From the IMG/VR virus record IMGVR_UViG_3300044846_005229, positions 1-64,000 of that record: a stretch of DNA of 64,000 nucleotides, one strand, 5' to 3'. The notes beneath the pieces were generated by a model. The model searched no databases, had not been told where the DNA came from, and saw only the letters and a list, made by a program, of their open reading frames with translations. Positions within the stretch are counted from its first letter, which is position 1. Each line of letters opens with the position of its first letter. A program made the translations under genes and the position numbers. Below, one piece after another: positions 1 through 64,000 of this stretch.

Positions 1-2535
1 CCAGTAATCGGAGCGATCAGCGCTTATTGCAGCGTACCCGCAGGTATCCCAGTAGACAGTGCTCCATACATTGTCTGGAGAGAACAAGGCGGTAACACCA
101 TGCTCATGAATGTATTCAATTCTTCCATTAGTGTAGGTATTAGCGGCAGTTCCGCCCCTCATTTGCAGGCCAATTCTTGTGTTGTAGATATAGAAACTCT
201 GCAACCGTGAGTCGAACATATTGTCGGACGATATGCCTACGTCACACGCATTAATAAAGAAGTTTTCAAAAATGTGGACGTTGCTAGGCCCATCAACTTT
301 GACACCTGCAGCACCCCTAAAGTTTCTTACTGTGAAATTGCTCATCTTGACGCTCCATTCACACGCGACCCCATTGGCATATCTGCCGCCAAGAGGAGTG
401 CCTGAAATGAGGCCTTCGGCGGAGATCGCCAGGCCGGAAGGCAATGCCTTTGCGCTAAAGGTGCAACCTGATACAGTAGCCTCAACCTGATAAGAATATG
501 GCTGGCCCTTGACGGCAACAGGAAGATTCCAAATCAAGGATGTCTTCAGCTGTGGTCTTGCTGCCCATGTGTTCCCTAAAAAGCTGATAAGCCCACTTAC
601 CGATTTTCCAGTTGAATCAGTGCCAATAAGGAAGAATGAGAAGTTTCCAGAAGTTGTAGGCGTCCCTGTTATAAGGGCCCTTATGCCATCGGTTGAAAGA
701 TTTAATCCCGGAGCGGGAGAAGTCGTGGTTGGGTACCCGGGCTGATTGTTCCCGGTAGAACGAGCGGGGTCAATTTGCCAGGTGAACGGGCCAACTCCGC
801 CGACAGGGTAAATAGTCCCTTGGTAGGCCACGCCTATAGCCGCGTCTGCAAGGCTGCCATACAATGATGGGTATGCGGTATTTTCAACCGTGAAGTCTAT
901 CAGGATTTCATCAATGAGAGTATTGGCCTCAAAGTTGACCGTACTGGTGGCACTTGTTATTGCTACTTTTAGCGTGTACTGTCCGAACGAGTTGGCAGTG
1001 GGGGTGCCGGTAACCTCTCCGGTAGTAAGGTTCATTACCAGACCTTCAGGTCCATTCACTATCCACCAATAATGGGAAACGCCATCGTTGTTGAGAACAT
1101 TGAAGGTATATTTATAGGCTTGATTTATGGTAGCGGGAGGAATACCAACTAAGGGCAATTCTATGTATTTCCCGGTAACCTCCAGGATGAGGTCTCGCTG
1201 CGCTGTGCTGCCGCTAGCATCAGCTACACGAATCGTTACAAACTGCTTGCCAATTACAGCTGTTGCTGCGTTACAGGTAACCCATCCAGACTCCGATACG
1301 GCAAACCCGGTAGGGATGGTGCCGCTTATAACATCCCACTGGTAGGGGTTGGCGGGTGTGATCTGAGTATAAGTGGAAGTTCCTGGGCCAATGCCGGTAA
1401 CATTGCCACCCATTGCCTTTAGCTGAAAGCCTGCATACCAGGCATCACCATATTGGTGCGATGGTATCACCAGAGTCTCTAGCTCTAGGGGCTTGTTTTG
1501 CTTGGGGTCAGTGGGATCAATGACATATAGCTCACCGTTAAACGCATAAGATCCTCCAACTCCTAAAGGGGAGGTTGCAATTCTGATGATTGGATACCAT
1601 GACCCGAAGGCCATCTCATACCCATCGACCACGATTCCATCCAACTTAGAGGCGTCTCCTCTCAGGGCAACAGCGCAGTTGTAGTCATTTGGCCGGTATA
1701 AGACGCAATCTGGATCCACATAAATGACCGTGGGGACAGCTACGTTGTAATCCCCAGCAAAACTGGAATCTTGGGCAGGATACACTAAAGTATTATTATT
1801 CCCCTGGATTGTTATTCTTGCGCCCACCTCAAGGTATCTTTTAATTCTGCAGTTTCCATTTATCTGGACGACACTGGTTCTTCCGACAAACCATTTACCA
1901 ACCGTTGCTACGCTGTTTATGTTGTAAACTACGTCCAGGGCTTTTTGTATTGATGGGTAGTCGTCGGCAATTCTGTTACCAACACAGCCGAAAAAATCAG
2001 CAGAAATAAAGTCATCCCATACCCTTCTCCACACTCCATTAGTGCCGGGGGCAGTCTCACCAACCCCGTTAAGAAAATTCTCAAGATTTGCCCTGGTCCC
2101 ATTGTACGGAACCGTGGGACTTATGAAAGTTCCGCCATCGTGAAGTGATTTAGGGGTGTCTGCTTCCCACTGAAACCATCCGCTTCCCCGTGTGGTTTCG
2201 TATGGAGATGTTAAGATCAATACCGCTTCCTGATAGGAAACATAAAACCTTTTAACAAACACCATCCCCGACGTTGGGGCGGTTTGAAGATCTGAAATTG
2301 ACCCAATTATACCTGATCCCCCTGTCTTTTCAACGAAGTCAGTATCTAAAATTCCGTTCCAAAACCAATACTCCGTAAGTTGCCCTGAAATGTACACCCC
2401 CGCAGTTAAACCCTGGTAGCGAATAATGGGCTCAATGGCCGATAACGCTTCAGCCGTGCTGTCATAAGGACCATAGCGTTCGTCAGTTGCCTTAGGAGCT
2501 TGAACAATTAGGTTATCATTTAGATTGATTGCCAT
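1..2535 (-). CDS. Tail fibre/tailspike-like protein with beta-helix (pectin-lyase-like) region and Ig-like repeats; runs off left edge
   Basis: Not in ORF track. ATG at 2535 (MAINLNDNLIVQAPKATDERYGP...), open to position 1 (845 codons). Has 'DFFGCVGNRIADDYPSIQKALD' (tailspike lid motif), repeated 'G..ITGTPT/ISGTP' Ig-like motifs, and beta-helix-like C-terminal repeats. Confidence 0.7.
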   Translation of the reverse strand, partial: MAINLNDNLIVQAPKATDERYGPYDSTAEALSAIEPIIRYQGLTAGVYISGQLTEYWFWNGILDTDFVEKTGGSGIIGSISDLQTAPTSGMVFVKRFYVSYQEAVLILTSPYETTRGSGWFQWEADTPKSLHDGGTFISPTVPYNGTRANLENFLNGVGETAPGTNGVWRRVWDDFISADFFGCVGNRIADDYPSIQKALDVVYNINSVATVGKWFVGRTSVVQINGNCRIKRYLEVGARITIQGNNNTLVYPAQDSSFAGDYNVAVPTVIYVDPDCVLYRPNDYNCAVALRGDASKLDGIVVDGYEMAFGSWYPIIRIATSPLGVGGSYAFNGELYVIDPTDPKQNKPLELETLVIPSHQYGDAWYAGFQLKAMGGNVTGIGPGTSTYTQITPANPYQWDVISGTIPTGFAVSESGWVTCNAATAVIGKQFVTIRVADASGSTAQRDLILEVTGKYIELPLVGIPPATINQAYKYTFNVLNNDGVSHYWWIVNGPEGLVMNLTTGEVTGTPTANSFGQYTLKVAITSATSTVNFEANTLIDEILIDFTVENTAYPSLYGSLADAAIGVAYQGTIYPVGGVGPFTWQIDPARSTGNNQPGYPTTTSPAPGLNLSTDGIRALITGTPTTSGNFSFFLIGTDSTGKSVSGLISFLGNTWAARPQLKTSLIWNLPVAVKGQPYSYQVEATVSGCTFSAKALPSGLAISAEGLISGTPLGGRYANGVACEWSVKMSNFTVRNFRGAAGVKVDGPSNVHIFENFFINACDVGISSDNMFDSRLQSFYIYNTRIGLQMRGGTAANTYTNGRIEYIHEHGVTALFSPDNVWSTVYWDTCGYAAISADRSDYW

Positions 2536-2696
2536 TCTGGTATCTAATCAAGGGTTCTAGTTACTTAATCGAGTCAAGCTTTTGCTTTTACGCAACTTGG
2601 CGAGCTTTCCACCGAATATTGAAAATGCATTACAATAAATTCTACCCGCTTTGCTGGTTTGAGTTAGGTGGGGGCACATGGGCACAAGACGTACCC

Positions 2697-3335
2697 TCAT
2701 ATTCTCTGAAACTCCATGTTTATAGTGTAAAAACCTTTTTCTAATAGAAAAGAGCTTTCCTCTGGCGCGTAGTATGACTCGCTACTAAGGTCAATGAGCA
2801 TACTAGGCACCGCACCTTGCTGCGTGGAGGCTGTTGTATTCAACTTAAAGCCGCTGGCAATAACGGATACGTTTGCAGTTGGAACTTTTACTGGGGAAAG
2901 TTCATCCCAGGTAGCCGCCACAACATAGTCAACATTCGCATCAAGCTCTGGGCCATTGGTAATGTCAAACCAGCAGTAATACGGCGCTACGGTTGGGGCG
3001 GCATCTGCAATGCAAGTAGCTGAGGCTAGGAAATCCTGCTGCCAAATGAGAACAGGAAGCCCGGGACTAGTAAAGTCCCATATTCCCACTGAATGATCTA
3101 AGGTAGACGGTTGGTTGATTCGGGGCATTGCGGTAGGGTCAGCCTGCGTCGGCTTGTATATCCCAATACGAGTAAGTTGTCGGTTAAAGTCCGTAGTGAA
3201 ATGGTATCCTAGAATATAGGGTCCATCCGCCACTTCACGTTCGCTTACGTTTACGACAGGGGCCGTAGTGAACCCGAATGCCACATCTATAGTGGGTGAT
3301 GGGCTTGTCCAATATGGATTTAGTATGAAGGGCAT
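2697..3335 (-). CDS. Virion structural protein, DUF4082-like beta-sandwich
   Basis: ORF track 2697..3479; likely start ATG 3335 (MPFILNPYW) directly after the upstream TAA. 'YILGYHFTT...LTRIGIY...HSVGIWD' resembles DUF4082. Confidence 0.5.
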   Translation of the reverse strand: MPFILNPYWTSPSPTIDVAFGFTTAPVVNVSEREVADGPYILGYHFTTDFNRQLTRIGIYKPTQADPTAMPRINQPSTLDHSVGIWDFTSPGLPVLIWQQDFLASATCIADAAPTVAPYYCWFDITNGPELDANVDYVVAATWDELSPVKVPTANVSVIASGFKLNTTASTQQGAVPSMLIDLSSESYYAPEESSFLLEKGFYTINMEFQRI

Positions 3336-3336
3336 A

Positions 3337-4464
3337 TTAAGAATTGAGTAGTTGTATAGTGCCGCTTGTATTCGTAGCGTAGTCACTGATATAAATTTTA
3401 TAGTTGATGCCGGACCAATACCCATTCGGGGAATTAACAGCTCGGGTGTTCGGGGGAAGGATGAAATTTCCGGCACCAATCGACCCTTGGTTTAAGGGGG
3501 TATTAAACCACTTTGTCTTTGTGGTATCTGCCGCAGGATGAGCGAACCAAATATATTCTGCTGAAGCGTCAAATGTAGCACCAATCGTCCCGCTTGCCGA
3601 AGCAAGGACTTTCGTAGTCGTGCCCGCTTCGATACTGGTTGCGATTGACTCTGCGGATGGTGCTGCCGAGGATTTACCCCAGAAGTAAGGGTAGATACCG
3701 TTAATAGATGCCGAACTCGAAGTTAGAGCGCCAGAGGATTGGGGGGCATTGGCGGATAGTAATGCTGGGGGGCGAGCATCGGTAGACCCTTTATTAGTTT
3801 TCTTTGCTAGGCCCGATGCGAAACCGCCAGTACCATCCCATGTTGTTGTGCCTGCCGTCACGGTTAGGTTATCGGTGTAATTGTGGGGGTACGAAAAGTT
3901 CGGGTTGTTCGGGTTAGTGTAGCCGAATTGGTCCGGTACATTCGCGTGTGGGGAACCCGATGGACTAGAAACGTTGCTTATCGTAGAGCCATCTTTCCTA
4001 AGGGTTAAAGATCCGAAGGCTCCTGCGTCGTTTTTGATTCCAGTGACTGTTAGTACCTGAGAAAGTGTAGACCCGATCTCTTTGATGCCGGATTGAGAAA
4101 AGGAAAGGGAAATTGTGGGGATTGTGTATGTTGGTTGCAAAGTGGGGAATAAAATCGCATCTAAAACCTGGACAAGGTTTCTCGTCTTCCACACAGATGC
4201 GGGCTGAGCGATTGCACCCCCGACAGGGACACTTTGTTCCGTATCGGGGACTAAGGTATTATATTGCGTTGACAGGTTTTGACCAGTTAAGGTAAGACCA
4301 ACATTGGGGTCGATGGTCACCAGAGTTTCATCACCGCCGCCTTGGGGAACAATTTCCCATGTCAAAGCTGCAGCGTTCCACTTGTATTGATTAACGCCGG
4401 GGACGGGGATTTCCGGGAATAATTGCCCATTGGTGGGGCTATCTGGGAAGACGATCACCGTCAT
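3337..4464 (-). CDS. Structural (tail/fibre-associated) protein
   Basis: 375 aa; N-terminal 'FPDSPTNGQLF...YKWNAAALTW' motif typical of cyanophage fibre proteins; Ser/Thr/Gly-rich beta content. Confidence 0.55.
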   Translation of the reverse strand: MTVIVFPDSPTNGQLFPEIPVPGVNQYKWNAAALTWEIVPQGGGDETLVTIDPNVGLTLTGQNLSTQYNTLVPDTEQSVPVGGAIAQPASVWKTRNLVQVLDAILFPTLQPTYTIPTISLSFSQSGIKEIGSTLSQVLTVTGIKNDAGAFGSLTLRKDGSTISNVSSPSGSPHANVPDQFGYTNPNNPNFSYPHNYTDNLTVTAGTTTWDGTGGFASGLAKKTNKGSTDARPPALLSANAPQSSGALTSSSASINGIYPYFWGKSSAAPSAESIATSIEAGTTTKVLASASGTIGATFDASAEYIWFAHPAADTTKTKWFNTPLNQGSIGAGNFILPPNTRAVNSPNGYWSGINYKIYISDYATNTSGTIQLLNS

Positions 4465-4649
4465 TGCGAACTAGATGGGGGCACTGTCTAGTTTTACCCT
4501 TGTTGCGGTTAGTTTGGATAAAACATGGGGAATAGATGCCGGGTGTAAAAGTCCAGTTGTTGTTGGGCTGCTATAGCGAAATCCTTGGGACTTAGCCCAT
4601 TTGAGCAGGGACTGCTCCTGTCATTGACCCTTGAAACGCCATACCCCTA

Positions 4650-6017
4650 TTAGACTCCTTCATAATACATATTGATATACTTACGTGCGTTCTGATTGCT
4701 GACTTTCTCCCATACCCCCCTTCTAAATGATTCTGCCGAATGTTGAATGCCGAATGTTGCTATATCTTTAGCCTCACTCTTCGTCAGTCCGTCTTTTTCC
4801 ATTTCTGTCATCACTTTATTGAAATTCCTTTCCAACACATCAGCTTGTTTGCCTGTCGGGTAATTTGTCATCGCGAAGTTAGTCCCTGTCCATCCACCTA
4901 AAGCTTCAGATAAGGCTGCTTTCCAGTTTTTCTGAGATAACCCCAAATCAACAAACCTGGCCACCCCCTTATCATCAATAATTAAATTATCGCCCTTAGC
5001 ATCATTGTGGGCATACCCTAGTTTATGCAATTTTCCCATAGTGATATTGTAAGCGTCATCTTTGTCAATGCCATTGATCTTTTGAGGGGCCTTGTAAAGG
5101 GGGACTCCTGGAACAACTTCCATAGCAATCATACCTTTGTGGATGGTACCGTTATCCATGTTGCTATGGGCATTCTTTACGAATCTGGAGGCTATTAATT
5201 TGGGGCCCAAACCGACTTCCCCCAGTTTTTTAATTAAGGTAGCCTCAGTTCTACCGATATCCCCAACCTTAACGCCAATTTCATTAGGCATTCCATCCGA
5301 GTATCCAAGTAACTTCTTCGTGGGTATCTTCAGGAATGCTCCATAGCCCCCTGCACCCAATACCCGGGAGCCTGATCCTTCAACTGCGCTCCACTTTACC
5401 TTATCTGCTTTCTCTGAGCCATCAATGCTTATAGTGCCTTCGGGGCCTAGCCTTTTCATTTTGTCTAATAACTTACTGGCGGCTTCTCTGACTTTTCTTA
5501 CCTTATCTGCAGGGATATCACCATTCTTATGGGTAGTCATTGGGGCTGAGGGCCGAGTCCGTGCCACAGTTTCTTTAGGGGTCTTAGGAACTGGTTGATT
5601 CTTTAGTTTCTTGGCAGCATTTATTCTGCCTATAAGGGTGCGAAACCTTTGAATGGCTTGGCCAAAAAATAGTCCCAAGTTGTGTTCTTTGTCTTGAGTT
5701 TGCTTATTTATTGGTGGTGAATTCTTTCCCGTAGGGGGGTTCTTAATTGGGGGATTTTGGACAGGGGTAAAGGCAACTGGTTTGGTAACACCAAAAATCC
5801 TGTCCCTTACTTTTATCAGAGAACCCACAACAACATCAGGCAACTCGATAAGACAAGTCTTCACCCCTTCGATACAAGTTGCTGAGCAGCTTTTACCGAT
5901 AGAGCACCTTTTACGACCACCCCCGACAGCATTTGATTTGGACTTCAGAATCTCAGAACTCGATGGCGCATTGCCGGAGGGTGCCGCAAAGTTGAATTGT
6001 CCTTCACCATTTACCAC
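4650..6017 (-). CDS. Cys4-module protein with C-terminal protein-kinase-like domain (kinase 1)
   Basis: N-terminal CSIGKSCSATCIEGVKTC; kinase motifs GAGGYG (Gly loop), GVKVG (Lys), HNDAKGDN (catalytic loop), FVDLG (DFG-like). Confidence 0.75.
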   Translation of the reverse strand: MVNGEGQFNFAAPSGNAPSSSEILKSKSNAVGGGRKRCSIGKSCSATCIEGVKTCLIELPDVVVGSLIKVRDRIFGVTKPVAFTPVQNPPIKNPPTGKNSPPINKQTQDKEHNLGLFFGQAIQRFRTLIGRINAAKKLKNQPVPKTPKETVARTRPSAPMTTHKNGDIPADKVRKVREAASKLLDKMKRLGPEGTISIDGSEKADKVKWSAVEGSGSRVLGAGGYGAFLKIPTKKLLGYSDGMPNEIGVKVGDIGRTEATLIKKLGEVGLGPKLIASRFVKNAHSNMDNGTIHKGMIAMEVVPGVPLYKAPQKINGIDKDDAYNITMGKLHKLGYAHNDAKGDNLIIDDKGVARFVDLGLSQKNWKAALSEALGGWTGTNFAMTNYPTGKQADVLERNFNKVMTEMEKDGLTKSEAKDIATFGIQHSAESFRRGVWEKVSNQNARKYINMYYEGV

Positions 6018-6026
6018 GCGGTGCCT

Positions 6027-6206
6027 TTAACCCAGATATTGCCAAGCAGTGACTACATCCTCAGATACCAACCCATCAATATCCATCTTTTGAGCAGCGT
6101 CTAGGGCCCTAAGGGATTCAACCCGCTTGGCAGGGTCTCTGCGTAACTTTTTGTAACGCTCCATGAGCTTTTGGTATTTGTCGTCGTTGCTTAGTTGAGA
6201 TGCCAT
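6027..6206 (-). CDS. Small helical protein (59 aa), paralogue of 50001..50168
   Basis: Hand-translated MASQLSNDDKYQKLMERYKKLRRDPAKRVE...; below ORF-track cutoff; shares KYQKLM..YK..RRDPA with the 55-aa ORF at 50001..50168. Confidence 0.65.
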   Translation of the reverse strand: MASQLSNDDKYQKLMERYKKLRRDPAKRVESLRALDAAQKMDIDGLVSEDVVTAWQYLG

Positions 6207-6281
6207 TTGTTATGGGGGAGTTTTGAGTTATCAGGCTGTTAAGCCGCATACACCTATTATACCCCGTGGTCGCTGCCTTTG

Positions 6282-6407
6282 TCAACCTTCCTCTCGGTCT
6301 TCTTCGGATTTGATGAAATCCTTAAGGTCTTTGACATATACGCGAAGATCTTGGGCCTTTTGAAGATGCCAATGTTGTTTAGTTTTCAAGTAAAGCATCA
6401 TGTGGTT
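6282..6407 (-). pseudogene. 3' part of a 67-aa conserved cyanophage-type hypothetical gene interrupted by the IS605 element
   Basis: NHMMLYLKTKQHWHLQKAQDLRVYVKDLKDFIKSEEDREEG*; joins in frame with 7976..8053 when the IS is removed. Confidence 0.8.
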
Positions 6408-6600
6408 TTGACTTCCTCCCCGCCGTGAACGGCGGAGATTCCTTCTACGCTGCGCATGGGGATGCCTCAGCGATCGGGTGGGTTGGCGCTTCACAGCCTG
6501 CTGCCACCAAAGCGGTGGACTGATGCGTGGCTCCACGCCCGTTTCGACCCTCCGCCAGTCCGGCGGCGAGAATGTTCAAGGCAGCGTTGATGTCACGGTC
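6408..6600 (-). ncRNA. Predicted TnpB omegaRNA/reRNA scaffold (3' of tnpB to right end; guide is the flank AACCACATGATGCTTT...)
   Basis: Established for IS605 TnpB systems that the RNA overlaps the tnpB 3' end and right end; hairpins visible; 5' boundary is a guess. Confidence 0.55.
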
Positions 6601-7653
6601 GTGGACCGTTCCGCAGCTCGGGCACTGCCACTCCCGAATCGAAAGATCCTTCTTGCCGTCGTGATGCCCGCAGGTTGAGCACACCTGGCTGGTGGGGGGC
6701 CATCGGTTGATGACCACCACTTCACGCCCGTACTGCTCAGCCTTGGACTCCAGCAGGATCCGCAGCTGACGCCAGCCTGCATCGGCAATCGAGCGGGCCA
6801 GCTTCCTGTTCTTCAGCATCCCCGACACATTCAGGTCTTCCAGCACCACCGTTTGGTTCTCACGGATGAGGCGGGTCGAAAGCTGATGCTGATAGTCGAG
6901 GCGCCGATCGCCAACCTTGGCGTGCAGCTTGGCCACCTTGCGCCTGGCGATTACCAAGCGGTTGGAACCCCGTTGCTTGTGCTTCAGGTTGCGCTGTAGC
7001 CGCCGCAGTCGCTTGAGCGCAGAGCGCAGGAACTTCGGCGGGGCGAGCTTTTCACCGTCAGAAGTGACGGCGAGGGATACCAAGCCTAGGTCGATGCCAA
7101 CCGCCCTGCCATTCGCTGGCAAAGGAGTCGGCTCAATATCCACAACGAAGCTGGCGAAGAATCGCCCACTTGCATCGCGGATGACGGTGACGCTGCTCGG
7201 ATCCGAAGGCAGATCCCGGCTCCACTCAATCGGCACCGGGCCGATCTTGCTGAGCGTCAGCGTCCTCCCCCCTGTGCGGAACACATGGGACATGAAGCAA
7301 ACGGACTGCGCACCACGGCGCTTTTTGAAGCGTGGCGGCTTGACCTTCGCGCCCTTGCGCTTGCCTTTCAGGCTGGCCCACCAGTTGCGGTACGCCTGAT
7401 CGAGGTTGCGCACGGACTGCTGCAGCACCACATTGCTGGGCTCCGCCAGCCACTGCCGCTCTGGCGTCTGCTTGGCCTGCGTGATGCAGAGCTTGGCCAG
7501 GACGGGGTAGCTGGTCTTTTGCCCAGCGGCATACAGCTCACGGCTCTTGGCCAGGGCGTCGTTCCATACCACACGGGCGCAGCCGAACGCACGAGCCAGC
7601 GCCACCTGCTGATGCGGGTGGGGGTAGAGCCGGAAGCGGTAGCGTTGCTTCAT
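6445..7653 (-). CDS. tnpB: RNA-guided endonuclease TnpB
   Basis: MKQRYRFRLYP HTH start; RuvC-I GIDLG, RuvC-II VVLEDLNV, zinc finger CSTC/CPSC, RuvC-III HDRDINAA; all catalytic residues present. Confidence 0.95.
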   Translation of the reverse strand: MKQRYRFRLYPHPHQQVALARAFGCARVVWNDALAKSRELYAAGQKTSYPVLAKLCITQAKQTPERQWLAEPSNVVLQQSVRNLDQAYRNWWASLKGKRKGAKVKPPRFKKRRGAQSVCFMSHVFRTGGRTLTLSKIGPVPIEWSRDLPSDPSSVTVIRDASGRFFASFVVDIEPTPLPANGRAVGIDLGLVSLAVTSDGEKLAPPKFLRSALKRLRRLQRNLKHKQRGSNRLVIARRKVAKLHAKVGDRRLDYQHQLSTRLIRENQTVVLEDLNVSGMLKNRKLARSIADAGWRQLRILLESKAEQYGREVVVINRWPPTSQVCSTCGHHDGKKDLSIREWQCPSCGTVHDRDINAALNILAAGLAEGRNGRGATHQSTALVAAGCEAPTHPIAEASPCAA

Positions 7654-7682
7654 ACCAACCACCATACCAAACTTGGGGTGCA

Positions 7683-7949
7683 ATGGCGCAACCACCGCTT
7701 AGGCGAGGAAGGCACAGCGTTTCTCGGCTTGTCGTTCATTTGGTCTTTGTGGTCAAGTATCGGCGCAAGGCGCTGAGCGGGGCGGCATTGGATCGGATGC
7801 ACGAGGTCTGCCTGGGCATTGCCGAGCGGATGGGCTTCCAGCTGCTTGAGCTGAACGGCGAAGCAGACCATGTGCATCTGCTGGCGGGGCGCCCATCGAG
7901 CGTCTCAGGGAGTATGTGGAGTCTCAGGAAAAGCCGTCCTCAAGGACGG
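7683..7949 (+). pseudogene. tnpA: IS200-type Y1 transposase remnant (internal deletion plus frameshift)
   Basis: N-terminal ...HLVFVVKYRR...ADHVHLL (HUH) fused at ~7882/7883 to an out-of-frame C-terminal GGAPIERLREYVESQ (catalytic Tyr helix); the central part is missing. Confidence 0.85.
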
Positions 7950-7975
7950 GGTTTGTGTCCCAGAACAGCCCCGTT

Positions 7976-8053
7976 ATCAATGGCTTTAAGCAAGCTATGA
8001 ATTACTGGGTTCCACGGGCCCCTTATTGGGTTATCCCATTCTCTTTTTGACAT
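7976..8053 (-). pseudogene. 5' part of the IS-interrupted hypothetical gene
   Basis: MSKREWDNPIRGPWNPVIHSLLKAID, ending exactly at the TTGAT target. Confidence 0.8.
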
Positions 8054-8079
8054 TTGACCTACCTACTATTCTATGGGCA

Positions 8080-8811
8080 TCACTTAATAACATTGAGACT
8101 TCTATTGAAGTACATCCTGCGGTCTTCCAACCCATTATAACCACCATTTACTCTGCGGGTAACTTGTTCTACGGTGGGATTCTTATCACATAGGGCATTC
8201 ATCCCATTGTTAAACCACCAAAAACCTGCCGAGGAAAATGGATACTTATCAGCTACATAATTAGCCCCTTGCATAACTTGTGGATCTTTGATAAAATTGG
8301 CAAAGTCCTGATAGTTTGCTCTACCTGTAAGCTGAATGTAACCGGCACCTTTGAAGCGGGGGCCATCCCCCGGTTGGGTATTTCCCAGATCTTTCCTACC
8401 TTCGTAATCCCAACCCGAAGCCAACTCTTTCTTCCAGCGACCACCACCAGATTCATGCGCAGTTTGACTAAGGAAATGACGAATTCTTTGCGGAGTTGTG
8501 ATTGCAAATTCTTCTAGACATCTATTAAGTTCGGTTACTTCAGAATCTAAAATCAAGCTTGGGGCACATTGCCAAATATATGCCAGAGACTCTTTGGAAA
8601 CATACTGCTTTGGGGTTGGTGGCCTAGTGGGAGTTGGTGGTTTGTAGGGTGTACGATATTTCCTTACCCAACTAGCCTCATCTGTAAATAGTTCGGGTTG
8701 TTTAGCAAAAACCGCCTTGGCAAAATCCAAAAAGGCACTTTCTTGAAGGGGGTTGTCTGTTCTACGGTTATTGACAAAATCTAAGAATTTCTCTGCAGTG
8801 AATTGGGGCAT
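8080..8811 (-). CDS. Endolysin, glycoside hydrolase family 19 (chitinase-like lysozyme)
   Basis: [41 protein letters not shown] motifs; likely start MPQF at 8811. Confidence 0.88.
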
Positions 8812-8864
8812 CTTGTTTCGGGTATCTATTGCTATTTTACCCGCCTCATCACATCCAGACCTAA

Positions 8865-9557
8865 CTACGTCAACCCTGGTCCTGCCCCTTGCTCCCCAGA
8901 TGGGGTACATTTATTTCGATTATTTTGGGCCATCTGCGTCTCAGACTGCTCAGGTTTAGGGTTCTTTGGCATTTCTTCTTGGGAGTCTACCTTTGGTTGT
9001 GCTGTGGGCACTTTAGAGTCTTCCCTTGGCTTCCTTGGTGGCCATACCTTGCCAGTAGTCAACCCCTGTGGTGGTTCTTCAAATGAACGCAAACCCTTTA
9101 ATTGCAGAGATCTAGGGCCAGGTTGTGGATTTTCGCTAGGGGTAGCTAAAGGCGGCAATTTACCGGACTCATTTTCTTTTAGTTTGCCTTGACTACCTTT
9201 TTGTTTCCCTGGCTTATTATCAATATCCATGGTTGATAAACCTTGGGCTCTGGTAGTTTTGTTTTCTTTGGGGGTTTCCCCACCGGTACTGCCCTTATCG
9301 AATTGCCTATCCCATGCACCGGACTCCAACATCTTAGAAACCCTATTTGCAGATTCCTGGGAGAATCCAATTGATTGTAAGGCCTCAGCATAGTCGCCCC
9401 TTTTGCAAGCAGATAATGAAATCGCAATTGCTTGCTTAGGATTTTCTACCACTGGGCCAGCCTTGCCAGCTTTGCCAAAACCAGAATGAAGTTTGCCAGC
9501 TTTGAACCGGCGCATTTCATCCCTGACGCAATTTTTATCGTCTGGATTGACTGGCAT
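8865..9557 (-). CDS. Hypothetical protein with DUF6496-like basic N-terminal motif
   Basis: [12 protein letters not shown]...KQAIAISLS motif; low-complexity C-terminus. Confidence 0.5.
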
Positions 9558-9563
9558 TTTTAA

Positions 9564-9773
9564 CTACCGAATTTCCAAAATTTTACCCTCTAGTTCCTCT
9601 ATGTAGTCTAATAGGGCCGTGGTCTGAGCCGATAGCTTTATTAGTAGACAAGAACTTTCAACAAGGTATTCTTCCAGCTCTTGTCTGGATAGAAGATTAA
9701 TTTTTTCCCTAATTTTGAAAGGAATTAGTTCCTTTTCTAGGGGTAATTCAATTTGTGGCCTTTGGAAGTCCAT
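9564..9773 (-). CDS. NblA-like small helical protein (possible phycobilisome degradation factor)
   Basis: 69 aa; ELPLEKE...LSRQELEEYLVE pattern resembles NblA (L.LEQ.F...MS.EQ...L.E); divergent. Confidence 0.4.
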   Translation of the reverse strand: MDFQRPQIELPLEKELIPFKIREKINLLSRQELEEYLVESSCLLIKLSAQTTALLDYIEELEGKILEIR

Positions 9774-10428
9774 GGGCTATTTGTTTAAGGGATTGAAATT
9801 TTTCTGATGCCCAGTGGTGTTGGTCTTCCCCCATGACTGCCTCACTGATGTAATCAACCATGAGATCCATCTCTTCGTCTGACAATACACTGAAAGCTTC
9901 AGCTAGATCATCTGATAAGAGCAGCGTCCGAGCCTCATCTGGGCTATAAACAAAGTCGGTATCTACCCAGTCTTCAGGTTGAGAGTCATAGGAGATGTGG
10001 TAGTTGTTTTCTGATAGTTGGCATTCCAGGACTCTAGCCTCGTCAATGTTTAACTTTTTGGCTATGTCGGTGTAGCTCATGTTTTCCTGTAAAAGCCCTA
10101 GGACCTCATTGCGATACTTGGCGATCCATCGGGGGGTTTTCACAAGCCTGGAATAATCTCGAAGAGCATGTTGGATGTATCCTCGGGCATTTTTCCAGGC
10201 GTAGGTGCTGAATTTAACGTGTTTGTCAGGGTCAAACCTGGTAGCAGCTACGCAAAGAGCAAAGTTTGCTATGGACTCTAGATCCTCCCTAGTGAGAGAA
10301 CCTGTATTGCCACCTGTTAAACACTTGGCTCCAAAAGCTAATCGACCAGCAATCCAGCTATGCTCTTCGACTAGTTTCTTTTGGTCTCTGGATAGTCCAG
10401 GGTACGATTTGTACCTCTTTTTTGTCAT
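9748..10428 (-). CDS. Phage RNA polymerase sigma-70-family factor (sigma A of window)
   Basis: Region 2 EDLESIANFALCVAATRFDPDKHVKFSTYAWKNARGYIQHALRD; HTH SYTDIAKKLNIDEARV. Confidence 0.85.
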   Translation of the reverse strand: MTKKRYKSYPGLSRDQKKLVEEHSWIAGRLAFGAKCLTGGNTGSLTREDLESIANFALCVAATRFDPDKHVKFSTYAWKNARGYIQHALRDYSRLVKTPRWIAKYRNEVLGLLQENMSYTDIAKKLNIDEARVLECQLSENNYHISYDSQPEDWVDTDFVYSPDEARTLLLSDDLAEAFSVLSDEEMDLMVDYISEAVMGEDQHHWASEKFQSLKQIAHGLPKATN

Positions 10429-10431
10429 GGG

Positions 10432-12372
10432 TTAAGCCTCGCAAGCTGTGCAATCTGTGTATTCTGGGGTGGTTTCTGTGGGCAGATTAAACTTTAAGAC
10501 ACTGTTTTCTTCTTTGTACTGCATGTACTCGGTATAGCCCCCGATGTGCTTATCGTAAAGCCATAATTGAGGGACGGTTTTCCAGTCGTGGTTCCAGTAA
10601 CCCTTGTCAATAGCCTCTTGTTTGTCCATCTCTTTATAAGTAATACCACAGCGGTAGAGTTCTTGTTTCAGGCTGTCGCACCAAGGGCACCCTTCCTTGG
10701 TAACGATGAGAGCTGGGGCTTTCTTTTTCTTCGTTAGAAGAGAACTCGACTTAAGGTAATAAAGAGATTTGAGACCCATTTTCCAAGCAGACAGGTGAAG
10801 ACGCATAATATAATCTGCATCAGCTTCGGGGTCAACAAACAGGTTTAGGGATTGCCCTTGGCAAATAAAGGGTTGACGATCAGCGGCTTGTTTCACAAGC
10901 TCAAACTGATCAACTTCCCGAGCTGTCTTAAACACCTCTTTTTCCTTGTCCGTCAAGCAAGCAAGTCCTTGAACACTGCCCCTGGCTTCCAGAATCTCGT
11001 CCCACACTTCTGGCCCAACCCCTTTTTTACAAAGTAGGCTCTCAAGAATAGGGTTCTTCCGAACATATGAACCTTTGGCTTGCTTCGCTACGAAATAGTT
11101 CGAGGCAATGGGTTCAATTCCTTCCGACCCCGCTCCGCAAATAACACTATTTGTTTTTGTTGGAGCAACGGCTAACAAATGTGTATGGCGCTTCCCACTA
11201 CCGACACACCACTCAGGTTCCCCCAGCTTGACTGCCAGCTCCCTTGAAGCAGTTTCGGCCTCTTGGAGGATCCATTTGTGAACCTGGGTATTAAGTTCCC
11301 TGGCTTCTTGGGACTTAAAGGGTAAGCCTCTTTTCTGATAGAGGGTATGCAGGCCCATGACCCCTAAGCCCAATGCACGAGACTTCTCAGCGAAACGGAC
11401 CGAACGGCCCATCCCCACTTTGTCCTTAGCCTTGCGAATGAACTCGGAAACAACGGATTCTAGAAGGTGGACAGCAATCTGAGGCACTGAGCGGCCAGAA
11501 ACAGGGGAGCGCCAATCCTTAAACTCGTCGTATTTCGATAAGTTAAGAGAGGAAAGGACACAAACAAAGGAATGGTTTTCGTCGGTATGAAGAAACACTT
11601 CGGAACACAAATTACTCGTCTTCACTGTCAGCCCTCTCTCAACGTAACAGGCAGGGTTCTGATTGTTGGCGTTGTCAATGAAGATAAGGTAAGGGCTACC
11701 TGAAATCATTCTTGTCTTGAGTACCTCTCCAAAAAGCTCTTGTTTTTCCTTGTTACCTGCGATCATGGATTCTATCCATTCGTCTGTGATCGTTAGGGCT
11801 ATGTTACTGTCAATTTTTTGACGAGAGTCCCCGTTAGCATGATCTTTTGCTCTAAGGATTTCTGGCACGTCGGGGTGTGATATGGGCAGATACATCGCAA
11901 AGGATCCGCGACGAACACCCCCTTGGGAGACAACTGAAGCGCATAAGTCGTATTGCCTAGCCCAAGGGACTATGCCTGTAGACTTTCCACCGCCAGAAAT
12001 TGGAGTTCCTGCGGGCCTCACATCCCCAAAGTACACACCAACTCCTCCACCATTCTTACTCAAAGAAGCCACCTCCTTTAGATGGGAATAGATCGAGGAT
12101 ATACTATCGGTAAGATGTATAGAAAAACAACTTATAGGTTGCCCACGATTGGTACCAAAGTTGGAACAAACTGGACTTGCAGGTCCGATAAAACCATTCC
12201 ACAAACAGTGAAAGAGATCTTCTTCTAGGGTCGGATCTTGATTGAGTTTGGCTGCTGTTGAGGACAATCTCGTCATCATATCACGAGGTGTCTCACCAGG
12301 TAGTAAGTACCCTGCAGACAATGTGTGCAAAGCCTCTTCAGACATCCATTCGGGGTGAGGTGTATTGGTCAT
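10432..12372 (-). CDS. nrdA: Ribonucleotide reductase class Ia alpha subunit with fused glutaredoxin domain
   Basis: PISCF, NLCSE, VCVLSS, YYLKS catalytic motifs; then Grx domain (CPWC...TVPQ...IGGY) and terminal CTACEA. Confidence 0.93.
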   Translation of the reverse strand: MTNTPHPEWMSEEALHTLSAGYLLPGETPRDMMTRLSSTAAKLNQDPTLEEDLFHCLWNGFIGPASPVCSNFGTNRGQPISCFSIHLTDSISSIYSHLKEVASLSKNGGGVGVYFGDVRPAGTPISGGGKSTGIVPWARQYDLCASVVSQGGVRRGSFAMYLPISHPDVPEILRAKDHANGDSRQKIDSNIALTITDEWIESMIAGNKEKQELFGEVLKTRMISGSPYLIFIDNANNQNPACYVERGLTVKTSNLCSEVFLHTDENHSFVCVLSSLNLSKYDEFKDWRSPVSGRSVPQIAVHLLESVVSEFIRKAKDKVGMGRSVRFAEKSRALGLGVMGLHTLYQKRGLPFKSQEARELNTQVHKWILQEAETASRELAVKLGEPEWCVGSGKRHTHLLAVAPTKTNSVICGAGSEGIEPIASNYFVAKQAKGSYVRKNPILESLLCKKGVGPEVWDEILEARGSVQGLACLTDKEKEVFKTAREVDQFELVKQAADRQPFICQGQSLNLFVDPEADADYIMRLHLSAWKMGLKSLYYLKSSSLLTKKKKAPALIVTKEGCPWCDSLKQELYRCGITYKEMDKQEAIDKGYWNHDWKTVPQLWLYDKHIGGYTEYMQYKEENSVLKFNLPTETTPEYTDCTACEA

Positions 12373-13130
12373 TTTATTGAGTTCAGGAAAGTTGTCAAGG
12401 CTTGTAAGCTAGTTAGATTTAAATTTAACTCTGAATTGCAGGCCTTAGGCCCAACTATTCTACCATTTGGACTTTTTCTGTTTTTGTTAAGACTCCACCA
12501 CTCACGAATCCTACCGGAGTTGTCCGAAACGATAGCATAGTTGGGGTACCTTTTGCGAAGGAGTTCTTCAGACTCTTTTTTACCTTTTTTGTACTGGTTC
12601 CCCATTCTAGATAAAGACATTTTACGCTTGGCTTCGTCTGAAGCTTGTTTACCTTTTCTAGATTCTGACATTTTGCTCCTAGCTTCTGAGCTGTGTGTCC
12701 TGCCAAAAGAGGGATGGTCCTTCCCTCTACGCCCGTACATGGGATTTTTTTCCCCTTTATTATCAAACCCCATCTCTTTTAGAGCCTTTTTAACCCCCTC
12801 GGAGATAGCTAGTCTTTCTTTCTCTGTTCTAGGTCTACCCTTGTTATAGGCTTTAAGCCCAGTGGTGTCAAACTTGGTAGAAGTTTGGCAGGATCTGTTG
12901 ACGAACTCAGGGTTAGAAACAACTTCAAACACGTTCTGCCATTGTATTTCTGCTTTAGTTGCTGCTTCAGGTGAGTTAAATATTCCTAAAATAATCCTAG
13001 AGTCAGGGTTGAAAGTTTTATCAGAGAAGGACCCTAAATACTGGTCATAAAGGTCGTTAGTGCTGTGTTTTCCTATGTAATTTCGGCCATTATGGCTACC
13101 CTCATAGCTCAGATAAACTAAATGCCACAT
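12369..13130 (-). CDS. Free-standing GIY-YIG homing endonuclease with NUMOD3-like repeats
   Basis: HLVYLSY...NYIGKHST...YLGS and conserved Glu (KAEIQW); NPMYG/HPSFGRTHSSEARSKMS repeats. Confidence 0.85.
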   Translation of the reverse strand: MWHLVYLSYEGSHNGRNYIGKHSTNDLYDQYLGSFSDKTFNPDSRIILGIFNSPEAATKAEIQWQNVFEVVSNPEFVNRSCQTSTKFDTTGLKAYNKGRPRTEKERLAISEGVKKALKEMGFDNKGEKNPMYGRRGKDHPSFGRTHSSEARSKMSESRKGKQASDEAKRKMSLSRMGNQYKKGKKESEELLRKRYPNYAIVSDNSGRIREWWSLNKNRKSPNGRIVGPKACNSELNLNLTSLQALTTFLNSIK

Positions 13131-14107
13131 TAGATTAGCTCCAAATCCAGTGTTTTTAGATTTACCATGGAGTAGTCCTGTAGGGGTTTGGCCACATAGG
13201 AATCTCCTGACTTGGACTGACTAAAGAAATCATTATTGGTGGCCCCAGCGGCGATAGGCTCGAACCACTTTCTTATTACATTGGCTCTTTCTTTATTGAA
13301 GTCTAACTTTTGTTCTAATCCCAGTGCCCGGAGGCGATTATTGGCCCGGAAAAGAATGTATTGTCTTAGGTTTTCTGGGTCAATGGTATCAAGGTGGCGG
13401 TCATCAAAGATTGTCTCAATGAAGGCAAATTCGTTCTTGATGACAGCCTCAAAGCCCTTGAAGATGTTATCCGCCTCTTCTTCAGTCAAGGGGTCTTCTT
13501 TTATAAGGGCCTTGAAAAGCTCAATGCCTGTGTCACTATGCTGTTGCTCGTCGTTAATTGACCAGGAGATCAGTTGAGAAAGTCCTCTGTATTTCCCCTG
13601 GAGATTAAGAGAAAGCAATACAGAAAAGCTGCTAAATAATGAAACCCCCTCACCTGCACCACTGAAGATAGCAAGGGATTCTTTAATGTTACGGTCTTCT
13701 AAGAAAAAACTAATCTTCTTTTGGGCAACAGGGTCGCCAAGAAAGGCTTCGAACTCATCTAGGCCAAGTGTGTCTGACAGGAGATTATATGCGTGGGCAT
13801 GGACCACTTCCGATAGGGAAAACATTCTTGCTGCTGCTGCAATCTCATGTTTAGGAAACCAGTCTGGGATCTTGGACCAGTATTCCCCGATGTGCGTCTC
13901 AAGAATGGTGAACCCCCTTAGGATTCCCCCAACAATTTCTCTCTCATCTTGAGAGGCGCTCTGCCAATCCCGGATATCACTTTCGAGTGGAACTTCCTCG
14001 GGGCGCCACACGGATCCAAGTGCTTTCTGATATTGCTCGAAGAAGTAAGGAAACTCGAAGGTTCCGTTAATTTTGTAGGGTTCTCTGTATTCTCTGATGC
14101 TAGGCAT
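13130..14107 (-). CDS. nrdB: Ribonucleotide reductase class Ia beta subunit
   Basis: WRPEEVPLESD, EVVHAHAY, EGVSLFSSF, DEQQH di-iron motifs; NDFF and C-terminal Tyr. Confidence 0.93.
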   Translation of the reverse strand: MPSIREYREPYKINGTFEFPYFFEQYQKALGSVWRPEEVPLESDIRDWQSASQDEREIVGGILRGFTILETHIGEYWSKIPDWFPKHEIAAAARMFSLSEVVHAHAYNLLSDTLGLDEFEAFLGDPVAQKKISFFLEDRNIKESLAIFSGAGEGVSLFSSFSVLLSLNLQGKYRGLSQLISWSINDEQQHSDTGIELFKALIKEDPLTEEEADNIFKGFEAVIKNEFAFIETIFDDRHLDTIDPENLRQYILFRANNRLRALGLEQKLDFNKERANVIRKWFEPIAAGATNNDFFSQSKSGDSYVAKPLQDYSMVNLKTLDLELI

Positions 14108-14173
14108 TGTGCTATGCTGTCATTTGGTCATGGAAATTGTTTGGTATTTGTTTGTTTTAAGGATAGTCAACTG

Positions 14174-14395
14174 TTAGTTGCTATAACCTTCGAGTTTGGC
14201 ATACTTGGCCATCCGATCATTTTCTTTTACTGTCGCTTCGGTAAGCTCAATTTGAGCTTTTTGAAGCTGTTCGATGATTTGTTTGTTTTTCTTGTACTCC
14301 CCATACATAGCAATTCTACCGAGGATGTAAATCAGCGATAAATTACCGAGGACACTCCCTAACGCTACTGCCAGGGTCATTGTTAAGAACGTCAT
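14174..14395 (-). CDS. Hypothetical membrane-anchored protein
   Basis: 73 aa; N-terminal hydrophobic helix. Confidence 0.5.
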   Translation of the reverse strand: MTFLTMTLAVALGSVLGNLSLIYILGRIAMYGEYKKNKQIIEQLQKAQIELTEATVKENDRMAKYAKLEGYSN

Positions 14396-14582
14396 TTCTT
14401 CCGATAGAGAAATTTGTTGTGATTTTTACTTGTGGATTAGGAAACGTCCAGCAATCCCCATTACCGTCTAAAAAGACTACCCAGAGGAGATCATGTTCCT
14501 GTGAGTAGTCAATAAGGAAGTGAGCCCAACCCTTACCTTTAGGTGTTTCCATAGGCAACGCAGGGTTAAGTTGTAAAATCAC
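14343..14582 (-). CDS. Conserved phage hypothetical protein
   Basis: LQLNP.LP.ETPKG.GWAHFLIDYSQEHDL.WVVF pattern. Confidence 0.55.
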   Translation of the reverse strand: MILQLNPALPMETPKGKGWAHFLIDYSQEHDLLWVVFLDGNGDCWTFPNPQVKITTNFSIGRNDVLNNDPGSSVRECPR

Positions 14583-14725
14583 TTACCTTGCCCGCGATAT
14601 TTCTTTTTAGGGTTTGGGTTAGCAGAGGTTGCAGAGAATTTCGTTCTTTTTGAGTTTCCCTGGTATGTCTTCTTTTCAGAGGGGACGATTTCCCGTTGAT
14701 TGGTTAGTGATTTGACTTTTGCCAT
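14579..14725 (-). CDS. Small basic cyanophage protein (48 aa)
   Basis: Hand-translated MAKVKSLTNQ...KKTYQGNSKRTKFSATSANPNPKKKYRGQGK; stop overlaps next GTG. Confidence 0.6.
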   Translation of the reverse strand: MAKVKSLTNQREIVPSEKKTYQGNSKRTKFSATSANPNPKKKYRGQGK

Positions 14726-14769
14726 TTTGAGTTGGTATTAGTTTGATTTGGTATGCGTCTAGGTGGAAA

Positions 14770-14973
14770 TCACCAAATACCGGGAATAATTTGCCCAGTA
14801 ACAGCATAAGAGCCAAGAGCTGCGATAATTCCAATCATAGCCAATCTCCCATTTAGGGCTTCACCGGCCTTATCCCACGCAACCATTGGCCTATAGCCTT
14901 CATCAACTAGGGTCATTTCGGGTTCGATGGCAAAATGGTTAAGGACACCTTGGTCGTCTTTTGTGGTTGTCAT
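14770..14973 (-). CDS. hli: High-light-inducible protein
   Basis: Chlorophyll-binding motif EALNGRLAMIG and C-terminal TGQIIPGIW. Confidence 0.93.
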   Translation of the reverse strand: MTTTKDDQGVLNHFAIEPEMTLVDEGYRPMVAWDKAGEALNGRLAMIGIIAALGSYAVTGQIIPGIW

Positions 14974-15021
14974 TGTTGGTTGGTTAGTCAGTCAGTCAGT
15001 CACTTAGTCAGTAACACTGCC

Positions 15022-15049
15022 ATTATAGCAAGTCCTTAATGAAAGTCAA
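15022..15049 (-). promoter_or_regulatory. Sigma70-type promoter upstream of hli
   Basis: TTGACT-16 nt-TATAAT on minus strand. Confidence 0.65.
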
Positions 15050-15221
15050 CGGGTGGGTTGCTCTCGGGCGTGCTATCTTCAAGTTGGGCACGTTTCTTGA
15101 GGGCCTTCATTCTCTTATGTTCCTGCAACCATTTGGCAAAATAAGACAGCTCCCCTTCTGTATAGAGGGAAGGGTTCTTTAAGGCTCTCTTTACTAGTTT
15201 TGTTTTTTTTTTTTTAGTCAT
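15036..15221 (-). CDS. Small basic hypothetical protein
   Basis: 61 aa; KRALKNPSLYTEGELSY motif; ATGA overlap with speD. Confidence 0.55.
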   Translation of the reverse strand: MTKKKKTKLVKRALKNPSLYTEGELSYFAKWLQEHKRMKALKKRAQLEDSTPESNPPVDFH

Positions 15222-15544
15222 CGTGATAGTTCCTGTAATCTAATTTCTATGGGCTTGAAGTAATCAATGAGAATTTGCATCCCTGACTTAGGATCCATAC
15301 TGCCGCAAGTATAGCAATCTAGCGCCACAGAACCCATTTCAGGGAAAGTGTGACAAGATATATGGCTTTCAGCCAATGCGTACACTATGGTAACACCTTG
15401 GGGTGTGAATTTATGGGAAAATTTATTTAAGACCGTGGCACCCATCGTAGCTACGGCTTTATCAAAAGCCAACTGAATGGCTAGTATGTTGTCCAAACGG
15501 GAAAATGAAATCCCGTACAAAGAGCAAATAACATGTGTTCCCAA
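15218..15544 (-). CDS. speD: S-adenosylmethionine decarboxylase proenzyme
   Basis: FTPQGVT...LAESHISCHTFPE...DCYTCG (pyruvoyl self-cleavage at E-S). Confidence 0.92.
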   Translation of the reverse strand: MGTHVICSLYGISFSRLDNILAIQLAFDKAVATMGATVLNKFSHKFTPQGVTIVYALAESHISCHTFPEMGSVALDCYTCGSMDPKSGMQILIDYFKPIEIRLQELSR

Positions 15545-15545
15545 T

Positions 15546-15884
15546 TCACGGTACCTCCTTTGCCGCTAAAATTTGTTTGACCTTTTCACGAAATTCAGAT
15601 AAAGTAGCAGCACCAACATGGTGCCCAAGGAATTTGCCATTACTCCTTAGAAATACATAAACTGGCAGGTCTATGGTATAATCTGCATTGATTGCATGTC
15701 TCTCTAGGCACTGGTAGACTCTAATTTTTGTTAGGTCGTTTCCATGACTGATAATGTCATCTAAGTCCGTTTCCTGATAAGCAATCTCTGGAAAGCCCTC
15801 GATAACAGACTTATCATGTCTGCTCATATGCTTGCAAATTTCGCAGTTTTTATCAAAAACTTTAGTGGCAATAACTGTGGTCAT
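15546..15884 (-). CDS. Thioredoxin-like protein
   Basis: CEIC motif and LPVYVFL...GHHVG thioredoxin-fold pattern. Confidence 0.65.
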   Translation of the reverse strand: MTTVIATKVFDKNCEICKHMSRHDKSVIEGFPEIAYQETDLDDIISHGNDLTKIRVYQCLERHAINADYTIDLPVYVFLRSNGKFLGHHVGAATLSEFREKVKQILAAKEVP

Positions 15885-15926
15885 TATCCCAAGGGGGTTT
15901 GTAGGATTTAAGGTAAATTTACCCTA

Positions 15927-16502
15927 TCATCGAAAAAGATCGATAAGCTCAGGGTGCTTCTTCCGGAAAGATGTCGTGAACCTGGCCACGCAGCTACTTA
16001 CCGCTTGTTTGGTTACTCCAAACTCCTTTGCGATTTCGGATTGGGTCAACTTGGTGTGATTAAATAGGCCATACTTCGAGCAAATGATTTTGAACCCTTG
16101 CGTATCGGGTCCGCCGTAACGATCCAATAAAATTTTCTTAATTTGTGGAACATCGATTTTAGGGTTTATTTCACCCTCGTAGCCGACATCAACTTCATCA
16201 ATACTTTCTGTGTACTTAGGGTGCTTGTTTTCTTTCCTAGCAGCCCCCTGGATGGCCTCACGGACCTTCCAAAACATCCAAGTCTTGGGAACTACATTAC
16301 GGCTCAAATCAAAGGTTCTGATGCCATTGACGATGCCGATTCTCCCCTCTTGGACAAGGTCTTTCTCCATGTGTTTGGGCACCATGAATAAATACATATT
16401 CACAAGTTTGTGAACCAATGGTGTGAATTGAACGATAGTTTCCTCAATGGACTTCTCATCACCATTTACGGCTTTGCGGAAGGTTTCAATTGTGTAATCC
16501 AT
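15927..16502 (-). CDS. Phage sigma-70-family factor (sigma B of window)
   Basis: DLVQEGRIGIVNGIRTFD...WKVREAI (region 2); LTQSEIAKEFGVTKQAVS (region 4 HTH). Confidence 0.8.
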   Translation of the reverse strand: MDYTIETFRKAVNGDEKSIEETIVQFTPLVHKLVNMYLFMVPKHMEKDLVQEGRIGIVNGIRTFDLSRNVVPKTWMFWKVREAIQGAARKENKHPKYTESIDEVDVGYEGEINPKIDVPQIKKILLDRYGGPDTQGFKIICSKYGLFNHTKLTQSEIAKEFGVTKQAVSSCVARFTTSFRKKHPELIDLFR

Positions 16503-16623
16503 TTTTCTCTCTCTTTGCTTGGTGTTTGGTCTTTTAGTGTCAATTTAGGGCATAGGTTAAACCCCTAGAGTCCTCCTGCCCAGCAATCAAATCAAGCTGA
16601 TCCTTGAATAACTGCGTTTAATT

Positions 16624-16845
16624 TCAATCGTTATTTGACGAATAGTTAGGGGGACCCGGTAGATTCTCCCGCATTACCCAAGCTGTGGCTGCTTTCTGGG
16701 ACATCCATGCCTGTAGCAATTGCTTGCACAGACCTTGAAGGACTTTTAGATCAGTAGTGGAGTCTATAACTCTACCCATCCTCTCTAGTTCAAATTTTTG
16801 CCCCATAGTTAATTCCAAGGGGTTAACAATTCCGTCAGGATTCAT
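16624..16845 (-). CDS. nblA: NblA-like protein (picocyanobacterial type)
   Basis: ELTMGQKFELERMGRVIDSTTDLKVLQGLCKQLLQAWMSQKAATAWVM recalls Synechococcus/cyanophage NblA-like sequences (from memory, not searched). Confidence 0.6.
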   Translation of the reverse strand: MNPDGIVNPLELTMGQKFELERMGRVIDSTTDLKVLQGLCKQLLQAWMSQKAATAWVMRENLPGPPNYSSNND

Positions 16846-17318
16846 AGTGATTCATAGTATAAAACAGGTATTCCGGCCTCATAGAGGATGTCACTTGCTG
16901 TAGTTAGGCTATCTTTCCAGCTTCCGTGGTAGGAGTTCAAGTTAGGGCAGACGATTCTTTTGATCCCTGCACCAATGAGCACACTAGCACATCCGCTGCA
17001 TGGCGGGAAAGTGATGAAAGCCGAACAGCCGTCAGTGGACACACCTTCTTTGGCCGCCCATACAATGGCATTTTTCTCAGCGTGAATGATTACATTATTT
17101 TTGAAATACTTGTCATTCAACCTTATCGCAGTATCTGCTATTCCATTTGGGAAGCCATTGTACCCAGTAGAAACTATGCGATTTTCCTTGACCAAGACGC
17201 AACCGACTTTTTTGTAAGGGTCTTTGCTCCAGAGTTTAATGTCTTCAGCTAGCTGAATCCAGCGGAGATCCCATTTTGTAAGATGGGGGCTCTGATGATT
17301 CAATCTCTCGGTAGTCAC
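16842..17318 (-). CDS. dCMP deaminase
   Basis: HAEKNA and PCSGC zinc motifs; GYNG. Confidence 0.9.
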   Translation of the reverse strand: MTTERLNHQSPHLTKWDLRWIQLAEDIKLWSKDPYKKVGCVLVKENRIVSTGYNGFPNGIADTAIRLNDKYFKNNVIIHAEKNAIVWAAKEGVSTDGCSAFITFPPCSGCASVLIGAGIKRIVCPNLNSYHGSWKDSLTTASDILYEAGIPVLYYESL

Positions 17319-17586
17319 TTAAGGCTTCACTGAATTGTTTGCAAATGTGTTTCTTCGTTGTAAAGACTTCTTCATCACAATTTGCTATTTCTGTATAGAT
17401 ATTCCACAGGGATTCCGTATGTGCCAAACCATATTCCACTTGGAAGTAGGATAGAAGAATAGCAAGGTCAGGAAGGGAGCATGAGATGGTTCTCATCTCT
17501 TGGAAGGAGCAATCAGATGCCTTTAGTACGGGTCTATTTTTGGGTGGAATTGCCACTTTGTTGGGAGTACGGTCAGGGGCACTCAT
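17245..17586 (-). CDS. Hypothetical protein
   Basis: ORF between mazG and the deaminase; start uncertain. Confidence 0.4.
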   Translation of the reverse strand: MSAPDRTPNKVAIPPKNRPVLKASDCSFQEMRTISCSLPDLAILLSYFQVEYGLAHTESLWNIYTEIANCDEEVFTTKKHICKQFSEALSDYREIESSEPPSYKMGSPLDSAS

Positions 17587-17912
17587 CGGTTATCTCCACT
17601 TCCTGCGATGACCCCTCTCTCCTTTCTAGATGCAAGTTTGTCAATGTTTTGCTGTGCGATTGCATTAAGATCGGTTCCCATTTCTGTGGCCAATTGGGCA
17701 ACATACCAAAGCACATCCCCAAGCTCATCAGAAACAGATTTTCGGACCTCGTCTGAAAGAATGCCGGAATTATCCCGGATAACCTTCTTAAGTTTATTTG
17801 CGATTTCGCCAGCTTCACCAACGAGGCCAAGAGCAGGGTAGGTGAATTCTGAGCCCATATTGGGGTAGATGGCGGTTTCCCGGGCTCGATTTTGATAATA
17901 GTTAAAATCCAT
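17583..17912 (-). CDS. mazG: MazG-like nucleotide pyrophosphohydrolase
   Basis: LGLVGEAGEIANKLKK...DELGDVLWYV...N..KL..R. Confidence 0.9.
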   Translation of the reverse strand: MDFNYYQNRARETAIYPNMGSEFTYPALGLVGEAGEIANKLKKVIRDNSGILSDEVRKSVSDELGDVLWYVAQLATEMGTDLNAIAQQNIDKLASRKERGVIAGSGDNR

Positions 17913-18039
17913 AGACGGTGTGTGGAGCGAAATTGTAACTGTTTTGGTGTCAAACCCTTGGTTTAACGATGAGACCTTAGCACAGATGGCACGTAGCTGT
18001 CAACACGAGCCCAGTCAGACCGATAGCAACCGATGGCAA

Positions 18040-18543
18040 TCAGAACCCAACATCAATCTCCTGCGCATCACCAGATTCTACCATCTCAGACCATGAAATG
18101 CAAGCGACCCCAATCGTGAATCTAACTTGAGTAGGGGTACTTCCTGCAAATTGTGCAACTTTTTTAAGCAAAGTCTGGTAGTATCTCACTTCACCTTCGA
18201 AATCACTCACTTGGAGAGACGGAATAATGACGCAAAGCGATAGGTCGTGGCCCTCCGTAATGAACTCTAGTAAATGACTTTCCCTGTGGATGATGGATTG
18301 AATAATGTCATTTTTATCCCTTCTTAACCTAACTAGGATTTCATTCCATTCGGGGCTCGATTGGTTAAAATCACTAATGGCGTCATCACTAGCTGCAAAA
18401 TTTCCAAAAGTTACTTGAGGTTCATCCGAAATCAACGTGGTAACCACAATGTGAGTTAGGTAGACACCGTCTGCTGAGGATTTCCCCCTTTTCTGAACAG
18501 AATTCTGGAGGTAAATTGCCGGGTCAATGTGTTTGTTTGTCAT
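18040..18543 (-). CDS. Hypothetical protein
   Basis: 167-aa ORF in operon orientation. Confidence 0.55.
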   Translation of the reverse strand: MTNKHIDPAIYLQNSVQKRGKSSADGVYLTHIVVTTLISDEPQVTFGNFAASDDAISDFNQSSPEWNEILVRLRRDKNDIIQSIIHRESHLLEFITEGHDLSLCVIIPSLQVSDFEGEVRYYQTLLKKVAQFAGSTPTQVRFTIGVACISWSEMVESGDAQEIDVGF

Positions 18544-18549
18544 TTTGTT

Positions 18550-18987
18550 TCAGGGTTTTTCGTAAGTTATGCTTCCACCATTGTTGATGATTTTGATGGG
18601 GTCATTGTGAAGGACGGCTCTGGTGTTGTTTTCAGTCCTATTGAGTCTGACGTTACCCTCTTTGCCGAATAGGGGGTGTTTAGCCAACAGGTCCCTAACA
18701 TGGCGTTTGGATTCAATGCTGAATGCCCCGAAATAACGGTCAACTGCGTTGTTTTCTGAGCCAGACGTTGTTGTTAGAGGGTTGTTGGGTCTAGGTTTTT
18801 CCGATTGGTTGCCTTTGGGGTATTCCTCCTTTAGGTCACCTTTTGGTTGGCTTAGGTCATCCCTGGATTTTACCTTTCTTTGAAGACTCTTACCAATTGG
18901 AAAAGAACCAGCAGCATTTTTATAGCCACCTGTTGAATTCAACGGTGTTGGAGTATCCGGTAAGTTAGACTCAAATAGTTCCTTCAT
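18550..18987 (-). CDS. Hypothetical protein
   Basis: 145-aa ORF, tight spacing. Confidence 0.55.
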   Translation of the reverse strand: MKELFESNLPDTPTPLNSTGGYKNAAGSFPIGKSLQRKVKSRDDLSQPKGDLKEEYPKGNQSEKPRPNNPLTTTSGSENNAVDRYFGAFSIESKRHVRDLLAKHPLFGKEGNVRLNRTENNTRAVLHNDPIKIINNGGSITYEKP

Positions 18988-19009
18988 TGTGGGATACCAC
19001 CAATGGACA

Positions 19010-19411
19010 TCAGGTTAAAGGTAACCGCAAGCTAGGCAAGAATCCGAGGCATAGCCCCGAAACTTTATCATTCACTCTCCTGACACCAACAATATAGTTG
19101 GAAGAAAAATACTCACCGGGTTGTGGGATAACGTAGTTATACTTGACAATCTGCCAAATTGGAACCAGAAAAAATGCATGTTCCAGGTCTTCGATGCCCT
19201 TTACACACAATTTAGCCAGGAGTCTAGGGGTATAGAGCTGGCAGTAGGTTTCTACTTCTTGTACAGTCCCGACTTTATCGTAAAGATTAGCGGGGTCATC
19301 GATGCAACTGAGACCTTCCGATTCTAGTTGTTCTTTAAGTCTTAGTTGCTTTTGGCATTCGTATGTAAATGAGTCCACGAAAGTATCCTGGTCGTTTGTA
19401 TGTAAGTTCAT
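19010..19411 (-). CDS. Hypothetical protein
   Basis: 133-aa ORF overlapping helicase stop (ATGA-type). Confidence 0.55.
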   Translation of the reverse strand: MNLHTNDQDTFVDSFTYECQKQLRLKEQLESEGLSCIDDPANLYDKVGTVQEVETYCQLYTPRLLAKLCVKGIEDLEHAFFLVPIWQIVKYNYVIPQPGEYFSSNYIVGVRRVNDKVSGLCLGFLPSLRLPLT

Positions 19412-22355
19412 ACTTTTACCCCCTTCGCTTCAAACATTTTTTCGCAAGCTTCTTTCCTAAGAATTTCAGCCCTATCTGGTGAATAGCCCTCGTTTGCCAT
19501 CCATTTGTCTTGGCATTTAGCTTTGGGATCAAGGATCCTATTTTTGTAGACACCTTCGACTTCACCCAATAGCCCGATTGCCTCGCGGACTAGGTCCTCT
19601 TGGGCATAGCGGCAGTTTTCCCAGTTTTCGATGATGTAGGAAGCTTCGCCACCAATTTTAAAGCCATCCCTAAGGACTAACTTTTCAATCATCTCCTTGA
19701 TGATCATCAGGGAAGTTTTTTCTTTAGTTTCTTTCCTGGCGCCAGTAGTCTCATCAAAGAGCATTTCCCGGCCAAGTGAAATTGACTTCTTGACTGATTC
19801 CCACCTTAGCTCCCTGAATCCCTGATAGTAGTGAGTAGATGGCCTACCTACATTGCACCAGTTATCTTTAAGTAAAGGCATTAAGTGTTGGCAACTGGGG
19901 TCAACCCCCACAAAATAGAGGCTCTCTAAGTAATCATAGAGGACGTTGGGTGTCAATTCTGGCATTCTTTCATCTATGTTTCCTGTGCGGATAAAATGAG
20001 CAAACGCCATAGCATTGACTAGGGCCTGGGTAACATCAGCCTTGAATCGAATTCTTTGCCGAGTCGTCCAATAACGGACTTCAACTTGGAGGCGATTGAT
20101 GGTGGGATCGGAGTCGTCGTTGATGATGTCTAGGAACCTATCAGTACAAAGCCTTAAGCACCATAGATACAAAGCATCTTTGCTTACCCCTAGTTTTTCT
20201 TCGAGGAACGGTATATGAGACTTTGGCCTGAGGTCAGGGGTGCCTTCAGATACGGTGCCTTCCAGATTTTCCTTGTTTTTTGCTACCTCATATTCTCTGA
20301 ATGTGCTGATTAGCTTGATGCGGTCAATACCTTGTATTAAAGAAAGGTCGTTAATCTTTCCCCAGGGGTTTACCCTGCTGAATGTTACCATTCAGAGTAG
20401 ACTATATCTTCACCCTTCGTTTCCTTTAGGTTGGAAGGGGACACTCGTTTCGAGTCACTTGACCCTACTCCCTCTCGGGATAGCCGTTCGGCGTTTAGTA
20501 ATTTATCCAACTGGTAACTATACTTGAGACCTATTGAATAAATTCCATTTAGCACGGGATTGTCCTTATAGCAAGGAGTTCCCCCGTTTAGAGTGTGTTT
20601 TTTACTGAGCGTTACCGCCCAGGGGAACTAGAGAGTTAATCCCCGGATCGAGGTCATAAGCAAACTTACTATTCCAATCATTGGAGTTCAGGAGCATGAC
20701 GGTTTTTGGCCAGATTTGCTCTGAAGTTTGGAACTTGTCTTCTACTTGTAATACCATGTGTTCAAACGGTTTCGCTAATTCCGTCCCGGGATTTAACCCA
20801 GCTAAATGTTACCATTTAGAGCAGACTATATCATATTCCCTTAGGAATCTTCCCGTTTCGGATCGCTTGATCCTACTCTCTTTCGAGATAGTCGTTAGGC
20901 TTCGTATCCCCATGGTTTCATGCCTTTACAGCAGAAAACTCTGAAGATACCTTAGCACGGTAGGTTGCCCTTAAGTATCAAAGGGTATTCCCCGTTTAGA
21001 GAAGTTTTCTCTAGGACATTACTGACCTAGGGGGCTACTAGTTAACCCATTCGTAATCATAATCTTAGTCTCCTCAGCAGAAAGGAATTTCTTAAGAGAA
21101 GATAAGGATGTGTCGTCTTTATCCTATTGTTCGGTCAAACTTCGTTACAGTTCAACCCGAGGTTTCCCTCAGCTACAGGTTTCCCAGTAGAGCAGACTAT
21201 ATCTTCATCCCTACTTTCATAGGGAGCTTCGCGTTTCCCCTCACTTGAGGGTACGGAGTAAACTCCTAGTCGTTGAGCCTCTTTAACATGTTGGTACCAT
21301 ATTGAAGTTGGCTGCTGATTGCCCATTGTTTCATCCTCTAGGATTATTAGTTAGTGTTGAGCCAACTACCCGAGGCTCTTAGGGGTTTCCAGCAAATAGC
21401 GAAGTTTTACTTGCGCAAAAGTCTACGCAATGTCACTCATCGCAAAGGACTTAACACCAAATCGTTCTTCAGTGGACTTAAAAGTCCAGATCGAAAATCC
21501 GCATTTGGAAAAAGCAGCAGTCATACTGTTAAAGCATTCGGATTTCCCAAGTCCAGGGTCCTTACCAACTACAACCCCTGCCATACGGGCAGTATGTTGA
21601 ACTGCCTTGTCCTTACCTGGTGGGAGGTGATTAGATCTACCTACCCCAATCCTCCCAATAATTAGCTTGAGAATTTCTAACTCAGCTTCTGGAAAAATCG
21701 TAAATACATCCGACAATTTAACCTGACGAAGCACAGGATCGAACCAATCCCTGTCCGGGACCCAAATCCGGGGATTAGTTACAACAGTTCCCCCCAACCT
21801 GGCCATCGGATCAAACGTATGGGCAAAATCAAACTCTGGGTAGAAATTTTTCGATTGGCTGATTTTTTGCATCTTCAACAGACGGGCCGTAAAAGAAGCT
21901 AGATCGCTATCGCCTGGTTTCGGACGGTGTAGCGGCTCCCAGAAAGTTCGAACTTCATCTTCGCACAACCCAGGATAAAACACCTTCTCAATGTCTTCAA
22001 AATCTGCCATTTCGGTGATGTCTTGAAGTGGTTTGAAGGTATGGGGATACTTAATCCCTTTGACTTCCGGGGGGGCCGCAGGTTTTAGGATCCGGTGATT
22101 AACGTGGGGTGCCCCTTCTACGAGGTCTAGGATGTAACCCTTCGCCTTTAGTAGGGCAATACCCTTATTATACAACTCACTTACCCTGACAGGCTCTTTT
22201 TTCTTCTTACCTTTCTTGTCTTCGGAGTCTTTTGGATTCTCCCCCTCGTCTTTTTCTGAGGAAAAAACCCTAGCCTTCTTCAATTCTTGGGCTTGATTGA
22301 AAATGGCGATTTCTTGTTTGGTACTCCCTGTACCACCTGAATAGGGGTCTGGCAT
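19408..22355 (-). CDS. SF3 (D5/P4-alpha-like) DNA helicase, spliced: join(22355..21425, 21122..21045, 20753..20639, 20329..19408), 681 aa
   Basis: Exon 1 carries Walker A GKDPGLGKS; splicing restores Walker B (DIAYKDD), TNGLLQVEDKF, motif C (MLLNSN) and DPGIIDR. Exon lengths 931+78+115+922 = 2046 nt = 682 codons in frame. Confidence 0.85.
20330..20638 (-). ncRNA. Group I intron 3 (IA2-like, 309 nt, no ORF)
   Basis: P1 GGGGAU/GUUCCC with U.G at splice site; P3 ACACUC/GAGUGU; P7 GGCUA/UAGUC; P7.1 and P7.2 hairpins; J8/7 AAGAUAUAGUC; terminal G at 20330. Confidence 0.88.
20754..21044 (-). ncRNA. Group I intron 2 (IA2-like, 291 nt, no ORF)
   Basis: P1 GGGU/GCCC; P10 UAGUA/UAUUA; P3 CUUCUC/GGGAAG; P7 GACUA/UAGUC; P7.1 UCUC-GAAA-GAGA, P7.2 GGAUC-AAGC-GAUCC; terminal G at 20754. 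Confidence 0.9.
21123..21424 (-). ncRNA. Group I intron 1 (IA2-like, 302 nt, no endonuclease ORF)
   Basis: P1 UUGCGU/GCGCAA; P (UUUGCUGGAAA), Q (AAUCAGCAG), R (UCAACGACUA), S (AAGAUAUAGUC); P3 CUUCGC/GCGAAG; P7.1/P7.2; terminal G at 21123. Confidence 0.9.
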
Positions 22356-22384
22356 TTGGTTTCTAAAGTAGTTTAGTGGTCGGA

Positions 22385-22413
22385 CAAAGAAAGACCCCGG
22401 TTGATGCCGGGGC
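22385..22413 (-). terminator. Rho-independent terminator after 22447..23421
   Basis: CCCCGG-CATCAA-CCGGGG stem-loop followed by TCTTTCTTTGT on minus strand. Confidence 0.65.
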
Positions 22414-22446
22414 TAGTTTTAATCCGGGTCAGTTCCCTCGTGGAGA

Positions 22447-23421
22447 TCAGAAAGCGAGAGAGAAGCTTTCGGGGTCTTCCACGAATGTTTGGCATCTCAG
22501 GACGCATTTTGCGGTTGGGAAGCCATTGTAGTCCCCATGCTCAGTGACTTTGAGCACAGCAGGAGAGTCAGGAGTAATAACTGGATCAGCAGCTAATGTC
22601 TTCTTGAGGGCATTGTTAGGTTCAACGATAGCCCAATCAGAGACCTCCCTTTCTTCGGTGACCCATTCACCTTCAACTTGAGTGCGAATCGGAGCAACAA
22701 AGGGCTCGGAAACTTGCACTTGCATGAAGTACTTGGTCCCGTATTGACCACCTTCTTTGGCACGGTAAGTCGTTACGTTGTACTCACCAAGGGGCAAATG
22801 TGCTACCTTAAGAAAAGGTCCAACCATGCGCTCGCCGGTACCGAGAGATTCACCGCGCTTGCTGAGGTCACTTGCGATTTGGACTTTTTCAGCAATTGCT
22901 TCGGGATTCTCACCGAGGAGCAGATCCAGTAGTTCTACTGAGATTTTATCTTCGTAGTCAGCGGAACGGATGGGAATTGGCAGCGTGTACAGGGTACCAT
23001 CAGCGGTTGCTGAAACTGCGAGAGCAGGTTCTTTGTATTTGCCAATTTGTTCTTCCTTGAAGGAAAGTTTGGTTCCCTTCCCGATGTTTTCGGTGGTGAT
23101 TTTATCTGTGCTTACTAGCAGGGGGATGTCACGATCACCCCAACGGATGACTAGTCCTCTTTCTTCCGTAGAGAAGACAGTAGGAGAGTAAAGGCGCTTG
23201 AATACACCGTTTGCATCCGCACGAACAGTAAATGTGTTGGACTCCATGTCAAAATCTTCGCCAGTCAATGCTTTGAAGATAGTGGCAAGGCCCAGACGGT
23301 ATGTCTCAGGGAGAGCTTTGTTCGGGATGTCGGTGTATGCCTTGACGTAGGTTTTAGACTCAAGGCGAGCGCGATTTTTGTCGTCGAGTTGAGGATTGAT
23401 TTTAAGTGTTGTTACGGCCAT
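22447..23421 (-). CDS. Hypothetical replication protein, possibly ssDNA-binding
   Basis: Likely start MAVTT at 23421; adjacent to helicase; acidic-aromatic tail EDPESFSLAF; own sigma70 promoter. Confidence 0.4.
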   Translation of the reverse strand: MAVTTLKINPQLDDKNRARLESKTYVKAYTDIPNKALPETYRLGLATIFKALTGEDFDMESNTFTVRADANGVFKRLYSPTVFSTEERGLVIRWGDRDIPLLVSTDKITTENIGKGTKLSFKEEQIGKYKEPALAVSATADGTLYTLPIPIRSADYEDKISVELLDLLLGENPEAIAEKVQIASDLSKRGESLGTGERMVGPFLKVAHLPLGEYNVTTYRAKEGGQYGTKYFMQVQVSEPFVAPIRTQVEGEWVTEEREVSDWAIVEPNNALKKTLAADPVITPDSPAVLKVTEHGDYNGFPTAKCVLRCQTFVEDPESFSLAF

Positions 23422-23479
23422 TTTGTTCTTTGAGTAGAATGTGTGGTCCCATGCTCTATTGCTTGGCACATTCATCTCT

Positions 23480-23507
23480 ATTGTAGTAAGGTGCCCCCGA
23501 AAGTCAA
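23480..23507 (-). promoter_or_regulatory. Sigma70-type promoter
   Basis: TTGACT-16 nt-TACAAT on minus strand. Confidence 0.6.
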
Positions 23508-23516
23508 CGGGCCTAA

Positions 23517-25418
23517 TCAGAAGAGCCTGTTTGCCACAAAATACTCAAACCACTGATTTGCAATTACCATGCCCCCCAAGCCAAAAGTAGCGTATGCGGA
23601 ATTTGAGTCACTTTTTGGTTTCTGCCCATAGGAAGTCAAGTACCGATAAAAATCCGACTTTGTTGAAACTTTGACTAACGAGCTATTGCCTGGATATTGT
23701 ATGACCGCCGAGTTGAACTCCCTTTGTTCTGCTGCTGTAAGGGCCCTACCTAGGGGTTTTGCAGCAAGGTTAGGGTTGGGGTTGGGGTTGGGGGGAGGGT
23801 TGGTTAAAAATGTTGAGGGTTGGTTGGGTGGCCGGTTGAGGGTTGGTTGGGCGGGAGCCGGTTGAGTGGTCGGTTGTGATTGAGATATGGACTTGGCAGT
23901 TGCTGCCTCCTGAGAATTCAACTTAAACGAACCAGGACCCGTTGCAGCGTAGGCAAATACGTCATCCAATGACCAAGCATACCTGACCCAATTTTCTATA
24001 GAACCATACTTACCAACTAACCCCAGGGTATTAACAGCAACATCCAACCAATTTTTACCAATTTGTGGGTTCATAAAAGTGCCGAGGCCATTCGTCCTTG
24101 AGGCTTGGATAGAAAGATTCACTCCGCCATCGCTTTGTTCGTACTCAACTGAGTTAACAATCCAATCTTCCATGGACCCCCCAGAGAACCCAGGAATAAA
24201 TATTATGTCGCATGGTTTAATGCCAGTCAAAGCAGGGCACATAAACAAATTTGCAGAAAGTTTAGCAGTTCGTTCTCTTTGTAGAAGGTGCTTTTTAAAT
24301 TCCCCCTCCTCATTACCTTCTAACCTCATTCCTGGTCTAGACATGGAGCCAAAGGTTCCACCTGCACCGTTTGTGTTTTTAGCGTTTTGTGTTACTTGAT
24401 TTTTTAAGTCTTGGGTTGATTTAAAGGTAAATCCAGTTTCGCCCAGTGTTATATCAAATCTTTGAACTTTGGGGTTAGTGCTCCTGGTGTTTCGTCTGGT
24501 TTTTTGTCCGGGGGACCATTCTGAAGTTTTTGTCATAGAGTCTATCATAGCAGGCCCTAAGAAATATCCAAACCGTATAGCCGGGTATGTATAAGATCGC
24601 TGGCCAGGTGGTCTATAGCCAACTAGCCTGGAGTAGTCGTCTTTAGTATAACCCATTTCCACTAACTTACCGTTTTCTAATTTTTTACCGAGCCAAGAAT
24701 ACGGAGGAAATATAACTACTCCAGGTAAATCACTAGACACATACCCACTATTTCCCGATGGCAATCTGCTCATTAAATTGTGGAAAAAAGCTATGTTTCC
24801 ATTCTGTCCTACAATATTTTCAACCGACTGGGAGAATGTGGTTCCTTCGGAGTAATTTGACAGGACTTTAACTTTTCCTAGCTCCTCACCCACTTTGTCT
24901 GCGAAAGAAATTAAGGTTTTAGGAGTTGTATTATTAGGGTAGAGACTATTAAGTGCCTCTTTTATGCCAAAAAGTTGTTCAACGCTATCTAATGCCCTAA
25001 GGAGGGTTACACCATTTTCAACAGTGACAAAGCTCTTTATGTAACCTTCACAGAGGCCATCCAACTCAGAGTAAAGGCGAACGGTGATGTCCATGTTGCG
25101 CCCATAGCTCTCTGTCTGTCCAGCCCACACAAAGGAAAACGCAATGGCAGGGCCACTCGGATAGTAGTACTTAACGACGATGGTCTTATCATATTTATCC
25201 CTAACGAGACGCTCATATTCCCTATAGGCTAATGCGCTAGGATTCCAACTCATGGACCCTGACGGTGTTTGGCCCTCCTCATGGATGTTGACTTTTACAT
25301 TATAAACCAATGGTTGCGGCCCATCAGACCCTGGCCATTTCTCTGCGCCTTTAAAGAAGGTGATATTCTCGTCTCCCCAATAAACTTCGCAGCGTGGTAT
25401 CAGTAAATCTCCGCCCAT
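23517..25418 (-). CDS. Baseplate hub-like tail protein
   Basis: Follows tape measure; GIKPCDIIFIP...W.V.SVEYEQS.GG....I.ASR resembles hub/late-control-D C-terminal fold; Pro/Asn linker. Confidence 0.5.
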   Translation of the reverse strand: MGGDLLIPRCEVYWGDENITFFKGAEKWPGSDGPQPLVYNVKVNIHEEGQTPSGSMSWNPSALAYREYERLVRDKYDKTIVVKYYYPSGPAIAFSFVWAGQTESYGRNMDITVRLYSELDGLCEGYIKSFVTVENGVTLLRALDSVEQLFGIKEALNSLYPNNTTPKTLISFADKVGEELGKVKVLSNYSEGTTFSQSVENIVGQNGNIAFFHNLMSRLPSGNSGYVSSDLPGVVIFPPYSWLGKKLENGKLVEMGYTKDDYSRLVGYRPPGQRSYTYPAIRFGYFLGPAMIDSMTKTSEWSPGQKTRRNTRSTNPKVQRFDITLGETGFTFKSTQDLKNQVTQNAKNTNGAGGTFGSMSRPGMRLEGNEEGEFKKHLLQRERTAKLSANLFMCPALTGIKPCDIIFIPGFSGGSMEDWIVNSVEYEQSDGGVNLSIQASRTNGLGTFMNPQIGKNWLDVAVNTLGLVGKYGSIENWVRYAWSLDDVFAYAATGPGSFKLNSQEAATAKSISQSQPTTQPAPAQPTLNRPPNQPSTFLTNPPPNPNPNPNLAAKPLGRALTAAEQREFNSAVIQYPGNSSLVKVSTKSDFYRYLTSYGQKPKSDSNSAYATFGLGGMVIANQWFEYFVANRLF

Positions 25419-25435
25419 TTTATCCCCCCCCTTGG

Positions 25436-28400
25436 TTATGCGTAATGGTTTCTCATTTGTTCAACTGCCATGCTAAGCCTCGTTACGACAATAGTTGCCA
25501 GTTCTTCTGGGTCTTGGCCCGGTTGTTGATAGATGGTGATAGGGGCATTTATATTCATTCCTCCAAATCCCTCTGAGGAGTTCATGGTGTAGGTAGCTAC
25601 CTTAGCCCCGGCAGGCATCATTTTTTTCTCCCAGGCTTCTGCTTGTTGGCGGGTAGAGAAAAACGCAGGATTTGACGAACCTGGGGCCATGGCCACGCTA
25701 CCTTTGCCGGATAAGTCCTGTTGGGTGTACTGCCGTAGATACTGGTCATACATTTTTTTCAGTGTGTCATAGGACTTCACTGGTTGATTATAATAGCTTT
25801 TACCGGATAAAGTTGGGAATGATGCCCACTCCGGTGCTAATTTATTAATGGATGAGGGAGAAAAATCAAATGAAGATAAATTTATACCTCTGCGGGCTAT
25901 TAATTGCAAAGCCATTCTATCTTGATCAACTTCTGTAAAGCGACCACCACCTAAACTCTTGTATGTGTCTGGCATTATCTGGTAAGCCCCAGCCGCAGCA
26001 GATGCGTACCCCCCCGACCTTATAACTTTGTCTGGGTGCCTAGACATGTCGGAAAACATACTTCCTCCAAATAAAGTTTGATAGCCCCTTGGGCCGGACG
26101 TTCCTTCCGCAAATCTAATTACCGATAATAGGGCTTTAAGTTTGGGGGACAATGACCCCATTGCTATGGTGCCAGATGATCCGGCCAGCAAATCCAGACC
26201 CATTAGACTACGGGATGAACTACTAGCCTGTTCATTCTTCAGGGTGGTGCTAATCTGCTCCAAAGCAAATAACATACTATTTAGAATATCCATCTTGTTG
26301 CTAATTACAAAGAGGGCCGACTTTAGATTGCCTAAGGTAGTTGCGGATGTTTGGGTATTTTTTGCGGTTCTGGCGGTTTCAGTTGCGGTTCTGGCGGTGT
26401 TGGGGTTGATTTTGGCTATGTTTGTTGCTGTCTGGACATTGGATGTTGCGGCAGCAGTTATTTGAGCTGGAGACGGCCCCCCGGTGGCAGAAGTAGTTGA
26501 GCCACTTGGTTTTCCACCTAATATGGCCTTGGCTTCTTCTATGTAAGCCTTCAGTTCAACAATTCTATAAATGTCTAAGTTCTTTTTGGTATTAATTTCT
26601 GCTTGGGCCCCCGTAATACCTGATTTCAGGACACCAGACCCCCTTAAACTATCGTTATAGGCATTGATTCTGGCCCTACTTGACATTTCCCCACGTTTGG
26701 CTTCATCAAAATCTTTCCAAGCCCCTGGCTGATTGAATTTCATTCTAACCCAAGCCAAAAGGGTAGCTAACCCCTTGAGTCCCATCTCTAGTGCCTGGAA
26801 AGCCAAAGTAAAAGGGGCCATGGCTATCCCCATAGCATTTATTCCAGGAACTGCTTTACCAAGAGCCCTACTCAAATCTCCGAATAATTTAAAAACGATC
26901 TCAACAGATTTCATCAACCCCTGGAAAGAACCCCAAATGTTCTTAAAAATTTCTGACAGTGGTTTCTCCAACAGTTGCCCAAATTTAGCACCTAATACAG
27001 CACCAAGCAAAGGTCCTACAATGGGAATCCACCCCAACAGCACTGACCCAATTGCAGCGCCAATCGCCGGACCAGCGCCAGATGCCAAAGAGTCAAATAC
27101 ATTCTTCCCTTGAAACAAAGAAATTATAGTCTGCAACGCAGCCCCAAATAAAAGGAGTCTCCCTGAAAGCCCTCTGAAGGTTTCTCCGATTTTAGCTATG
27201 TTGGTGGCCGCTACACCCCGAGCTAATCCCCCTATATTAGCAGCCCCCCCCATAGCTAACCCTGATACCGACCGGGCCAACCCCAAACCAACCGACCGTG
27301 GTGCGCCGGAAATAACCCCCGGTAAACCCCTGACAGTAGCCGAAGCCCTGGCCATTAACCTAGGGGCTGCACCCAAACCCCTCTCAATAAAGGTTCCAAG
27401 CCTACCAAATAATGATAACAATCCGAAAGTAATAATCTGCTGAATGATGGGCATACCGACAGTTAATGCTGCCAATATGGACATTTGCATCGGGGCAGCT
27501 TGGAACAAGGTTTGTATCGTATTGCCAATTACCTTAAAGAGGGACTCAAATACTAACTTAACTCCTTCAGACCCTTTAGTCGCTTTCCAACCTTCAGCCA
27601 AACCTTCGGCGAATGGCCCTGTCGCCACAATATTTGTAGCTCCGGACATAATGTCGCCTAGCATTTTGATGGTTGATCCAATGGCACCGCCAATGGTTTT
27701 ACCGATGAAATAGGGGAAATCTGTCTGGAATAGTTTTGCGAATAGGTCTTTAGTGATTCCCGCCAAATCCGCATTTGGCCTCATTAATTTTTCCCTGACG
27801 CCGTAGAATCCCTTTAAACCAAACTTATCGTCGAGGACCCTAATAAAATTAGTTAAGGCCAGAACAAAACCTCTTGCACCAGCCGTCTTCTTAATTGCTT
27901 GCCCTGCGGGGGAATTTAAACCCATACTATTGGCAATATTTTCGAATCCCTTGGTGTAGTAAATAAAGTTCCTATAAAAATCTTGAGCCGCATTCATCAT
28001 GGGCATCATCAACTCAGCAATACTCCTCAATGGGTCCCAAATTTGGGGCAGTATCGCCGTCAACTCACTAAGTGGCAAACCGAAACCCTTTATGATTTTA
28101 GAAATTATTTCAAATAAACTATAGTCTTCTTCTGCTGCTAGTGCCGCATCTTTAACCACTTGCCCTTGTTTATTTAGGTAACGACCATACTCATCAATTG
28201 ACTTGCCAATTTTACCAAATTTTCTACCAAGACCAAATAGACCTACCTCCGGGTCTAAGAAGGAAGATCTAAACGCTTCGAGGAAACCACTTGTCGAGTT
28301 TTTATATGCCTGAATGACCTCATTTGGTAGGATCATGTCAAGCAATTCCATGACGACTCTAACCCGGTCAGGCCCCCCTGCTTTTGTGGCCGCTAGTTTC

Positions 28401-29422
28401 TTCTGCATCTCCGGGTCTTGGAATGCGCCTGTAAAGATAGGGTTGTTCCTAAAGGCTACATATTTTTGGAACATCTTCGGACCAATAGCCGGGGCATTAA
28501 TCAATTGTTCGATGAGCTGGGGGGTTCCCAAAGGTGATTTAGTTGGGTTGCCCATACCAATCAATACGGACTTCTCTGTTAACTTCTGGATTAGAACTCC
28601 CAAAGAATCCATCTTATCGCCAACTTTAGCCCCAAACTCCTGGCCCAATTTTGTGAACCCCTTTGGGTCATTTCCCATTGCGGTCATTACCGTGTCAGAG
28701 AGCAACTTCCCCTGCTTAACGTAATCTTCAGTGGCCCCTGGTAAAGCAGCAGCAGATTGTGCGAGCTTGTAGTTAATTCTCTGCAGTTCTCTCATTGCTG
28801 AAGAGAAGTTTGGGAACATGTTCAGCCCCTTACGTTGACTGATGGCAAACAAACCCCCAGCAGCCTGGATATCTGACATTTCATCTTTAATTCGTTCCCC
28901 AAATGCGCTTGCAAAATACTGGAAGGGTTTCTCCATTAGGTTGACACCCATTTGGAAGCCGCTCAGTATGGCCCCGGAAATTGTGTTGGCAATCTGGTAG
29001 CCCACGATCTGTGAGGCGAACCCATCACCACCATATCCACCACGGCCATAGCCCCTTCTACCATATCCACCACCGCCCCCGGTAGAGCGACCACCACCAC
29101 CATAACCACCACCACCACTGCTACGTTGAGTCTGATTCAATCTTTGGGCAGCAGCATTGGCAGCATTGAGGGCCCTGGTATAGCTATTCATTGCTGTAGT
29201 AGCTGCCCTTAGTTGAGGTGCCCTAGACGACAATGAGTTGTTGAAGTTCCTACTATTGGTTGTCAATTGAGCCATCTGAGTATTCAGTGGCGCCACAGCT
29301 TGACCCAGGGTTTGGAAGTTTGTCCGTAGTTGGTTTAAGGCACTGTTAATCCGGTTTAACTCGGGAGTAATATTATCAGTAAAATTCCCGATTAAGGTAA
29401 ATTGTCTTTGTGTATTACTCAT
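25436..29422 (-). CDS. Tape measure protein with C-terminal lysozyme-like domain
   Basis: 1328 aa, helical Ala/Gly-rich; LLSVIRFAEGT...YQTLFGG...SAAAGAYQIMPDTY...LAPEWASFP (lambda-lysozyme-like). Confidence 0.85.
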   Translation of the reverse strand: MSNTQRQFTLIGNFTDNITPELNRINSALNQLRTNFQTLGQAVAPLNTQMAQLTTNSRNFNNSLSSRAPQLRAATTAMNSYTRALNAANAAAQRLNQTQRSSGGGGYGGGGRSTGGGGGYGRRGYGRGGYGGDGFASQIVGYQIANTISGAILSGFQMGVNLMEKPFQYFASAFGERIKDEMSDIQAAGGLFAISQRKGLNMFPNFSSAMRELQRINYKLAQSAAALPGATEDYVKQGKLLSDTVMTAMGNDPKGFTKLGQEFGAKVGDKMDSLGVLIQKLTEKSVLIGMGNPTKSPLGTPQLIEQLINAPAIGPKMFQKYVAFRNNPIFTGAFQDPEMQKKLAATKAGGPDRVRVVMELLDMILPNEVIQAYKNSTSGFLEAFRSSFLDPEVGLFGLGRKFGKIGKSIDEYGRYLNKQGQVVKDAALAAEEDYSLFEIISKIIKGFGLPLSELTAILPQIWDPLRSIAELMMPMMNAAQDFYRNFIYYTKGFENIANSMGLNSPAGQAIKKTAGARGFVLALTNFIRVLDDKFGLKGFYGVREKLMRPNADLAGITKDLFAKLFQTDFPYFIGKTIGGAIGSTIKMLGDIMSGATNIVATGPFAEGLAEGWKATKGSEGVKLVFESLFKVIGNTIQTLFQAAPMQMSILAALTVGMPIIQQIITFGLLSLFGRLGTFIERGLGAAPRLMARASATVRGLPGVISGAPRSVGLGLARSVSGLAMGGAANIGGLARGVAATNIAKIGETFRGLSGRLLLFGAALQTIISLFQGKNVFDSLASGAGPAIGAAIGSVLLGWIPIVGPLLGAVLGAKFGQLLEKPLSEIFKNIWGSFQGLMKSVEIVFKLFGDLSRALGKAVPGINAMGIAMAPFTLAFQALEMGLKGLATLLAWVRMKFNQPGAWKDFDEAKRGEMSSRARINAYNDSLRGSGVLKSGITGAQAEINTKKNLDIYRIVELKAYIEEAKAILGGKPSGSTTSATGGPSPAQITAAATSNVQTATNIAKINPNTARTATETARTAKNTQTSATTLGNLKSALFVISNKMDILNSMLFALEQISTTLKNEQASSSSRSLMGLDLLAGSSGTIAMGSLSPKLKALLSVIRFAEGTSGPRGYQTLFGGSMFSDMSRHPDKVIRSGGYASAAAGAYQIMPDTYKSLGGGRFTEVDQDRMALQLIARRGINLSSFDFSPSSINKLAPEWASFPTLSGKSYYNQPVKSYDTLKKMYDQYLRQYTQQDLSGKGSVAMAPGSSNPAFFSTRQQAEAWEKKMMPAGAKVATYTMNSSEGFGGMNINAPITIYQQPGQDPEELATIVVTRLSMAVEQMRNHYA

Positions 29423-30840
29423 CTATTTCCCCCTTGTCTTTGATCCTGAGGGTCTATACCCCCCCTAACATTTGGGTTAGATGCCGGTGTTTGTACGCCC
29501 GCAACCTGTCGGGCAGTTTCATTATTACTGGAAAGTAATTTAGAGACAGCATCAGACACAGCAGGCAAAATCGACGTTCGCCCAATTAACGCAATATTGG
29601 CAAGATCCCTGCCACTAGTAACCTGATAAGGTGGCACCTGAACAAATGAAACGTCAACCGTAGCCCTCGTTGTACTTCCCGATAAATCCCTCATCAATTC
29701 CTTTACATTAACGCTCTTAATCACAAAGTACCCGCCATCAGCACCGTTCAACCCATTTCCATACAGTTTATTATTTGCCTGGACGTAATAGACTGGGACT
29801 TTAATGTATTTGTTTTTGGTATCTAGGGCGAAATTCATTAAATTTTCTAATCTAGCAATTTTATCCTCAACTGACCTGCCCCTTGAAAAACCCTCCACAA
29901 GGGCATCTGACAGTGTAAGGTCTCTCATGCTTTTTGACCCCGAGATAACGGGCGGCTGATTAGTACCAAACATAGGGACACGCTCGACTTGGGCTTCACT
30001 GTTCCATGAGATACTTTCCGGAGCACAAATGAAATTCCAACCACCAGAGAGTGACTCCGCGAGAGACACACTAAGGTCAGAATTTGCAAAAAGATCCCCT
30101 AAAGGTAACCCCCCAGAACCTGACAAGTAATTAAAAAATTCTTCACTCCCTACTAAGGAAAACTTACCTTTAAAATCAGGCAGAGACAAGGCAAGATCCA
30201 TCTCCTTAGAGAAAGCGGCAGCCGTGTCAAAATTTGATGCCGCTATATAACCCCCTGACGTTTCAGCAAAGGCCTCCCTAGCATTTAAACTTGCTTTTGA
30301 TTTTGGATTAACTAACCAAGATGCAGATTCCCTAGCAGCCCCTGAAAGAGCTGGTATAATAGAAAAAGTTACATCAGGTCCATTTAACCCCTTTGTGAAA
30401 ATTGTAGACCCATAATTAGCTACTGGTTCATTGGATGCGCCTGGAAACCACCTGCTGGATTTCCCGCTACCTACTGCTACTCCACTTATGTCCCCCAATA
30501 GATTCTGAAATACGTTACTAGCTGCAGTCTGAGCTAAATTTATTCCAATATTCCCTAAAACTCCCCCTTCCCCTGATGGTGATAAAGTATCAGTCAAAAA
30601 TTGATTGAAAAGTTGTCCCCCAGCAGAAAGAGCGCTCCTCTCGATTGATGGCAGAATATTATCGAATGCTGTAGGCTCCACCCCGAGAATCTGTCTCCAT
30701 TCCTCTGGAGTTACTTGATTCAATGCGACGTTAATAACAGACCCGCCTAAAGTTTGAACTATGCTATTCCCTAAGCTATTAATGGCCCCATTAGCCGTAA
30801 TGGGGAATGTAGGGATCACCCCACCAGAAAAATTAGCCAT
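29419..30840 (-). CDS. Tail tube initiator/baseplate-type structural protein
   Basis: C-terminal APESISW...RDLTL...YFVIKSVNVKELMRD...RATVDVSFVQ; directly upstream of tape measure. Confidence 0.5.
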   Translation of the reverse strand: MANFSGGVIPTFPITANGAINSLGNSIVQTLGGSVINVALNQVTPEEWRQILGVEPTAFDNILPSIERSALSAGGQLFNQFLTDTLSPSGEGGVLGNIGINLAQTAASNVFQNLLGDISGVAVGSGKSSRWFPGASNEPVANYGSTIFTKGLNGPDVTFSIIPALSGAARESASWLVNPKSKASLNAREAFAETSGGYIAASNFDTAAAFSKEMDLALSLPDFKGKFSLVGSEEFFNYLSGSGGLPLGDLFANSDLSVSLAESLSGGWNFICAPESISWNSEAQVERVPMFGTNQPPVISGSKSMRDLTLSDALVEGFSRGRSVEDKIARLENLMNFALDTKNKYIKVPVYYVQANNKLYGNGLNGADGGYFVIKSVNVKELMRDLSGSTTRATVDVSFVQVPPYQVTSGRDLANIALIGRTSILPAVSDAVSKLLSSNNETARQVAGVQTPASNPNVRGGIDPQDQRQGGNR

Positions 30841-31496
30841 CAGGACCACCCCCTATTGCGTACTTTTCGGTGTTGGGGCGCCTTCTTCTTATTTTTTATG
30901 TCGGTGTTCTTTTCTAAGGAATCCAACGATTTCTCGTCCATCCTATAGGTACACACCCAGCCCTGCTCAGTAGGTAAGATCTCAAATAGGAACTTGTATT
31001 TATCAAATTTAAATGAACCAGAAAAGGTTCCGTCCTCGTCCTGTAGGAAATTATTCTTTGGAGACGGAAAATTCCCGGACCTATCCCTTATCGTATCCAC
31101 CTTCTCACCAAACACACTATAAATCACCGCTGACAGAACCTTCTGGGCTCTTTCAGACGAACTCAAATTATCTTCAACAAAGTCTAATGATTCCTCTTGT
31201 CCATTAGAAAAAATACCACCCAAGTCAAGGTGCTCTATGGATTCAGGATCAGGCCAAAAATCAGGCTCTACTTTACTTAGCAATTCGATGGCTTCATCTA
31301 GCTCCCAATTTTCTAACTCACCATCTATAGAAAACTTAGAAAAAGCCGACAGCAACGATACATCCCCATCCTGGAAGCAATGGCTAAAATGCTCAGAGTA
31401 AGTCTCAGGAACGCATTCAAAATCCCCACGACTAGCTTCGTAAAGAAGACGAGCCATAGGGAGTGCTTTTGCTAGGTATGCTGAATCGGGATTCAT
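30840..31496 (-). CDS. Hypothetical protein
   Basis: 218 aa; TGATG coupling to next gene; GGGTAAA motif 24 nt upstream. Confidence 0.6.
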   Translation of the reverse strand: MNPDSAYLAKALPMARLLYEASRGDFECVPETYSEHFSHCFQDGDVSLLSAFSKFSIDGELENWELDEAIELLSKVEPDFWPDPESIEHLDLGGIFSNGQEESLDFVEDNLSSSERAQKVLSAVIYSVFGEKVDTIRDRSGNFPSPKNNFLQDEDGTFSGSFKFDKYKFLFEILPTEQGWVCTYRMDEKSLDSLEKNTDIKNKKKAPQHRKVRNRGWS

Positions 31497-31520
31497 TCAT
31501 TGATGTTTATCTAAAGGAGT

Positions 31521-31527
31521 TTTACCC
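31521..31527 (-). promoter_or_regulatory. GGGTAAA putative phage late-promoter motif
   Basis: 24 nt upstream of ATG 31496; one of more than ten similarly spaced copies. Confidence 0.55.
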
Positions 31528-31595
31528 CCCCTACCCATGGTTACCAGAACAAAATACCAAGAGTCAAATACCCAATGTCAAATACCAGACACCAA

Positions 31596-32564
31596 TCAAG
31601 TAGAAACCGGAATTTCCAAACAAATCTTAGCAAAGGCCTTTACTGCCTGGTCGTAATGGTCGTTCCTAGTATTATGCTCAGGATTGTTGATTTCGGAATA
31701 AAAAGCTTTGTCCCATAGCAACTCATCGATGTTCCATTTAGGGTTTGGTTCACACAAGTCAAACAACTCGATAGGGCTACCCTTAACAGCATTATCGCAC
31801 ATGTCACCGGCAGCAGCTTTATGTTTAGCTAGTTCCCTAGGGTGCCCAATGTCAACTTTCATCCTATGTTTAGCCCACTCAGCAACGCCAATTTCCCCGT
31901 TAAGTTGCTCTTGGATTTTTTCATTGGGGCGACATGCTCGTGTGTTTGAGAAGTAAATTTGGTTCTTATCATCGCACAACTGAGTCCAATCTCTATCAAC
32001 AGTGTGAAGCAAGATTTGGCGTTTGTGAATAACGTCGTTGGGTTCCCCCTTGTGGGATGCCCTACAGATACTGCCTGCTATGTCATCAGCTTCATAACCA
32101 AGACGCCAAAACCACGGAAAATACATTTGGCAGTAATTCCTACCTTCATTGTAGACAAACCAGAATGCATCTGATTTCTCACTCCGTGTCCCTTTATAGT
32201 GAGTGGCAAGTTCTTTGACATCGACTCCCCCAGCTGCCGCATAATCGACCCATGCTTGTTGAACTACTTCGGATTCTTTCATGAAATCGTCCCTCCAGTA
32301 GTTATTTGTTTCTGGATTGCGATAATCTGCAGCAAACACAATACGGTAAGGGTGTCTCTTCATGAACTGTGGACCGCGATTTACGAAAAGTGCCCAAGCT
32401 CCACGAACCAGCTTCTTTTCGACTTCTTTGCTGAAGGATCCTTCAATTTTTGATTCATACCAACCCAAAACGGCAAAGCACATGACGTTAAAGTCAATGA
32501 CTAGAAGGGGGCTAGGGGAAGTCTTTAAGACGATAGTTTTTTCGAGTTTGGGCCTGTCCGTCAT
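31596..32564 (-). CDS. 5'-3' exonuclease / flap endonuclease (T4 RNase H-like)
   Basis: LLVIDFN, GYEADDIAG, TVDRDWTQL, GDMCDN acidic motifs. Confidence 0.8.
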   Translation of the reverse strand: MTDRPKLEKTIVLKTSPSPLLVIDFNVMCFAVLGWYESKIEGSFSKEVEKKLVRGAWALFVNRGPQFMKRHPYRIVFAADYRNPETNNYWRDDFMKESEVVQQAWVDYAAAGGVDVKELATHYKGTRSEKSDAFWFVYNEGRNYCQMYFPWFWRLGYEADDIAGSICRASHKGEPNDVIHKRQILLHTVDRDWTQLCDDKNQIYFSNTRACRPNEKIQEQLNGEIGVAEWAKHRMKVDIGHPRELAKHKAAAGDMCDNAVKGSPIELFDLCEPNPKWNIDELLWDKAFYSEINNPEHNTRNDHYDQAVKAFAKICLEIPVST

Positions 32565-32788
32565 CTTGGCATGGGGAGATCAATGTAGTGTGTTGGAAGT
32601 CCGACTTCCTGCTCTTGGAATCTGGAGTCTGGGAGGCTTAGCCATTCCCCGGACCTGAATTCCCACACATCACAATCTACCATGGAGAAAGTTCCGTCAT
32701 TGGCAGGGAATGCTACGATGTAGTCTTTGTCTGTTGTGGGATAATCTTCGGCGATTTTCCAAAATCCTTTTACGATCTGATTGTTCAT
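32561..32788 (-). CDS. Hypothetical protein
   Basis: 75 aa with overlapping start/stop on both sides. Confidence 0.55.
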   Translation of the reverse strand: MNNQIVKGFWKIAEDYPTTDKDYIVAFPANDGTFSMVDCDVWEFRSGEWLSLPDSRFQEQEVGLPTHYIDLPMPR

Positions 32789-33642
32789 TGATTTGAGAGT
32801 TGACTTTGAAGCGTAGTTACTATGGACTTGAGGTCTTCAATTTCCTCGTGCAGGATGGAGATTTCCCCCTTAAGCTTGGCAATTTGCTCATCGTGTTCCT
32901 TATCCTTGTAGAGAAGGCTGCCTGTTTGGGGATCAAACAACGAATCGTAAATCGTAGGGAATTGAGTCGCAAACACCGAACGTACAGCTCTGGCAAGTTC
33001 TACGTGTTCCCACTGAGCTACCCCTTGATCGTCCCTTACGTTGATGTAATGGATGAAAGAACGAACGTTACCGGTGATATAGAGACGGGTATATACACCT
33101 TCAGGGAGAACAAAACGTGCTAGTTCTTTGGCGATACCCCGATCAAGAAGATTATTGTAAGCAGTGATAGCAGCTTTGTAAGCAAACTCAAACTCAGCCC
33201 ACATGAAGTCAGTTAGACTATTATCTTCGGCGACAAAACTATTTTGCCGGTTCTTGGTATCCTGAACTCTCGCTTCTTCGGGCATGTAGAATAGGTCCTT
33301 GTAGGTAGGGAGACCATTGGTGTAGTTCCCCATGAAACCTTGATCTTCATACCTCCCAGAAAATTGCTGAAAGCAAAAAGACCGGTGCCTTAGTGCCTGA
33401 ATTGAGATAGCCAGAGGGGTGATGACTTCGACTGACATTGTCGCATTTTCAAACACACTCCAATGTCCATGTTTAGCGCAATGCTTTAGTAGACCCGAGA
33501 TTTTAGGGTTGCTTTGATCTTTGCTTGTCACCCTCGCAATGTATGCAATGTGCTCCTCAGCATTGGGGGTAACGGTAACGAGACGGGACTTGCTAGACCC
33601 CTCAATAAACCAGGGATTGTTATTTTCCATTAGTAAATTCAA
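32785..33642 (-). CDS. thyX: FAD-dependent thymidylate synthase
   Basis: GHWSVFE; RHRSFCFQQFSGRY (RHRx7SxR); ARFVLP; NVRSFIHY. Confidence 0.93.
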   Translation of the reverse strand: MNLLMENNNPWFIEGSSKSRLVTVTPNAEEHIAYIARVTSKDQSNPKISGLLKHCAKHGHWSVFENATMSVEVITPLAISIQALRHRSFCFQQFSGRYEDQGFMGNYTNGLPTYKDLFYMPEEARVQDTKNRQNSFVAEDNSLTDFMWAEFEFAYKAAITAYNNLLDRGIAKELARFVLPEGVYTRLYITGNVRSFIHYINVRDDQGVAQWEHVELARAVRSVFATQFPTIYDSLFDPQTGSLLYKDKEHDEQIAKLKGEISILHEEIEDLKSIVTTLQSQLSNQ

Positions 33643-34259
33643 AAATTCAAATCAATTTCATCTGCGCTGGCTTTAGCCGGATCGTACAAACCAGACATTA
33701 ATTCCAGTACTTTTAAGGTGGAAAGACAGTCGGACATGGCATCGTGCGCCGGAAGTGCTGAGAGATTTGGCAACCTTTGCCACTTAAATCCATCCTTCTT
33801 ATCGCTCCACTCACCACTCCACTCCGAGTATCTATCCATGGCACAGGATACTCCTGAAGTCTTAGGGGGTTCGAGATTGTACTTCTTGTACAGGTGCCAT
33901 AAAAGCTTCAAGTCAAAATCCGCGTTATAGGCAATAAGGTGCTTGCCATCGAGGATAAACGACAGCATTTTGGCGATTTGCGGAAAAATCGGGGCATCCA
34001 TAACCATTTCATTGGTGATTCCGTGGATGTCGATTAGCTCTTGTGATAGTGGCTTACTCGGCTTCACAAGCATAGAAAAGGTTGGGCGACCCTGCATGTT
34101 GACGACAGAGATTTGCACGACTTCCGTATCAGGGCCCTTGCTGAGGATGCCAGTGGTCTCAACGTCCAGGATTAGGGATTTTCTGTCCCCTAGGCGCTCG
34201 TTAGCCCAATTTTCTGAGTTTTTCTTAAACTCTGCTAGTTTTTCTTCTGATGGTTTCAT
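33639..34259 (-). CDS. DEDDh 3'-5' exonuclease (DnaQ-like)
   Basis: LDVETTG, AYNADFD, AHDAMSDC. Confidence 0.9.
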   Translation of the reverse strand: MKPSEEKLAEFKKNSENWANERLGDRKSLILDVETTGILSKGPDTEVVQISVVNMQGRPTFSMLVKPSKPLSQELIDIHGITNEMVMDAPIFPQIAKMLSFILDGKHLIAYNADFDLKLLWHLYKKYNLEPPKTSGVSCAMDRYSEWSGEWSDKKDGFKWQRLPNLSALPAHDAMSDCLSTLKVLELMSGLYDPAKASADEIDLNF

Positions 34260-34280
34260 TTTTGAGGTTTACTCATTGCT

Positions 34281-34308
34281 ATTGTAGCAAGTTGCCATGG
34301 AAAGTCAA
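34281..34308 (-). promoter_or_regulatory. Sigma70-type promoter
   Basis: TTGACT-16 nt-TACAAT on minus strand. Confidence 0.6.
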
Positions 34309-34484
34309 TGCTCTTCCTCGTACTCCCTGCCGATTCGCTCTCTCCACTCTAAAACCTTAGTGAAAGCATTGATTAGATCCGTAGAGAAACCTCTTACGTG
34401 CTCTATTTCCTCGGGGCCATCCCAAAGCTCAAACTCATAGTATTCTTTGCCGTTGGAGAAGCCGTTTTTAATTTCGATTTTCAT
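34305..34484 (-). CDS. Small hypothetical protein
   Basis: Likely start MKIEIKNG at 34484. Confidence 0.5.
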   Translation of the reverse strand: MKIEIKNGFSNGKEYYEFELWDGPEEIEHVRGFSTDLINAFTKVLEWRERIGREYEEEH

Positions 34485-34845
34485 GATTAACTTTTGGTAG
34501 AATTCCGTAATCAGTTGACCCAAATAATCCCCTATCAATTGATTTACCCCCCATCCTTCTGTAAGGGTAGACCAACCCGGTGAATCTTATTCGTTCGTTT
34601 TGGCTAGGTAACTTACCTATTTGCTGTAATTGCTTTTTAAGTATCCACATGTGGTCAATAGCTATAGATTCCCCAAATGGCACTGGGGTGACAATGAGAT
34701 TAACAAGTAAGATGGAATCAAGATCTTTCCTCTTCTCATGACATTTGAATTCTTTCACCCTACCAGAGCATTCCACGGTGGTCCCATTTAAGAACTCAAG
34801 GTCGGTTCTTTGTCGGATTACGGAGTTTGACATAGTACCACTCAC
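34468..34845 (-). CDS. Hypothetical protein
   Basis: 125-aa ORF. Confidence 0.5.
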   Translation of the reverse strand: MSGTMSNSVIRQRTDLEFLNGTTVECSGRVKEFKCHEKRKDLDSILLVNLIVTPVPFGESIAIDHMWILKKQLQQIGKLPSQNERIRFTGLVYPYRRMGGKSIDRGLFGSTDYGILPKVNHENRN

Positions 34846-34873
34846 TACAGTAGTTATAGCACATACGACTAAG

Positions 34874-34880
34874 GGGTAAA
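34874..34880 (+). promoter_or_regulatory. GGGTAAA motif on plus strand
   Basis: 25 nt upstream of ATG 34906 of the only intact plus-strand gene. Confidence 0.6.
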
Positions 34881-34905
34881 AGTATTGTTAGCAAACCAAG
34901 AAACC

Positions 34906-35658
34906 ATGACGATAGGTAAAACCACTTTTGGCCTCAATAAAGGTGAGTATTCCGATAAAATAACTAGGATCATTGATAACCATAGGACCAATAGCCGCTT
35001 GATTGGGGTTCCGAAAGATTTTGTTCTCCGTTCATGCCGACTGACGGAACAGTGGATGAAGCTATCGAATGAGAACGATGTAGAAGTTTACATCCGTAGC
35101 ATCGACATTGCTGGCGGAAGAAAAATTAAAATGATTTCCCTAGAAAGAGGGACAACCAAACAGCCGGTTGGCAAACTAAAGCTGATAGACATGTTGTACC
35201 CACCTAAAAAAATCGGAACCGCCCCATCTCCGGAAGAGAAACATTATAATGCCGTTCGAGCATCAATGAGGCTAGCGGTCAATGATCAGTTAAAGGGATT
35301 TAGATCGTCTATTTCACTGCCAATTACCTGCATGATAACTGGAAAGACCATTAGGAATGGGGTCAAGACAGACGTTGATCACGTTCTGTTGAGTTTCTCT
35401 GAAATTGCAGACTCTTTCATGGCTTCTAGAGGTTTGGTTTATGCTGATGTGCCCCTAGTGGGCCCTCCCACGGCTAAAAAGTTTAAAGACCAGCAACTAT
35501 GGAAAGATTGGCAAGAGTTTCATAGGGGTGCTGCCAAATACGCATTGGTCTTAGCTAGTGCTAACCGAAGCAAAGGATGTGGAACTTATTGCACGCCCAT
35601 GTCCCTAATTGGTTCATTTTCAAAACAAGGTCCTGAGGATTTGTCCTTAGATTTTTAA
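34906..35658 (+). CDS. DUF3223/DCL-like protein with possible His-Me nuclease-like motif
   Basis: KTDVDHV..SFSEIADSF...W.EFH...A...LVLASAN..K; likely start MTIGK at 34906. Confidence 0.5.
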   Translation: MTIGKTTFGLNKGEYSDKITRIIDNHRTNSRLIGVPKDFVLRSCRLTEQWMKLSNENDVEVYIRSIDIAGGRKIKMISLERGTTKQPVGKLKLIDMLYPPKKIGTAPSPEEKHYNAVRASMRLAVNDQLKGFRSSISLPITCMITGKTIRNGVKTDVDHVLLSFSEIADSFMASRGLVYADVPLVGPPTAKKFKDQQLWKDWQEFHRGAAKYALVLASANRSKGCGTYCTPMSLIGSFSKQGPEDLSLDF

Positions 35659-35982
35659 TCATGGACCAGGGGCAACATAAGTCTCAGTTAAGGGGACGCC
35701 CCTCCAGTCTTCTCCATCGAACAACCAGAGCATGGGTACACCGGGATCAGCACCGTCTGGTTGAACCCAAGATTCACCTAAGCAAGGGTCCGGAGTTGGG
35801 GGATTTTCACCCACTGCGGTGGGGCCAATTTTTATAAGTTCAGTGCCAGCAGAGTCTGCAAAAAACAAACCAGGCTGTTCTATGTTCGTATTAACGGCAG
35901 GTTGTCCCTGCAGCAGAAGGGTTGGATCGGGTCGAACACCGAGGGTGCTCTTCCTGAGGATTTGAATAGGGGTGAAGGTCAT
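35659..35982 (-). CDS. Short structural protein consisting of a fibre N-terminal module
   Basis: KSTLGVRP...GQPAVNTN...PGLFF...IKIGPTAV...GESW, same module as N-terminus of 40223..45046. Confidence 0.6.
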   Translation of the reverse strand: MTFTPIQILRKSTLGVRPDPTLLLQGQPAVNTNIEQPGLFFADSAGTELIKIGPTAVGENPPTPDPCLGESWVQPDGADPGVPMLWLFDGEDWRGVPLTETYVAPGP

Positions 35983-36038
35983 TATAAGGGGTCAGTGTTT
36001 TTGTCTAAATGTTTTTGTAATTTCAAAGTAACATATAA

Positions 36039-39000
36039 TCATACTTTCGCTATTAAGATCATACCGTGATTTAGGTGTTCATTTATGATGGAGTTTCCTA
36101 TTTGTGCGTATAAATAATACAAATCGTGAGCACCTGGGTCTAGTGCTCTTGCCCATTGGGATCCTGTAGTTTGGTTATCAACTTGGGTCTCCCCGTAAAA
36201 AGCATCATCTACTGGAAAGGGAGTATTAGCCAAATTTAAATCCAACCCTGGTGCAACGTATGCCGTAGCCACGTTCGGCGGTGACTGAAAATTATTGTAT
36301 ATGTCTAGGAAACATGTTACAAGGGTATTTCCTGCTTGAATAAAGCTAATACGGGGAGCCACAGGGTAGACGCTACCTGGCACTAGCGCCCAATTATTCG
36401 CTGTTGGCGAGTTCCAACTGCTGCCGAAAAAGTACACAGCTCTAGCATCATACAAGTTATAATAGTTAGCCAAGTATAATCTTGGGTAATCAGCAGAGTT
36501 CACATCGTATATGGCCCCACCGAGACGCATCGTCGAAGTGCCAGCCGTAGTTGTGCGGACTAATCCGACAAATCTTCTGGAAAGATCGCCTAATTTACAA
36601 ATAATACCGTTTTGGCTGGACCGTGAAGGGGGGGACTGGGGGTTCGCCCATGCCACGAAATCGACTAAAAGGTTGGGGGCCAACAAAGGGTTAGAAGCAT
36701 TTCCGTTGTACACATAGATATCGTAAACTGTGTCAGGAGACGATGCAGGGGCTAAACTTCTCGTTAATACCCCTGAGAAAGGCACGATTTGCCAAACTTG
36801 TTCGGTAGTGTTGTATAGGGCTATTTCACTACCATTGTAAGGGTGAATGTAAAGGTTGGTACTATTAAGCTGGTTGCTACTTGGGACAGGAGAGGATCCA
36901 GATAGGCTGAGTCTTAAATTTACAACGCTCTTGATAGCAGAACTAACAGCATATGATAAACTATAAGGGGTGATAGCCGTGTCGGTAGACAGGAGTTGTT
37001 GAGATTCCTGGGTAGTGGACAATCGGATAATGCCCTGATCGGTTTCAGTTGCAGATCTGAAATTCGTATACCACTCTGGTGAGAAAATTGGGGCCCCGTC
37101 GATTTGACACCCAGACGAAAACTCCATGTTGGTTGTCACATTAAGAGAGTCTACGGTCAAAGCCGGGTAGTAAGTCGGCAAATCTACCCCCGAGAACGGA
37201 TTTCCAATGTCGGAAATTCCTATGGTTGATCCCGTGCTCAAGTCAGTCAGTCCAGCAGGTGTTACAAAGAAACCTTCTTGGTTGAAACCGGTTGCATAAA
37301 CTCGGCCACCAAGTTCATTAGTGAAATAATATGTGAACTGGTTTTGTGGGGACAAATCACCTTGATAACGGGGGAGAGCCTTCGTATAGTTTAAGAAACC
37401 AGCCCACTCCCAAGCATGGCCGAACATGCGTAAAACTGATGGCCGCCTGAACTCAATGGGCCAGTTCGACAATAAGTTGGCTGCCCCATTAGGGACATAG
37501 CCTTTCATATCCACATTAGAAGCCGGGTTTAATTCCCTGGAGGCAGTTGGTACCGGCAGCAAAATGCTGGTAACTTGCGGGGCAGTGAAGCCGATGCCAA
37601 TTAAAAATTGGTAAACACCCCTATAGTCGGTTGCCGTGGTGTACTGGGAAATAATCTTAGGGTCAGTGGACCAACAAGTAGTTAGATTATAGCCACAATT
37701 TGTAGTGGGTTGATTCCCATCTGTATCATTATCGAAATAAATTACGGGGGCTGTGTTGATGAAAAAGTCGTAAGCATTATAGTCAGATCGCATATGAACA
37801 TAGGACTGACTCCACTTTTCGGTGTCAAAAGCAGCGTCCGAGTTTTTAACTACACATGTGAAGTGCTTATTTTGATATTTAACTGTTTCACCTGGCCTGT
37901 AGTAATTACCTGCAGTCCAGACATTAGAAGGGTTCGCTCTTTCCAGAATAACTTGGGCTTTCCTGACAACAGGGTCAGTTCCGATTGGGATGGGGCCCGA
38001 TTTATTGACAATCACCATGTCAGAATCAGGAAGCAAGCCTATGATACCGCCACCAGAACCTAAAGTAGTTTGAATTACATAGTCTCTTAGGGGGGTGCGA
38101 GTGTTGCTATCAGTGTTGGTGGCATTAATACTATAGCGTCTTTGGCTCAAAGAGCGACTATCTGTAAGGCGTCGGACATAGACCTTGCTGCCCACCAAAT
38201 TAGGGGCACCGTCAACCCCCGGGAAATCCCCTCTCTGGTTCCCCATTGGAACGGTAATTTGGATGTTTTCAGGGTTTGAGGAACTCCAAGCCGCTGAGGA
38301 TAAAGGTGCCCTCCAATCGGGTCCGCTTGAGTTCTCAATCCACAAGTAACTACCACTTGCAAAAGTATAATTCTTAGACGCAAGAACCTGTGGAACACCG
38401 GGGTAAACCTCCGAGTCAATTAATGGTTGAGCTAGAGTGATGTTAATGGCATTATTTGCTACACCGGCACTTACAACCCCTAAAGAAATGTTATTTACTA
38501 CAGTAGTTTGATCCGTCATGTTTGTTGCCAGGTTTATTGTGGCAACGTTCCAGTTTGTATCTTGAGGGAATGCGTCTGTTTTATAACCCTCTGCCAAAGC
38601 AGCGCAACCTCCAAAAGAACTGTTAGAGTTTGTTGTAGAAATTTCACCGCCAGATTTCACCCAGTGGTGTATGCCTTGGCCAATGGCAAATACGGAAACC
38701 TCCTGAATGAACGCTTCATTGATGGCCTTAATGTGGAAGCTTCTCTTCGTAGGATCCATCCTAACATTATTAGGATCTAACGCAATATATGAGTCGTAAT
38801 TGGCAATTGTATTGGTCCAAGTTTTAGGGCCTGAATTATACTTCTGCCAACAGCTTAAGTCCCTCTGCAAACTAACTCCAGTAAACTGAGCTGTAACCAT
38901 GGATTTAAATCCAGTCACATCATTACCGTCAGCATTGATACCGCAAAGACCATAGGCCGACCGTACAGAGCAGTTGAAGATGTACGGAGACGCCCCCATG

Positions 39001-40178
39001 ATGCCATCTGTATCTTGTTCTGGAGTGCCTGGTGGTTGAGGTGCAACAATCTCTGTTTCCCCGGGATTGACAGGAACGTCAGGGTAGGACTGAGCGAAAA
39101 TTGTCTGAACTTTTGCATAGTAATCGTCCAAATCCGTATCAGAAACGAACGAAAAACAATCTAGGAGGTGATGACTATCGGAAAGACCTTCCTGGTCCTT
39201 GAAAGTGAAGTTAAAGAAGAATCCCCCACCAGTAATCCTTAGGATAGACCCCCGATCGGTATCAATATCCCCCGTCTTTGGCGGGACGTATAGGGGTCTG
39301 ATCACAGTTTTCCTCAGATCTTCACCGATGACTGATACGCCCCTAGGAAGAATAACACCGGGGTAATTCACGCTATTCATGGCCCTTAATTGGGCGTCAG
39401 ACGGAATGGTATCGTTTACCCAGGCTGAAACGGACGCGCTACCAATGGCATTATCAATCAATGCAACCCCTGCAGCACACTTAATCACAAAACGATCGAA
39501 TGACTGAGAATCCTGACCTAGGCCATTTTGAATTCTAGCTACTTCTAACGCAGCTCTTTGGAGGGTTTTGAAGGGTTTTTGAGCAGTGTAGCCAGCCTGC
39601 GTCATTTGGTTGGTGACAACTGGTGTTGCAGTACCGTCGTAAATTCCGGTTACATAGATATCACTCCCGATTTGAGAGTTCACGTAGAGAGTATAAGTTC
39701 CTGTGAGAAGGGCTTCGTTTAGGTCAGCAGGGCCATAGGATGTCTGGGTCCAATTGCCACCGTAATTTATAAATAGATTACCATTCTCACTGTTCCAATA
39801 TAAACCACCTTCTGGGGCTCCCCCTAAGCTTGTTCCGATAACCGGGTTAGTAATGGAAATAGGCAATGCGGCTTTGAGGTTAGAAGCGTTAGTACCGTCC
39901 TCCACTAAGCCAAAGCCAGGGACCCTGCCCCAGGATAAATTATTGCCACTCCTAAAAACTAGTTGGCCATTGACCAGTGGGGAATTGGGCCATTTATATG
40001 AATTAAATGCCGTAAGACTATTGGTCTTCACAACTCCCACGGACGAATCAGATGAGAAATTTATGGTACCATCAGGTAAAATCTCAACTCCTACGCCTGC
40101 TTTAACACCTTGGACTTGGTCCTCAAGAACCTCACCCTGGCTTGCATCCCCAGCTATGTATTGGGCTCTGGTTAACAT
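36039..40178 (-). CDS. Large virion structural/tail fibre protein
   Basis: 1379 aa; GEDLRKTVIRPLYVP and AGFLNYTKALP motifs shared with 40223..45046. Confidence 0.65.
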   Translation of the reverse strand: MLTRAQYIAGDASQGEVLEDQVQGVKAGVGVEILPDGTINFSSDSSVGVVKTNSLTAFNSYKWPNSPLVNGQLVFRSGNNLSWGRVPGFGLVEDGTNASNLKAALPISITNPVIGTSLGGAPEGGLYWNSENGNLFINYGGNWTQTSYGPADLNEALLTGTYTLYVNSQIGSDIYVTGIYDGTATPVVTNQMTQAGYTAQKPFKTLQRAALEVARIQNGLGQDSQSFDRFVIKCAAGVALIDNAIGSASVSAWVNDTIPSDAQLRAMNSVNYPGVILPRGVSVIGEDLRKTVIRPLYVPPKTGDIDTDRGSILRITGGGFFFNFTFKDQEGLSDSHHLLDCFSFVSDTDLDDYYAKVQTIFAQSYPDVPVNPGETEIVAPQPPGTPEQDTDGIMGASPYIFNCSVRSAYGLCGINADGNDVTGFKSMVTAQFTGVSLQRDLSCWQKYNSGPKTWTNTIANYDSYIALDPNNVRMDPTKRSFHIKAINEAFIQEVSVFAIGQGIHHWVKSGGEISTTNSNSSFGGCAALAEGYKTDAFPQDTNWNVATINLATNMTDQTTVVNNISLGVVSAGVANNAINITLAQPLIDSEVYPGVPQVLASKNYTFASGSYLWIENSSGPDWRAPLSSAAWSSSNPENIQITVPMGNQRGDFPGVDGAPNLVGSKVYVRRLTDSRSLSQRRYSINATNTDSNTRTPLRDYVIQTTLGSGGGIIGLLPDSDMVIVNKSGPIPIGTDPVVRKAQVILERANPSNVWTAGNYYRPGETVKYQNKHFTCVVKNSDAAFDTEKWSQSYVHMRSDYNAYDFFINTAPVIYFDNDTDGNQPTTNCGYNLTTCWSTDPKIISQYTTATDYRGVYQFLIGIGFTAPQVTSILLPVPTASRELNPASNVDMKGYVPNGAANLLSNWPIEFRRPSVLRMFGHAWEWAGFLNYTKALPRYQGDLSPQNQFTYYFTNELGGRVYATGFNQEGFFVTPAGLTDLSTGSTIGISDIGNPFSGVDLPTYYPALTVDSLNVTTNMEFSSGCQIDGAPIFSPEWYTNFRSATETDQGIIRLSTTQESQQLLSTDTAITPYSLSYAVSSAIKSVVNLRLSLSGSSPVPSSNQLNSTNLYIHPYNGSEIALYNTTEQVWQIVPFSGVLTRSLAPASSPDTVYDIYVYNGNASNPLLAPNLLVDFVAWANPQSPPSRSSQNGIICKLGDLSRRFVGLVRTTTAGTSTMRLGGAIYDVNSADYPRLYLANYYNLYDARAVYFFGSSWNSPTANNWALVPGSVYPVAPRISFIQAGNTLVTCFLDIYNNFQSPPNVATAYVAPGLDLNLANTPFPVDDAFYGETQVDNQTTGSQWARALDPGAHDLYYLYAQIGNSIINEHLNHGMILIAKV

Positions 40179-40222
40179 CTGATTTTTTCATCTAGTATGG
40201 TTATTTTACCCGCACCGGGTGT

Positions 40223-43200
40223 TTACTGTATGATACCAGCACCATCAGCAAGTTCTAGAACAATGCTGGGACCCCATTTCAAGAACGAGGGAGCACCATA
40301 TTTACCTGACGGGCAAGTTATAAACTCAGCGTTAGTTATGACCCTGATGTTTATTGTGGTGCCTTCTGCGGGGCCTTCGGTGAATATTATTTTAGATCCC
40401 TCCACCCGGTATGAGTAGGCACTTTCGGGCGCACCTGGGAAATAAGGTATCTGCATAGCCCCACCTAAACTCACCATGATACCCTGAGAACTCACCGAAG
40501 CAGCATTAACGGGTCTTGGCAAAGTTTCCCCAACATCAAAATATCCATAAGTCAAGTCAAACTCGGTTTTTACACCATTGAATTGACTAGAGATTGAATT
40601 TAAAGAATATACTTGAACGGGGTAAACCGATTGAATAGCCCAGAAAGAGGAGGTACAAACAGTTCTAACATCGAATATAGTACCAACTGCAAGAGCCTCA
40701 GAGAAGGTAATCTCCATCTCCGAACCAGAAAGCCTGGTCATGGTGTAGGAATAGGGCTCCAAGGGGCCAACAGTCGTAAGAGGCAATTGCTCGGTACCAC
40801 CTAAGAATACAAAAGTATTATTGGCATTGATGTCAAATGGGGTCAAATTAATTGTAGGATCTTTTGATACCAGAGTAAAGGAGAACCTGACGCCATCAAT
40901 TTGTTGACCATCTTTAATCTTCAGGGGCACCATTTGCAAGGTTCTATTGTCGTCATCAGATGTAATGATTCTGATGTCACTTACTGCCCCCGGTAAAGGG
41001 GCTTCACTGAAGGTTATTTGATTACCATTAACTGTATAGTTATTGCCGGGCACTTGGGTGACAGCACCCAGGATTGCAAAAATAGAGTTAGCCGAAAGCT
41101 GAGATGGGGGAATAGGTACTCCACCTTTAGTTAAAGTGAAGGTTGTTGTTGTACCGTTGAATAGAGACGTAATCGAATCCGCTGAATATACGGTAACTTG
41201 CCCAGGAAACTCCACGAATGGCTGTTGCTCGTAAATCTGTTGATTTATTGGGTTTGCGGAAGGATTGATTTGTTCGAAGTAGTTGGCTGTGAGGGCCTGT
41301 CTTTGGGGGCCAAAAATGATGATCTCACCCTTATCGTTAACACCCGTAATTGTCAACCTGCCACTCCACAAAGTAGTTGCTTGAAAGTCAGCCGCTAATT
41401 TTCTTGAGATGTCATTTGTTTGGAATTTAGGTAAGCCACGGGAATAGTTATAGTGCCCAGTGTATGCCCACGTATGGGTATTAGCTATGACTATAGAGGG
41501 TTGATTGAACTCTACAGGCCACCTGCTGGTAGTTAGAGCGTATCCACCGGCTTCAGGGGTCAACGGTAGAGACCCAATACGCAAGAGCCTTTCTCCCCAA
41601 TATTTAGGTTGGAGATAAGTCAGCAAAGACTCCGAGGAATACCCCATAATCTGAAAGAACCTTAGTATTGCCCTCTTGGTGTTGGACCAATTGGGGTCAT
41701 ACAACCCAGGTTCAGGGATTGGATTAGTGCTGCAAACTCTAACAGAAGTTTGAATGGGCCAAGGATTTGGAATGGTACCGGAAGTAAAGTAGAAACTATT
41801 ACCAGAGTTAAGTCTGATGGCCCTGATTATAGACCCGGAGATGCCTACTACTCGGACAAATTCATGATTGGTGTCATTTCCGATTCTAACGATGGAAACG
41901 GTTTGCCTTGGGTTCTGCAAAACACTGGCAGATAAGACAGAAAATTCAACTATTTCAGGTCCGTATCTTTGTGTGGGGCCGGGTAATTGTTCAGTTTGTA
42001 TGACTTCCAATGGGCTTACTAGGAAAGTTTCTGGCCCGGTAATAGAGTCCTTGAGGCAAATGCCAAGAGACTCGGACCCATCATCATCGTCGTACTGATT
42101 ATTAACTGGGTAGGTGGTGTAAGGATTGGTAGACCCACGGAAGTAAGTAGAATTTGTATAAATGGACGAGTATTCATCAGCAGCATATGACCCCTGGAAA
42201 GTCTGACTGACCAAGTCCTGTCTTTCTAAGGTACTAGTATCGACAAATGGAGAATTGGTTGATGTTGGGGATAGTTTCTCTGGGCCAGATGTGGGCTGGA
42301 AGTTACTAGCTTCCCCATAGTAAACTGAAGTCCAATAATTATTTTCCGCAGCATACCAGTTTCTATTGGCATATGTGGTGTAGGTTCCCGATGGGTTATC
42401 AAAGGTAAGATAACTACCGCTATCAGGGTCATAATTCTGCACCCAGGGCCTATCATAATCGGATGCTGTTATTGTAACGTAATATTCTATGTCCTGATTA
42501 CCGTCCCCAATCAAATAATTAAACTGAGGTGAGGACCCTAAAATTCCAGTCTCTACTGCATCAACAGTAAATATGCGGCCCCATCCCCCCAGTACCCCTG
42601 GGTCAAATTGGACATTTGGCCTTAAACTCGATGACCCGAGAATCTGACTGCTTTGGTTGAGACGTAGAACATCACCTATTTGAGGGGAGATGGCATTAGA
42701 TGATGTATTACTTAGCACCATACTGTAGGACTTCTCAATGTCACTACGTGGGTCATGGAATCGTCTAATATAGGGTACTCCTAAAACGGGAATCAAATTA
42801 ACATCAGTCGGTATGGTACTATCTGATGACCTAATTCTTAACTGGGCAAATCTAGCTGGGTCGTCCTGACCGGTATTAACTGTGGGACCACCGTCTGTGG
42901 CCAGGAAACCACGGTATGTGCATTCCTCCGTCTCCACCCAAATTGCACTGCCCGGCTTCAAAGAATAAGGTAGTAAATACCGTGGATCAAAATCCGCACT
43001 CAACTCGACTAGCTGAATTTCGGTATTAGTTGGATCGATGTAGGAGCTTACTACTCTGGATCCTAGAGAAAGAATCTTTTTGTTTTCTGACTTCTCAACT
43101 TGACCGATAGTTAAAGCTAGGGGCCTCTGGATGCCCTCGAAGACAAATCCTTGAGCGTTATTTTGTGCCCCACTTATTGTATTAATACCAAGGAAACCCT

Positions 43201-45046
43201 CAGCTTTAAAAGCTACGGACCCGAAGTTACTTGTGCTGTTAGTTAGGCTGGTGATTCCCCCATTTAGTGACCATACACCAATTGCTGGACCAACGGTGTA
43301 CACAGATTGTAGTTGAGCATAGGCTCCGTTCCTCACTCTGAACCCAAAATGTCTAAAGTCTGTGTCTATGTCTACTATCCCCAGGCTAAGATTATCAGCT
43401 GTTTTCAGGTTCTGGTAGTAATAGCGTATGTTATTAATGGGTACTGAGTTTAATTCCTGAAGTTGGTCTTCAATGGTAACATCTACTATAGATGCGGGCC
43501 TTTGCGATAGGGGCTTGGATAGATATGTATACTCAGTTAACGACCACCACTTCTGTTCAGACTCTAGAGTTGTATAAACCTCGTATGCCGTTGGGTCATT
43601 TTGTAAACTGACAGATGTGCAAGAATTAACAATGACGGACTTAAACCCAAGGATGTTAGATCCGTTAAAATCATTAAAGCACATTCCGTAATCGGACTTT
43701 AAATTTACTTGATTGACATAGGAGGATGAATTTTTTGTAGTATTTGAATTGATATTGTTCGGGAAAGCCGTATCTGTGGGGCCCACGATGACAAAATCAC
43801 CTGAATTAACCAATAAATTGCCGTCAGTGACTTTACCACCGAAGAATACAGGGAAAGCCCTTTGAACCTTAGTGTAATACTCGGCTAAGTCATTTTTAGA
43901 TGCCTCTTCAACTACTCTTAGTCTGTGGGCTGACCTCAAGGTGAGAGAACAGTTGAAAATTACTGCCCTGGAATTAACATTAAGTGGAATTGATGTAAAT
44001 GCAACACTGGGTGCCCCACCAAATGGCAATTGCTTTTCTGTGGATAACTGAAAAGTATATGTTGTTATGGGGATGGCATAGTATTCACCAGCAGAAAAGG
44101 ATCCGGTGCTTTGGTCTATGCCAGTCGAGTACTGGGTGTCAACTAAATCATTCAATTCTAACCCATGCGGCCTCTTAGATCTAAATAACGCATAGGAATC
44201 CTGGTTGGTAACTTCGACCACTTCGATGTAGTTTACTTTGTCATTAATTGAGAAGTTGGAAAGGGACGAGTTGCCTGATAGTTTAAAAATAGAAGTTGCA
44301 GGTTGATTAACTCCTGCCAATGCAGTGGGGAAAGTATGATTACGGTATGATGGTACATATGAAGGGCAAACTACGCACTTTCTCAAATCCAAGCCGACAA
44401 TAGAGATGCCGGATGGCACTATAATGGACCCGCTCTCAGTGTTAAATTTGCTTAAATCAGATGTGGAAATATCTCCCGTTCCATAATTTGACAGGTTAAG
44501 AGAAAAATCCGATAGGCTTTGCCCAGGGCCATTATTGGCAGTGAATCTTGACGACGCCAAAAAGATTGTGTACCTATTAGATTCACTCTTCTGGGATAAA
44601 CCAGCCAGTACGTTGCTGATATAAATTTTCGATAGCTCCAGGATAGCCCTTGTTAATGTCTGGTAGGGCAATGCTTGTCCATCATTGGCAATGGCATCCG
44701 AGGAGAACTGAAATTCCGGGGCTACAAATACCACGTTACCATTACCCCCAAGAAAAGGCGCTGCGATAGACCTCCATGACCTTACAGCATCGCCTACATT
44801 CAAAGTACCGTCAACGGTATTCAACCAGGATTCACCCCTCTCTGGGGTGCTTGTAGGGGCATCTGGTAGAACTGCCGTAGGACCAACTTTAATTACTCTT
44901 CCATCTGTTGTTCCAAAGAATAATCCCGGTTCTTGGCTATTGGTGTTCAAACCGATTTCGCCGGGTTGCAGTTGGTTGGTAGGACGCTTACCCAGGAGAC
45001 TGGATTTTGCGAAAATAATTTTGTTTGCTGATTGTTCTCTGGTCAT
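40223..45046 (-). CDS. Large virion structural/tail fibre protein
   Basis: 1607 aa; GLDLRKCVVCPSYVP; C-terminal repeated FNG..T.F.LT modules. Confidence 0.65.
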   Translation of the reverse strand: MTREQSANKIIFAKSSLLGKRPTNQLQPGEIGLNTNSQEPGLFFGTTDGRVIKVGPTAVLPDAPTSTPERGESWLNTVDGTLNVGDAVRSWRSIAAPFLGGNGNVVFVAPEFQFSSDAIANDGQALPYQTLTRAILELSKIYISNVLAGLSQKSESNRYTIFLASSRFTANNGPGQSLSDFSLNLSNYGTGDISTSDLSKFNTESGSIIVPSGISIVGLDLRKCVVCPSYVPSYRNHTFPTALAGVNQPATSIFKLSGNSSLSNFSINDKVNYIEVVEVTNQDSYALFRSKRPHGLELNDLVDTQYSTGIDQSTGSFSAGEYYAIPITTYTFQLSTEKQLPFGGAPSVAFTSIPLNVNSRAVIFNCSLTLRSAHRLRVVEEASKNDLAEYYTKVQRAFPVFFGGKVTDGNLLVNSGDFVIVGPTDTAFPNNINSNTTKNSSSYVNQVNLKSDYGMCFNDFNGSNILGFKSVIVNSCTSVSLQNDPTAYEVYTTLESEQKWWSLTEYTYLSKPLSQRPASIVDVTIEDQLQELNSVPINNIRYYYQNLKTADNLSLGIVDIDTDFRHFGFRVRNGAYAQLQSVYTVGPAIGVWSLNGGITSLTNSTSNFGSVAFKAEGFLGINTISGAQNNAQGFVFEGIQRPLALTIGQVEKSENKKILSLGSRVVSSYIDPTNTEIQLVELSADFDPRYLLPYSLKPGSAIWVETEECTYRGFLATDGGPTVNTGQDDPARFAQLRIRSSDSTIPTDVNLIPVLGVPYIRRFHDPRSDIEKSYSMVLSNTSSNAISPQIGDVLRLNQSSQILGSSSLRPNVQFDPGVLGGWGRIFTVDAVETGILGSSPQFNYLIGDGNQDIEYYVTITASDYDRPWVQNYDPDSGSYLTFDNPSGTYTTYANRNWYAAENNYWTSVYYGEASNFQPTSGPEKLSPTSTNSPFVDTSTLERQDLVSQTFQGSYAADEYSSIYTNSTYFRGSTNPYTTYPVNNQYDDDDGSESLGICLKDSITGPETFLVSPLEVIQTEQLPGPTQRYGPEIVEFSVLSASVLQNPRQTVSIVRIGNDTNHEFVRVVGISGSIIRAIRLNSGNSFYFTSGTIPNPWPIQTSVRVCSTNPIPEPGLYDPNWSNTKRAILRFFQIMGYSSESLLTYLQPKYWGERLLRIGSLPLTPEAGGYALTTSRWPVEFNQPSIVIANTHTWAYTGHYNYSRGLPKFQTNDISRKLAADFQATTLWSGRLTITGVNDKGEIIIFGPQRQALTANYFEQINPSANPINQQIYEQQPFVEFPGQVTVYSADSITSLFNGTTTTFTLTKGGVPIPPSQLSANSIFAILGAVTQVPGNNYTVNGNQITFSEAPLPGAVSDIRIITSDDDNRTLQMVPLKIKDGQQIDGVRFSFTLVSKDPTINLTPFDINANNTFVFLGGTEQLPLTTVGPLEPYSYTMTRLSGSEMEITFSEALAVGTIFDVRTVCTSSFWAIQSVYPVQVYSLNSISSQFNGVKTEFDLTYGYFDVGETLPRPVNAASVSSQGIMVSLGGAMQIPYFPGAPESAYSYRVEGSKIIFTEGPAEGTTINIRVITNAEFITCPSGKYGAPSFLKWGPSIVLELADGAGIIQ

Positions 45047-45094
45047 TGCTAAAGAGCTTTCTATTTGAGCGCAAAGGCGCCCCTATTCTTACCC

Positions 45095-46292
45095 TTAATC
45101 CTTAGAGTAGTCTTTGACTCCGTCATACAAAATGTCGATAACTTTGGCAGCGTCCTTGTTTGATAGCTTGGCCCATGGGCCTTTCTCGTATGACTTCAGG
45201 GGCTGCCCAACCCGGGACACAATCATCTGGGTAATTTCGTTGTTAGAGATGCCGTGACTCCTGAGCGCGTCGTAGACTTTGGGTAAATTATCTCTCATTT
45301 TTAATAGATTTTGAGGGGCATCTCTCTTGATTGACCCTTTATACGTCCCCATTTGGGGGTCTGTTTTTGATCTATGGTCCCCAGAAGTCAAGGGATCGGT
45401 TTTTCTAAGGTCGAAAGTCGAACTTTTTGGCAAAAACGCTTTATTAGTAAAAACCCCTAGTGCTTCAGATAACGCGGCTTTAACGCTTTGCTGAGATAAG
45501 CCCATATCAACAAACCTGGACTTACCGTTTTTATCGATTAAGACATTATCTCTATGGGCATCATTGTGGGCTATTCCGAGTTTATGAATCCGTGATCTCA
45601 GGAACCAGTAAGCGTCCCCTATAGTGGTTTTTCCAACTTTGTCTGAAGACTTACTAAAGTTACCATAACTCTCACCTGGCACCAGGCCCATAACTATACG
45701 ACCATTTATGATGTAAACACCACCCTCTGCCTTTGGTTTGCCTTTGGCTATTTCCCCCATATATCAGTTTAGGGCCTAGACCGGCTTTCCCTAAGATTTG
45801 AGTTATTTCCGCTTCCGTTGTACTTACCTGGCCACGTTTAACGGCATAGCTCGGGTTTCCCTTTATCAAGAGCACAGTACCAAACCCACCTTCCCCTAAT
45901 TTGGTTCCTTTACTTAGGGACCCCGACCAGTCAAATTGATCCTTAGTACCATTAATGACCCTGCCTACCTTGAAACTAGAGTCAAAATCAGAAGCATCAT
46001 CTCTGGCCCATTGTGTGTTGCCAGTAATTATTTTTCCTGGCTTCTTGATTGACTCTTGATTTACTTTGGGTACAGATTTTGTGCTTGCTTTTGTGTTTGG
46101 TTCCACCCTCGCCAAGTAGTCTTCCAGACTTTCCTTGGCATCATCGATGAAACTAGCATCAATAGACCCGGATATACGGTCAATAGATTTAGATATGTCA
46201 TCCCCAAAATCAACCCTACAAACCTTTAGTCGGGCTATACATGTTGACCCGCATGATTTTCCTATATCACACCTATCCCCTTTACCAAACAC
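45095..46292 (-). pseudogene. Cys4-module protein kinase-like gene (kinase 2), split by +1 frameshift in G5 run at 45754-45758
   Basis: CDIGKSCGSTCIARLKVC, GEGGFG, AVKRG upstream; HNDAHRDN, FVDMG downstream. Deleting one G gives ...GPKLIYGEIAK... and a 398-aa ORF. Confidence 0.75.
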
Positions 46293-46296
46293 GGAC

Positions 46297-46731
46297 TCAG
46301 CCCCCGTTTAGTAAAGTCTCTAGTCTAGCGATTCGGTTTGATACTGTGTCTATCTTTTCGGAATACGACAATTCTTCACCCGTGGCGATTCGGTGATCAT
46401 CGGTATTCTTTCTGGCTAGGTCCAAGGTAGCCATCTTGGCATCAATGTCTTCGCGCTTCTTGACTAGTTCCTTAACTTGCTTCATTTGTTCTTGCAAGGA
46501 TTGAAACGCACCCCTCTGACGGGAGATTTTCATTTTCTCGTTTAGGGACTCTATTTGGCTGGTTAAATCCGTATGCTTTTTCCCAAGGTCTCCATACTCG
46601 CTATAACTAGGTCGAAGGCCCAGGACTACTGTAGGCTCCATTACGGTACCTTTGGCATAATCTGTGGGCTTATGGGAATAAGCTTGGATCGCCTTATCGT
46701 ATGCTTCTTTTGAGATTTTATCTTTTCTCAT
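46297..46731 (-). CDS. Coiled-coil hypothetical protein
   Basis: 144 aa; GGGTAAA 23 nt upstream. Confidence 0.6.
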   Translation of the reverse strand: MRKDKISKEAYDKAIQAYSHKPTDYAKGTVMEPTVVLGLRPSYSEYGDLGKKHTDLTSQIESLNEKMKISRQRGAFQSLQEQMKQVKELVKKREDIDAKMATLDLARKNTDDHRIATGEELSYSEKIDTVSNRIARLETLLNGG

Positions 46732-46760
46732 TTTAAGAGTCCATTATGTTTTCTTTTACC

Positions 46761-47151
46761 CTAATTGAAGTCGATGTTTTTTCTGGCCATAATGTCCATG
46801 GCTTCATTCCATTTAAATCGATTCGACCACCAGGAAGACGATGATGGTCCTTTAGCAATATTTTTTGCGTGACGGGCTTTGAATTTTTTACGCTTCATCT
46901 TCATGCGTTCAGATTCACCTTCTTTAGGTGACCCAGCGGTTTCTGCGCCCTTTTGGCCAAATTTTTTTCAATTCTTCCTCACCATCATGGCACCATTTGA
47001 CCACATGGCTTTTATCATCGCCAGGTTTTGTGGGGCGAGGTTTATTACAAGCCATTTTAGACTTATCGTAAGTCTCCCCAAACTGCTCAGCAAACATGTT
47101 ATAGAATGCCTCTAGGGCTTCATCGCTGAAATTTGCACTACCGTAAAGCAT
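46761..47151 (-). pseudogene. Basic conserved phage protein split by +1 frameshift in A7 run at 46962-46968
   Basis: Removing one A gives ...KSHVVKWCHDGEEELKKFGQKGAETAG...FKARHAKNIAKGPSSSSWWSNRFKW... (129 aa). Confidence 0.6.
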
Positions 47152-47567
47152 TACTCTTTCTCTCCATGTTTCAAATAGTCTGCAATTGCTGTTAAACTGT
47201 GGGAAGCTTCTGAAATTTTTGATGCTATCCAGGGGTCTGAGTTGCTATTGGGGGTGATCATTCCTAAGGAAGTGGCGATACTATCCTGCATTGATTTTAA
47301 CTGGGCAATTAGCATACCGCCATTAGGTTCGAAATCAGCGTCCCCTTCCCCCATGGTAAAAGTCGATGGTTTTGTGATGGGTTCTTTTTCCATACCAGGG
47401 GCAATGGCCATCTTATCCATTGGGGTAAGGTTGGGCTTTTGACCCCCTGATGCTTCACCAGATCTAGTCGCCCTGGAACCTTTAGCACCTTTGGCAGCAT
47501 TCTCCACAAAATTCAAGTCAAAGCCCAAACCTTGGAGACGTTTCCAATCGTACTCAGAAATAGTCAT
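47151..47567 (-). CDS. Hypothetical (candidate head-internal) protein
   Basis: N-terminus EYDWKRLQGLGFDLNFVE nearly identical to 48391..48891. Confidence 0.6.
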   Translation of the reverse strand: MTISEYDWKRLQGLGFDLNFVENAAKGAKGSRATRSGEASGGQKPNLTPMDKMAIAPGMEKEPITKPSTFTMGEGDADFEPNGGMLIAQLKSMQDSIATSLGMITPNSNSDPWIASKISEASHSLTAIADYLKHGEKE

Positions 47568-47657
47568 TTTATCTCAGGAAGTAATTAATGTTACCCTGTG
47601 CGCGACAAGGATGCAATGCCAGGGGGCTCAATTAACATAAAAAATACCGTGGGTCAC

Positions 47658-48377
47658 CTAGCGAGGCCACCATTTAAATAATTTCCGGAGCGGTGATGGC
47701 TGAATGAACCGTGTCCTCATAATTTCAGAAATCTCTAAGTATAGGCCCTCCAATGTGTCCTTATTGCTTTTTATTGTTAAATCAAATTTATTCCTCTCTT
47801 CAGTACCATACTGAACTGACAAGATTCCAATTGGCAAATTACCCACTTTAACCATCCTATTATAGAAACAGTCAATCCCATTCCTAGACAGATAGTCCTT
47901 ACAAGCTTGGGGCAACTCCTCACTAAATTTCACAGTCAACCAATCATTTTCCTTAATCATGGCTTCAATTTCCCTTATGAAACTGCCTATTTGAATATCC
48001 TTTACCGGAGAAGCCATAGCAGCGCTATCTTTAGCTGTGTAGGTATTGGTGGTGGACATTTTTTGGAGGTGGTACCCCGTAAAATCAACTTGTCCATTAT
48101 GGAAGGAACACAAAATAACCCTAGAAGCATTAGTTATGATACCAATTTGAGCCAAACAAGTGTTGATTTCCTTTTCTTTCTCGATATGATTTAGAAAGAC
48201 ATCCAGTTTATTTATAGTCCTAGGGGCAATCACCTTAGTAACAAGGGCCCAAAGGGCAAACCCAAGGAACAACACGGAATCGCCGGTAAAAGTGAAATTG
48301 ACTGGGGCTTGGGGGGCAGGTTGAGGAGCAGGTTGCGGAGCAGGGGCTCCTTGTCTGATATTGGTTAGAGTGGTCAT
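47658..48377 (-). CDS. Putative holin (single TM plus GAF-like domain, T4 T-like architecture)
   Basis: Likely start MTTLT at 48377; TM SVLFLGFALWALV; ASRVILCSFHNG...QKMS...GILSVQY GAF-like region. Confidence 0.4.
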   Translation of the reverse strand: MTTLTNIRQGAPAPQPAPQPAPQAPVNFTFTGDSVLFLGFALWALVTKVIAPRTINKLDVFLNHIEKEKEINTCLAQIGIITNASRVILCSFHNGQVDFTGYHLQKMSTTNTYTAKDSAAMASPVKDIQIGSFIREIEAMIKENDWLTVKFSEELPQACKDYLSRNGIDCFYNRMVKVGNLPIGILSVQYGTEERNKFDLTIKSNKDTLEGLYLEISEIMRTRFIQPSPLRKLFKWWPR

Positions 48378-48390
48378 AGAATTTGGTAAA

Positions 48391-48891
48391 TTATTTGGTT
48401 TGAGAGTGCTTTTTCCAAAGGTCGTTATCAGCCTGGCGAGCCTTACCAACTCCTGTAATAAATGAATTCACTCTGGCTAATGCCCATTGCTGCGGGGATA
48501 CTCCGGGTCGGTGGCCGGAACGCCATGCTGCGATCCCCCTACTGTATACTTCTCCCAGAATACTAGTAGAAATGCCAGACTTTTCCGATTTTGCTTTTAG
48601 TGCTTTGCTAGACCCCTCTGAATACTTATCATCGAAGGCTTTAGTTGCGGGGGATTCAGGGATTTTTTTGTTTCTTTTTCTGAACTTATCGTCAGATTCC
48701 CAATCTTTGTATAGGTCTTTGGGTGATACTCTAGGGTCTTTAGCCTTTTGCATTGTATCTTTGGCTTCTTCCTTGGCGATTGTTTGTTCCTTAGGGGTCA
48801 ATCCTTTTTTATACCTGGCGGGTAGGGCCATCTCTACAAACTGCAAATCAAAGCCAAGACCTTGTAGGCGGTTCCAGTCGTATTCCATCAA
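48391..48891 (-). CDS. DUF5824-like phage protein
   Basis: KSGISTSILGEVYSRGIAAWRSGHRPGVSPQQWALARVNSF. Confidence 0.6.
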   Translation of the reverse strand: MMEYDWNRLQGLGFDLQFVEMALPARYKKGLTPKEQTIAKEEAKDTMQKAKDPRVSPKDLYKDWESDDKFRKRNKKIPESPATKAFDDKYSEGSSKALKAKSEKSGISTSILGEVYSRGIAAWRSGHRPGVSPQQWALARVNSFITGVGKARQADNDLWKKHSQTK

Positions 48892-49604
48892 TTGCCATCC
48901 GGTAAACCACTACCACCATTTTCAAGCCTTTGCCTGACAGTTTCCGGTAAACCAGATTCCCATTTGTTTTTGATCGCGATGCGGATGATAGCAGCCATGA
49001 CTTTACGTGGATCAGCAGTGCGACCTACGGATGACCATGCAGCAGCGACATCTTGGGGACTGGCAATTGGGAAAGACATTCCGGGGCCTGCGAATTCCCC
49101 CTTTGTTTTTTCTGCCTTTAGTTTTTCCCTGGACTCAGCATCCCATTCCCTGAATTTTGCTGAATTGCCTGATTTCGCGTTACATGAGCTACATTTACAA
49201 TTACCCGATTGGCAAGACTTGCATCCGCCTTCTTTGAACGGTTGGGGGATTGACATCAGTTCAGTATCGTCTGCAAAATTATATTCTTTTCTTTTAAGTT
49301 CTTTGAAAGAATCCATTCTAGCTTTGCGGCGACCCATGATTTCCTTCATGGCATCAGCTCCGTCAGCGTGGCTATCATAGTCCCTATTGACTAGGTTGGC
49401 CCTCCGTTCTCTGATGGCCTTATTGCCCTTTAGAATAGCCTCCTTGTGCATCGACAAGCCACCTTCAGGAGTGGGGGACCATTTACGGCCGATTTTATTC
49501 CTTTTCATCAACTGATCAGTAGAAATGGCATTACTGGCATTTAACTGTCCCCCGACACCCGGCAAGAGTACAGAGGAGAAATCCATGTGTTCTCCGTAAG
49601 GCAT
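48888..49604 (-). CDS. Hypothetical protein with DUF6582-like C-terminal domain
   Basis: FAGPGMSFPIASPQDVAAAWSSVGR...IIRIA. Confidence 0.55.
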   Translation of the reverse strand: MPYGEHMDFSSVLLPGVGGQLNASNAISTDQLMKRNKIGRKWSPTPEGGLSMHKEAILKGNKAIRERRANLVNRDYDSHADGADAMKEIMGRRKARMDSFKELKRKEYNFADDTELMSIPQPFKEGGCKSCQSGNCKCSSCNAKSGNSAKFREWDAESREKLKAEKTKGEFAGPGMSFPIASPQDVAAAWSSVGRTADPRKVMAAIIRIAIKNKWESGLPETVRQRLENGGSGLPDGN

Positions 49605-49629
49605 AAGAGTAGTTAGAAACTTATTTCTT

Positions 49630-49950
49630 TTACCCTTTGCCTTCGGTATTTGTATCTGAGTTGCTATCTAAACTATTGTCCTTATTGTTTGACTTACCGG
49701 AACTCCCCCTGGCAGCCATTCCCAAAGCAGCAGCGGGTACTAGCAACGCTAAAAAGACATTGGCTGCGGATTTGGCAGTTTCGGAGAAACTATCGGATAT
49801 TCCTAAGCAAAAAGCTGAGTAGGAGTCATTTGGTGATTTCCTTAGGTTATTGCGGCACGATATATTTTCATACCCTATCATGGCAATTTGTGCTACAAAA
49901 ATAGCCACCAAAGCTTTAACTAAAAATGCCCTCTCGTTGAATTCTTTCAT
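49630..49950 (-). CDS. Small membrane protein (two hydrophobic segments, two Cys)
   Basis: 106 aa; GGGTAAA 24 nt upstream. Confidence 0.55.
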   Translation of the reverse strand: MKEFNERAFLVKALVAIFVAQIAMIGYENISCRNNLRKSPNDSYSAFCLGISDSFSETAKSAANVFLALLVPAAALGMAARGSSGKSNNKDNSLDSNSDTNTEGKG

Positions 49951-50000
49951 TGCCCTACAGCGAATCTACTTAGATTTACCCTTTGCTGACTGGTTAATTC

Positions 50001-50168
50001 TCAAAGATAGCGCATCCCTTCGATTACTTCGGGTGATACTTTACCTGAACTCTTTAATTCTTGGGCTGCCTTAAGGAGGGTTTGAGCCTTTCCTAAATCA
50101 GCAGGGTCTCTGCGGGCGACTTTATAAGCCCCCATTAATTTTTGGTATTTTTTATCGGATTCAGACAT
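50001..50168 (-). CDS. Small helical protein (55 aa), paralogue of 6027..6206
   Basis: Hand-translated MSESDKKYQKLMGAYKVARRDPADLGKAQTLL...MRYL; starts 11 nt after kinase 3 stop. Confidence 0.65.
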   Translation of the reverse strand: MSESDKKYQKLMGAYKVARRDPADLGKAQTLLKAAQELKSSGKVSPEVIEGMRYL

Positions 50169-50179
50169 TTTACTTGCCA

Positions 50180-51379
50180 TCAGACCCCATCATATAGAAG
50201 GTCAATGTATTTCTTAGCCTGTATGTCAGAGATTTTTGACCAGGATGAGTTGGTATTGAAATACTCATCTTTTTGCCTAATGTTGGTATTTTGAAATTTT
50301 CTAACGTCAGAATCTGACAAACTATCGGCTTTCATGGCTTCTACTACTGTTCTGATATTTGAACTAATTAAGTTAAAAATTTTTCCCCTACCATAGGCAT
50401 CCAATTGTCGTTCAGCTTCAAAGTCTGCCCCCGTCCTACTAGCACCACCTAAAGCCTCTGCAAGAGCTGCTTTACGGGAAACCTGGGCTAGCCCTAAGTC
50501 AACGAATCTTGCCACACCCTTACTATCAATCATCGTATTACCACCGTGGGTATCATTATGGGCTACACCCAACCTGTGAATTTTAGCCCTAGCTGTCCAG
50601 TAAGCGTCCCTTGTCTCTATGCCATTGACGACGTTGGGGGACTTGCCAAGCCGGGTCCCTTGTACCACCCCCATCGCGATTCTGCCTGTGGCCACCATGT
50701 ATTTTCCAGCCCCGAACTCTCCGTGCTGGGCAGCAATAAATTTAGGTCCCATGTTAGCTTTGCCGACAATCTTGAGAGCTTCTGCTTCATGGAGACCTAT
50801 TTCCCCAGCCTTAATACCTACATTCCTACCTAACGCACCGTTCGGAACTTTGAAGAACGCTCCAAACATGCCCTCACCCATTTGAACTGCATTAGGGTTA
50901 CCTACGGCGTTCCAATCAATGGATTTAGCTGCTTTACTACCGTCAACGTCCCTAAGTTTGAAACCAGGGGCGTCTATTACGTCGTAGACTTCTTTAGCTT
51001 TTGCGGGGAGGTTAACTACGGGGGCCTTAGCCGTGGGTTTTGCTACTTGGACTTCTGCTGCGGGCTTTGCCATGGGGGCCTTAGCCGCCGGAACCTTCGC
51101 TACCGGTTTTGCTACTTGGACTTCTGCTGCGGGGGGGCCCACTAGTGGTAACTTACGTTGGGCCAATATCTGATTAGCAACCTTAGTAATCACGGGGTTT
51201 AAAGCCCAAGGGATATCAACCATACAAACATGGTAGCCAGGGATACAGGACGCCCCGCAAGATTTACCCATCTTGCACTTTTTTTTCTTTAATTTAGGCA
51301 AATCAGAGCCACCTAGCCTAGCTATTTGGCCCCTCTTAGCGGCATTAATTTGAGCTTCTGTTCTTCCTAGGACTGCCAT
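50180..51379 (-). CDS. Cys4-module protein with protein-kinase-like domain (kinase 3)
   Basis: CKMGKSCGASCIPGYHVC; GEGMFG, GIKAG, HNDTHGGN, FVDLG; duplicated PAAEVQVAKP linker. Confidence 0.75.
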   Translation of the reverse strand: MAVLGRTEAQINAAKRGQIARLGGSDLPKLKKKKCKMGKSCGASCIPGYHVCMVDIPWALNPVITKVANQILAQRKLPLVGPPAAEVQVAKPVAKVPAAKAPMAKPAAEVQVAKPTAKAPVVNLPAKAKEVYDVIDAPGFKLRDVDGSKAAKSIDWNAVGNPNAVQMGEGMFGAFFKVPNGALGRNVGIKAGEIGLHEAEALKIVGKANMGPKFIAAQHGEFGAGKYMVATGRIAMGVVQGTRLGKSPNVVNGIETRDAYWTARAKIHRLGVAHNDTHGGNTMIDSKGVARFVDLGLAQVSRKAALAEALGGASRTGADFEAERQLDAYGRGKIFNLISSNIRTVVEAMKADSLSDSDVRKFQNTNIRQKDEYFNTNSSWSKISDIQAKKYIDLLYDGV

Positions 51380-51406
51380 TGAAATTAGGGTATTTATGCT
51401 TTAAAT

Positions 51407-52039
51407 TTACCCAATTTGCTCTTTGTCGTTGTATTCCCCGTCTTCATCTTCATCATCTTCATCATCATCGTCGTCCTCATCATCATTACCGTCTTCATCA
51501 CTACCTTCGCTAAGGATCTCATCGATTAGGGTATCAATTTCATCTTCATTTAGTTCTTCTTCCCCTTCGACTTCGGACTCCCCATAAGGGTCTTCTTCGT
51601 ATTGAGTTTCGTTGTCGTTGTCGTCAGAGTCACTTTCTGCGTCATCGTCAGAATCGCCCTCATCCGAACCCCAAATCTCTTCAGAAAGGCGTTCAAATTC
51701 TTCATCGGTTAGGAATGTTGAGTTTTCATCTGAATCTTTAATATCATCGGCATCTTCGGCATCGTCATCAACTTCACCGGCACCATCGTCTGGGCTAGCC
51801 GGAAAATAATCGTCGGGATTGAATGGCTGGTTGGGTTTAAAGTCACGGGACATACCATCATTAGCCTTCCAAAGCCCGGTATGCTGAATCCAGGGAGAGG
51901 TATTATGGACTACGTTAGTTGGCAACCCATTAATAGGGTCAATTTCGTGATCTTCAGGGTTTGACAATTGAGCTGCATAAGCTGCGCGGAAAGCTTCAAT
52001 GGCATCCTGTTCAAAATCGCCGTTGATTCTATTCGTCAT
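51407..52039 (-). CDS. Highly acidic protein (Asp/Glu-rich C-terminal half)
   Basis: DDEDDDDDEDDEDEDGEY tracts; N-terminal FEQDAIEAF. Confidence 0.65.
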   Translation of the reverse strand: MTNRINGDFEQDAIEAFRAAYAAQLSNPEDHEIDPINGLPTNVVHNTSPWIQHTGLWKANDGMSRDFKPNQPFNPDDYFPASPDDGAGEVDDDAEDADDIKDSDENSTFLTDEEFERLSEEIWGSDEGDSDDDAESDSDDNDNETQYEEDPYGESEVEGEEELNEDEIDTLIDEILSEGSDEDGNDDEDDDDDEDDEDEDGEYNDKEQIG

Positions 52040-52210
52040 TTGTTTGAGGGGGTCGGTATTGGGGAGTTTAAGTGTTGGGGGGGGGTGTTGGGGGTGTTGG
52101 GCCCTGGTCCATTCAGCTTTCAGTTTTTAGGCTTATTTCAGCAAATGTTGAAAGTGTACCCCGAGACATACTTAGACCAATGATTATTACCCATCGTGCT
52201 GGCGGTGGGG

Positions 52211-52570
52211 TCACCACTTTTCAATTTTACCAGAGATATCTTGCAATAACTTGCTATTGCCTTGGAGTTTCTCTTCATATTGCCTTATGGTGGCCTTGAC
52301 TTCGGCCTTTAATTTACCCTCTTTAATGAGACGTTCCTTTCTCTCATCGTCGGTTTCTTCCTTTTCAGCATGATTTCCGTCAGCATCATGATTTCCGTCG
52401 GCATTGTCAGCATCATCAATAACCACGGGGTGAATCTCATGAGTTAACCTATCTAGGAGTTTATCCATAGAGTCTTTCAAGCCTTTCCTACATACGGAAT
52501 CGGCAGAAATTTCCATGGGGCCGCAAGGAATCCTGTATAAGTCTCTAATTTTAGCCTCAGTTTTGTCCAT
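52211..52570 (-). CDS. Hypothetical protein
   Basis: 119 aa; DADGNH duplication. Confidence 0.55.
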   Translation of the reverse strand: MDKTEAKIRDLYRIPCGPMEISADSVCRKGLKDSMDKLLDRLTHEIHPVVIDDADNADGNHDADGNHAEKEETDDERKERLIKEGKLKAEVKATIRQYEEKLQGNSKLLQDISGKIEKW

Positions 52571-52571
52571 G

Positions 52572-52907
52572 TCAAGCCCCTTCTCTAGGTTTTAAAATCC
52601 ATTCATTTTCGTAATCCGTGTAATGGATACCTTTTCTTTTTTCTAATCTCCTGGCAGGGTCTTTCTTGTTGGCTTCCCTCATACCGTTTACCATGGTGTC
52701 CCTCATGGCCCTAAGTTTTTCCTTAGGCACTTCACAGTGTGGGCTGTCCCTGTAGCTTCTATACCATTTACAAACTTCTGAGGGGTCATCAGATTGCAAC
52801 ATCATGTTCCAGATTCCCATTTCTTGATTGCCCGATAATGTATTGGGAGGTAGTTTTCCTTCTAGGTCTTCACGGGGCGGTCTATTAAATCTTGTGTCTC
52901 TTCTCAT
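52572..52907 (-). CDS. Hypothetical protein
   Basis: 111 aa. Confidence 0.55.
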   Translation of the reverse strand: MRRDTRFNRPPREDLEGKLPPNTLSGNQEMGIWNMMLQSDDPSEVCKWYRSYRDSPHCEVPKEKLRAMRDTMVNGMREANKKDPARRLEKRKGIHYTDYENEWILKPREGA

Positions 52908-53086
52908 TGGGTAGCTACCAGTAGGGCTTCCATTAGTTCATTTTTGATAAACTCAGATGATTCCATGTCCCCTCTTTTTCTCTCTAAATCGGATAAGGCA
53001 GACAGGGCTTTTGCATATTTATCGAAGTTTTCTTTATCGGAAGGTGCCTTACGAATTAAGACCTGGGCTTTTTCGATGCTATCCAT
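52904..53086 (-). CDS. Small helical protein downstream of the zincin gene
   Basis: 60 aa, starts 3 nt after the zincin stop. Confidence 0.55.
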   Translation of the reverse strand: MDSIEKAQVLIRKAPSDKENFDKYAKALSALSDLERKRGDMESSEFIKNELMEALLVATQ

Positions 53087-53089
53087 AGT

Positions 53090-53971
53090 TTATCTCAGTA
53101 AGTTCCCTTCCCTTAGAACAGACTCCACCAGTTCATATTCTGCTGGAAAAAGTTTTTTCATTTTGGGTCCAGCGAATATGTAACTTGAGAATAGCTCAGC
53201 ATAGTGCTCTAGTTGATTTGTTTTACTGTACGTGCTAACTCTTTTGAAGCTATCGGGAATTCCAACTTCTTTCGCTTTGAAGTGGGCGTGGTGCCCTAGT
53301 TCGTGAACTAATGTCACCAGTGTATTATTGCTGGCTGACCCTGGAGCTTTACCCATAGTATGTGGCAGTTCTTTACCTTGGGCGGCACTGGATAAATGCT
53401 TTTCGGCAGTGGCCTTGATTTTCTTTACTTGTGGGGTAAACCCTGGAGCTGACCGAATAACTGTGACCCCTTCTTTATACGCTAACCCGCCCCAAGTCTT
53501 ATTGTAGATTTTCTGCGAGATGGTGAAATCTGGGTTTTTGAAGTACCCCGAAAATGCGCTTCTGAAGGCTTCTTTGTTGCCTGCAATGTCCTTCCAGTCC
53601 ATGAATAGGGTCTTAGTCTTATTGAAAATCCTCTGGAGAACTTCTACTCTGCGAGGGGCGTCTGGGTCCAGGTTTTTTAAATCCCGGATGGCGCCCATGA
53701 TGGAGTTCCTGTTAAAGTCTATCTTTAGGTCGGGGTGAGCTTTTACTTCGCCACTTCTCATTAGCTTGATGAATTTCCCAAGGGAATCTGCAATATATGG
53801 GCTTAATTCAACTCTGCAAACTAAACCCCGTTGAATGCAAGTTGAGCGACAAGATTTCCCTAAAGAACATCTTTTCTTCCCGGACCCCCCCCATCTCTGG
53901 GGTGCGCCTAGGTGCTGAATAGTTCCAGCAATTGCAAAATCAAATTCTTTAGGGTTATCTATTTCGATCAT
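53090..53971 (-). CDS. Cys4-module protein with zincin metallopeptidase domain
   Basis: CSLGKSCRSTCIQRGLVC; HELGH (HExxH); STYSKTNQLEHYAELF (third ligand region). Confidence 0.75.
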   Translation of the reverse strand: MIEIDNPKEFDFAIAGTIQHLGAPQRWGGSGKKRCSLGKSCRSTCIQRGLVCRVELSPYIADSLGKFIKLMRSGEVKAHPDLKIDFNRNSIMGAIRDLKNLDPDAPRRVEVLQRIFNKTKTLFMDWKDIAGNKEAFRSAFSGYFKNPDFTISQKIYNKTWGGLAYKEGVTVIRSAPGFTPQVKKIKATAEKHLSSAAQGKELPHTMGKAPGSASNNTLVTLVHELGHHAHFKAKEVGIPDSFKRVSTYSKTNQLEHYAELFSSYIFAGPKMKKLFPAEYELVESVLREGNLLR

Positions 53972-54070
53972 TAGTCCTCGTACCTGCCTATGGGGAATTT
54001 AATAGATGACGGGGTATATAGTAGTCTATGAATAAGATTTACCCAGAGTCACACTAACTCCCCCCACCCA

Positions 54071-54892
54071 TTAAGCTTCGTATGCCTCCAAGATTTCTGC
54101 TATGATGCCGTTCCTGACGATGTCCCCTCTTTCAAATTTAACTCTCCCCACCCCTCTAATGGAGGAAAGCCGGTGATAGCAATCTAAAAGTCCATTTTCA
54201 GGTTTAAATACATCTAAGTCAATTTGCCTTGTGTCACCTGTAATGACAACTTTCGAGTCTTTTCCAACCCTACTGAGGACGGTTTTAACATTTTCTGGTA
54301 ATGAGTTTTGGGCCTCATCAAAAAGAATTAGGCACTCATTTAGTGATCTCCCCCTCAAATCCTCTAGGAGTGTGGGTTCTACAATCTTTTTATCTACAAG
54401 GTAATCCGCAGCCCCCTTGCTTCTAGTCATTACAACCAAATTGTCATAAACAGGTCCCACCAGTGGCTTCATTTTTTCTTCCAGGGTTCCAGGAAGAGCC
54501 CCCCTATTTCTTTGGTGAGAACAGCCTACGTCACTTCTAATGTAATAAATTTTTTGAATGTTACCCTTAGAAATTTCACTTAATCCCCACCATAGCGCCA
54601 CTAAGGTTTTTCCAACTCCTGATGGGCCTATAGCAATGGTGACTGTATTCTTATTTAAAGAAGACCACAAGTCCTCCTGATGGTTTGTTTTCGGGTAAAA
54701 GGGTAGAACATCCATTCCCCTATAAGAGTGCTCAACCATTTGGGCGGACTCTGCGCGGCGCGATTTGCGCTTGTCTTTTGATCTCAACATTTGGTAAAGA
54801 GGGTTAATGACAACTGTGGATAACGTGTATGCTTCGTTGCTAATTTGGATTACATGGTCCTCACCCCCTTCTAAACTAATAGGCAGAGTCAT
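54071..54892 (-). CDS. phoH: PhoH-family ATPase
   Basis: GPSGVGKT, LPGTLEEKMKP, LRGRSL, DEAQN, TGDTRQID, DIVRNG. Confidence 0.93.
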   Translation of the reverse strand: MTLPISLEGGEDHVIQISNEAYTLSTVVINPLYQMLRSKDKRKSRRAESAQMVEHSYRGMDVLPFYPKTNHQEDLWSSLNKNTVTIAIGPSGVGKTLVALWWGLSEISKGNIQKIYYIRSDVGCSHQRNRGALPGTLEEKMKPLVGPVYDNLVVMTRSKGAADYLVDKKIVEPTLLEDLRGRSLNECLILFDEAQNSLPENVKTVLSRVGKDSKVVITGDTRQIDLDVFKPENGLLDCYHRLSSIRGVGRVKFERGDIVRNGIIAEILEAYEA

Positions 54893-54937
54893 TTGTGAAA
54901 GGGAACTCTACGACCTTATTTTACCCTGCCCCCTGGC

Positions 54938-54959
54938 AAAAAGCCCCCGTTAGAGGGCT
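54938..54959 (-). terminator. Rho-independent terminator
   Basis: AGCCCTC-TAAC-GGGGGCT followed by TTTT on minus strand, just before the GGGTAAA motif of phoH. Confidence 0.6.
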
Positions 54960-55011
54960 AATGCATCAGAGAGACCACCATTTATCGTGGTTGAGCAACC
55001 ACTCTATGTAC

Positions 55012-55215
55012 TCATTCATGGACCCTTTCGACGAATAAGTCAAATCCATTAGCGCCACCACACCATCGGGAGTAGGAGTCTTTCGGGATTGTGTATTGGG
55101 GTCTTTTTTTCGCTTGATCAAGGTACTTATCCGAGGCAAGGTCTGTAATGAGGCAACGAGTGCCGTGAAGCTCCTGCATGATAGCAGGGTTTTTGTCAGT
55201 TGGTGAAATAGCCAT
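55012..55215 (-). CDS. Small hypothetical protein
   Basis: 67-aa frame preferred over overlapping 54966..55277 on composition; uncertain. Confidence 0.4.
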   Translation of the reverse strand: MAISPTDKNPAIMQELHGTRCLITDLASDKYLDQAKKRPQYTIPKDSYSRWCGGANGFDLFVERVHE

Positions 55216-55273
55216 TTTGATACTGTTGGTAACAACAGCAACTTTTTATGCGGTTGCGAATCGCAATTTGCCA

Positions 55274-56692
55274 TCATGTGACGGTGGGTAGTAGTTGACT
55301 GTAGCTAACTAAGATTGCACATAGGGTGTCGGACGGGGGCCCCAATGGAATCTGGGGGTCATCACATCTATTCAAAGTGCTTTGGATATTGGGATTGGAA
55401 GATTTCACTCTCCCTGAGTCTAGCATATGGGAGATAGCGTTTAATGTGGGTTGCCTCGGCTTGCTACCTACGCAAACCTCTAACCCCAAACCCCGTAGGT
55501 ACACAGTCCAAGCTGCACTTGCCATGGCGGATTCAAGTACAATTTCTTCCGCTCCGTATGCCTTAACTGCTAGACTTAGGATTACTCCGACAGTTTTCAA
55601 GTCCCAATTGCCTTCGTAAGTGTCAAGAACATACATGTAGTCTCTTCCCCTTGTAACCCCTGCGATGCAAATACCCGTTTTATCAATGTTGTCGGCACTG
55701 AAAGCAGGATCAACAGAAATAATTACTTTATCTAATGGAGGGATTTCTGGTGTCGGTGAGCATCCCTTATAGAGCCAGGAGAACTTTTCATCTCCTATGT
55801 TTCTTTTGAGGTCTTTCAAATTTTCGGGGGACTGGTATTGGTTGGCATTTCCTAAGGTTCCCCCAATGGGCCTGCCCAGAATGTCAGCCTCTGCCTCTTC
55901 TTTACTTTCAATAATTGCTGACAGATTAATGTGGACGGCTCCTTTTGGGTTTGATACGGGGTCAAAGACACCGAATTTATCTAAGAAGTAGCCGAAAATG
56001 TCTTCATCACCCCATCTTGACCCAAGAACAACAATGGCACTGTTTTGGTGGCGCCGGGTCATAATTTCCTCTTCTATCCAATCTTTATTCACTGTTATAT
56101 CCGAGGACTTGTGATAGTCATCGATCAACCAGACCCCAGGCACTTTAGAATCGGGATTGATGTTCCCATAAGCAAACCCACATACAGAGCCCCCAGGAGC
56201 AGACGGCACGACATGATAAGGATCCAGGTCAATTTTAGAAAAAATTTCCTCAAAAAGTGGATTATTAACCTCTTGCTTCACCCTATTTGCCGTCACCTTT
56301 GCAAGACTTTGGTTGTAAGAAGTTACGAAATTATTAGTATAAGGATCTTTCCCCAGGAGCCAAGACAGAAATAGGGAGCCCAATGTAGACTTCCCAGTAC
56401 GAGGAGGCATCGATACTAAGAGGATTGGGTACCTGCCTTCGGCAATGTCTTCAAAGGCGGACCCCAAGACTTCATAAGTTTCCCAGTTCAGCAGGGAGCC
56501 AAACTTTACTTGAGCGGAACGAGACAAATAGGCAGGAAAACTATATTGGGCGCACTCTTTAATGTAGTCATTAATTATTTCCTTAGTCGCGCCTCTCATT
56601 ACAAGTTCAAGAAGTCCCCTCCTATACTTTCTCCAGCTTGAATGTTCCGATAGCTGGGAAGAGTGTGTTATTTTTGGGTGTTTTGGTGTCAT
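55274..56692 (-). CDS. Terminase large subunit paralogue (shorter, possibly degenerate)
   Basis: SMPPRTGKS Walker A, WLIDD Walker B, GSRW motif III, ISVDPAFS nuclease Asp; terminal HDDxVD motif replaced by PSDTLCA. Confidence 0.75.
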   Translation of the reverse strand: MTPKHPKITHSSQLSEHSSWRKYRRGLLELVMRGATKEIINDYIKECAQYSFPAYLSRSAQVKFGSLLNWETYEVLGSAFEDIAEGRYPILLVSMPPRTGKSTLGSLFLSWLLGKDPYTNNFVTSYNQSLAKVTANRVKQEVNNPLFEEIFSKIDLDPYHVVPSAPGGSVCGFAYGNINPDSKVPGVWLIDDYHKSSDITVNKDWIEEEIMTRRHQNSAIVVLGSRWGDEDIFGYFLDKFGVFDPVSNPKGAVHINLSAIIESKEEAEADILGRPIGGTLGNANQYQSPENLKDLKRNIGDEKFSWLYKGCSPTPEIPPLDKVIISVDPAFSADNIDKTGICIAGVTRGRDYMYVLDTYEGNWDLKTVGVILSLAVKAYGAEEIVLESAMASAAWTVYLRGLGLEVCVGSKPRQPTLNAISHMLDSGRVKSSNPNIQSTLNRCDDPQIPLGPPSDTLCAILVSYSQLLPTVT

Positions 56693-56747
56693 TTTAGTTA
56701 AGATTTTGTTGGCTTGTGTTGGCTTGTGTTGATTTTTTTACCGGGGG

Positions 56748-58478
56748 TCAGAGCGATAACCCATAACCAGTGTCATCCCTGTTGAGGCGAGGTCTGGAAA
56801 AAGAGTCTGGACCGATAAAACCAGAACCAGAATCTAAATTATTGTAAAGTCCAGCCGAGGGTAAATTCCTCCCTACTCTACCAGTAGGTAAATTCGAATC
56901 ACCCAGGAATGGCCTTCTGTTTCCTCCGTTCCACCTCCTCGCTTGTATTATAGCATCTTGTACCCCACGGTCAACGGTGTCTAGCTTCATCGCATAGTAC
57001 GTCAGGGACCACACAAACGCATCCACCGAGTCATCGTGCTTAACGAAGGGGAATCCTGTTAGCTCCTTAATAAAACTATCCACCCATAACCCCTCAACGA
57101 GTTTAACCCTATCATTCTCTAGAAGTGGACAAACAGCTTCGAGTCTAACCGTTTTTGACCTAAGGGGTCTCATTTCTTCTACAGGTATTTTTGTTTCCCG
57201 TCTCAACATTTGTATCAAAGATTGGCCGGATGCTGCCTTTTCGATACAGATTACTTTTGGTTTGTAGAAGGAATGTAGTTGCTTAATAGATGCAATCAAA
57301 TCAGGGAAGCCCCATCTCCCTTTAACGATTTCCCTAATGTAAACAGTTCGGGGGTCCCTAGTTGAAATGCCAGCCACACAGACCGCAGTTTCGTCTGCAC
57401 CTTCTTTTTCAGAAAATGCACAGTCTACACCTAGCCATACTACATCTAGTGGTGGGCACTTTTCTTCTTCTATCCTAACTATCCACCCAGCCTTTACAAT
57501 TTGACCTTCTGCTGCAGTTGGAGTCCCTTGATAAAGGGCCGCAAATTTGGAACTGCCCATAGTTTTCTTTTGGGCTTCCAGCATATCAACCGAGAATGCC
57601 GGGTTATCAGGCCAATGGGACTCACCGATTTGCCTGCCTAAGGGGTCATCGACAGGGTCTTCACACAGGCCCGCAATATTCACCCATCTCCAACCTTCTG
57701 GGTTTTCTTCCTCATCATAGCTACCGTCCGATTCTAAAACCTGGCCATGCAAATCATTGGCATGAAACCTGGTCGCAATAATTAGACGGCAATAATTGTT
57801 AGTTTTACGTGTCGATGCCTCTTCTTGCCACCACGTTTGGAGACTCTCAAAAGCCCTGGCAGAAGCTGAGCTTTTCAGTGGGTCGTCGATTACCATGGCC
57901 CCCACACCTGGGCTAATAATGTTTACAGACCCTGCCGTATGGCCAGTCAACACACCACCGACAGAAGTAGGCAGGATGTATCCGCCACTAAGCATCTCAA
58001 ATTTAGAGTCCCTAGCAAAACCTTTCCAATCAGGGAAGATTTTCTTAAAGACAGGTGTCTTCAACATGCCGATAACTTCCTTATGGAACTTATTGGACAG
58101 TGATAAACCATAAGAGGCAATAACGTGTTGAGTTTCTTGATCTCTTCCTAGTAACCAAGCCACAAACATCGACGCCAGCATTGATTTACCAGATCGAGGG
58201 GGACAGGATACGATCAAGTTATGGTAGCGTTTATTTGCTAGATCCTCAAAACCACTGGCAATAATTTCATGGAAATCCGCGACTTTTAACGCACCACCCT
58301 TCATCAAGTCTGCAAAGGCCAGGAAACAATACCTGGAAGACTCAAACATGTAGTTCTGAATGACAGAGTTTGGTGCTTCTAAGACATTAAGATGATGTAA
58401 ACCCCTAATGTAATGGCGCCATGAGCTGTGTTCATCTAGTTGACTAGCGTGGTTTATTATCGGCCGTGGGAGTGTCAT
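56748..58478 (-). CDS. terL: Terminase large subunit
   Basis: SCPPRSGKS, MVIDDP, ATRFH, LGVDCAFS, IEKAASG, FPFVKHDDSVDA. Confidence 0.9.
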   Translation of the reverse strand: MTLPRPIINHASQLDEHSSWRHYIRGLHHLNVLEAPNSVIQNYMFESSRYCFLAFADLMKGGALKVADFHEIIASGFEDLANKRYHNLIVSCPPRSGKSMLASMFVAWLLGRDQETQHVIASYGLSLSNKFHKEVIGMLKTPVFKKIFPDWKGFARDSKFEMLSGGYILPTSVGGVLTGHTAGSVNIISPGVGAMVIDDPLKSSASARAFESLQTWWQEEASTRKTNNYCRLIIATRFHANDLHGQVLESDGSYDEEENPEGWRWVNIAGLCEDPVDDPLGRQIGESHWPDNPAFSVDMLEAQKKTMGSSKFAALYQGTPTAAEGQIVKAGWIVRIEEEKCPPLDVVWLGVDCAFSEKEGADETAVCVAGISTRDPRTVYIREIVKGRWGFPDLIASIKQLHSFYKPKVICIEKAASGQSLIQMLRRETKIPVEEMRPLRSKTVRLEAVCPLLENDRVKLVEGLWVDSFIKELTGFPFVKHDDSVDAFVWSLTYYAMKLDTVDRGVQDAIIQARRWNGGNRRPFLGDSNLPTGRVGRNLPSAGLYNNLDSGSGFIGPDSFSRPRLNRDDTGYGLSL

Positions 58479-58756
58479 ACTTGAGGTTTAAACTTCTTAA
58501 TGAGTTCAGCCGCAGTACCTATATACTCCTTAGTGAGTTCCTTCTCAGACTTACTTTCACCTTCTGTCAAAGCAGCCGTATCGGAAATGAAATCCCTATG
58601 GGCTTTAACGGAAAAGTTAAAAATTTTCACTAAATCGTCAGTACTACACTCCTCCAAAGAAGCCTGGATAATGGTCAAGGAGTCCTCAGCTACTTGTAAA
58701 GTCCTGAGAGCTAGCTTTTCCTTTTGACGTAGAATTTTTTCATTTTGATTCATCAT
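58475..58756 (-). CDS. Hypothetical helical protein, candidate terminase small subunit
   Basis: 93 aa, overlapping terL start; positional inference only. Confidence 0.35.
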   Translation of the reverse strand: MMNQNEKILRQKEKLALRTLQVAEDSLTIIQASLEECSTDDLVKIFNFSVKAHRDFISDTAALTEGESKSEKELTKEYIGTAAELIKKFKPQV

Positions 58757-58905
58757 CTGAATCTCCTATTACAACTTGAGCAACCCTGTGGTTTAGGGGT
58801 AGATTTGTAAGAGTGCAATCTTCTTAGCAGGGTTTCAGCTAGTTTGTTATCGCCGGATTTAACTGCCGTATGGTACTGAGCCCATAGGGATCTTGGAGTT
58901 TCCAT
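58753..58905 (-). CDS. Small protein (50 aa) with CxxC
   Basis: Hand-translated METPRSLWAQYH...GCSSCNRRFR; ATGA overlap. Confidence 0.45.
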   Translation of the reverse strand: METPRSLWAQYHTAVKSGDNKLAETLLRRLHSYKSTPKPQGCSSCNRRFR

Positions 58906-59008
58906 TTAACAATTAGCAAAGTTGACAAGGTGTAGAGTTTCCTGCCTGCACATCAGATTGGGAGTTGCCACTTGGATCCCATTTTTACGGAGGCAATCAT
59001 GGCAATCT

Positions 59009-60241
59009 TCAACACAGGGCCGTAGGTTCTGGCCCACCCTGGCAAACCCCACACCCAAGTTTCCACAGGGAATTCATGGAAGCAAGTTCAAATGTACCTT
59101 CTAGTAACCAACCTTTCCCTTGAGGGGATTGACCCACGAAGTAAAATCTTCCCTTAGGCGCTTGAATGAATATATCTGGTTTTACCCCAATTAATGAACC
59201 TCCCGCCAGGGTTTGGGTTTTTGCCTCTGGATTTAGGGGATCTGAGTAGAAAATTTGAAAAGCCCCTTTAACAACTGCAAATTCACCGGTATTCATACCT
59301 TGGAAGAAAATAGCCTCTTTGACAGAATCGGATGCAATGCCGCTATTGCCATCGGTTGCCCCTTCCAGTGTATTTCTCCATAATTCAACGGCATATCTAG
59401 CTAGTTTTTTCCCAGAATCTACATAGAAAACTTCCCTCAGTGGCTGCCTAGTTTGAGCGTCCCAAACGGTAACCACTAGGCGACCATCTTCGGTATAGCT
59501 ATTGTTACTAAGCAAGTAAATAGGTTGCCCCAGGGGGTCTTCTATGTATACTTCGCTAGGATCGCAGATAAAGACCCAGTCTCCACTTTGGGTTACTTCA
59601 TTACTCCATCTGATGCCAGATTGGTTGGAAAACTCATATTCTGACGGATTAGCGCCAGGGTACCATGGGACATAAATACTACCGGAAGCCTCGTCTACTA
59701 CTCCGCCTAGGGGTAATGTGGTAGCTACATTAAGTCCTGGGAACAACTGCCTGCAATCTCCCCTTTGGACACAAGGGTCTAATGCGACGTATGGGTAGAC
59801 TTCCTGGACTGTTACTGTATATAGTTGGGTGTATGTGTATTGAGATTGATTGGTTACTCCTGTAAATTGGGTCGATGCACAGTGGAACGGCTCAGTAACT
59901 TGTACGAAAGAGCCCGACGGCACCCCACCTGAAATTGTAATTTCTGAACCCATTAACAACTGGGTGGCAAAATCATGGCCAGAACTGGTTAGGTAATTTT
60001 GGCAGGAGAAATTCAATTCGAATTGCATCCTCTTATCGTAAATAAGGGGAATTTTATTTGTCACATTAGACGATGCCCCCACAAATCTAACCACAATGTT
60101 GTTAGTCTGATTAACCACACCCTCGTTATCCATGGCATCTGCCAGCCGTAGGACATTGACATTAAGTGGAATTAAAGGTGATGCTATCAAGGAGTCGCAT
60201 AAGTATTGCTCTATGCGGGTTATAGTAGAAAGTTCAGCCAT
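59009..60241 (-). CDS. Neck/tail-completion-type structural protein
   Basis: N-terminal region resembles tail-completion proteins; follows head-tail adaptor. Confidence 0.4.
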   Translation of the reverse strand: MAELSTITRIEQYLCDSLIASPLIPLNVNVLRLADAMDNEGVVNQTNNIVVRFVGASSNVTNKIPLIYDKRMQFELNFSCQNYLTSSGHDFATQLLMGSEITISGGVPSGSFVQVTEPFHCASTQFTGVTNQSQYTYTQLYTVTVQEVYPYVALDPCVQRGDCRQLFPGLNVATTLPLGGVVDEASGSIYVPWYPGANPSEYEFSNQSGIRWSNEVTQSGDWVFICDPSEVYIEDPLGQPIYLLSNNSYTEDGRLVVTVWDAQTRQPLREVFYVDSGKKLARYAVELWRNTLEGATDGNSGIASDSVKEAIFFQGMNTGEFAVVKGAFQIFYSDPLNPEAKTQTLAGGSLIGVKPDIFIQAPKGRFYFVGQSPQGKGWLLEGTFELASMNSLWKLGCGVCQGGPEPTALC

Positions 60242-60249
60242 TGTTTACC

Positions 60250-61329
60250 TCATGGGAATATTGTATTTGACCCGCCGATATCGTAACCACCCGCATCATT
60301 AGGTTGTATGACTTGTGGGGTGCCCCCTAGGTCTTCATAATTACTATCTGTTATCCAGTTGGAGTTGGTATTATTTTGTCCCGTGGCGCCATAACCCAAT
60401 CGGTAATCTGGGGATTGATCCCCGGCTGGGTCATTATTCCAACCACTCAGACCTTTCCCAGATACACCATTATACCTTTGTGGAATACGCCATGTCCGCA
60501 TTATGCCGCGTTTAGTATCAATAGCAGAGTCCCCGTGTCCTGCCCGAATAGCAGTCATTTGCCGTTCGGCATCTAGTTGCTTAAGGGCCTCTACATAATC
60601 ACTTTTGATGTCATCTCTTTTACGGACTGTATCAAGGTAGTATCTAGCAATAATTAATGCGGTCCTTCTGCGACTACTGGTAATTAGTACCTTGCCAGCC
60701 TTCCCAGACTGCTCAATGTAAGAGTCAATTAGAGAATTAGCGTCTTCGATTGCCATCCTAAGTTTGACTATGTTGACACTAGTTGCAGAAGCATCATCGA
60801 TATTTGTCAGTTGAACGGCTTCCTTAAGGCCGAAGGCTGTGATGAAATCATCCGGGGATGCGCTACGTGGGTCTGAGCGGTTGGGTGTTAAAACTCCTGA
60901 GCGATCCTGATAAGGGAAGCCATAGCCGCCGATGGTTTGCCCTAGGTTAGACCCTTTTTGGGTGCCGTCGGTCTTTTCGTCAGGGGCTAACGTATTTTTA
61001 ACCGCAAACCTATAAAAGGCCCTGACGGCATTCCTCTTTTTGATTACATCATTTGAACCCGGTGGTATGGGCCCCCTGAGGCATACATTTAGGTCTAGTG
61101 GTGGCTCATACGAAACAAAGACTTCATCCCAAGGGGACAATGCAGAATCTAACCCCAGTGAAATCATCGTATCTGAGGAATACACTATGGTGTTCACCCC
61201 GTATTGACCGAAGCATACTGTGAAGCTGGAGACGGGGACCGGTATGGTGATGTCTAATGGCCCATCAAAGAATAGGACGACATTATTTGGGGTCGTTAAA
61301 GTGGATTCCTTTAATTTGGGTATTGCCAT
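60250..61329 (-). CDS. Head-tail adaptor (Mu gp36/DUF1320-like) with N-terminal Ig/SwmB-like domain
   Basis: QLTNIDD...LRMAIEDANSLIDSYI...IIARYYL...YVEALKQL. Confidence 0.6.
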   Translation of the reverse strand: MAIPKLKESTLTTPNNVVLFFDGPLDITIPVPVSSFTVCFGQYGVNTIVYSSDTMISLGLDSALSPWDEVFVSYEPPLDLNVCLRGPIPPGSNDVIKKRNAVRAFYRFAVKNTLAPDEKTDGTQKGSNLGQTIGGYGFPYQDRSGVLTPNRSDPRSASPDDFITAFGLKEAVQLTNIDDASATSVNIVKLRMAIEDANSLIDSYIEQSGKAGKVLITSSRRRTALIIARYYLDTVRKRDDIKSDYVEALKQLDAERQMTAIRAGHGDSAIDTKRGIMRTWRIPQRYNGVSGKGLSGWNNDPAGDQSPDYRLGYGATGQNNTNSNWITDSNYEDLGGTPQVIQPNDAGGYDIGGSNTIFP

Positions 61330-61331
61330 GA

Positions 61332-61745
61332 TTATCTATGGATTAAGAAATCGTCAGGTTCATTGGTTACGGGGAAGAAATTCTCTGATACCCAAAATGG
61401 ATAGGCATCTCTATTGACTCTGACTAGGAAGCCTTTCCCCTCCGGGTACAAGCAATTGACCAATACCTGGGCAGCAAGTCTCAGGGGCCATTCATCTCTC
61501 CAGTTAATCTCCCAATGCTCTACTGTAATAAGATTACCCACAAGAGTGTAATCGATTCTGGACACAATATAGCCGCCCCCGAAATCAGGTGCAGGGTAGT
61601 CAAAAGTTTGCTGCAATGACTCATAGGGTTCTCCGTCATATTTACCGAGGATATATCTTCCTTGTTCTGAGCCATTTTCATAGTATAGAAAATCTTGAAA
61701 GGCAAATAGGTCTTGACGATAAATTGAAGGTCGGCGGATAGCCAT
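61332..61745 (-). CDS. Hypothetical protein
   Basis: 137 aa in structural operon. Confidence 0.55.
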   Translation of the reverse strand: MAIRRPSIYRQDLFAFQDFLYYENGSEQGRYILGKYDGEPYESLQQTFDYPAPDFGGGYIVSRIDYTLVGNLITVEHWEINWRDEWPLRLAAQVLVNCLYPEGKGFLVRVNRDAYPFWVSENFFPVTNEPDDFLIHR

Positions 61746-61747
61746 TG

Positions 61748-62149
61748 TTAAATCGCAGCGAGTACTGTGAATGTGCCATTCTGGGTTACAATTCTAGTCG
61801 GCCTAAACTCTATACCAGCGACAATCAGGCGGTCGGTATTTGTAATGTCATTTACCCTAAGGGTTTTTTCGCAGTTTACGGGTTGTTCGCAATTTACTGC
61901 CTTAAGAAAGTTAGTTTGGACCCCGACGCTGAACAAGTCCTTACTAAGCAAGCTATCACCTACAGAAAATGATACATCGGCAAATATGCTTCGAGACGCA
62001 TAGATTGAATCATAAACCGACAGATTATTAACTACACCAAGGGACTGATAAAAAACTGGAGCCAACGGGTTTGTGGCACTTTGGCCGAACCCTTGATAGA
62101 TTGGGAACCCTGGGTCATAATCAGCGTTGTAGTTACTTTCGAATGCCAT
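61748..62149 (-). CDS. Hypothetical structural protein
   Basis: 133 aa; TAATG coupling. Confidence 0.55.
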   Translation of the reverse strand: MAFESNYNADYDPGFPIYQGFGQSATNPLAPVFYQSLGVVNNLSVYDSIYASRSIFADVSFSVGDSLLSKDLFSVGVQTNFLKAVNCEQPVNCEKTLRVNDITNTDRLIVAGIEFRPTRIVTQNGTFTVLAAI

Positions 62150-63342
62150 TATTTAAAGGGATTTAGTGCGGAAGTCAAGGATGAGTAAACAGTGTTTATA
62201 GTACCTTGGGGATTTTGTAGCGTTTTTAGTATAAAATTAGTTTGAGGGGAATACGATTGTAGGGCCGCCAATGCAGTTGACTGAATAAATGTCGTGGGAT
62301 CTGATATGATGTTCCTTGCAGCCTCAGTGATAGAAAGGGCTTTTTGTGCTGTTTTTAAAGCGGTCTCCGCAAAGTTAATGCCAGGTATTGCCGGTAGGGT
62401 CGCTGGAATTTGTGGGGTCCATGCAGTAGTAAAAGAGCCTTTAATTTGGCCTTCTATGTACCCAGCATCCTTCCTCACAAAATCCATCGCAGCACCCATG
62501 TCTAGGAGCTTAGGGTCTTCGAAAGGGAATGGTTGTTTATCGCTCATCGGTGGGGGATTCCAATTAGCATCGACCCCAAATGGGTTACCAGTGGGCGCAG
62601 TCCCGAAAGCTGAGTATCTTTTGCACTGGCCATTGGATGTTGGAAAAGTACAATCACTTACCGTCCCGGCTTGAATGGGGTTTTGCCTATTTCCGGAAGA
62701 GTCTGGTGGCTGAATAGAGTCATTAGCCCCTGCGTGTCCATGTTGCAAGTCACAATGTCGTACCCAGATGTACTCGCCGTTTCTTTTCAGACAGACGCAT
62801 ACCCAGTCAGAACTCATGGGGCCATCTTCTTCTATGACAGAGCAACCACGGTTTTCCTTGCAAGGTGGGGGTAGACCCCCTGAGGGGTAAACTGGGAGGC
62901 GAGTCATGGAAGAGTTGTTAGGAATTGTCAACCCCCCTGCCGCTTGTTCTGTTAGGTTTTGTGGGTCGTAAAGGGTATCACTCAAGATGGCATAGTGGTA
63001 TTGGCCATTACTTAGTATGACATTTACTCTGGACCCTACCAAGTCCGGGGGCTGCTTACCGACAAATGCAGGAGAAGCGTCAATCCAATGTGAATATGAA
63101 TTTCCTTTACCGTCCCTTGGACCCGAAAATAAACCGGCCCCTTCAACCTCAGGTATATCATCCGGGTTCATAGCATCAAATAGTACCCTAACCCTACCGA
63201 GATTCTCAGGGTCATCGACATCGACTATTTTCCCCCTAACCATCCCCCTAGGTAAACCAGCATACTTAGCATTGGATTCTGCAAATAGCATCAACCTGGC
63301 TAAATTGTGAGTTAGCGGTATGCAACTGAGACTTTGTGCCAT
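62149..63342 (-). CDS. Baseplate spike/hub protein (gp5/VgrG OB-fold-like)
   Basis: GMVRGKIVDVDDPENLGRVRV OB-fold motif. Confidence 0.7.
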   Translation of the reverse strand: MAQSLSCIPLTHNLARLMLFAESNAKYAGLPRGMVRGKIVDVDDPENLGRVRVLFDAMNPDDIPEVEGAGLFSGPRDGKGNSYSHWIDASPAFVGKQPPDLVGSRVNVILSNGQYHYAILSDTLYDPQNLTEQAAGGLTIPNNSSMTRLPVYPSGGLPPPCKENRGCSVIEEDGPMSSDWVCVCLKRNGEYIWVRHCDLQHGHAGANDSIQPPDSSGNRQNPIQAGTVSDCTFPTSNGQCKRYSAFGTAPTGNPFGVDANWNPPPMSDKQPFPFEDPKLLDMGAAMDFVRKDAGYIEGQIKGSFTTAWTPQIPATLPAIPGINFAETALKTAQKALSITEAARNIISDPTTFIQSTALAALQSYSPQTNFILKTLQNPQGTINTVYSSLTSALNPFK

Positions 63343-63689
63343 TACTTATGCGCTGAGAATCTAGGGGTATTTCTAAGTTGGGTGCGCTTTGGCCGGGGTT
63401 TGACTATCTTTTGTTCCTCTTGTGCCACTTGTGCCACTTGTGTGTCACTAATCGGAAATTGAGTTAATTCATTTTTGTCTAACTCTGCAGTTTCCTCAGG
63501 CACTTTTGGTTTAGAGAGGGCTTTAAGAATTGGGCTTAGTTGCTTGGGGCTTACTTCCAAAATTGGTTCAGGGCTTTCGGGGGTAGCGGGGTTCCCAAGG
63601 TTCCCAAGGCCCTCAGCGCTATCGGAGGTAGCGGGGGTAGCGGGGGTTAAATCCTGAGTCTCATCCAAGTTTTTTCTTTTGGTGGTCAT
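63342..63689 (-). CDS. Hypothetical low-complexity protein
   Basis: 115 aa; GGGTAAA 24 nt upstream. Confidence 0.55.
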   Translation of the reverse strand: MTTKRKNLDETQDLTPATPATSDSAEGLGNLGNPATPESPEPILEVSPKQLSPILKALSKPKVPEETAELDKNELTQFPISDTQVAQVAQEEQKIVKPRPKRTQLRNTPRFSAHK

Positions 63690-63742
63690 AATAATTTGTT
63701 TGTATGATAGATTTTTACCCTGACTTTAGTGTTACCGGCCAA

Positions 63743-64000
63743 TTATGGACAGTCCGGACATGGGGTCAAATAGAGGGGGGTTCTTTGCGTACATTTTTTC
63801 CAAGACGCGGGATTAAATGGGTCGAAGAAAGTTTCATCAGCGGCCGACAAATCAGCAGCAAAATACGCATAGCCGACCTTATAGTGATTGGCGTCTACTC
63901 TGTAAGATTCTTCGTTTATGACACAAGTAGTAGGGATCTTATAGATACTGGAATCCCAAAGTGGGGCGTCTATACTTTCGATAATTGAATCCCCCAAGTC
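63743..64000 (-). CDS. 3' end of a gene entering from the right edge
   Basis: Frame open to window end; ends ...TPCPDCP. Confidence 0.45.
   Translation of the reverse strand, partial: DLGDSIIESIDAPLWDSSIYKIPTTCVINEESYRVDANHYKVGYAYFAADLSAADETFFDPFNPASWKKCTQRTPLYLTPCPDCP

What the first reader, a model, noticed from the sequence alone, without database searches (positions are those of the whole stretch)
4493..63720. GGGTAAA motif at fixed distance upstream of genes: candidate promoter for a phage sigma factor
TTTACCC on the plus strand (GGGTAAA on minus) sits 23-28 nt before the start codon at 4493 (gene 4464), 9582 (9557), 31521 (31496), 40205 (40178), 46755 (46731), 49629 (49604), 49975 (49950), 51406 (51379), 54920 (54892) and 63714 (63689). 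Variants or other spacings occur at 15918, 45089, 47591 and 54038. It flips to the plus strand (34874) 25 nt before the only intact plus-strand gene. It differs from the T4 late TATAAATA box and has no obvious -35 element. Two phage sigma factors are encoded here.
Basis: partly seen in the sequence, partly recalled or inferred. Interest (0 to 1): 0.6.

Follow-up and report, generated by a model that had tools for sequence, protein, structure and literature searches.

The report
Late-gene promoter motif of a cyanophage
The short DNA word GGGTAAA(A) sits about 25 bases before many genes of this freshwater cyanophage and its relatives, and is most likely the promoter that a phage-made sigma factor uses to switch on virion genes, which is a well-supported but unsurprising kind of phage regulation.

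Summary
Of the 33 GGGTAAA copies in the window, 13 lie 20-33 nt before a called ATG in the gene's orientation (0.33 expected, P about 4e-18). An unbiased k-mer scan ranks it first among words upstream of genes. The window belongs to a 110-kb uncultured freshwater cyanophage related to Synechococcus phage S-CBWM1. The same word is also the top upstream k-mer in S-CBWM1 and in three metagenomic relatives, and it tends to sit before orthologous genes.

Only about 10 bp are conserved (rGGGTAAAAnt), and there is no -35 box. The layout is a trio of G directly before a TAAAAT-like hexamer. Cyanobacterial group-3 sigma factors read this layout as an extended -10: the SigF -12 region GGGTAA and the SigJ J-Box GGGaAtacT.

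The motif heads virion-gene operons, follows terminators and flips strand with the one opposite-strand gene. RNA-library contigs from three lake-water and freshwater studies end between it and the PhoH start codon.

The best reading is a -35-less late promoter read by the phage's SigF-like sigma (9748-10428). This is not shown experimentally. The exact start site and which sigma reads the motif are inferred. It is a new member of a known kind.

The parts
4493..4499 (-). Motif site AAGGGTAAAACT, 28 nt before ATG 4464 (375-aa ORF, unknown function)
   Evidence: (PWM 17.2)
8836..8842 (-). Motif site, 24 nt before the in-frame ATG at 8811. This suggests the true start of ORF 8080-8910.
   Evidence: (PWM 15.3)
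9582..9588 (-). Motif site, 24 nt before ATG 9557 (230-aa DUF6496 protein). It lies in the last codons of the small ORF that follows sigma 1. The word occupies the same place in relatives L015 and L017.
15918..15924 (-). Motif site (GGGTAAATTT), 33 nt before ATG 15884 and directly downstream of the sigma 2 gene
31521..31527 (-). Motif site, 24 nt before ATG 31496. It heads an operon that runs into the 476-aa and 1328-aa (lysozyme-domain, tape-measure-like) genes. The ortholog S-CBWM1 gp2 also has the motif.
34874..34880 (+). Motif site on the plus strand, 25 nt before ATG 34906 of the only sizeable plus-strand gene. Its ortholog in S-CBWM1 (83719-84477) is also the odd-strand gene and also has the motif.
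40205..40211 (-). Motif site, 26 nt before ATG 40178 (1379-aa tail fibre protein)
45088..45094 (-). Variant GGGTAAGAAT, 41 nt before ATG 45046 (1607-aa tail fibre protein). Weak PWM score.
   Evidence: (9.3)
46755..46761 (-). Motif site, 23 nt before ATG 46731 (144 aa)
47590..47596 (-). Variant GGGTAACATT, 22 nt before ATG 47567 (138 aa)
   Evidence: (11.5)
49629..49635 (-). Motif site, 24 nt before ATG 49604 (238 aa). It overlaps the stop codon of the upstream gene.
49975..49981 (-). Motif site, 24 nt before ATG 49950 (106 aa). The ortholog S-CBWM1 gene at 69071 also has the motif.
51406..51412 (-). Motif site, 26 nt before ATG 51379 (399-aa kinase-like protein). The S-CBWM1 kinase ortholog also has the motif.
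52186..52192 (-). Possible variant GGGTAATAAT, 146 nt before ATG 52039 (210 aa). One RNA-library contig ends in sequencing adapter at 52166, 26 nt downstream of the first G.
54038..54044 (-). Motif copy (GGGTAAATCT), 66 nt before ATG 53971 (293 aa). Atypical spacing.
   Evidence: 11.5
54920..54926 (-). Motif site, 27 nt before ATG 54892 (PhoH). RNA-library contigs from three studies end at 54895-54901. The S-CBWM1 PhoH gene also has the motif.
54944..54956 (-). Intrinsic-terminator-like hairpin plus T-run, 17 nt upstream of the PhoH motif. The 55 nt upstream of the motif, which hold the hairpin, fold at -23.5 kcal/mol.
63714..63720 (-). Motif site, 24 nt before ATG 63689. It heads the operon that runs down to the head-tail adaptor gene 60250-61329.
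9748..10428 (-). Sigma 1 (226 aa), a sigma-70-family factor. Region 2 scores above the Pfam cut-off and the best NCBIfam match is SigF (weak). The model shows sigma2, sigma3 and a short divergent C-terminal domain. It is the proposed reader of the motif and sits immediately (3 nt) downstream of the RNR large-subunit gene on the same strand.
15927..16502 (-). Sigma 2 (191 aa), a compact sigma with region 2 plus a region 4 helix-turn-helix (ECF-like length). Its role is unknown.

Best explanation
GGGTAAA(A) is the core of a compact phage promoter with no -35 box.

Proposed reading (inferred):
- The three G occupy -15 to -13, as an 'extended -10'.
- TAAAAn is the -10 hexamer, with its second-position A at -11.
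- Transcription starts about 7 nt further on, often at a C-A step.
- This gives short leaders of 12-25 nt that are A-rich, G-poor and mostly lack a Shine-Dalgarno sequence. That explains the near-fixed 23-28 nt distance to the ATG.

Proposed mechanism (inferred): host core RNA polymerase carrying the phage-encoded SigF-like sigma 1 (9748-10428) reads the motif. Sigma 1 lies directly downstream of the ribonucleotide-reductase genes on the same strand, has no motif of its own upstream, and is probably made with them. The motif-driven promoters then switch on virion-gene operons (tail fibres, baseplate, tape-measure, neck) and a few auxiliary genes (PhoH, a kinase).

Shown here: the motif's enrichment, orientation, spacing, conservation across the clade, association with structural genes, and resemblance to the promoters of cyanobacterial group-3 sigma factors.

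Not shown: the start site, the timing, and which sigma reads it.
For: 1. Enrichment and spacing. 13 of 33 copies lie 20-33 nt before an ATG in sense orientation, against 0.33 expected. It is the top 7-mer upstream of genes on the whole contig, at 20 genes against 1.38 expected, P = 7e-17.

2. Clade conservation. The same word is the top upstream k-mer in S-CBWM1 (GGGTAAAA before 22 genes against 1.06 expected). It is also top in three metagenomic relatives whose sigma 1 is about 62% identical (16 against 1.06). Among 56 ortholog pairs, motif presence is shared more often than chance (odds ratio 6.2, P = 0.005).

3. Places that need a promoter. It flips strand with the lone opposite-strand gene, both here and in S-CBWM1. 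It sits right after terminator hairpins at 54944-54956 and at 71544 on the window's numbering, which is beyond the window on the same contig.

4. Sequence logic. Only about 10 bp are conserved and there is no -35 element. A GGG trio directly precedes an A-rich hexamer whose second position is an invariant A. Synechocystis SigF promoters have GGG at -15 to -13 and GGTAA at the -12 region (PMC2532724). The Nostoc SigJ J-Box GGGaAtacT is an extended -10 with a weak -35 (PMC6495340).

5. Sigma 1. Its best curated family match is SigF, NF005644, though weakly. It has sigma2 and sigma3 domains.

6. Outgroup. S-TIM5 has a single sigma gene, which is sigma-1-like. It carries a related but different word, GTTTAAAG, 26-31 nt before the start codons of structural genes. 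Motif and sigma therefore differ together.

7. Gene class in S-CBWM1. The motif directly precedes 8 of 22 annotated virion or lysis genes and 0 of 15 DNA-metabolism genes (P = 0.012). Structural genes lie much closer downstream of a motif-headed start (P = 2e-5).

8. RNA-library contigs. Contigs from three lake-water and freshwater studies end at 54895-54901, between the motif and the PhoH ATG. One contig ends in adapter at 52166, the same 26-nt offset from a variant motif that lies 146 nt from its ATG.
Against: - No start site has been mapped. The contig ends lie about 10 nt downstream of the start predicted from an extended -10 reading. I attribute this to the usual loss of 5' ends in RNA-seq (my own knowledge, not tested). 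A contig cannot prove an RNA end, and DNA carry-over in these libraries cannot be excluded.
- One metatranscriptome contig runs through the sites at 49629 and 49975. These would then be internal promoters in a read-through unit, or weak ones.
- The T expected at -7 is present in only 6 of 13 window sites, against 18 of 26 in S-CBWM1.
- Sigma 1 matches SigF only weakly (47.6 bits against a cut-off of 261).
- Some motif-headed units include non-structural genes such as PhoH and kinases, and possibly the S-CBWM1 DNA polymerase operon. 'Late' is therefore an inference from gene content only.
Confidence: 0.65

Rival explanations
1. The motif is a promoter with the same extended -10 architecture, but it is read by a host group-3 sigma factor (SigF/SigJ type). 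The two phage sigmas would do something else, such as middle transcription or host takeover.
For: The motif is nearly identical to the experimentally defined host SigF -12 region (GGG plus TAAGTT) and close to the SigJ J-Box. The match of phage sigma 1 to SigF is weak.
Against: The motif co-occurs with the phage sigma in every lineage examined. It changes to GTTTAAAG in S-TIM5, whose sigma-1-like protein is only 29% identical. Relying on a host stress or motility sigma of limited abundance for all virion genes would be unusual. The host and its set of sigma factors are unknown.
Confidence: 0.12
2. The motif acts in RNA rather than DNA. It would be a site for an endoribonuclease that cuts polycistronic transcripts just before each gene, or a ribosome-loading or translation-enhancer element at a fixed distance from the AUG.
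For: The spacing to the ATG is tight (23-28 nt) and the motif is strictly in sense orientation. The leaders lack Shine-Dalgarno sequences. One RNA contig reads through two sites.
Against: The motif is present before the lone opposite-strand gene and directly after terminators, where no upstream transcript would exist. A variant 146 nt from its ATG still shows an RNA-contig end at the same offset from the motif. The word fits a -10 element with an invariant A at the position of -11. It has no evident complementarity to the anti-Shine-Dalgarno sequence (my own reading).
Confidence: 0.08
3. The motif is the binding site of a phage activator (like the T4 MotA box) or an upstream promoter element. 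The real -10 would be the weak CATAnA/TAGAT-like element 12-14 nt downstream, read by host SigA.
For: There is a weak A/T signal 13-14 nt after the motif. S-TIM5 shows a two-part word, GTTTAAAG followed by TATATTAG. The contig ends at 54900/54901 and 52166 would then be near-exact starts.
Against: The second element carries only 0.3-0.4 bits and is nearly absent in S-CBWM1. Leaders would be about 6 nt or shorter. At the 52192 site no usable -10 lies at the required place. The C-A step is equally well explained as the initiation site.
Confidence: 0.07

Closest known systems
Cyanobacterial group-3 sigma promoters: the Synechocystis SigF '-12 region' (GGGTAAGTT in pilA1) and the Nostoc SigJ J-Box (GGGaAtacT)
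   Same: A conserved trio of G directly before a hexamer with a near-invariant A at its second position. The -35 is weak or absent. Information is concentrated in about 9-10 bp. The phage's sigma 1 finds SigF as its best curated family.
   Different: The hexamer here is TAAAA(T), not TAAGTT or aAtacT. No TAGGC -32 element or long AG-rich tract was seen. The targets are virion genes.
T4-type late promoters (TATAAATA, read by gp55 with gp33 and the sliding clamp), also used by T4-like cyanophages
   Same: A -35-less, -10-only late promoter read through a phage-encoded sigma-like factor, placed a short distance before late genes.
   Different: The consensus is different and has the G trio. The sigma here is a full-length sigma-70-family protein with a region 2 Pfam match, not a minimal gp55. 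No evidence was sought for coupling to a clamp or co-activator.
Sigma cascades of Bacillus phages (SPO1 gp28, then gp33/gp34; my own knowledge) and SigF/SigG-like sigmas of Bacillus phages
   Same: The phage carries more than one sigma gene, and phage-specific promoter words mark temporal classes. Bacillus phage sigmas are the only other GenBank phage matches to sigma 1.
   Different: Those promoters have both -35 and -10 elements with other sequences. Here only one phage-specific word was found, and no second motif for sigma 2.
Cyanophage S-TIM5 (outgroup, seen here)
   Same: A single sigma-1-like sigma and a conserved word with a TAAA core 26-31 nt before the ATG of structural genes.
   Different: The word is GTTTAAAG followed by TATATTAG, not GGGTAAAA. 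The sigma is only 29% identical over region 2.

Membership tests
Extended -10 promoter of the cyanobacterial group-3 sigma (SigF/SigJ) type | A conserved G trio immediately upstream of the -10 hexamer | tested here: met
   G is 17/19 at the first position. The next two are part of the enriched word. AGGTAAA is the only frequent alternative.
Extended -10 promoter of the cyanobacterial group-3 sigma (SigF/SigJ) type | Hexamer with a near-invariant A at position 2 (-11) and T at position 6 (-7) | tested here: inconclusive
   A at the -11 position lies inside the GGTAAA word that was used to pick the sites, so its invariance there is by construction; the k-mer scans show the whole word is what is enriched. 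T at the -7 position is 18/26 in S-CBWM1 but only 6/13 in the window's sites.
Extended -10 promoter of the cyanobacterial group-3 sigma (SigF/SigJ) type | -35 region weakly conserved or dispensable | tested here: met
   No position upstream of the G trio exceeds 0.4 bits in 19 and 26 aligned sites. No enriched two-part word was found.
Extended -10 promoter of the cyanobacterial group-3 sigma (SigF/SigJ) type | Transcription starts about 6-8 nt after the hexamer | tested here: inconclusive
   Only assembled RNA-library contigs were available. Their ends lie 25-31 nt after the first G, about 10 nt beyond the predicted start.
Extended -10 promoter of the cyanobacterial group-3 sigma (SigF/SigJ) type | Activity depends on a group-3 sigma factor | not testable with these tools
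   This needs in vitro transcription or genetics.
T4-type late promoter | TATAAATA consensus at -10 | tested here: not met
   The enriched word is GGGTAAAA. No TATAAATA-like word appears among the top upstream k-mers.
Sigma-70 family (sigma 1, 9748-10428) | Region 2 (binds core polymerase and recognises the -10) | tested here: met
   Pfam Sigma70_r2 at 32.6 bits against a cut-off of 24. It aligns with SigA regions 2-3 in PDB entries.
Sigma-70 family (sigma 1, 9748-10428) | Region 4 helix-turn-helix that reads the -35 | tested here: inconclusive
   There is no Pfam or NCBIfam region 4 match. The model has a short four-helix C-terminal domain (163-218), and Foldseek aligns nearly the whole chain to full sigmas.
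Cyanobacterial SigF (NCBIfam NF005644) | Score above the curated family cut-off | tested here: not met
   47.6 bits against a cut-off of 261. It is the best hit but only a distant relative.

The most novel reading that the evidence does not exclude
This cyanophage lineage may have captured a cyanobacterial group-3 (SigF/SigJ-like) sigma factor together with its GGG-extended -10 promoter layout. Phage late genes and the host's SigF/SigJ regulon (type IV pili, motility, secretion) would then share a promoter language. The phage sigma could fire host J-Box or pilA-type promoters during infection. Conversely, host SigF/SigJ activity could set how readily the phage's late genes are expressed.
Probability: 0.15. 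Interest if true: 0.65.

Novelty: new member of a known kind. Interest (0 to 1): 0.45.

Why it matters
It gives a concrete, testable promoter model for a widespread group of freshwater and estuarine cyanophages. Hundreds of sigma-1 homologs turned up in metagenomes, and the group has a cultured member, S-CBWM1.

Practical uses:
- The motif can correct start-codon calls, for example at 8811.
- It can define operons and mark virion-gene modules made of proteins with no recognisable families.

It also links a phage late-transcription system to the little-studied group-3 sigma factors of cyanobacteria. This offers a simple system, one small sigma and a 10-bp promoter, for studying how the G trio is read. 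The principle itself, a phage sigma plus a -35-less late promoter, is textbook, so the surprise is modest.

Tried and rejected
- A near-identity DNA search against GenBank phages found nothing.
- Sigma-based scans of IMG/VR returned only strains of the same species and S-CBWM1 itself.
- The genome-collection scan found three contigs in MAGs. The two that are 48% identical in sigma 1 are probably mis-binned phage contigs, too short for a motif test; one has the word just after sigma 1.
- A search for a second, two-part promoter word that could belong to sigma 2 found nothing beyond noise.
- A generic sigma-70 consensus scan is not enriched overall. A few perfect intergenic matches do look real, for example 6285-6256.
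- I first read the weak downstream CATAnA signal as a possible true -10. I rejected this because of its low information, the resulting 6-nt leaders and the 52192 site.
- The RNA contig end at 51410, inside a motif, is most likely an assembly break next to a masked repeat (51433-51492). I did not use it.
- An alignment of the orthologous promoter after sigma 1 overlaps coding sequence, so it is not clean footprinting.
- My guess that the GC-rich block at 6-8 kb was psbA was wrong. It is a TnpB gene.
- The original S-CBWM1 paper (Xu et al. 2018, doi 10.1111/1462-2920.14326) is not held, so I could not check whether it already reports this motif. None of the accessible papers that cite S-CBWM1 mention it.

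Full report
**What the window is**

The window is bases 7767-71766 of a 110,489-bp IMG/VR virus contig (45.5% G+C, CheckV estimate 39% complete). My ORF model genes on the contig, 111 of them on the minus strand.

- The genes include ribonucleotide reductase, a split primase, tail fibres, a large terminase, PhoH and a head-tail adaptor.
- The nearest named phage is Synechococcus phage S-CBWM1 (genus Aokuangvirus, 139 kb). TerL is 54% identical and sigma 47% identical, and there is no DNA-level match.
- RNA libraries that hold pieces of the window come from lake-water and freshwater samples and one freshwater-sediment sample.
- This is therefore an uncultured freshwater relative of an estuarine cyanophage.

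**Check of the observation**

- GGGTAAA occurs 33 times, against 13.3 +/- 3.3 in shuffles.
- All ten listed minus-strand sites exist, with 23-28 nt between motif and ATG. The plus-strand copy at 34874 is 25 nt before ATG 34906.
- I added 8836, which is 24 nt before an internal ATG at 8811 that is probably the real start.
- I placed the variants at 45088-45094 (GGGTAAG) and 47590-47596 (GGGTAAC).
- Thirteen of the 33 copies fall in the 1% of positions that are 20-33 nt before a called ATG in sense orientation (0.33 expected, P = 4e-18). Of 140 composition-matched permutations, only shifted versions of the same word do this.
- Without any prior, GGGTAAA is the most enriched 7-mer in the 60 nt before the 118 genes (20 genes against 1.38 expected, P = 7e-17). 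GGGTAAAA is the most enriched 8-mer.
- The copies inside genes or on the antisense strand are about as many as chance predicts.

**Anatomy**

I aligned 19 sites from this contig and 26 from S-CBWM1.

- Information is confined to about ten positions, r-GGG-TAAA-A-(T/c)-(t). Nothing upstream exceeds 0.4 bits, so there is no -35 element.
- There is a weak A (often C-A) 13-14 nt after the GG.
- If the three G are read as -15 to -13 and TAAAAn as the -10 hexamer, the start falls on that C-A step.
- The leaders would then be 12-25 nt (median 16), 39% A and 14% G, mostly without a Shine-Dalgarno sequence.
- That is enough to explain the near-fixed distance to the ATG.

**Related genomes**

- The same unbiased scan on S-CBWM1 (51.6% G+C, proteins 30-60% identical) gives the same word at the top. 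GGTAAAA precedes 28 genes against 1.49 expected, and GGGTAAAA precedes 22 against 1.06.
- The protein word search found at least 771 sigma-1 homologs in metagenomes.
- Three 20-kb loci from contigs whose sigma 1 is about 62% identical are syntenic with the window, and GGGTAAAA is again the top word (16 against 1.06).
- Among 56 reciprocal-best ortholog pairs between this contig and S-CBWM1, motif presence is shared more often than chance (10 both, 5 and 10 single, 31 neither; odds ratio 6.2, P = 0.005).
- The shared cases include PhoH, the tail fibre/BNR protein, a kinase, the first genes of the neck and baseplate modules, and the single opposite-strand gene of each genome.
- In S-CBWM1 the motif directly precedes 8 of 22 annotated virion or lysis genes and none of 15 DNA-metabolism genes (P = 0.012). 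Structural genes lie far closer downstream of a motif-headed start (P = 2e-5).

**Why a promoter rather than an RNA signal**

- The motif appears where a new transcript must begin. It precedes the lone opposite-strand gene in two genomes. It also lies 17 nt after a strong terminator hairpin at 54944-54956, and after another at 71544 on the window's numbering, which is beyond the window on the same contig.
- RNA-library contigs from three lake-water and freshwater studies cover PhoH and end at 54901, 54900 and 54895. These ends lie between the motif (54920-54926) and the ATG (54892). A fourth contig end marks the 3' side just past the stop codon.
- A contig over the 210-aa gene ends in Illumina adapter at 52166. 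This is 26 nt after the first G of a variant motif (GGGTAATAAT, 52183-52192) that is 146 nt from its ATG. The RNA boundary there follows the motif, not the start codon.
- These ends are about 10 nt beyond the start I predict. I attribute that to the usual loss of extreme 5' ends in RNA-seq (my own knowledge). Contigs cannot prove an end, and DNA carry-over cannot be excluded.
- One contig reads through the sites at 49629 and 49975, so some sites lie inside longer units.

**What it resembles**

- In Synechocystis, the group-3 sigma SigF needs a '-12 region' GGTAA, with GGG at -15 to -13 in the pilA1 promoter (PMC2532724).
- In Nostoc, SigJ-dependent promoters share the J-Box GGGaAtacT. The authors interpret it as an extended -10, with the G trio read by sigma domain 3 and a weak -35 (PMC6495340).
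- The phage word has the same layout.

**The two sigma factors**

- Sigma 1 (226 aa) has a region 2 match above the Pfam cut-off. Its best curated family is SigF, though far below that family's cut-off.
- Sigma 1 aligns with SigA regions 2-3 up to the start of 4.1.
- Its AlphaFold model (pLDDT 74) shows sigma2, sigma3, a disordered linker and a short four-helix C-terminal domain. Foldseek still aligns nearly the whole chain with full sigmas. I therefore do not claim that region 4 is missing, only that it is short and divergent.
- Sigma 2 (191 aa) is a compact sigma with region 2 plus a region 4 helix-turn-helix.

**Which sigma reads the motif**

- The outgroup cyanophage S-TIM5 has one detectable sigma gene. 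It is sigma-1-like (29% identity over region 2, with no similarity to sigma 2).
- Its structural genes carry a different but related word, GTTTAAAG followed by TATATTAG, 26-31 nt before the ATG.
This result also shows that my pipeline does not return GGGTAAA by default.
- Sigma 1 lies directly downstream of the reductase genes on the same strand and has no motif of its own.
- In S-CBWM1, but not here, sigma 2 has the motif.
- I found no second phage-specific word for sigma 2.
- Good matches to the host-type TTGACA/TATAAT consensus lie in several intergenic regions before non-motif genes, for example 6285-6256 and 15049-15022. This fits early transcription by the host's primary sigma.

**Verdict**

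The likely mechanism is a -35-less, GGG-extended -10 promoter read by a phage SigF-like sigma, driving virion operons.

- The sequence facts are shown.
- The start site, the timing and the identity of the sigma are inferred.
Each is less likely but not excluded.
- I could not read the original S-CBWM1 paper to see whether the motif was already reported.

Noticed in passing
window 6445-7695 (-), inside the block 6001-8000: A 416-aa ORF is a TnpB (IS605 OrfB, Cas12f1-like TNB and HTH domains). It sits in a block of 58.7% G+C, against about 45% elsewhere. It looks like a recently acquired IS200/IS605-type element from a GC-rich genome, which may hint at the host.
   Followed up: partly
window 20378-21454 (-): Three group I introns (Rfam RF00028, 58-83 bits) lie in a row between the two halves of the DNA primase gene (19408-20391 and 21423-22355). 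'gatatagtc' cores, a sequence I take from my own knowledge to be intron-like, recur elsewhere on the contig, at about 72.2-77.9 kb on the window's numbering (beyond the window).
   Followed up: partly
window 55274-56692 and 56748-58478 (-): Two adjacent ORFs both match large-terminase families. The 576-aa one is the S-CBWM1 TerL ortholog. The 472-aa one is a weaker second copy.
   Followed up: no
window 12369-13130 (-): A homing-endonuclease gene sits between the small and large ribonucleotide-reductase subunit genes. S-CBWM1 instead has an intein inside the large subunit.
   Followed up: no
window 6285-6256, 15049-15022, about 23476-23516, about 34260-34304 (-): Near-perfect host-type sigma-70 promoters (TTGACA, 16-18 nt, TATAAT, some with TG) lie in intergenic regions before genes that lack the phage motif. 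They are likely early promoters.
   Followed up: partly
L004-L006 (S-CBWM1), e.g. record positions about 26630, 65855, 126605, 132310, 135670: A conserved element of about 30 bp (core TGTGAAAGATT...CACTGTCCCA) lies directly upstream of the motif at five S-CBWM1 promoters (NMN adenylyltransferase, PhoH, the portal region, a virion protein, gp177). GGGCGGTAAACCGCCC hairpins followed by TTTAC sit 17 nt before some motifs. Together with TAAAAT that spacing would make a sigma-70-like promoter geometry.
   Followed up: no
L018 (S-TIM5, NC_019516.2 80001-130000): The structural genes of S-TIM5 carry their own conserved upstream word, GTTTAAAG plus TATATTAG, 26-31 nt before the ATG. The genome has a single sigma-1-like sigma gene.
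   Followed up: partly
window 50217-51197: RNA-library contigs of related strains skip 979 bp here and have 89 other letters instead. Most of the 399-aa kinase-like gene is therefore replaced in some relatives. All three runs with a contig reaching it (X1, X3, X4) also diverge from the window at 49003.
   Followed up: no
L019, L020 (contigs CALGUT010000403.1, CALGUV010000018.1): Contigs binned into Opitutales and Microbacteriaceae MAGs encode a sigma-1 homolog (48% identity), with the motif just downstream. They are probably phage contigs that were mis-binned.
   Followed up: no
IMG/VR contigs behind L007-L012: Near-identical strains occur as contigs of 127-134 kb and one of 279 kb. The 279-kb record may be a concatemer, and it may explain the 39% completeness estimate for a genome that is probably about 130-140 kb.
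   Followed up: no

Follow-up and report, generated by a model that had tools for sequence, protein, structure and literature searches.

Proteins carrying a short Cys4 module are reported, in a second-hand account, inside particles of Synechococcus phage S-CBWM1, and this module, not described before, therefore probably serves to label or anchor enzymes that are delivered with phage DNA. We examined the module in four genes of the window, the 64,000-nucleotide stretch of DNA analyzed here, which belongs to a 110,489-bp record whose source is likely a large freshwater cyanophage with a cyanobacterium as host. The best explanation, which we favor with moderate confidence, is that the module is a handle for loading enzymes into the phage particle so that they are delivered with the DNA. 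It is a real, widespread and undescribed family that is seemingly virus-specific.

Four genes share a Cys4 module

A six-frame scan of the complete 110,489-bp record identified four minus-strand genes with C-x2-GKSC-x2-[TS]C-I-x5-C near the N-terminus. The four peptides quoted in the first-pass annotation are thus all present and in frame, with the first module cysteine at residue 38 (4650–6017), 8 (45672–46292), 35 (50180–51379) and 35 (53090–53971). No fifth copy was found in the same scan of the record even with the loose pattern C-x2-G-x2-C-x3-C-x6-C, and with this confinement to four real open reading frames (ORFs) the module is not a chance occurrence. The genes and their features are as follows.

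4650..6017, minus strand: 455-aa protein with Cys4 module, Pro/basic linker and RIO/Bud32-like kinase domain (ORF; Bud32 model, E 6.8e-6)
5781..5924, minus strand: Cys4 module of the 455-aa kinase (pattern scan)
45095..46292, minus strand: Cys4 module plus kinase-like gene, in two ORFs (45672–46292 and 45095–45760) through a frameshift (ORFs, orthologue alignment)
46146..46289, minus strand: Cys4 module of the split kinase gene (pattern scan)
45754..45758 (approximate), minus strand: five-G run whose extra base shifts the frame (alignment with the intact orthologue, L009:1602-2798)
50180..51379, minus strand: 399-aa protein with Cys4 module, Ala/Pro/Lys-rich linker and RIO/Bud32-like kinase domain (ORF, profile, alignment)
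51152..51295, minus strand: Cys4 module of the 399-aa kinase (pattern scan)
53090..53971, minus strand: 293-aa protein with Cys4 module, then a lethal-factor-like (M34/ATLF-like) zincin at residues 72–293 (ORF, AlphaFold, structure match)
53744..53887, minus strand: Cys4 module of the protease gene, residues 29–76 (pattern scan)
53291..53305, minus strand: HExxH codons of the zincin, residues 223–227 (ORF, homologue alignment)

The region 45095–46292 had been described as one ORF, but a single extra base in the five-G run splits the frame. ORF 45672–46292 encodes the module, the linker and the kinase N-lobe, and ORF 45095–45760 encodes the remaining kinase, with the kinase motifs distributed over both pieces. 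A relative with 92.5% identity has an intact 398-aa gene at this position (L009:1602-2798). Contigs of three lake runs (X1, X5 and X6) contain the extra G, and the X9 strain has one base fewer.

Alignment with relatives shows that the window kinases have all of the Gly-rich loop, conserved Lys, H-x-D-x4-N and D-x-G motifs. Their scores fall below the Pfam Pkinase cut-off (20.2, 21.5 and 17.5 bits against 31.7 bits) and the NCBIfam Bud32 cut-off (25.7 and 21.2 bits against 125 bits), and we classify them as distant members of the RIO/Bud32/APH-like protein kinase-like superfamily. For the 293-aa protein, AlphaFold models residues 72–293 with pLDDT above 90, and the top match among solved structures is the anthrax lethal factor catalytic domain (1yqy_A; Z 11.6 over 162 residues), followed by PPEP-2/3 (Z 8.4); nearly all of the top 50 matches are zincins. 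H223, E224, H227, E255 and E259 do not vary among 11 homologues, and an E-x-[FY]-A-E helix lies downstream of HExxH. The window zincin has no match to Pfam ATLF (gathering score 27.4 bits; relatives score 17.2–18.4 bits), its PDB profile match to lethal factor is insignificant (E 0.43), and the zincin part has a weak match to the tail family phrog_241 (E 0.07). Motifs, profiles and fold match thus agree with the original assignment of three kinase-like domains and one HExxH domain.

A 145-aa paralogue made up of module and linker only is encoded elsewhere in the complete genome; the N-terminal 90 residues of the 399-aa kinase match it with 82% identity, which marks a recent duplication restricted to these two parts.

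The module joins many unrelated enzymes

The module is about 45 residues long and consists of a basic, KRKR-like flank, a Cys4 beta-hairpin and a helix. All four window proteins have the spacing C-x5-C-x3-C-x6-C with Gly at +3 and Ile/Val after the third Cys, and column statistics of the family show that most members have K/R at −1 to −4 and that the helix after the Cys4 is conserved. AlphaFold modeling from a 50-sequence alignment gives a beta-hairpin plus helix with pLDDT 89; in the model of the full-length 293-aa protein the module is neither confidently modeled nor docked. The four invariant cysteines probably hold a metal ion (Zn or Fe). The module had not been recognized as a named family at first pass, and our comparisons with Pfam, NCBIfam, PDB sequences and known folds likewise gave no match.

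In IMG/VR the strict DNA pattern matches 100 stretches with 114 ORFs between them, of which a contig often holds two to four. Searching 1.84 billion representatives with the module profile gave 709 protein clusters at E<=1e-3 (clusters below 50% identity), and all four Cys and the Gly are kept in 149 of the 150 best matches. The module lies inside the first 100 residues in 98% of proteins of up to 800 aa. About a dozen matches are multi-domain proteins of 900–3641 aa with two to three internal copies, and module-plus-linker proteins without an enzyme also exist. Genuine matches to the same pattern are absent from the genomes of 185,579 prokaryote species, and S-CBWM1 is the sole carrier among 50,697 GenBank phages.

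An HMM of the module and a catalogue of C-terminal partners, as proposed in the first-pass annotation, showed that partner diversity is large. The partners include R-S-E ADP-ribosyltransferases (about 33 of 149 by motif; profile match to Vis toxin, E 4.6e-15), Zeta toxin (E 8e-22), PGDYG, RIO/Bud32-like kinases, zincins and HNH-like proteins, and the long module proteins have lipase/esterase, LRAT, GNAT and DnaJ domains. Five relatives (P0006, P0011, P0031, P0037 and P0087) have two or more distinct effector domains per polypeptide.

Gene neighborhood and upstream motif

Three of the four genes lie among head and structural genes, as first proposed, between the terminase/PhoH genes and the tail fibers, but 4650–6017 lies elsewhere and adjoins a TnpB insertion, an endolysin, a sigma factor and a ribonucleotide reductase. 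Small ORFs downstream of the module genes, where a polymorphic toxin system would have its cognate immunity gene, have no family matches. The zincin gene occupies a conserved slot next to the following genes, in which the downstream Cys4 gene varies between phages.

54071..54892, minus strand: PhoH-like gene, which with TerL marks the conserved slot; the zincin gene is directly downstream
56748..58478: TerL, which with PhoH bounds the slot

The slot partner is the 293-aa zincin here, the 520-aa HNH-like gp106 in S-CBWM1 and a 615-aa protein in L160; only the module is common to the window zincin protein and gp106.

The GGGTAAA motif noted upstream of two module genes is present at both, but it is not specific to module genes. 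The coding strand has 23 copies compared with 5.0 +/- 2.1 expected, and 12 copies are 30–40 nt upstream of the start codons of many genes, including PhoH and a tail fiber; it is a genome-wide promoter-like motif. Three copies relate to the module genes.

51406..51412, minus strand: GGGTAAA, 33 nt before the 399-aa kinase start (51379), one of the 12 sites at 30–40 nt
54038..54044, minus strand: GGGTAAA, 73 nt before the protease gene start (53971)
46755..46761, minus strand: GGGTAAA, 30 nt before 46297–46731

The split kinase gene starts 5 nt past the end of 46297–46731, and because of this short gap the two are probably co-transcribed.

Module proteins of S-CBWM1

S-CBWM1 is the nearest cultured relative (TerL 54% identical) and has five module genes, including RIO-, ChoK- and APH-like kinases. 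As annotated in GenBank, gp113 and gp161 begin at start codons that exclude the module, and these two starts in the reference annotation are corrected here. Module-bearing gp174 adjoins the major capsid gene and has the GenBank product 'virion structural protein'. APH-, ChoK- and Rio2-like kinases are present in S-CBWM1 virions according to a second-hand account (PMC10665884, citing Xu 2018), and the kinases so reported map to its three module-bearing kinases, which are of these kinds. PknB-like gp173, which has no module, is missing from the virion kinases given in PMC10665884. None of the three objections set out at first pass applies: the module matches no known domain, its C-terminal partners are highly diverse, and homologues are reported in virions, second-hand and for one relative. 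The authors of that account caution that non-structural proteins, when abundant, may be purified along with virions, and it is openly debated whether cyanophage 'virion-associated kinases' are real cargo or contaminants (PMC10665884). The module is nowhere in the genomes of S-CRM01, S-CREM2, S-B68 and S-TIM5, including the virion kinases of S-CRM01 and S-CREM2, and it is therefore not needed to package a kinase.

Proposed capsid loading and alternative explanations

In the capsid-loading explanation, the module would bring enzymes into the assembling particle, joined through a linker that is predicted to be flexible, with an amphipathic helix after the Cys4 and an enzyme domain that varies from gene to gene. 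The enzymes would enter the next host cell alongside the DNA and be active before phage gene expression; the kinases and ADP-ribosyltransferases would modify host proteins, and the lethal-factor-like zincin would either cut host proteins or process co-packaged proteins. This is consistent with the position of three window module genes between terminase/PhoH and the tail fibers, with the upstream motif that they share with structural genes, and with the location of a 3641-aa three-module protein in another phage's structural block; T4 Alt provides a precedent. Against it, 4650–6017 is outside the structural block. The proposed design of a constant N-terminus with a swappable enzyme holds for the swapping but not for a purely N-terminal tag, as the internal or repeated copies and the enzyme-less proteins do not fit a simple N-terminal signal. 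Moreover, phages with different capsid gene sets carry the module (compare S-CBWM1 with the phage in which a 3641-aa three-module protein follows MuF, capsid and head-tail genes in the structural block), which makes a single capsid-side receptor hard to picture. A broader and more doubtful version is that the module is a portable, metal-stabilized signal for encapsidation or co-ejection used across unrelated tailed-phage lineages. Every protein with the module would then be packaged in the head and travel with the DNA, and within giant proteins the module would delimit separately released units.

Alternatively, the module could act after delivery or synthesis, as a basic metal-knuckle-plus-helix that binds nucleic acid or a host structure and concentrates the enzymes at the nucleoid, incoming DNA or ribosomes; we consider this unlikely. 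It would account for the strongly basic flank with the conserved helix next to it, for the presence of the module across different capsid types, and for the repeated internal copies, which are more easily understood as binding units than as signals. Long proteins often have, after the module, a weak match to the nucleic-acid-binding Rho_N/HeH-like motif, with E values of 5e-4 to 2.5e-3, below cut-off. However, comparison of sequence and fold revealed no likeness to known DNA- or RNA-binding domains, and binding alone explains neither the match of the module-kinases to the kinds reported second-hand for S-CBWM1 virions nor the seeming absence of the module from cellular genomes. Such binding is also compatible with packaging rather than exclusive of it.

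It is less probable still that the module is a recognition or docking element for a protease, either a prohead protease or a module-bearing zincin, that cuts long precursors or removes the N-terminal part in the manner of T4 capsid-targeting sequence removal. The residues behind the fourth Cys are L-I-E, R-V-D, M-V-D and R-V-E in the window proteins, and the family consensus there, [LM]-V-[DE]-L-P, resembles the L/I-x-E sites of the T4 prohead protease; 79% of family members have the acidic residue, but nearly all internal modules lack it. Long proteins resemble chains of module-linker-enzyme units. An R-x-D-A-P motif with a basic stretch recurs 8–12 residues ahead of internal modules, and processing of polyvalent proteins by lethal-factor-related zincin peptidases has been suggested (Iyer et al. 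2017, PMC5512222). However, a zincin partner is missing from many module-bearing contigs, and a folded Cys4 unit with pLDDT 89 would be an unusual cleavage site. Least probable is a cap that only stabilizes or oligomerizes and does not sort, that duplication and recombination have spread within one phage lineage, and whose link to virions is coincidental: the recent duplication, the enzyme-less copies and the thin, second-hand virion evidence accord with it, but the 709 clusters span different phage types and many unrelated partners, the near-N-terminal position is strictly kept, and all module-bearing S-CBWM1 kinases are of kinds reported in virions.

Beyond a few model phages, little is known of which proteins are carried in the particle to act during the first minutes after infection. 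Capsid loading offers a concrete and testable rule, in that one short, searchable module is common to kinases of the kinds reported second-hand in S-CBWM1 virions and to hundreds of other enzymes, among them ADP-ribosyltransferases, proteases, nucleases, Zeta toxins and lipases. If this rule holds, the delivered effector sets of many uncultured freshwater and estuarine phages could be predicted from sequence alone, and single-enzyme effectors would be connected with giant polyvalent proteins. A portable signal, if true, would for the first time allow injected phage effectors to be recognized generally from sequence, and would serve as a tool for loading chosen cargo into phage particles.

Comparison with known systems

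MuF-type polymorphic toxins of temperate phages, reportedly described by Jamet et al. in 2017, similarly combine a constant N-terminal part linked to virion incorporation with swappable enzymes (ADP-ribosyltransferases, Zeta toxin, metallopeptidases), and their genes are near head and packaging genes. The first-pass annotation likened the four proteins to this design, but none of them matches Phage_Mu_F (PF04233) at E<=1 and they are therefore not MuF-type. The Phage_Mu_F domain has about 300 residues, compared with 45 for the Cys4 module, and MuF toxins are found in prophages, whereas here there are several paralogues per genome and the known carriers are lytic cyanophage-like viruses.

T4 internal proteins and Alt enter the prohead via an N-terminal capsid-targeting sequence (CTS) and are injected with the DNA. 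The CTS, of about 10–19 residues, lacks cysteines, and the prohead protease removes it at L/I-x-E. It resembles the module in being a short N-terminal element common to unrelated cargo, including an ADP-ribosyltransferase, and differs in that the module is a predicted folded Cys4 unit that also has internal copies. Alt itself is a packaged and injected ADP-ribosyltransferase (Iyer et al. 2017, PMC5512222).

The window zincin shares the fold of residues 72–293, HExxH and the downstream Glu helix with anthrax lethal factor and Pro-Pro endopeptidase (M34), but lacks the other domains of lethal factor and significant sequence similarity to it. The virion kinases of S-CBWM1, S-CRM01, S-TIM5 and S-CREM2 are RIO/APH/ChoK-like and are found in purified particles, as given in PMC10665884. 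S-CRM01, S-CREM2 and S-B68 differ in being T4-like phages with larger kinase homologues that have no module, and a shared N-terminal module is not mentioned in the papers on cyanophage virion kinases among the literature examined.

Polyvalent proteins, for which delivery with the DNA has been predicted, have the same enzymatic toolkit of lethal-factor-like zincin, protein kinases, ADP-ribosyltransferases, Zeta toxin, GNAT and lipases, together with the LPD1 domain (Iyer et al. 2017, PMC5512222). The word 'cysteine' is absent from that paper, and the module matches none of the Pfam LPD families. Module relatives with two to three copies are true multi-domain proteins, as polyvalent proteins are. 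The window proteins themselves are not polyvalent, having one enzyme domain each, and the toolkit is therefore split here into separate genes with a common module.

Four genes begin with a common Cys4 module

The first-pass annotation drew attention to four genes whose products start with the same cysteine motif, and the peptides it quoted for them are present exactly as stated:

4650–6017 (−), Cys4 module with a kinase-like domain
45095–46292 (−), Cys4 module with a kinase-like domain, split
50180–51379 (−), Cys4 module with a kinase-like domain, 399 aa
53090–53971 (−), Cys4 module with a zincin protease domain, 293 aa

Scanned in six frames with both strict and loose patterns, the whole record returned these four matches only, each near the beginning of a long ORF. 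When the modules are aligned, C, G-K-S-C, C-I and C are invariant; a basic flank precedes them and a hydrophobic periodicity follows, and the remainder of the N-terminal 100 residues shows only about 32% identity among the four proteins. The window comes from a phage genome, of which it is the first 64 kb; it lies within a 110,489-bp IMG/VR record, and a complete genome of 279,339 bp with direct terminal repeats (G002) has identical coordinates. G002 carries a fifth Cys4 copy, a 145-aa module-plus-linker protein without an enzyme, which shares 82% identity with the N-terminal 90 residues of the 399-aa kinase.

The stretch 45095–46292, described earlier as a single gene, is in fact two overlapping ORFs. 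Comparison with an intact 398-aa orthologue (92.5% nucleotide identity) shows that a G-run of the window, at about 45754–45758, is longer by one G. The same extra base occurs in contigs of three independent lake runs, and in a strain of about 97% identity from a fourth run the G-run is one base shorter; the frame break is therefore real in this strain and not an assembly slip, and broken and intact forms of the gene coexist in nature.

The enzyme domains are recognizable by their residues more than by family models. All three kinase-like proteins match Pkinase, ABC1, APH and Bud32/RIO models below threshold only; in alignment they retain the Gly-rich loop and the Lys as well as H-x-D-x4-N and D-x-G, and cultured cyanophages have counterparts of the kinase regions that carry serine/threonine kinase annotations. 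The 293-aa protein matches no family model. Its structure model is confident for residues 72–293 and, once trimmed, resembles the catalytic domain of anthrax lethal factor (VIA-align, Z 11.6) and Pro-Pro endopeptidases (Z 8.4), and 11 homologues keep the residues of HExxH and E-x-[FY]-A-E unchanged. Its matches among viral structures carry names that include lethal factor, metalloprotease and minor capsid protein. The untrimmed model gave nothing significant with Foldseek against the PDB, probably because of its floppy N-terminus.

The module defines a large family

A degenerate DNA pattern of the motif matched 100 stretches in IMG/VR, yielding 114 ORFs with the motif close to the N-terminus in every case and up to four module ORFs on a single contig of 10.6 kb. 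A profile search with 50 diverse modules against 1.84 billion representative proteins returned 709 matches at E≤1e-3, of which 170 reach E≤1e-10. Of the best 150 of these 709 matches, 149 retain all four Cys and the Gly, and the consensus reads GG-K-R-K-R-C-x-K-G-K-S-C-[GS]-A-[TS]-C-I-x3-K-x-C-[LM]-V-[DE]-L-P, followed by a helix. The top match (P0001) is a Cys/Lys repeat protein and no member of the family. A region-limited word search recovered close relatives only.

No genuine case of the motif was found in 185,579 prokaryote species (one genome each); all 38 pattern matches in cellular genomes were discarded, 33 because the motif was absent on translation and five because they lay in junk ORFs of 36–103 aa. 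Among 50,697 GenBank phages, Synechococcus phage S-CBWM1 (Aokuangvirus) was the sole match. The first-pass annotation had not recognized the module as a named family, and we agree: no model in Pfam, NCBIfam or PHROG covers it, a profile search of PDB sequences gave no match, Foldseek against the PDB and AlphaFold clusters found nothing, and VIA-align fold comparison did not exceed Z 2.1. Nothing relevant came from searching the literature for 'GKSC'. Two leads, a BFD-like [2Fe-2S] match on one relative (E 0.024, weak) and LPD5 in a protein atlas (score 0.70), were not upheld by Pfam scans. An alignment-based model (pLDDT 89) predicts a beta-hairpin, on which the second and third Cys lie, followed by a helix. 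The module is a large unnamed family, apparently restricted to viruses.

A constant N-terminus with exchangeable partners

Across the family the module is followed by a low-complexity linker and then by unrelated domains:

Partner domains of the Cys4 module
Kinases
R-S-E ADP-ribosyltransferases; Pfam flags 7–11 of 113, motif count about 33 of 149 listed matches
HExxH zincins, two kinds
HNH-like family, including S-CBWM1 gp106 and gp174
Zeta toxin and PGDYG, in adjacent genes
LPD1 together with an ATLF-like domain
Several families without any match

A profile of 15 R-S-E proteins matches the Vis ADP-ribosyltransferase (E 4.6e-15). On a 90-kb viral contig (L056), the adjacent genes 7805–8338 and 8342–9475 are both module-first, one with PGDYG and the other with a Zeta-toxin kinase domain. 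An initial BLAST clustering put kinases at about 80 of 118 partners; we dropped this figure because motif counts show that the component mixes 22 kinases, about 33 ADP-ribosyltransferases and others. Exchange is also seen at one genomic position, since a Cys4 gene lies directly downstream of TerL and PhoH in the window, S-CBWM1 and a metagenomic relative, with the 293-aa zincin in the window versus a 520–615-aa HNH-like protein in the other two; the window protease aligns with gp106 over 14 module residues only. The earlier proposal of swappable C-terminal enzymes is borne out by many unrelated partners.

About 12 of the best 150 of the 709 matches are proteins of 900–3641 aa with two or three modules, set between lipase/esterase, LRAT, GNAT, DnaJ and Rho_N-like segments; these proteins resemble strings of module-linker-enzyme units. 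One long multi-module protein is encoded in a block of phage structural genes, following those for MuF, capsid and head-tail proteins. The long proteins tie the family to the polyvalent proteins, whose repertoire of domains is the same and which are predicted to be packaged (Iyer et al. 2017, PMC5512222); the word 'cysteine' is absent from the text of that paper.

Genomic context of the Cys4 genes

The runs containing the phage are lake-water metagenomes. Its closest cultured relative is S-CBWM1 (TerL identity 54%), and a DNA-level search of phage records found none similar to the window. Nearly every window gene is on the minus strand, including the following:

6445–7695 (−), TnpB (IS200/IS605-type RNA-guided nuclease), E 1.6e-71 to ISDra2 TnpB
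12369–13130 (−), homing-endonuclease-like gene, between the ribonucleotide reductase large (10432–12372) and small (13130–14107) subunit genes
47151–47567 (−), EYDWx(R/K)LQGLGFDLxFVE motif
48391–48891 (−), the same motif and a DUF5824 domain (E 3e-20)
48888–49604 (−), 238-aa protein with a different cysteine cluster (CKSCQSGNCKCSSC), no family match
51407–52039 (−), acidic protein of 210 aa, C-terminal half nearly all Asp/Glu, no family match
55274–56692 (−) and 56748–58478 (−), tandem TerL paralogues

The first-pass annotation placed the Cys4 genes among head and structural genes. This holds for three of them, where the order of transcription is head-tail adaptor, two TerL paralogues, PhoH, Cys4 protease, small ORFs, very acidic protein, Cys4 kinase, small ORFs, split Cys4 kinase and two giant tail-fibre genes, but not for 4650–6017, which adjoins a TnpB insertion, endolysin, sigma factor and ribonucleotide reductase. 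The TnpB gene is directly upstream of this kinase, within a 2-kb block (GC 0.587 versus about 0.45 around it) that resembles a recently acquired insert of high-GC origin.

The TerL paralogues are 32% identical over 465 residues, and S-CBWM1 has a single TerL in their place. The acidic-protein gene stops 27 nt ahead of the Cys4 kinase start. The EYDW-type N-terminal motif was found in IMG/VR in close relatives only; the DUF5824 domain corresponds to the C-terminus of a PHROG with the annotation cytidyltransferase, and a cytidylyltransferase has been reported among cyanophage virion proteins (PMC10665884). Outside the window, at G002 72076–76672, the homologue of the S-CBWM1 major capsid protein forms four separate pieces over 4.6 kb, which suggests that this gene is interrupted by introns, inteins or homing elements.

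The heptamer GGGTAAA, noted earlier upstream of two Cys4 genes, occurs 23 times on the coding strand versus 5.0 ± 2.1 expected:

4499, 9588, 15924, 31527, 40211, 46761, 49635, 49981, 51412, 54926, 63720 (all −), examples of GGGTAAA(A/T) sites

Twelve copies lie 30–40 nt upstream of start codons of varied genes, making it a candidate phage promoter element of general type. It is compatible with three Cys4 genes being expressed together with adjacent genes, but it is not peculiar to the Cys4 set. A sigma factor is encoded by the phage itself (9748–10428).

Evidence from virions and the proposed role of the module

S-CBWM1 has five module genes:

gp106, directly after PhoH
gp113, RIO-like kinase
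gp161, ChoK-like kinase
gp162, APH-like kinase
gp174, annotated 'virion structural protein', beside the major capsid gene

The start codons given in GenBank for gp113 and gp161 lie within the module or beyond it (S-CBWM1 positions 70398/70464 and 117830/117887), and in-frame upstream ATGs restore it, so that the restored proteins begin just before the module. The S-CBWM1 prohead peptidase had no match among solved structures.

The first-pass annotation suggested a capsid-loading tag, and this is supported in part. The kinase types that PMC10665884 relays at second hand from S-CBWM1 virions (APH-, ChoK- and Rio2-like; Xu 2018) are those of its three module-bearing kinases, and the PknB-like gp173, which has no module, is not among the kinases named in the paper, whose authors caution on co-purification. 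On the other side, the kinases known from virions of S-CRM01 and S-CREM2 lack the module, and none was found in S-B68 or S-TIM5 either. On balance we lean modestly towards the module being a putative shared handle by which diverse enzymes are brought into the particle; enzymes bearing it would enter the particle and then be delivered together with the DNA.

The module could instead be a nucleic-acid or host-site binding unit, a reading favoured by its basic flank, weak Rho_N neighbours and internal repeats, and binding of this kind is compatible with packaging. It could also mark processing units, or be a mere stabilising cap.

As a packaging handle, the module would find functional parallels in the T4 capsid-targeting sequence, MuF-fused toxins and polyvalent proteins, from all of which it differs in being a new Cys4 unit: the domain is new, and the overall design is that of a known kind of system.

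What the first reader, a model, noticed from the sequence alone, without database searches (positions are those of the whole stretch)
6388..7653. Intact TnpB programmed against the IS-free allele of this phage gene
TnpB keeps all three RuvC acidic residues and the zinc finger. By established TnpB biology its guide is the right-end flank (AACCACATGATGCTTTAC...) and its TAM is TTGAT, so it would cut the empty allele. In a phage this would act as an RNA-guided homing endonuclease against co-infecting relatives even though tnpA is dead. The phage-competition role is inference.
Basis: partly seen in the sequence, partly recalled or inferred. Interest (0 to 1): 0.6.

Follow-up and report, generated by a model that had tools for sequence, protein, structure and literature searches.

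The report
Host IS605 element with TnpB in cyanophage
A 1.6-kb jumping gene from freshwater picocyanobacteria sits inside a small gene of a 279-kb cyanophage; its transposase is broken but its RNA-guided nuclease (TnpB) is intact and, by its layout, aimed at the uninterrupted version of that gene, which is the normal design of this transposon family and not a new kind of system.

Summary
Window 6408-7975 is a 1568-bp IS200/IS605-family element on the minus strand, at 62% GC in a 45% GC phage.

- **Insertion:** it lies exactly 3' of TTGAT, with no target duplication, and splits a conserved 67-aa phage ORF.
- **TnpB:** 402 aa, E 2e-71 to ISDra2 TnpB. It keeps D188/E272/D354 and both CxxC pairs.
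- **Guide RNA:** the last ~160 nt form an omegaRNA-like structure with covariation.
- **tnpA:** dead, through a 163-nt deletion plus a frameshift.
- **Empty alleles:** four related phage contigs carry the uninterrupted gene. One has the exact TAM and target, two read TCGAT, and one has four target mismatches.
- **Other phage copies:** the same IS lineage sits at a second site in a sister phage and at a third site in an unrelated phage. Each has its own tnpA loss and an intact tnpB.
- **Source:** multi-copy elements in Prochlorococcaceae MAGs, about 83% nt identical.

The guide and TAM reading is therefore correct, but every IS605 TnpB is built this way. TnpB homologs occur in 406 of 50,697 phage records, and a 2026 review already names homing into co-infecting phages as a theoretical case. 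Nuclease activity and phage-to-phage homing remain untested. Verdict: a new member of a known kind, and a good natural test bed.

The parts
6408..7975 (-). Whole IS200/IS605-family element (1568 bp), a non-autonomous derivative of a ~1731-bp host element
   Evidence: IS-free alleles in L004/L005/L006/L007 join window 6407 to 7976. Contigs of two more runs show a joint that skips 1568 bp. GC is 0.59-0.66 against 0.40-0.50 in the flanks. Host copies of 1731 bp share both ends.
7976..7980 (-). TAM / target pentanucleotide TTGAT, phage DNA abutting the left end
   Evidence: It is retained in the IS-free allele L007. The left-end flank in 17 family copies reads TTGAT x6, CTGAT x9, GTGAT x1 and TTGAC x1.
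7934..7949 (-). Left-end subterminal hairpin (CCGTCC-TTGA-GGACGG)
   Evidence: Found in the DNA fold and the stem-loop scan. Conserved in host copies.
7683..7873 (+). tnpA remnant: N-terminal half with the HUH motif (HVHLL). The 163-nt deletion junction follows at about 7873/7874, then a frameshifted tail.
   Evidence: Pfam Y1_Tnp positions 1-63 of 121 only. Alignment to 1731-bp host copies and three-frame translation place the deletion and frameshift.
6445..7653 (-). tnpB CDS (402 aa plus stop; alternative start ATG at 7665), RNA-guided RuvC nuclease
   Evidence: Pfam domains. E 2e-71 to ISDra2 TnpB with the D/E/D triad and both CxxC pairs kept. dN/dS is about 0.14.
6408..6570 (-). Predicted omegaRNA scaffold, overlapping the last ~40 codons of tnpB and the right end. 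It includes the right-end hairpin at 6417-6438.
   Evidence: Consensus structure on 34 copies: 98.9% of cells paired, 7 pairs with compensatory changes, 0 of 500 shuffles as high, slid controls 37-53% paired. Synonymous rate collapses in the last 62 codons. Weak Rfam HgcC match at 6395-6567, 24 bits, E 0.007, below the gathering score.
6388..6407 (-). Guide template / target: phage sequence directly after the right end (begins AACCACATGATGC)
   Evidence: The right end ...GGAGGAAGTCAA is invariant and the flank is different in every copy. The same 26 nt follow TTGAT in the IS-free allele L007.
7976..8053 (-). 5' part (codons 1-26) of the split 67-aa phage ORF
   Evidence: It reads in frame with the 3' part once the IS is removed. 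The intact ORF is present in L004-L007 and is 49-51% identical in L008-L018.
6282..6407 (-). 3' part (codons 27-67 plus stop) of the split phage ORF
14485..14512 (-). IS-free allele of a second insertion site: TTGAC at 14508-14512, followed by the 23 nt that the sister phage's IS copy has as its right-end flank
   Evidence: L026/L006 right-end junction against window.

Best explanation
Window 6408-7975 is a non-autonomous IS605-group insertion sequence. It came from the phage's picocyanobacterial host pool. A Y1 transposase inserted it 3' of TTGAT into a small conserved phage gene.

Its own tnpA is now dead. Its tnpB and the structured right-end RNA (omegaRNA) are intact and under purifying selection.

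By the family's established design, the omegaRNA runs out of the right end into phage sequence. TnpB is therefore directed to TTGAT followed by AACCACATGATGC..., a junction that exists only in genomes lacking the IS. The IS-bearing genome is spared because the right end (GTCAA) is not a TAM.

In an infected cell the expected effect is a double-strand break in any IS-free copy of the locus. Such a copy could arise by excision through a host TnpA supplied in trans, or could belong to a co-infecting relative. Repair from an IS-bearing genome would then copy the element in. This is selfish retention or homing, with competitor damage as a possible by-product.

Shown: identity, boundaries, TAM, guide position, intact catalytic motifs, RNA structure conservation, dead tnpA and natural IS-free alleles. 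Inferred: omegaRNA expression, cleavage, and homing.
For: - **Boundaries and scarless insertion:**
- **TnpB homology and motifs:**
- **TAM consensus and right-end behaviour:** YTGAT at the left flank, invariant right end with unique flanks.
- **omegaRNA:** covariation and loss of synonymous change over the overlap (dS 0.02-0.2 against 0.6-0.7).
- **Purifying selection:** dN/dS is 0.14-0.15 between phage-borne copies (33-35 synonymous against 16 nonsynonymous differences).
- **Repeated tnpA loss:** three phage-borne copies form their own clade (99/98 support). Each lost tnpA through a different deletion while tnpB stayed open.
- **Specificity:** TAM plus guide has no other match in the complete phage genome or in four host MAGs.
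- **Susceptible target:** an exact natural allele exists (L007).
- **Mechanism in print:** PMC10055086 and PMC10690162.
Against: - There is no direct evidence of expression. The only RNA-library data are assembled contigs of the sister phage, and these may be DNA carry-over.
- No tnpB promoter was found by the simple scan. The left-end hairpin with its T-run could stop read-through from the upstream phage gene.
- Some natural TnpBs are inactive; HpyTnpB was inactive in PMC10055086.
- Three of the four known IS-free alleles have a TAM or target change.
- Only one IS+ haplotype is known at this site, so no co-conversion signal could be looked for.
- The window and sister-phage copies differ by 6 synonymous and 8 nonsynonymous changes, too few to show selection on that short branch.
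Confidence: 0.6

Rival explanations
1. Passive passenger. The IS dropped into the phage genome during replication in an IS-rich host and knocked out a dispensable small gene. It simply hitch-hikes. TnpB is intact only because the event is recent, or because selection acted while the lineage was still in hosts, and it does nothing measurable in the phage.
For: The IS is still at host GC, 62% against 45%, so it has not ameliorated. The same pattern of tnpA broken and tnpB open is seen in about 20 host copies, so it needs no phage-specific selection. TnpB homologs are frequent in phages, in 406 of 50,697 records. No expression evidence exists.
Against: Three phage-borne copies form a clade apart from all sampled host copies. 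Between them dN/dS is 0.14-0.15. Three independent deletions all hit tnpA and none hit the 2.8-fold longer tnpB.
Confidence: 0.3
2. Domesticated phage weapon or regulator. The TnpB-omegaRNA pair is kept for the phage's benefit. It would destroy co-infecting relatives too diverged for repair (interference competition), or bind DNA as a repressor.
For: The sister phage's copy has lost its left end and TAM, so it can never be excised. The only possible targets of its TnpB are other genomes. The two sister phages are reciprocally IS-free at each other's site.
Against: The catalytic triad is intact, so it is not a TldR-like repressor. The guide is still just the insertion flank and is not retargeted. 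The reciprocal targets carry a TAM change (TTGAC) or a mismatch at guide position 8, so present-day cutting is doubtful. No fitness data exist.
Confidence: 0.08
3. Assembly chimera: a host IS was mis-joined into a phage contig.
For: There is a sharp GC step at both ends. The material is metagenomic.
Against: Identical junctions occur in two IMG/VR contigs, in an 8165-nt contig of run X1 and in a junction-spanning contig of run X12. The insertion is exact, after TTGAT, restores an open frame when removed, and has no duplication. The nearest host copy is only ~83% identical.
Confidence: 0.02

Closest known systems
ISDra2 of Deinococcus radiodurans (TnpA + TnpB; TnpB structures 8bf8/8exa/8h1j)
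   Same: TnpB aligns end to end (E 2e-71) with the same D/E/D triad and zinc finger. It has the same TAM (TTGAT), the same insertion 3' of the TAM without duplication, and an omegaRNA at the right end.
   Different: Here tnpA is divergent from tnpB and broken. The element lives in a virulent-type jumbo cyanophage genome rather than a chromosome. Activity is untested.
[quoted passage not shown]
   Same: TnpA and TnpB share a TAM, and TnpB targets the scarless donor joint. Many non-autonomous copies are mobilised in trans. Related strains lacking the insertion supply the donor-joint sequence, as the IS-free phage contigs do here.
   Different: The 'sister chromosome' here would be another phage genome in the replicating pool or a co-infecting relative. 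No TnpA is encoded in cis.
'Transposon non-restorative homing' (review PMC13565253, Table 1)
   Same: The review lists 'coinfected phages/plasmids' as targets.
   Different: The review cites plasmid evidence and treats phages as a theoretical case. This locus is a candidate natural example, not a demonstration.
tnpB of cyanophage A-1(L) (bioRxiv 10.64898/2026.02.14.705889) and other phage-borne tnpB genes
   Same: A host-derived tnpB sits in a freshwater cyanophage and is absent from close relatives. In A-1(L) it is transcribed during infection.
   Different: The A-1(L) copy is identical to host copies. Here the phage copies are ~83% identical to the nearest sampled host copy and form their own clade. 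Here the IS-free alleles, TAM and guide are also defined.
Free-standing and intron homing endonucleases of phages (T4 SegF/SegB; PhiPA3 gp210, PMC11620839)
   Same: The proposed outcome is the same: cutting of the nuclease-free allele in co-infection, with gene conversion or competitor damage.
   Different: Those recognise the target by protein. Here recognition would be by a transposon-encoded RNA, and self is distinguished from non-self by presence of the IS.

Membership tests
IS200/IS605 family (IS605 group) | Y1 HUH transposase gene (tnpA) present | tested here: met
   Pfam Y1_Tnp at E 5e-15 on the plus-strand ORF from 7683, with the HUH motif HVHLL.
IS200/IS605 family (IS605 group) | tnpA intact (HUH and catalytic Tyr in one frame), i.e. 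an autonomous element | tested here: not met
   Only profile positions 1-63 of 121 match. A 163-nt deletion and frameshift remove the rest. The element is therefore filed as a non-autonomous derivative.
IS200/IS605 family (IS605 group) | No terminal inverted repeats; subterminal hairpins at both ends | tested here: met
   Left-end hairpin at 7934-7949 and right-end hairpin at 6417-6438. The ends AACGGGG... and ...AGTCAA are not inverted copies of each other.
IS200/IS605 family (IS605 group) | Insertion 3' of a fixed pentanucleotide, without target-site duplication | tested here: met
   Four IS-free alleles. YTGAT lies before the left end in 16 of 17 copies.
TnpB RNA-guided nucleases (ISDra2-like) | Full-length homology to solved TnpB, with the RuvC D-E-D triad and CxxC...CxxC zinc finger | tested here: met
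   E 2e-71 over residues 5-375. D188, E272, D354, C325/C328 and C344/C347 are kept.
TnpB RNA-guided nucleases (ISDra2-like) | Structured omegaRNA encoded over the tnpB 3' end and right end, running into the flank | tested here: met
   Covariation in 7 pairs, 98.9% of cells paired, controls far lower. dS collapses in the overlap. Weak HgcC hit. This is structure only; the terminal helix is also the DNA hairpin used by TnpA.
TnpB RNA-guided nucleases (ISDra2-like) | omegaRNA expressed, and TAM-dependent RNA-guided DNA cleavage | not testable with these tools
   Only assembled contigs of RNA libraries were available. They concern the sister phage and cannot show transcription.
Homing endonuclease behaviour (transposon non-restorative homing) | A natural nuclease-free allele with an intact recognition site exists | tested here: met
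   L007/L002 has TTGAT plus at least 26 identical nt. L004/L005 read TCGAT, and L006 has 4 mismatches.
Homing endonuclease behaviour (transposon non-restorative homing) | Spread of the element into diverged backgrounds, with co-conversion of flanks | tested here: inconclusive
   Only one IS+ haplotype is known at this site (G000 and G001 are identical). Nothing more came from the metagenome scan.
Homing endonuclease behaviour (transposon non-restorative homing) | IS+ and IS-free phages meet in the same cells or samples | tested here: inconclusive
   DNA runs X1 and X12 show IS+ only. RNA-library runs X15 and X16 show the sister phage with this site empty. Contigs drop minor variants, and the sample names are coded.
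TldR-type nuclease-dead TnpB repressors | Loss of RuvC catalytic residues; guide retargeted to a promoter | tested here: not met
   The catalytic triad is intact. The guide is the insertion flank. This family is rejected.

The most novel reading that the evidence does not exclude
In this group of ~280-kb freshwater cyanophages, the TnpB-omegaRNA module would be kept by selection as a TnpA-independent gene drive or interference weapon between co-infecting phages. The TAM and seed variants seen in the IS-free alleles would then be escape alleles of an ongoing arms race. These variants are TCGAT in two contigs, TTGAC at the sister phage's site, and a position-8 mismatch. On this reading, two sister phages each carry an IS aimed at the other's empty site.
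Probability: 0.2. Interest if true: 0.75.

Novelty: new member of a known kind. Interest (0 to 1): 0.4.

Why it matters
TnpB is the ancestor of Cas12, and its natural role has been shown only in bacterial chromosomes and plasmids. Phage-to-phage homing is so far a theoretical entry in a review table.

This locus offers what a test of that idea needs:
- an exactly defined IS, TAM and guide;
- a complete IS+ phage genome;
- natural IS-free alleles with perfect, TAM-variant and seed-variant targets;
- a sister phage with a second, immobilised copy.

It also links an uncultured jumbo cyanophage to freshwater Prochlorococcaceae hosts through the origin of the IS. If nothing more is found, it remains an ordinary IS605 insertion in a phage.

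Tried and rejected
- **Rfam:** it gave only a sub-threshold HgcC match (24 bits against a gathering score of 50) and a chance-level sot0042 hit. No curated omegaRNA family was matched.
- **DNA search of deposited phages:** no close relative of the locus, only endolysin-level similarity.
- **L006 record:** The genome search did not hold it. The second-site copy was recovered through the search for related loci instead.
- **Second site in other relatives:** the region has no counterpart in L004, L005 or L007, so the window's allele is the only IS-free one known there.
- **Scans for more alleles of the first site:** the metagenome-contig scan returned only two contigs already in hand. The viral-contig scan returned only the five known ones.
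- **Search for an intact tnpA in four host MAGs:** it found mostly C-terminal halves. The best candidate also looks damaged at both ends, so the source of active TnpA is not identified.
- **Possible host or second phage target:** TAM plus guide has no match with up to 3 mismatches in four host MAGs. In the complete phage genome the only match is the right-end junction itself.
- **L029 flanks:** they have no DNA similarity to the window's phage, so no IS-free allele of the third site is available.
- **Literature tools:** one search was badly posed and returned irrelevant papers. Two paper-reading runs failed on term syntax.
- **Assembly chimera and TldR-like repressor readings:** both rejected, as set out under the rival explanations and the membership test.

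Full report
**What is there**

The window is part of an IMG/VR virus contig. A second contig of 279,339 bp is identical over the region. It has direct terminal repeats and is rated 100% complete, and it shares the window's coordinates. GC content jumps from about 0.40-0.50 to 0.59-0.66 between about 6400 and 8000.

Inside that block the minus strand carries a 402-aa ORF. Pfam finds HTH_OrfB_IS605, OrfB_IS605 and the Cas12f1-like TNB zinc ribbon in it. The plus strand carries a short ORF that matches only the first half of the Y1_Tnp profile.

**Exact boundaries**

On the minus strand the sequence reads ...GCCATTGAT | AACGGGGCTG ... GGAGGAAGTCAA | AACCACATGATGC.... Four related phage contigs (L004, L005, L006, L007/L002) are 93-97% identical in the flanks and lack the block. 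They join window 7976 directly to 6407. Contigs from two further public runs show the same joint, 'skips 1568'.

The element is therefore window 6408-7975, 1568 bp. It is inserted 3' of TTGAT with no target duplication.

Removing it restores a 67-aa ORF, split between Asp26 and Asn27. That ORF is intact in the four relatives and recognisable at 49-51% identity in ten more distant phage contigs. It has no Pfam match.

**The nuclease**

The ORF aligns over residues 5-375 with ISDra2 TnpB (8bf8/8exa/8h1j, E 2e-71). The three RuvC acidic residues are D188, E272 and D354. The two CxxC pairs are at 325/328 and 344/347. All are kept. The start is ATG 7653 or, perhaps more likely, ATG 7665, which host copies conserve.

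**The guide RNA**

- The last ~160 nt of the element (about 6408-6570, minus strand) fold into a conserved multi-helix structure.
- On 34 family copies, 98.9% of cells pair and seven pairs show compensatory changes. No shuffle out of 500 reaches these values, and slid controls pair at 37-53%.
- The terminal helix doubles as the DNA hairpin used by the transposase. Helices inside the tnpB coding region covary too.
- Independently, synonymous divergence collapses in the last 62 codons of tnpB (dS 0.02-0.2 against 0.6-0.7 upstream), as expected for an overlapping functional RNA.
- Rfam gives only a weak match to HgcC (24 bits, E 0.007, below threshold). From memory, HgcC is an archaeal RNA associated with tnpB 3' ends. 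This is a lead, not a test.

**TAM and guide**

Across 17 copies whose left end could be located, the five bases before it are TTGAT (6 copies), CTGAT (9), GTGAT (1) and TTGAC (1, in a decayed copy). The right end ...GGAGGAAGTCAA is invariant and is followed by a different sequence in every copy.

That is the IS605 design described for ISDra2 and the Geobacillus elements. TnpA and TnpB share the left-flank TAM, and the omegaRNA reads out of the right end (PMC10055086).

The IS-bearing genome itself is not a target, because GTCAA rather than a TAM precedes the guide-matching bases. With up to three mismatches, there is no other match to TAM plus guide in the complete phage genome or in four host MAGs.

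**tnpA is dead, but the element may still be movable**

Host copies of full length are 1731 bp. The phage copy has a 163-nt internal deletion at about 7873/7874. The deletion keeps the HUH half and throws the C-terminal segment out of frame. That segment (..IERLREYVESQEKP) includes the Tyr that I take, from knowledge of the family, to be catalytic. Both end hairpins are intact, so a TnpA supplied in trans could still act on it.

About ten 1731-bp host copies examined also have stops or frameshifts in tnpA, several of them shared. Their tnpB is open in 19 of 21 copies. In four host MAGs nearly all Y1_Tnp matches cover only the C-terminal half, and the best candidate also looks damaged. I did not find the active TnpA.

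**Origin and spread**

- The nearest cellular copies are 84-87% identical in protein and about 83% in DNA. They are multi-copy in freshwater Prochlorococcaceae MAGs and in the cyanobacterial MAG UBA5018.
- Three copies lie in low-GC phage DNA (flanks 0.44-0.47 GC).
- The first is this one.
- The second is 98.7% identical and sits at a second site in a sister phage (L026/L006).
- The third is 96% identical and sits at a third site, after TTGAT, in a phage with no DNA similarity to this one (L029).
- In a tnpB tree these three form a clade (99/98 support) apart from all 20 host copies.
- Each has lost tnpA differently: an internal deletion here; loss of the first 222 nt of the IS plus about 450 bp of phage DNA in the sister phage, at a short shared ACCACAAAGAC-like stretch; and complete removal in L029.
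- None has a lesion in tnpB. dN/dS between L029 and the other two is 0.14-0.15.

This pattern fits selection to keep tnpB and the omegaRNA, but host copies show the same bias, so it is not specific to phages.

**The targets in nature**

Of the four IS-free alleles at this site:
- L007 has the exact TAM and at least 26 nt of target.
- L004 and L005 read TCGAT, a synonymous change at the T that is invariant across the family's flanks.
- L006, the sister phage, has TTGAT but mismatches at guide positions 8, 15, 19 and 21.

Conversely, the sister phage's IS copy has as its flank the 23 nt found in the window at 14485-14507, where the preceding pentamer is TTGAC. The two phages are thus reciprocally IS-free at each other's site, and each potential target carries a TAM or seed difference.

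With so few alleles, and flank divergence of 3-6%, this is compatible with chance. I record it as an observation only.

**Reads**

Fourteen lake-water runs hold at least half of the sampled words of window 5900-8500. Only assembled contigs were available.
- DNA runs X1 and X12 show the IS+ allele, with junctions spanned.
- Two metatranscriptome-library runs (X15, X16) contain contigs of the sister phage, with this site empty and the IS at the second site.

These confirm both arrangements independently. They cannot show transcription or minor alleles.

**How it most likely works**

The element is an ordinary IS605-group transposon in a non-autonomous state. The TnpB-omegaRNA complex, if made, cuts TTGAT-flanked IS-free copies of the locus. 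Recombination with IS-bearing genomes in the replicating pool then reinstalls the element. This would apply after excision by a host TnpA, and in principle to co-infecting IS-free relatives.

The first half is the demonstrated function of the family (PMC10055086; PMC10690162). The second is listed as 'transposon non-restorative homing' with 'coinfected phages/plasmids' as targets in a 2026 review, with plasmid evidence only (PMC13565253).

I put about 0.6 on the nuclease being functional in this selfish sense, 0.3 on a passive passenger, and less than 0.1 on domestication as a phage weapon or regulator.

**Novelty**

TnpB homologs occur in 406 of 50,697 deposited phage records. They have been noted in several cyanophages, and in A-1(L) one is transcribed during infection (10.64898/2026.02.14.705889).

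The locus is a new member of a known kind. Its value is as a well-defined natural system for testing TnpB homing between phages, and as a host link for an uncultured jumbo cyanophage.

Noticed in passing
window 14485-14512 (minus); L026:3868-5260; L006:1-660: A sister phage (IMGVR_UViG_3300027763_000031) carries a 98.7% identical IS copy at a second site. It has lost IS nt 1-222 and about 450 bp of phage DNA (window 14508-14959) at a short shared ACCACAAAGAC-like stretch. That copy can no longer be excised but keeps tnpB and the right end. The window's allele of that site reads TTGAC followed by 23 nt identical to that copy's flank.
   Followed up: yes
L004 and L005 around position 6940; L006 around 6936: Two IS-free relatives have TCGAT instead of TTGAT, a synonymous Ile codon change. 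It is the only difference within the 90 nt shown around the site. The sister phage has four differences in the first 21 target bases. These could be escape variants or chance.
   Followed up: partly
L029:3926-5246: A third phage-borne copy (96% identical) lies in a phage unrelated at the DNA level (flank GC 0.44-0.46). It consists of the left end plus tnpB only, with tnpA entirely gone. It is inserted after TTGAT.
   Followed up: partly
L036, L041, L044-L047, L049, L050, L055, L060 (left ~500 nt of each IS copy): All the 1731-bp host copies examined have stops or frameshifts in tnpA, several of them shared between copies at different loci. Their tnpB is open. This suggests the family multiplied after tnpA had already failed.
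   Followed up: partly
L030:5268-5385: One viral-contig copy has two right ends 58 nt apart, that is, a tandem duplicate of the terminal hairpin and the GTCAA end.
   Followed up: no
window 6256-6285 (minus): A perfect sigma-70-type promoter match (TTGACA, 18 nt, TATAAT; 12 of 12) lies just after the stop of the split small ORF and ahead of the 59-aa ORF at 6027-6206.
   Followed up: no
window 6401-6425 (minus): The right end supplies GGAGG 13 nt before two in-frame ATG codons of the split ORF (..NHMM..). The C-terminal 39-40 residues might therefore still be translated from the IS-bearing allele.
   Followed up: no
window 14770-14973 (minus): A 67-aa ORF has a weak chlorophyll a/b-binding match (E 0.009, below cut-off), resembling a high-light-inducible protein. 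It is part of the DNA deleted in the sister phage.
   Followed up: partly
window 10432-12372 (minus) and 9748-10428 (minus): A ribonucleotide reductase large subunit with a C-terminal glutaredoxin domain is fused in one ORF. It is followed by a 226-aa protein with sigma-70 region 2.
   Followed up: partly
window 4650-6017 (minus): A 455-aa ORF has a weak protein-kinase match (E 4e-4, below cut-off).
   Followed up: no
L038, L044 (CALRTY02 contigs): A MAG labelled Chitinophaga pinensis carries copies of this cyanobacterial IS at 86-87% protein identity. They sit among the Prochlorococcaceae copies in the tree. The bin is probably mislabelled or mixed.
   Followed up: no
window 6917-7399 and 7285-7776 (plus): Long antisense ORFs (160 and 163 aa) lie inside tnpB. 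They are probably a by-product of high GC. A preprint on phage A-1(L) claims a protein from the reverse strand of its tnpB.
   Followed up: no
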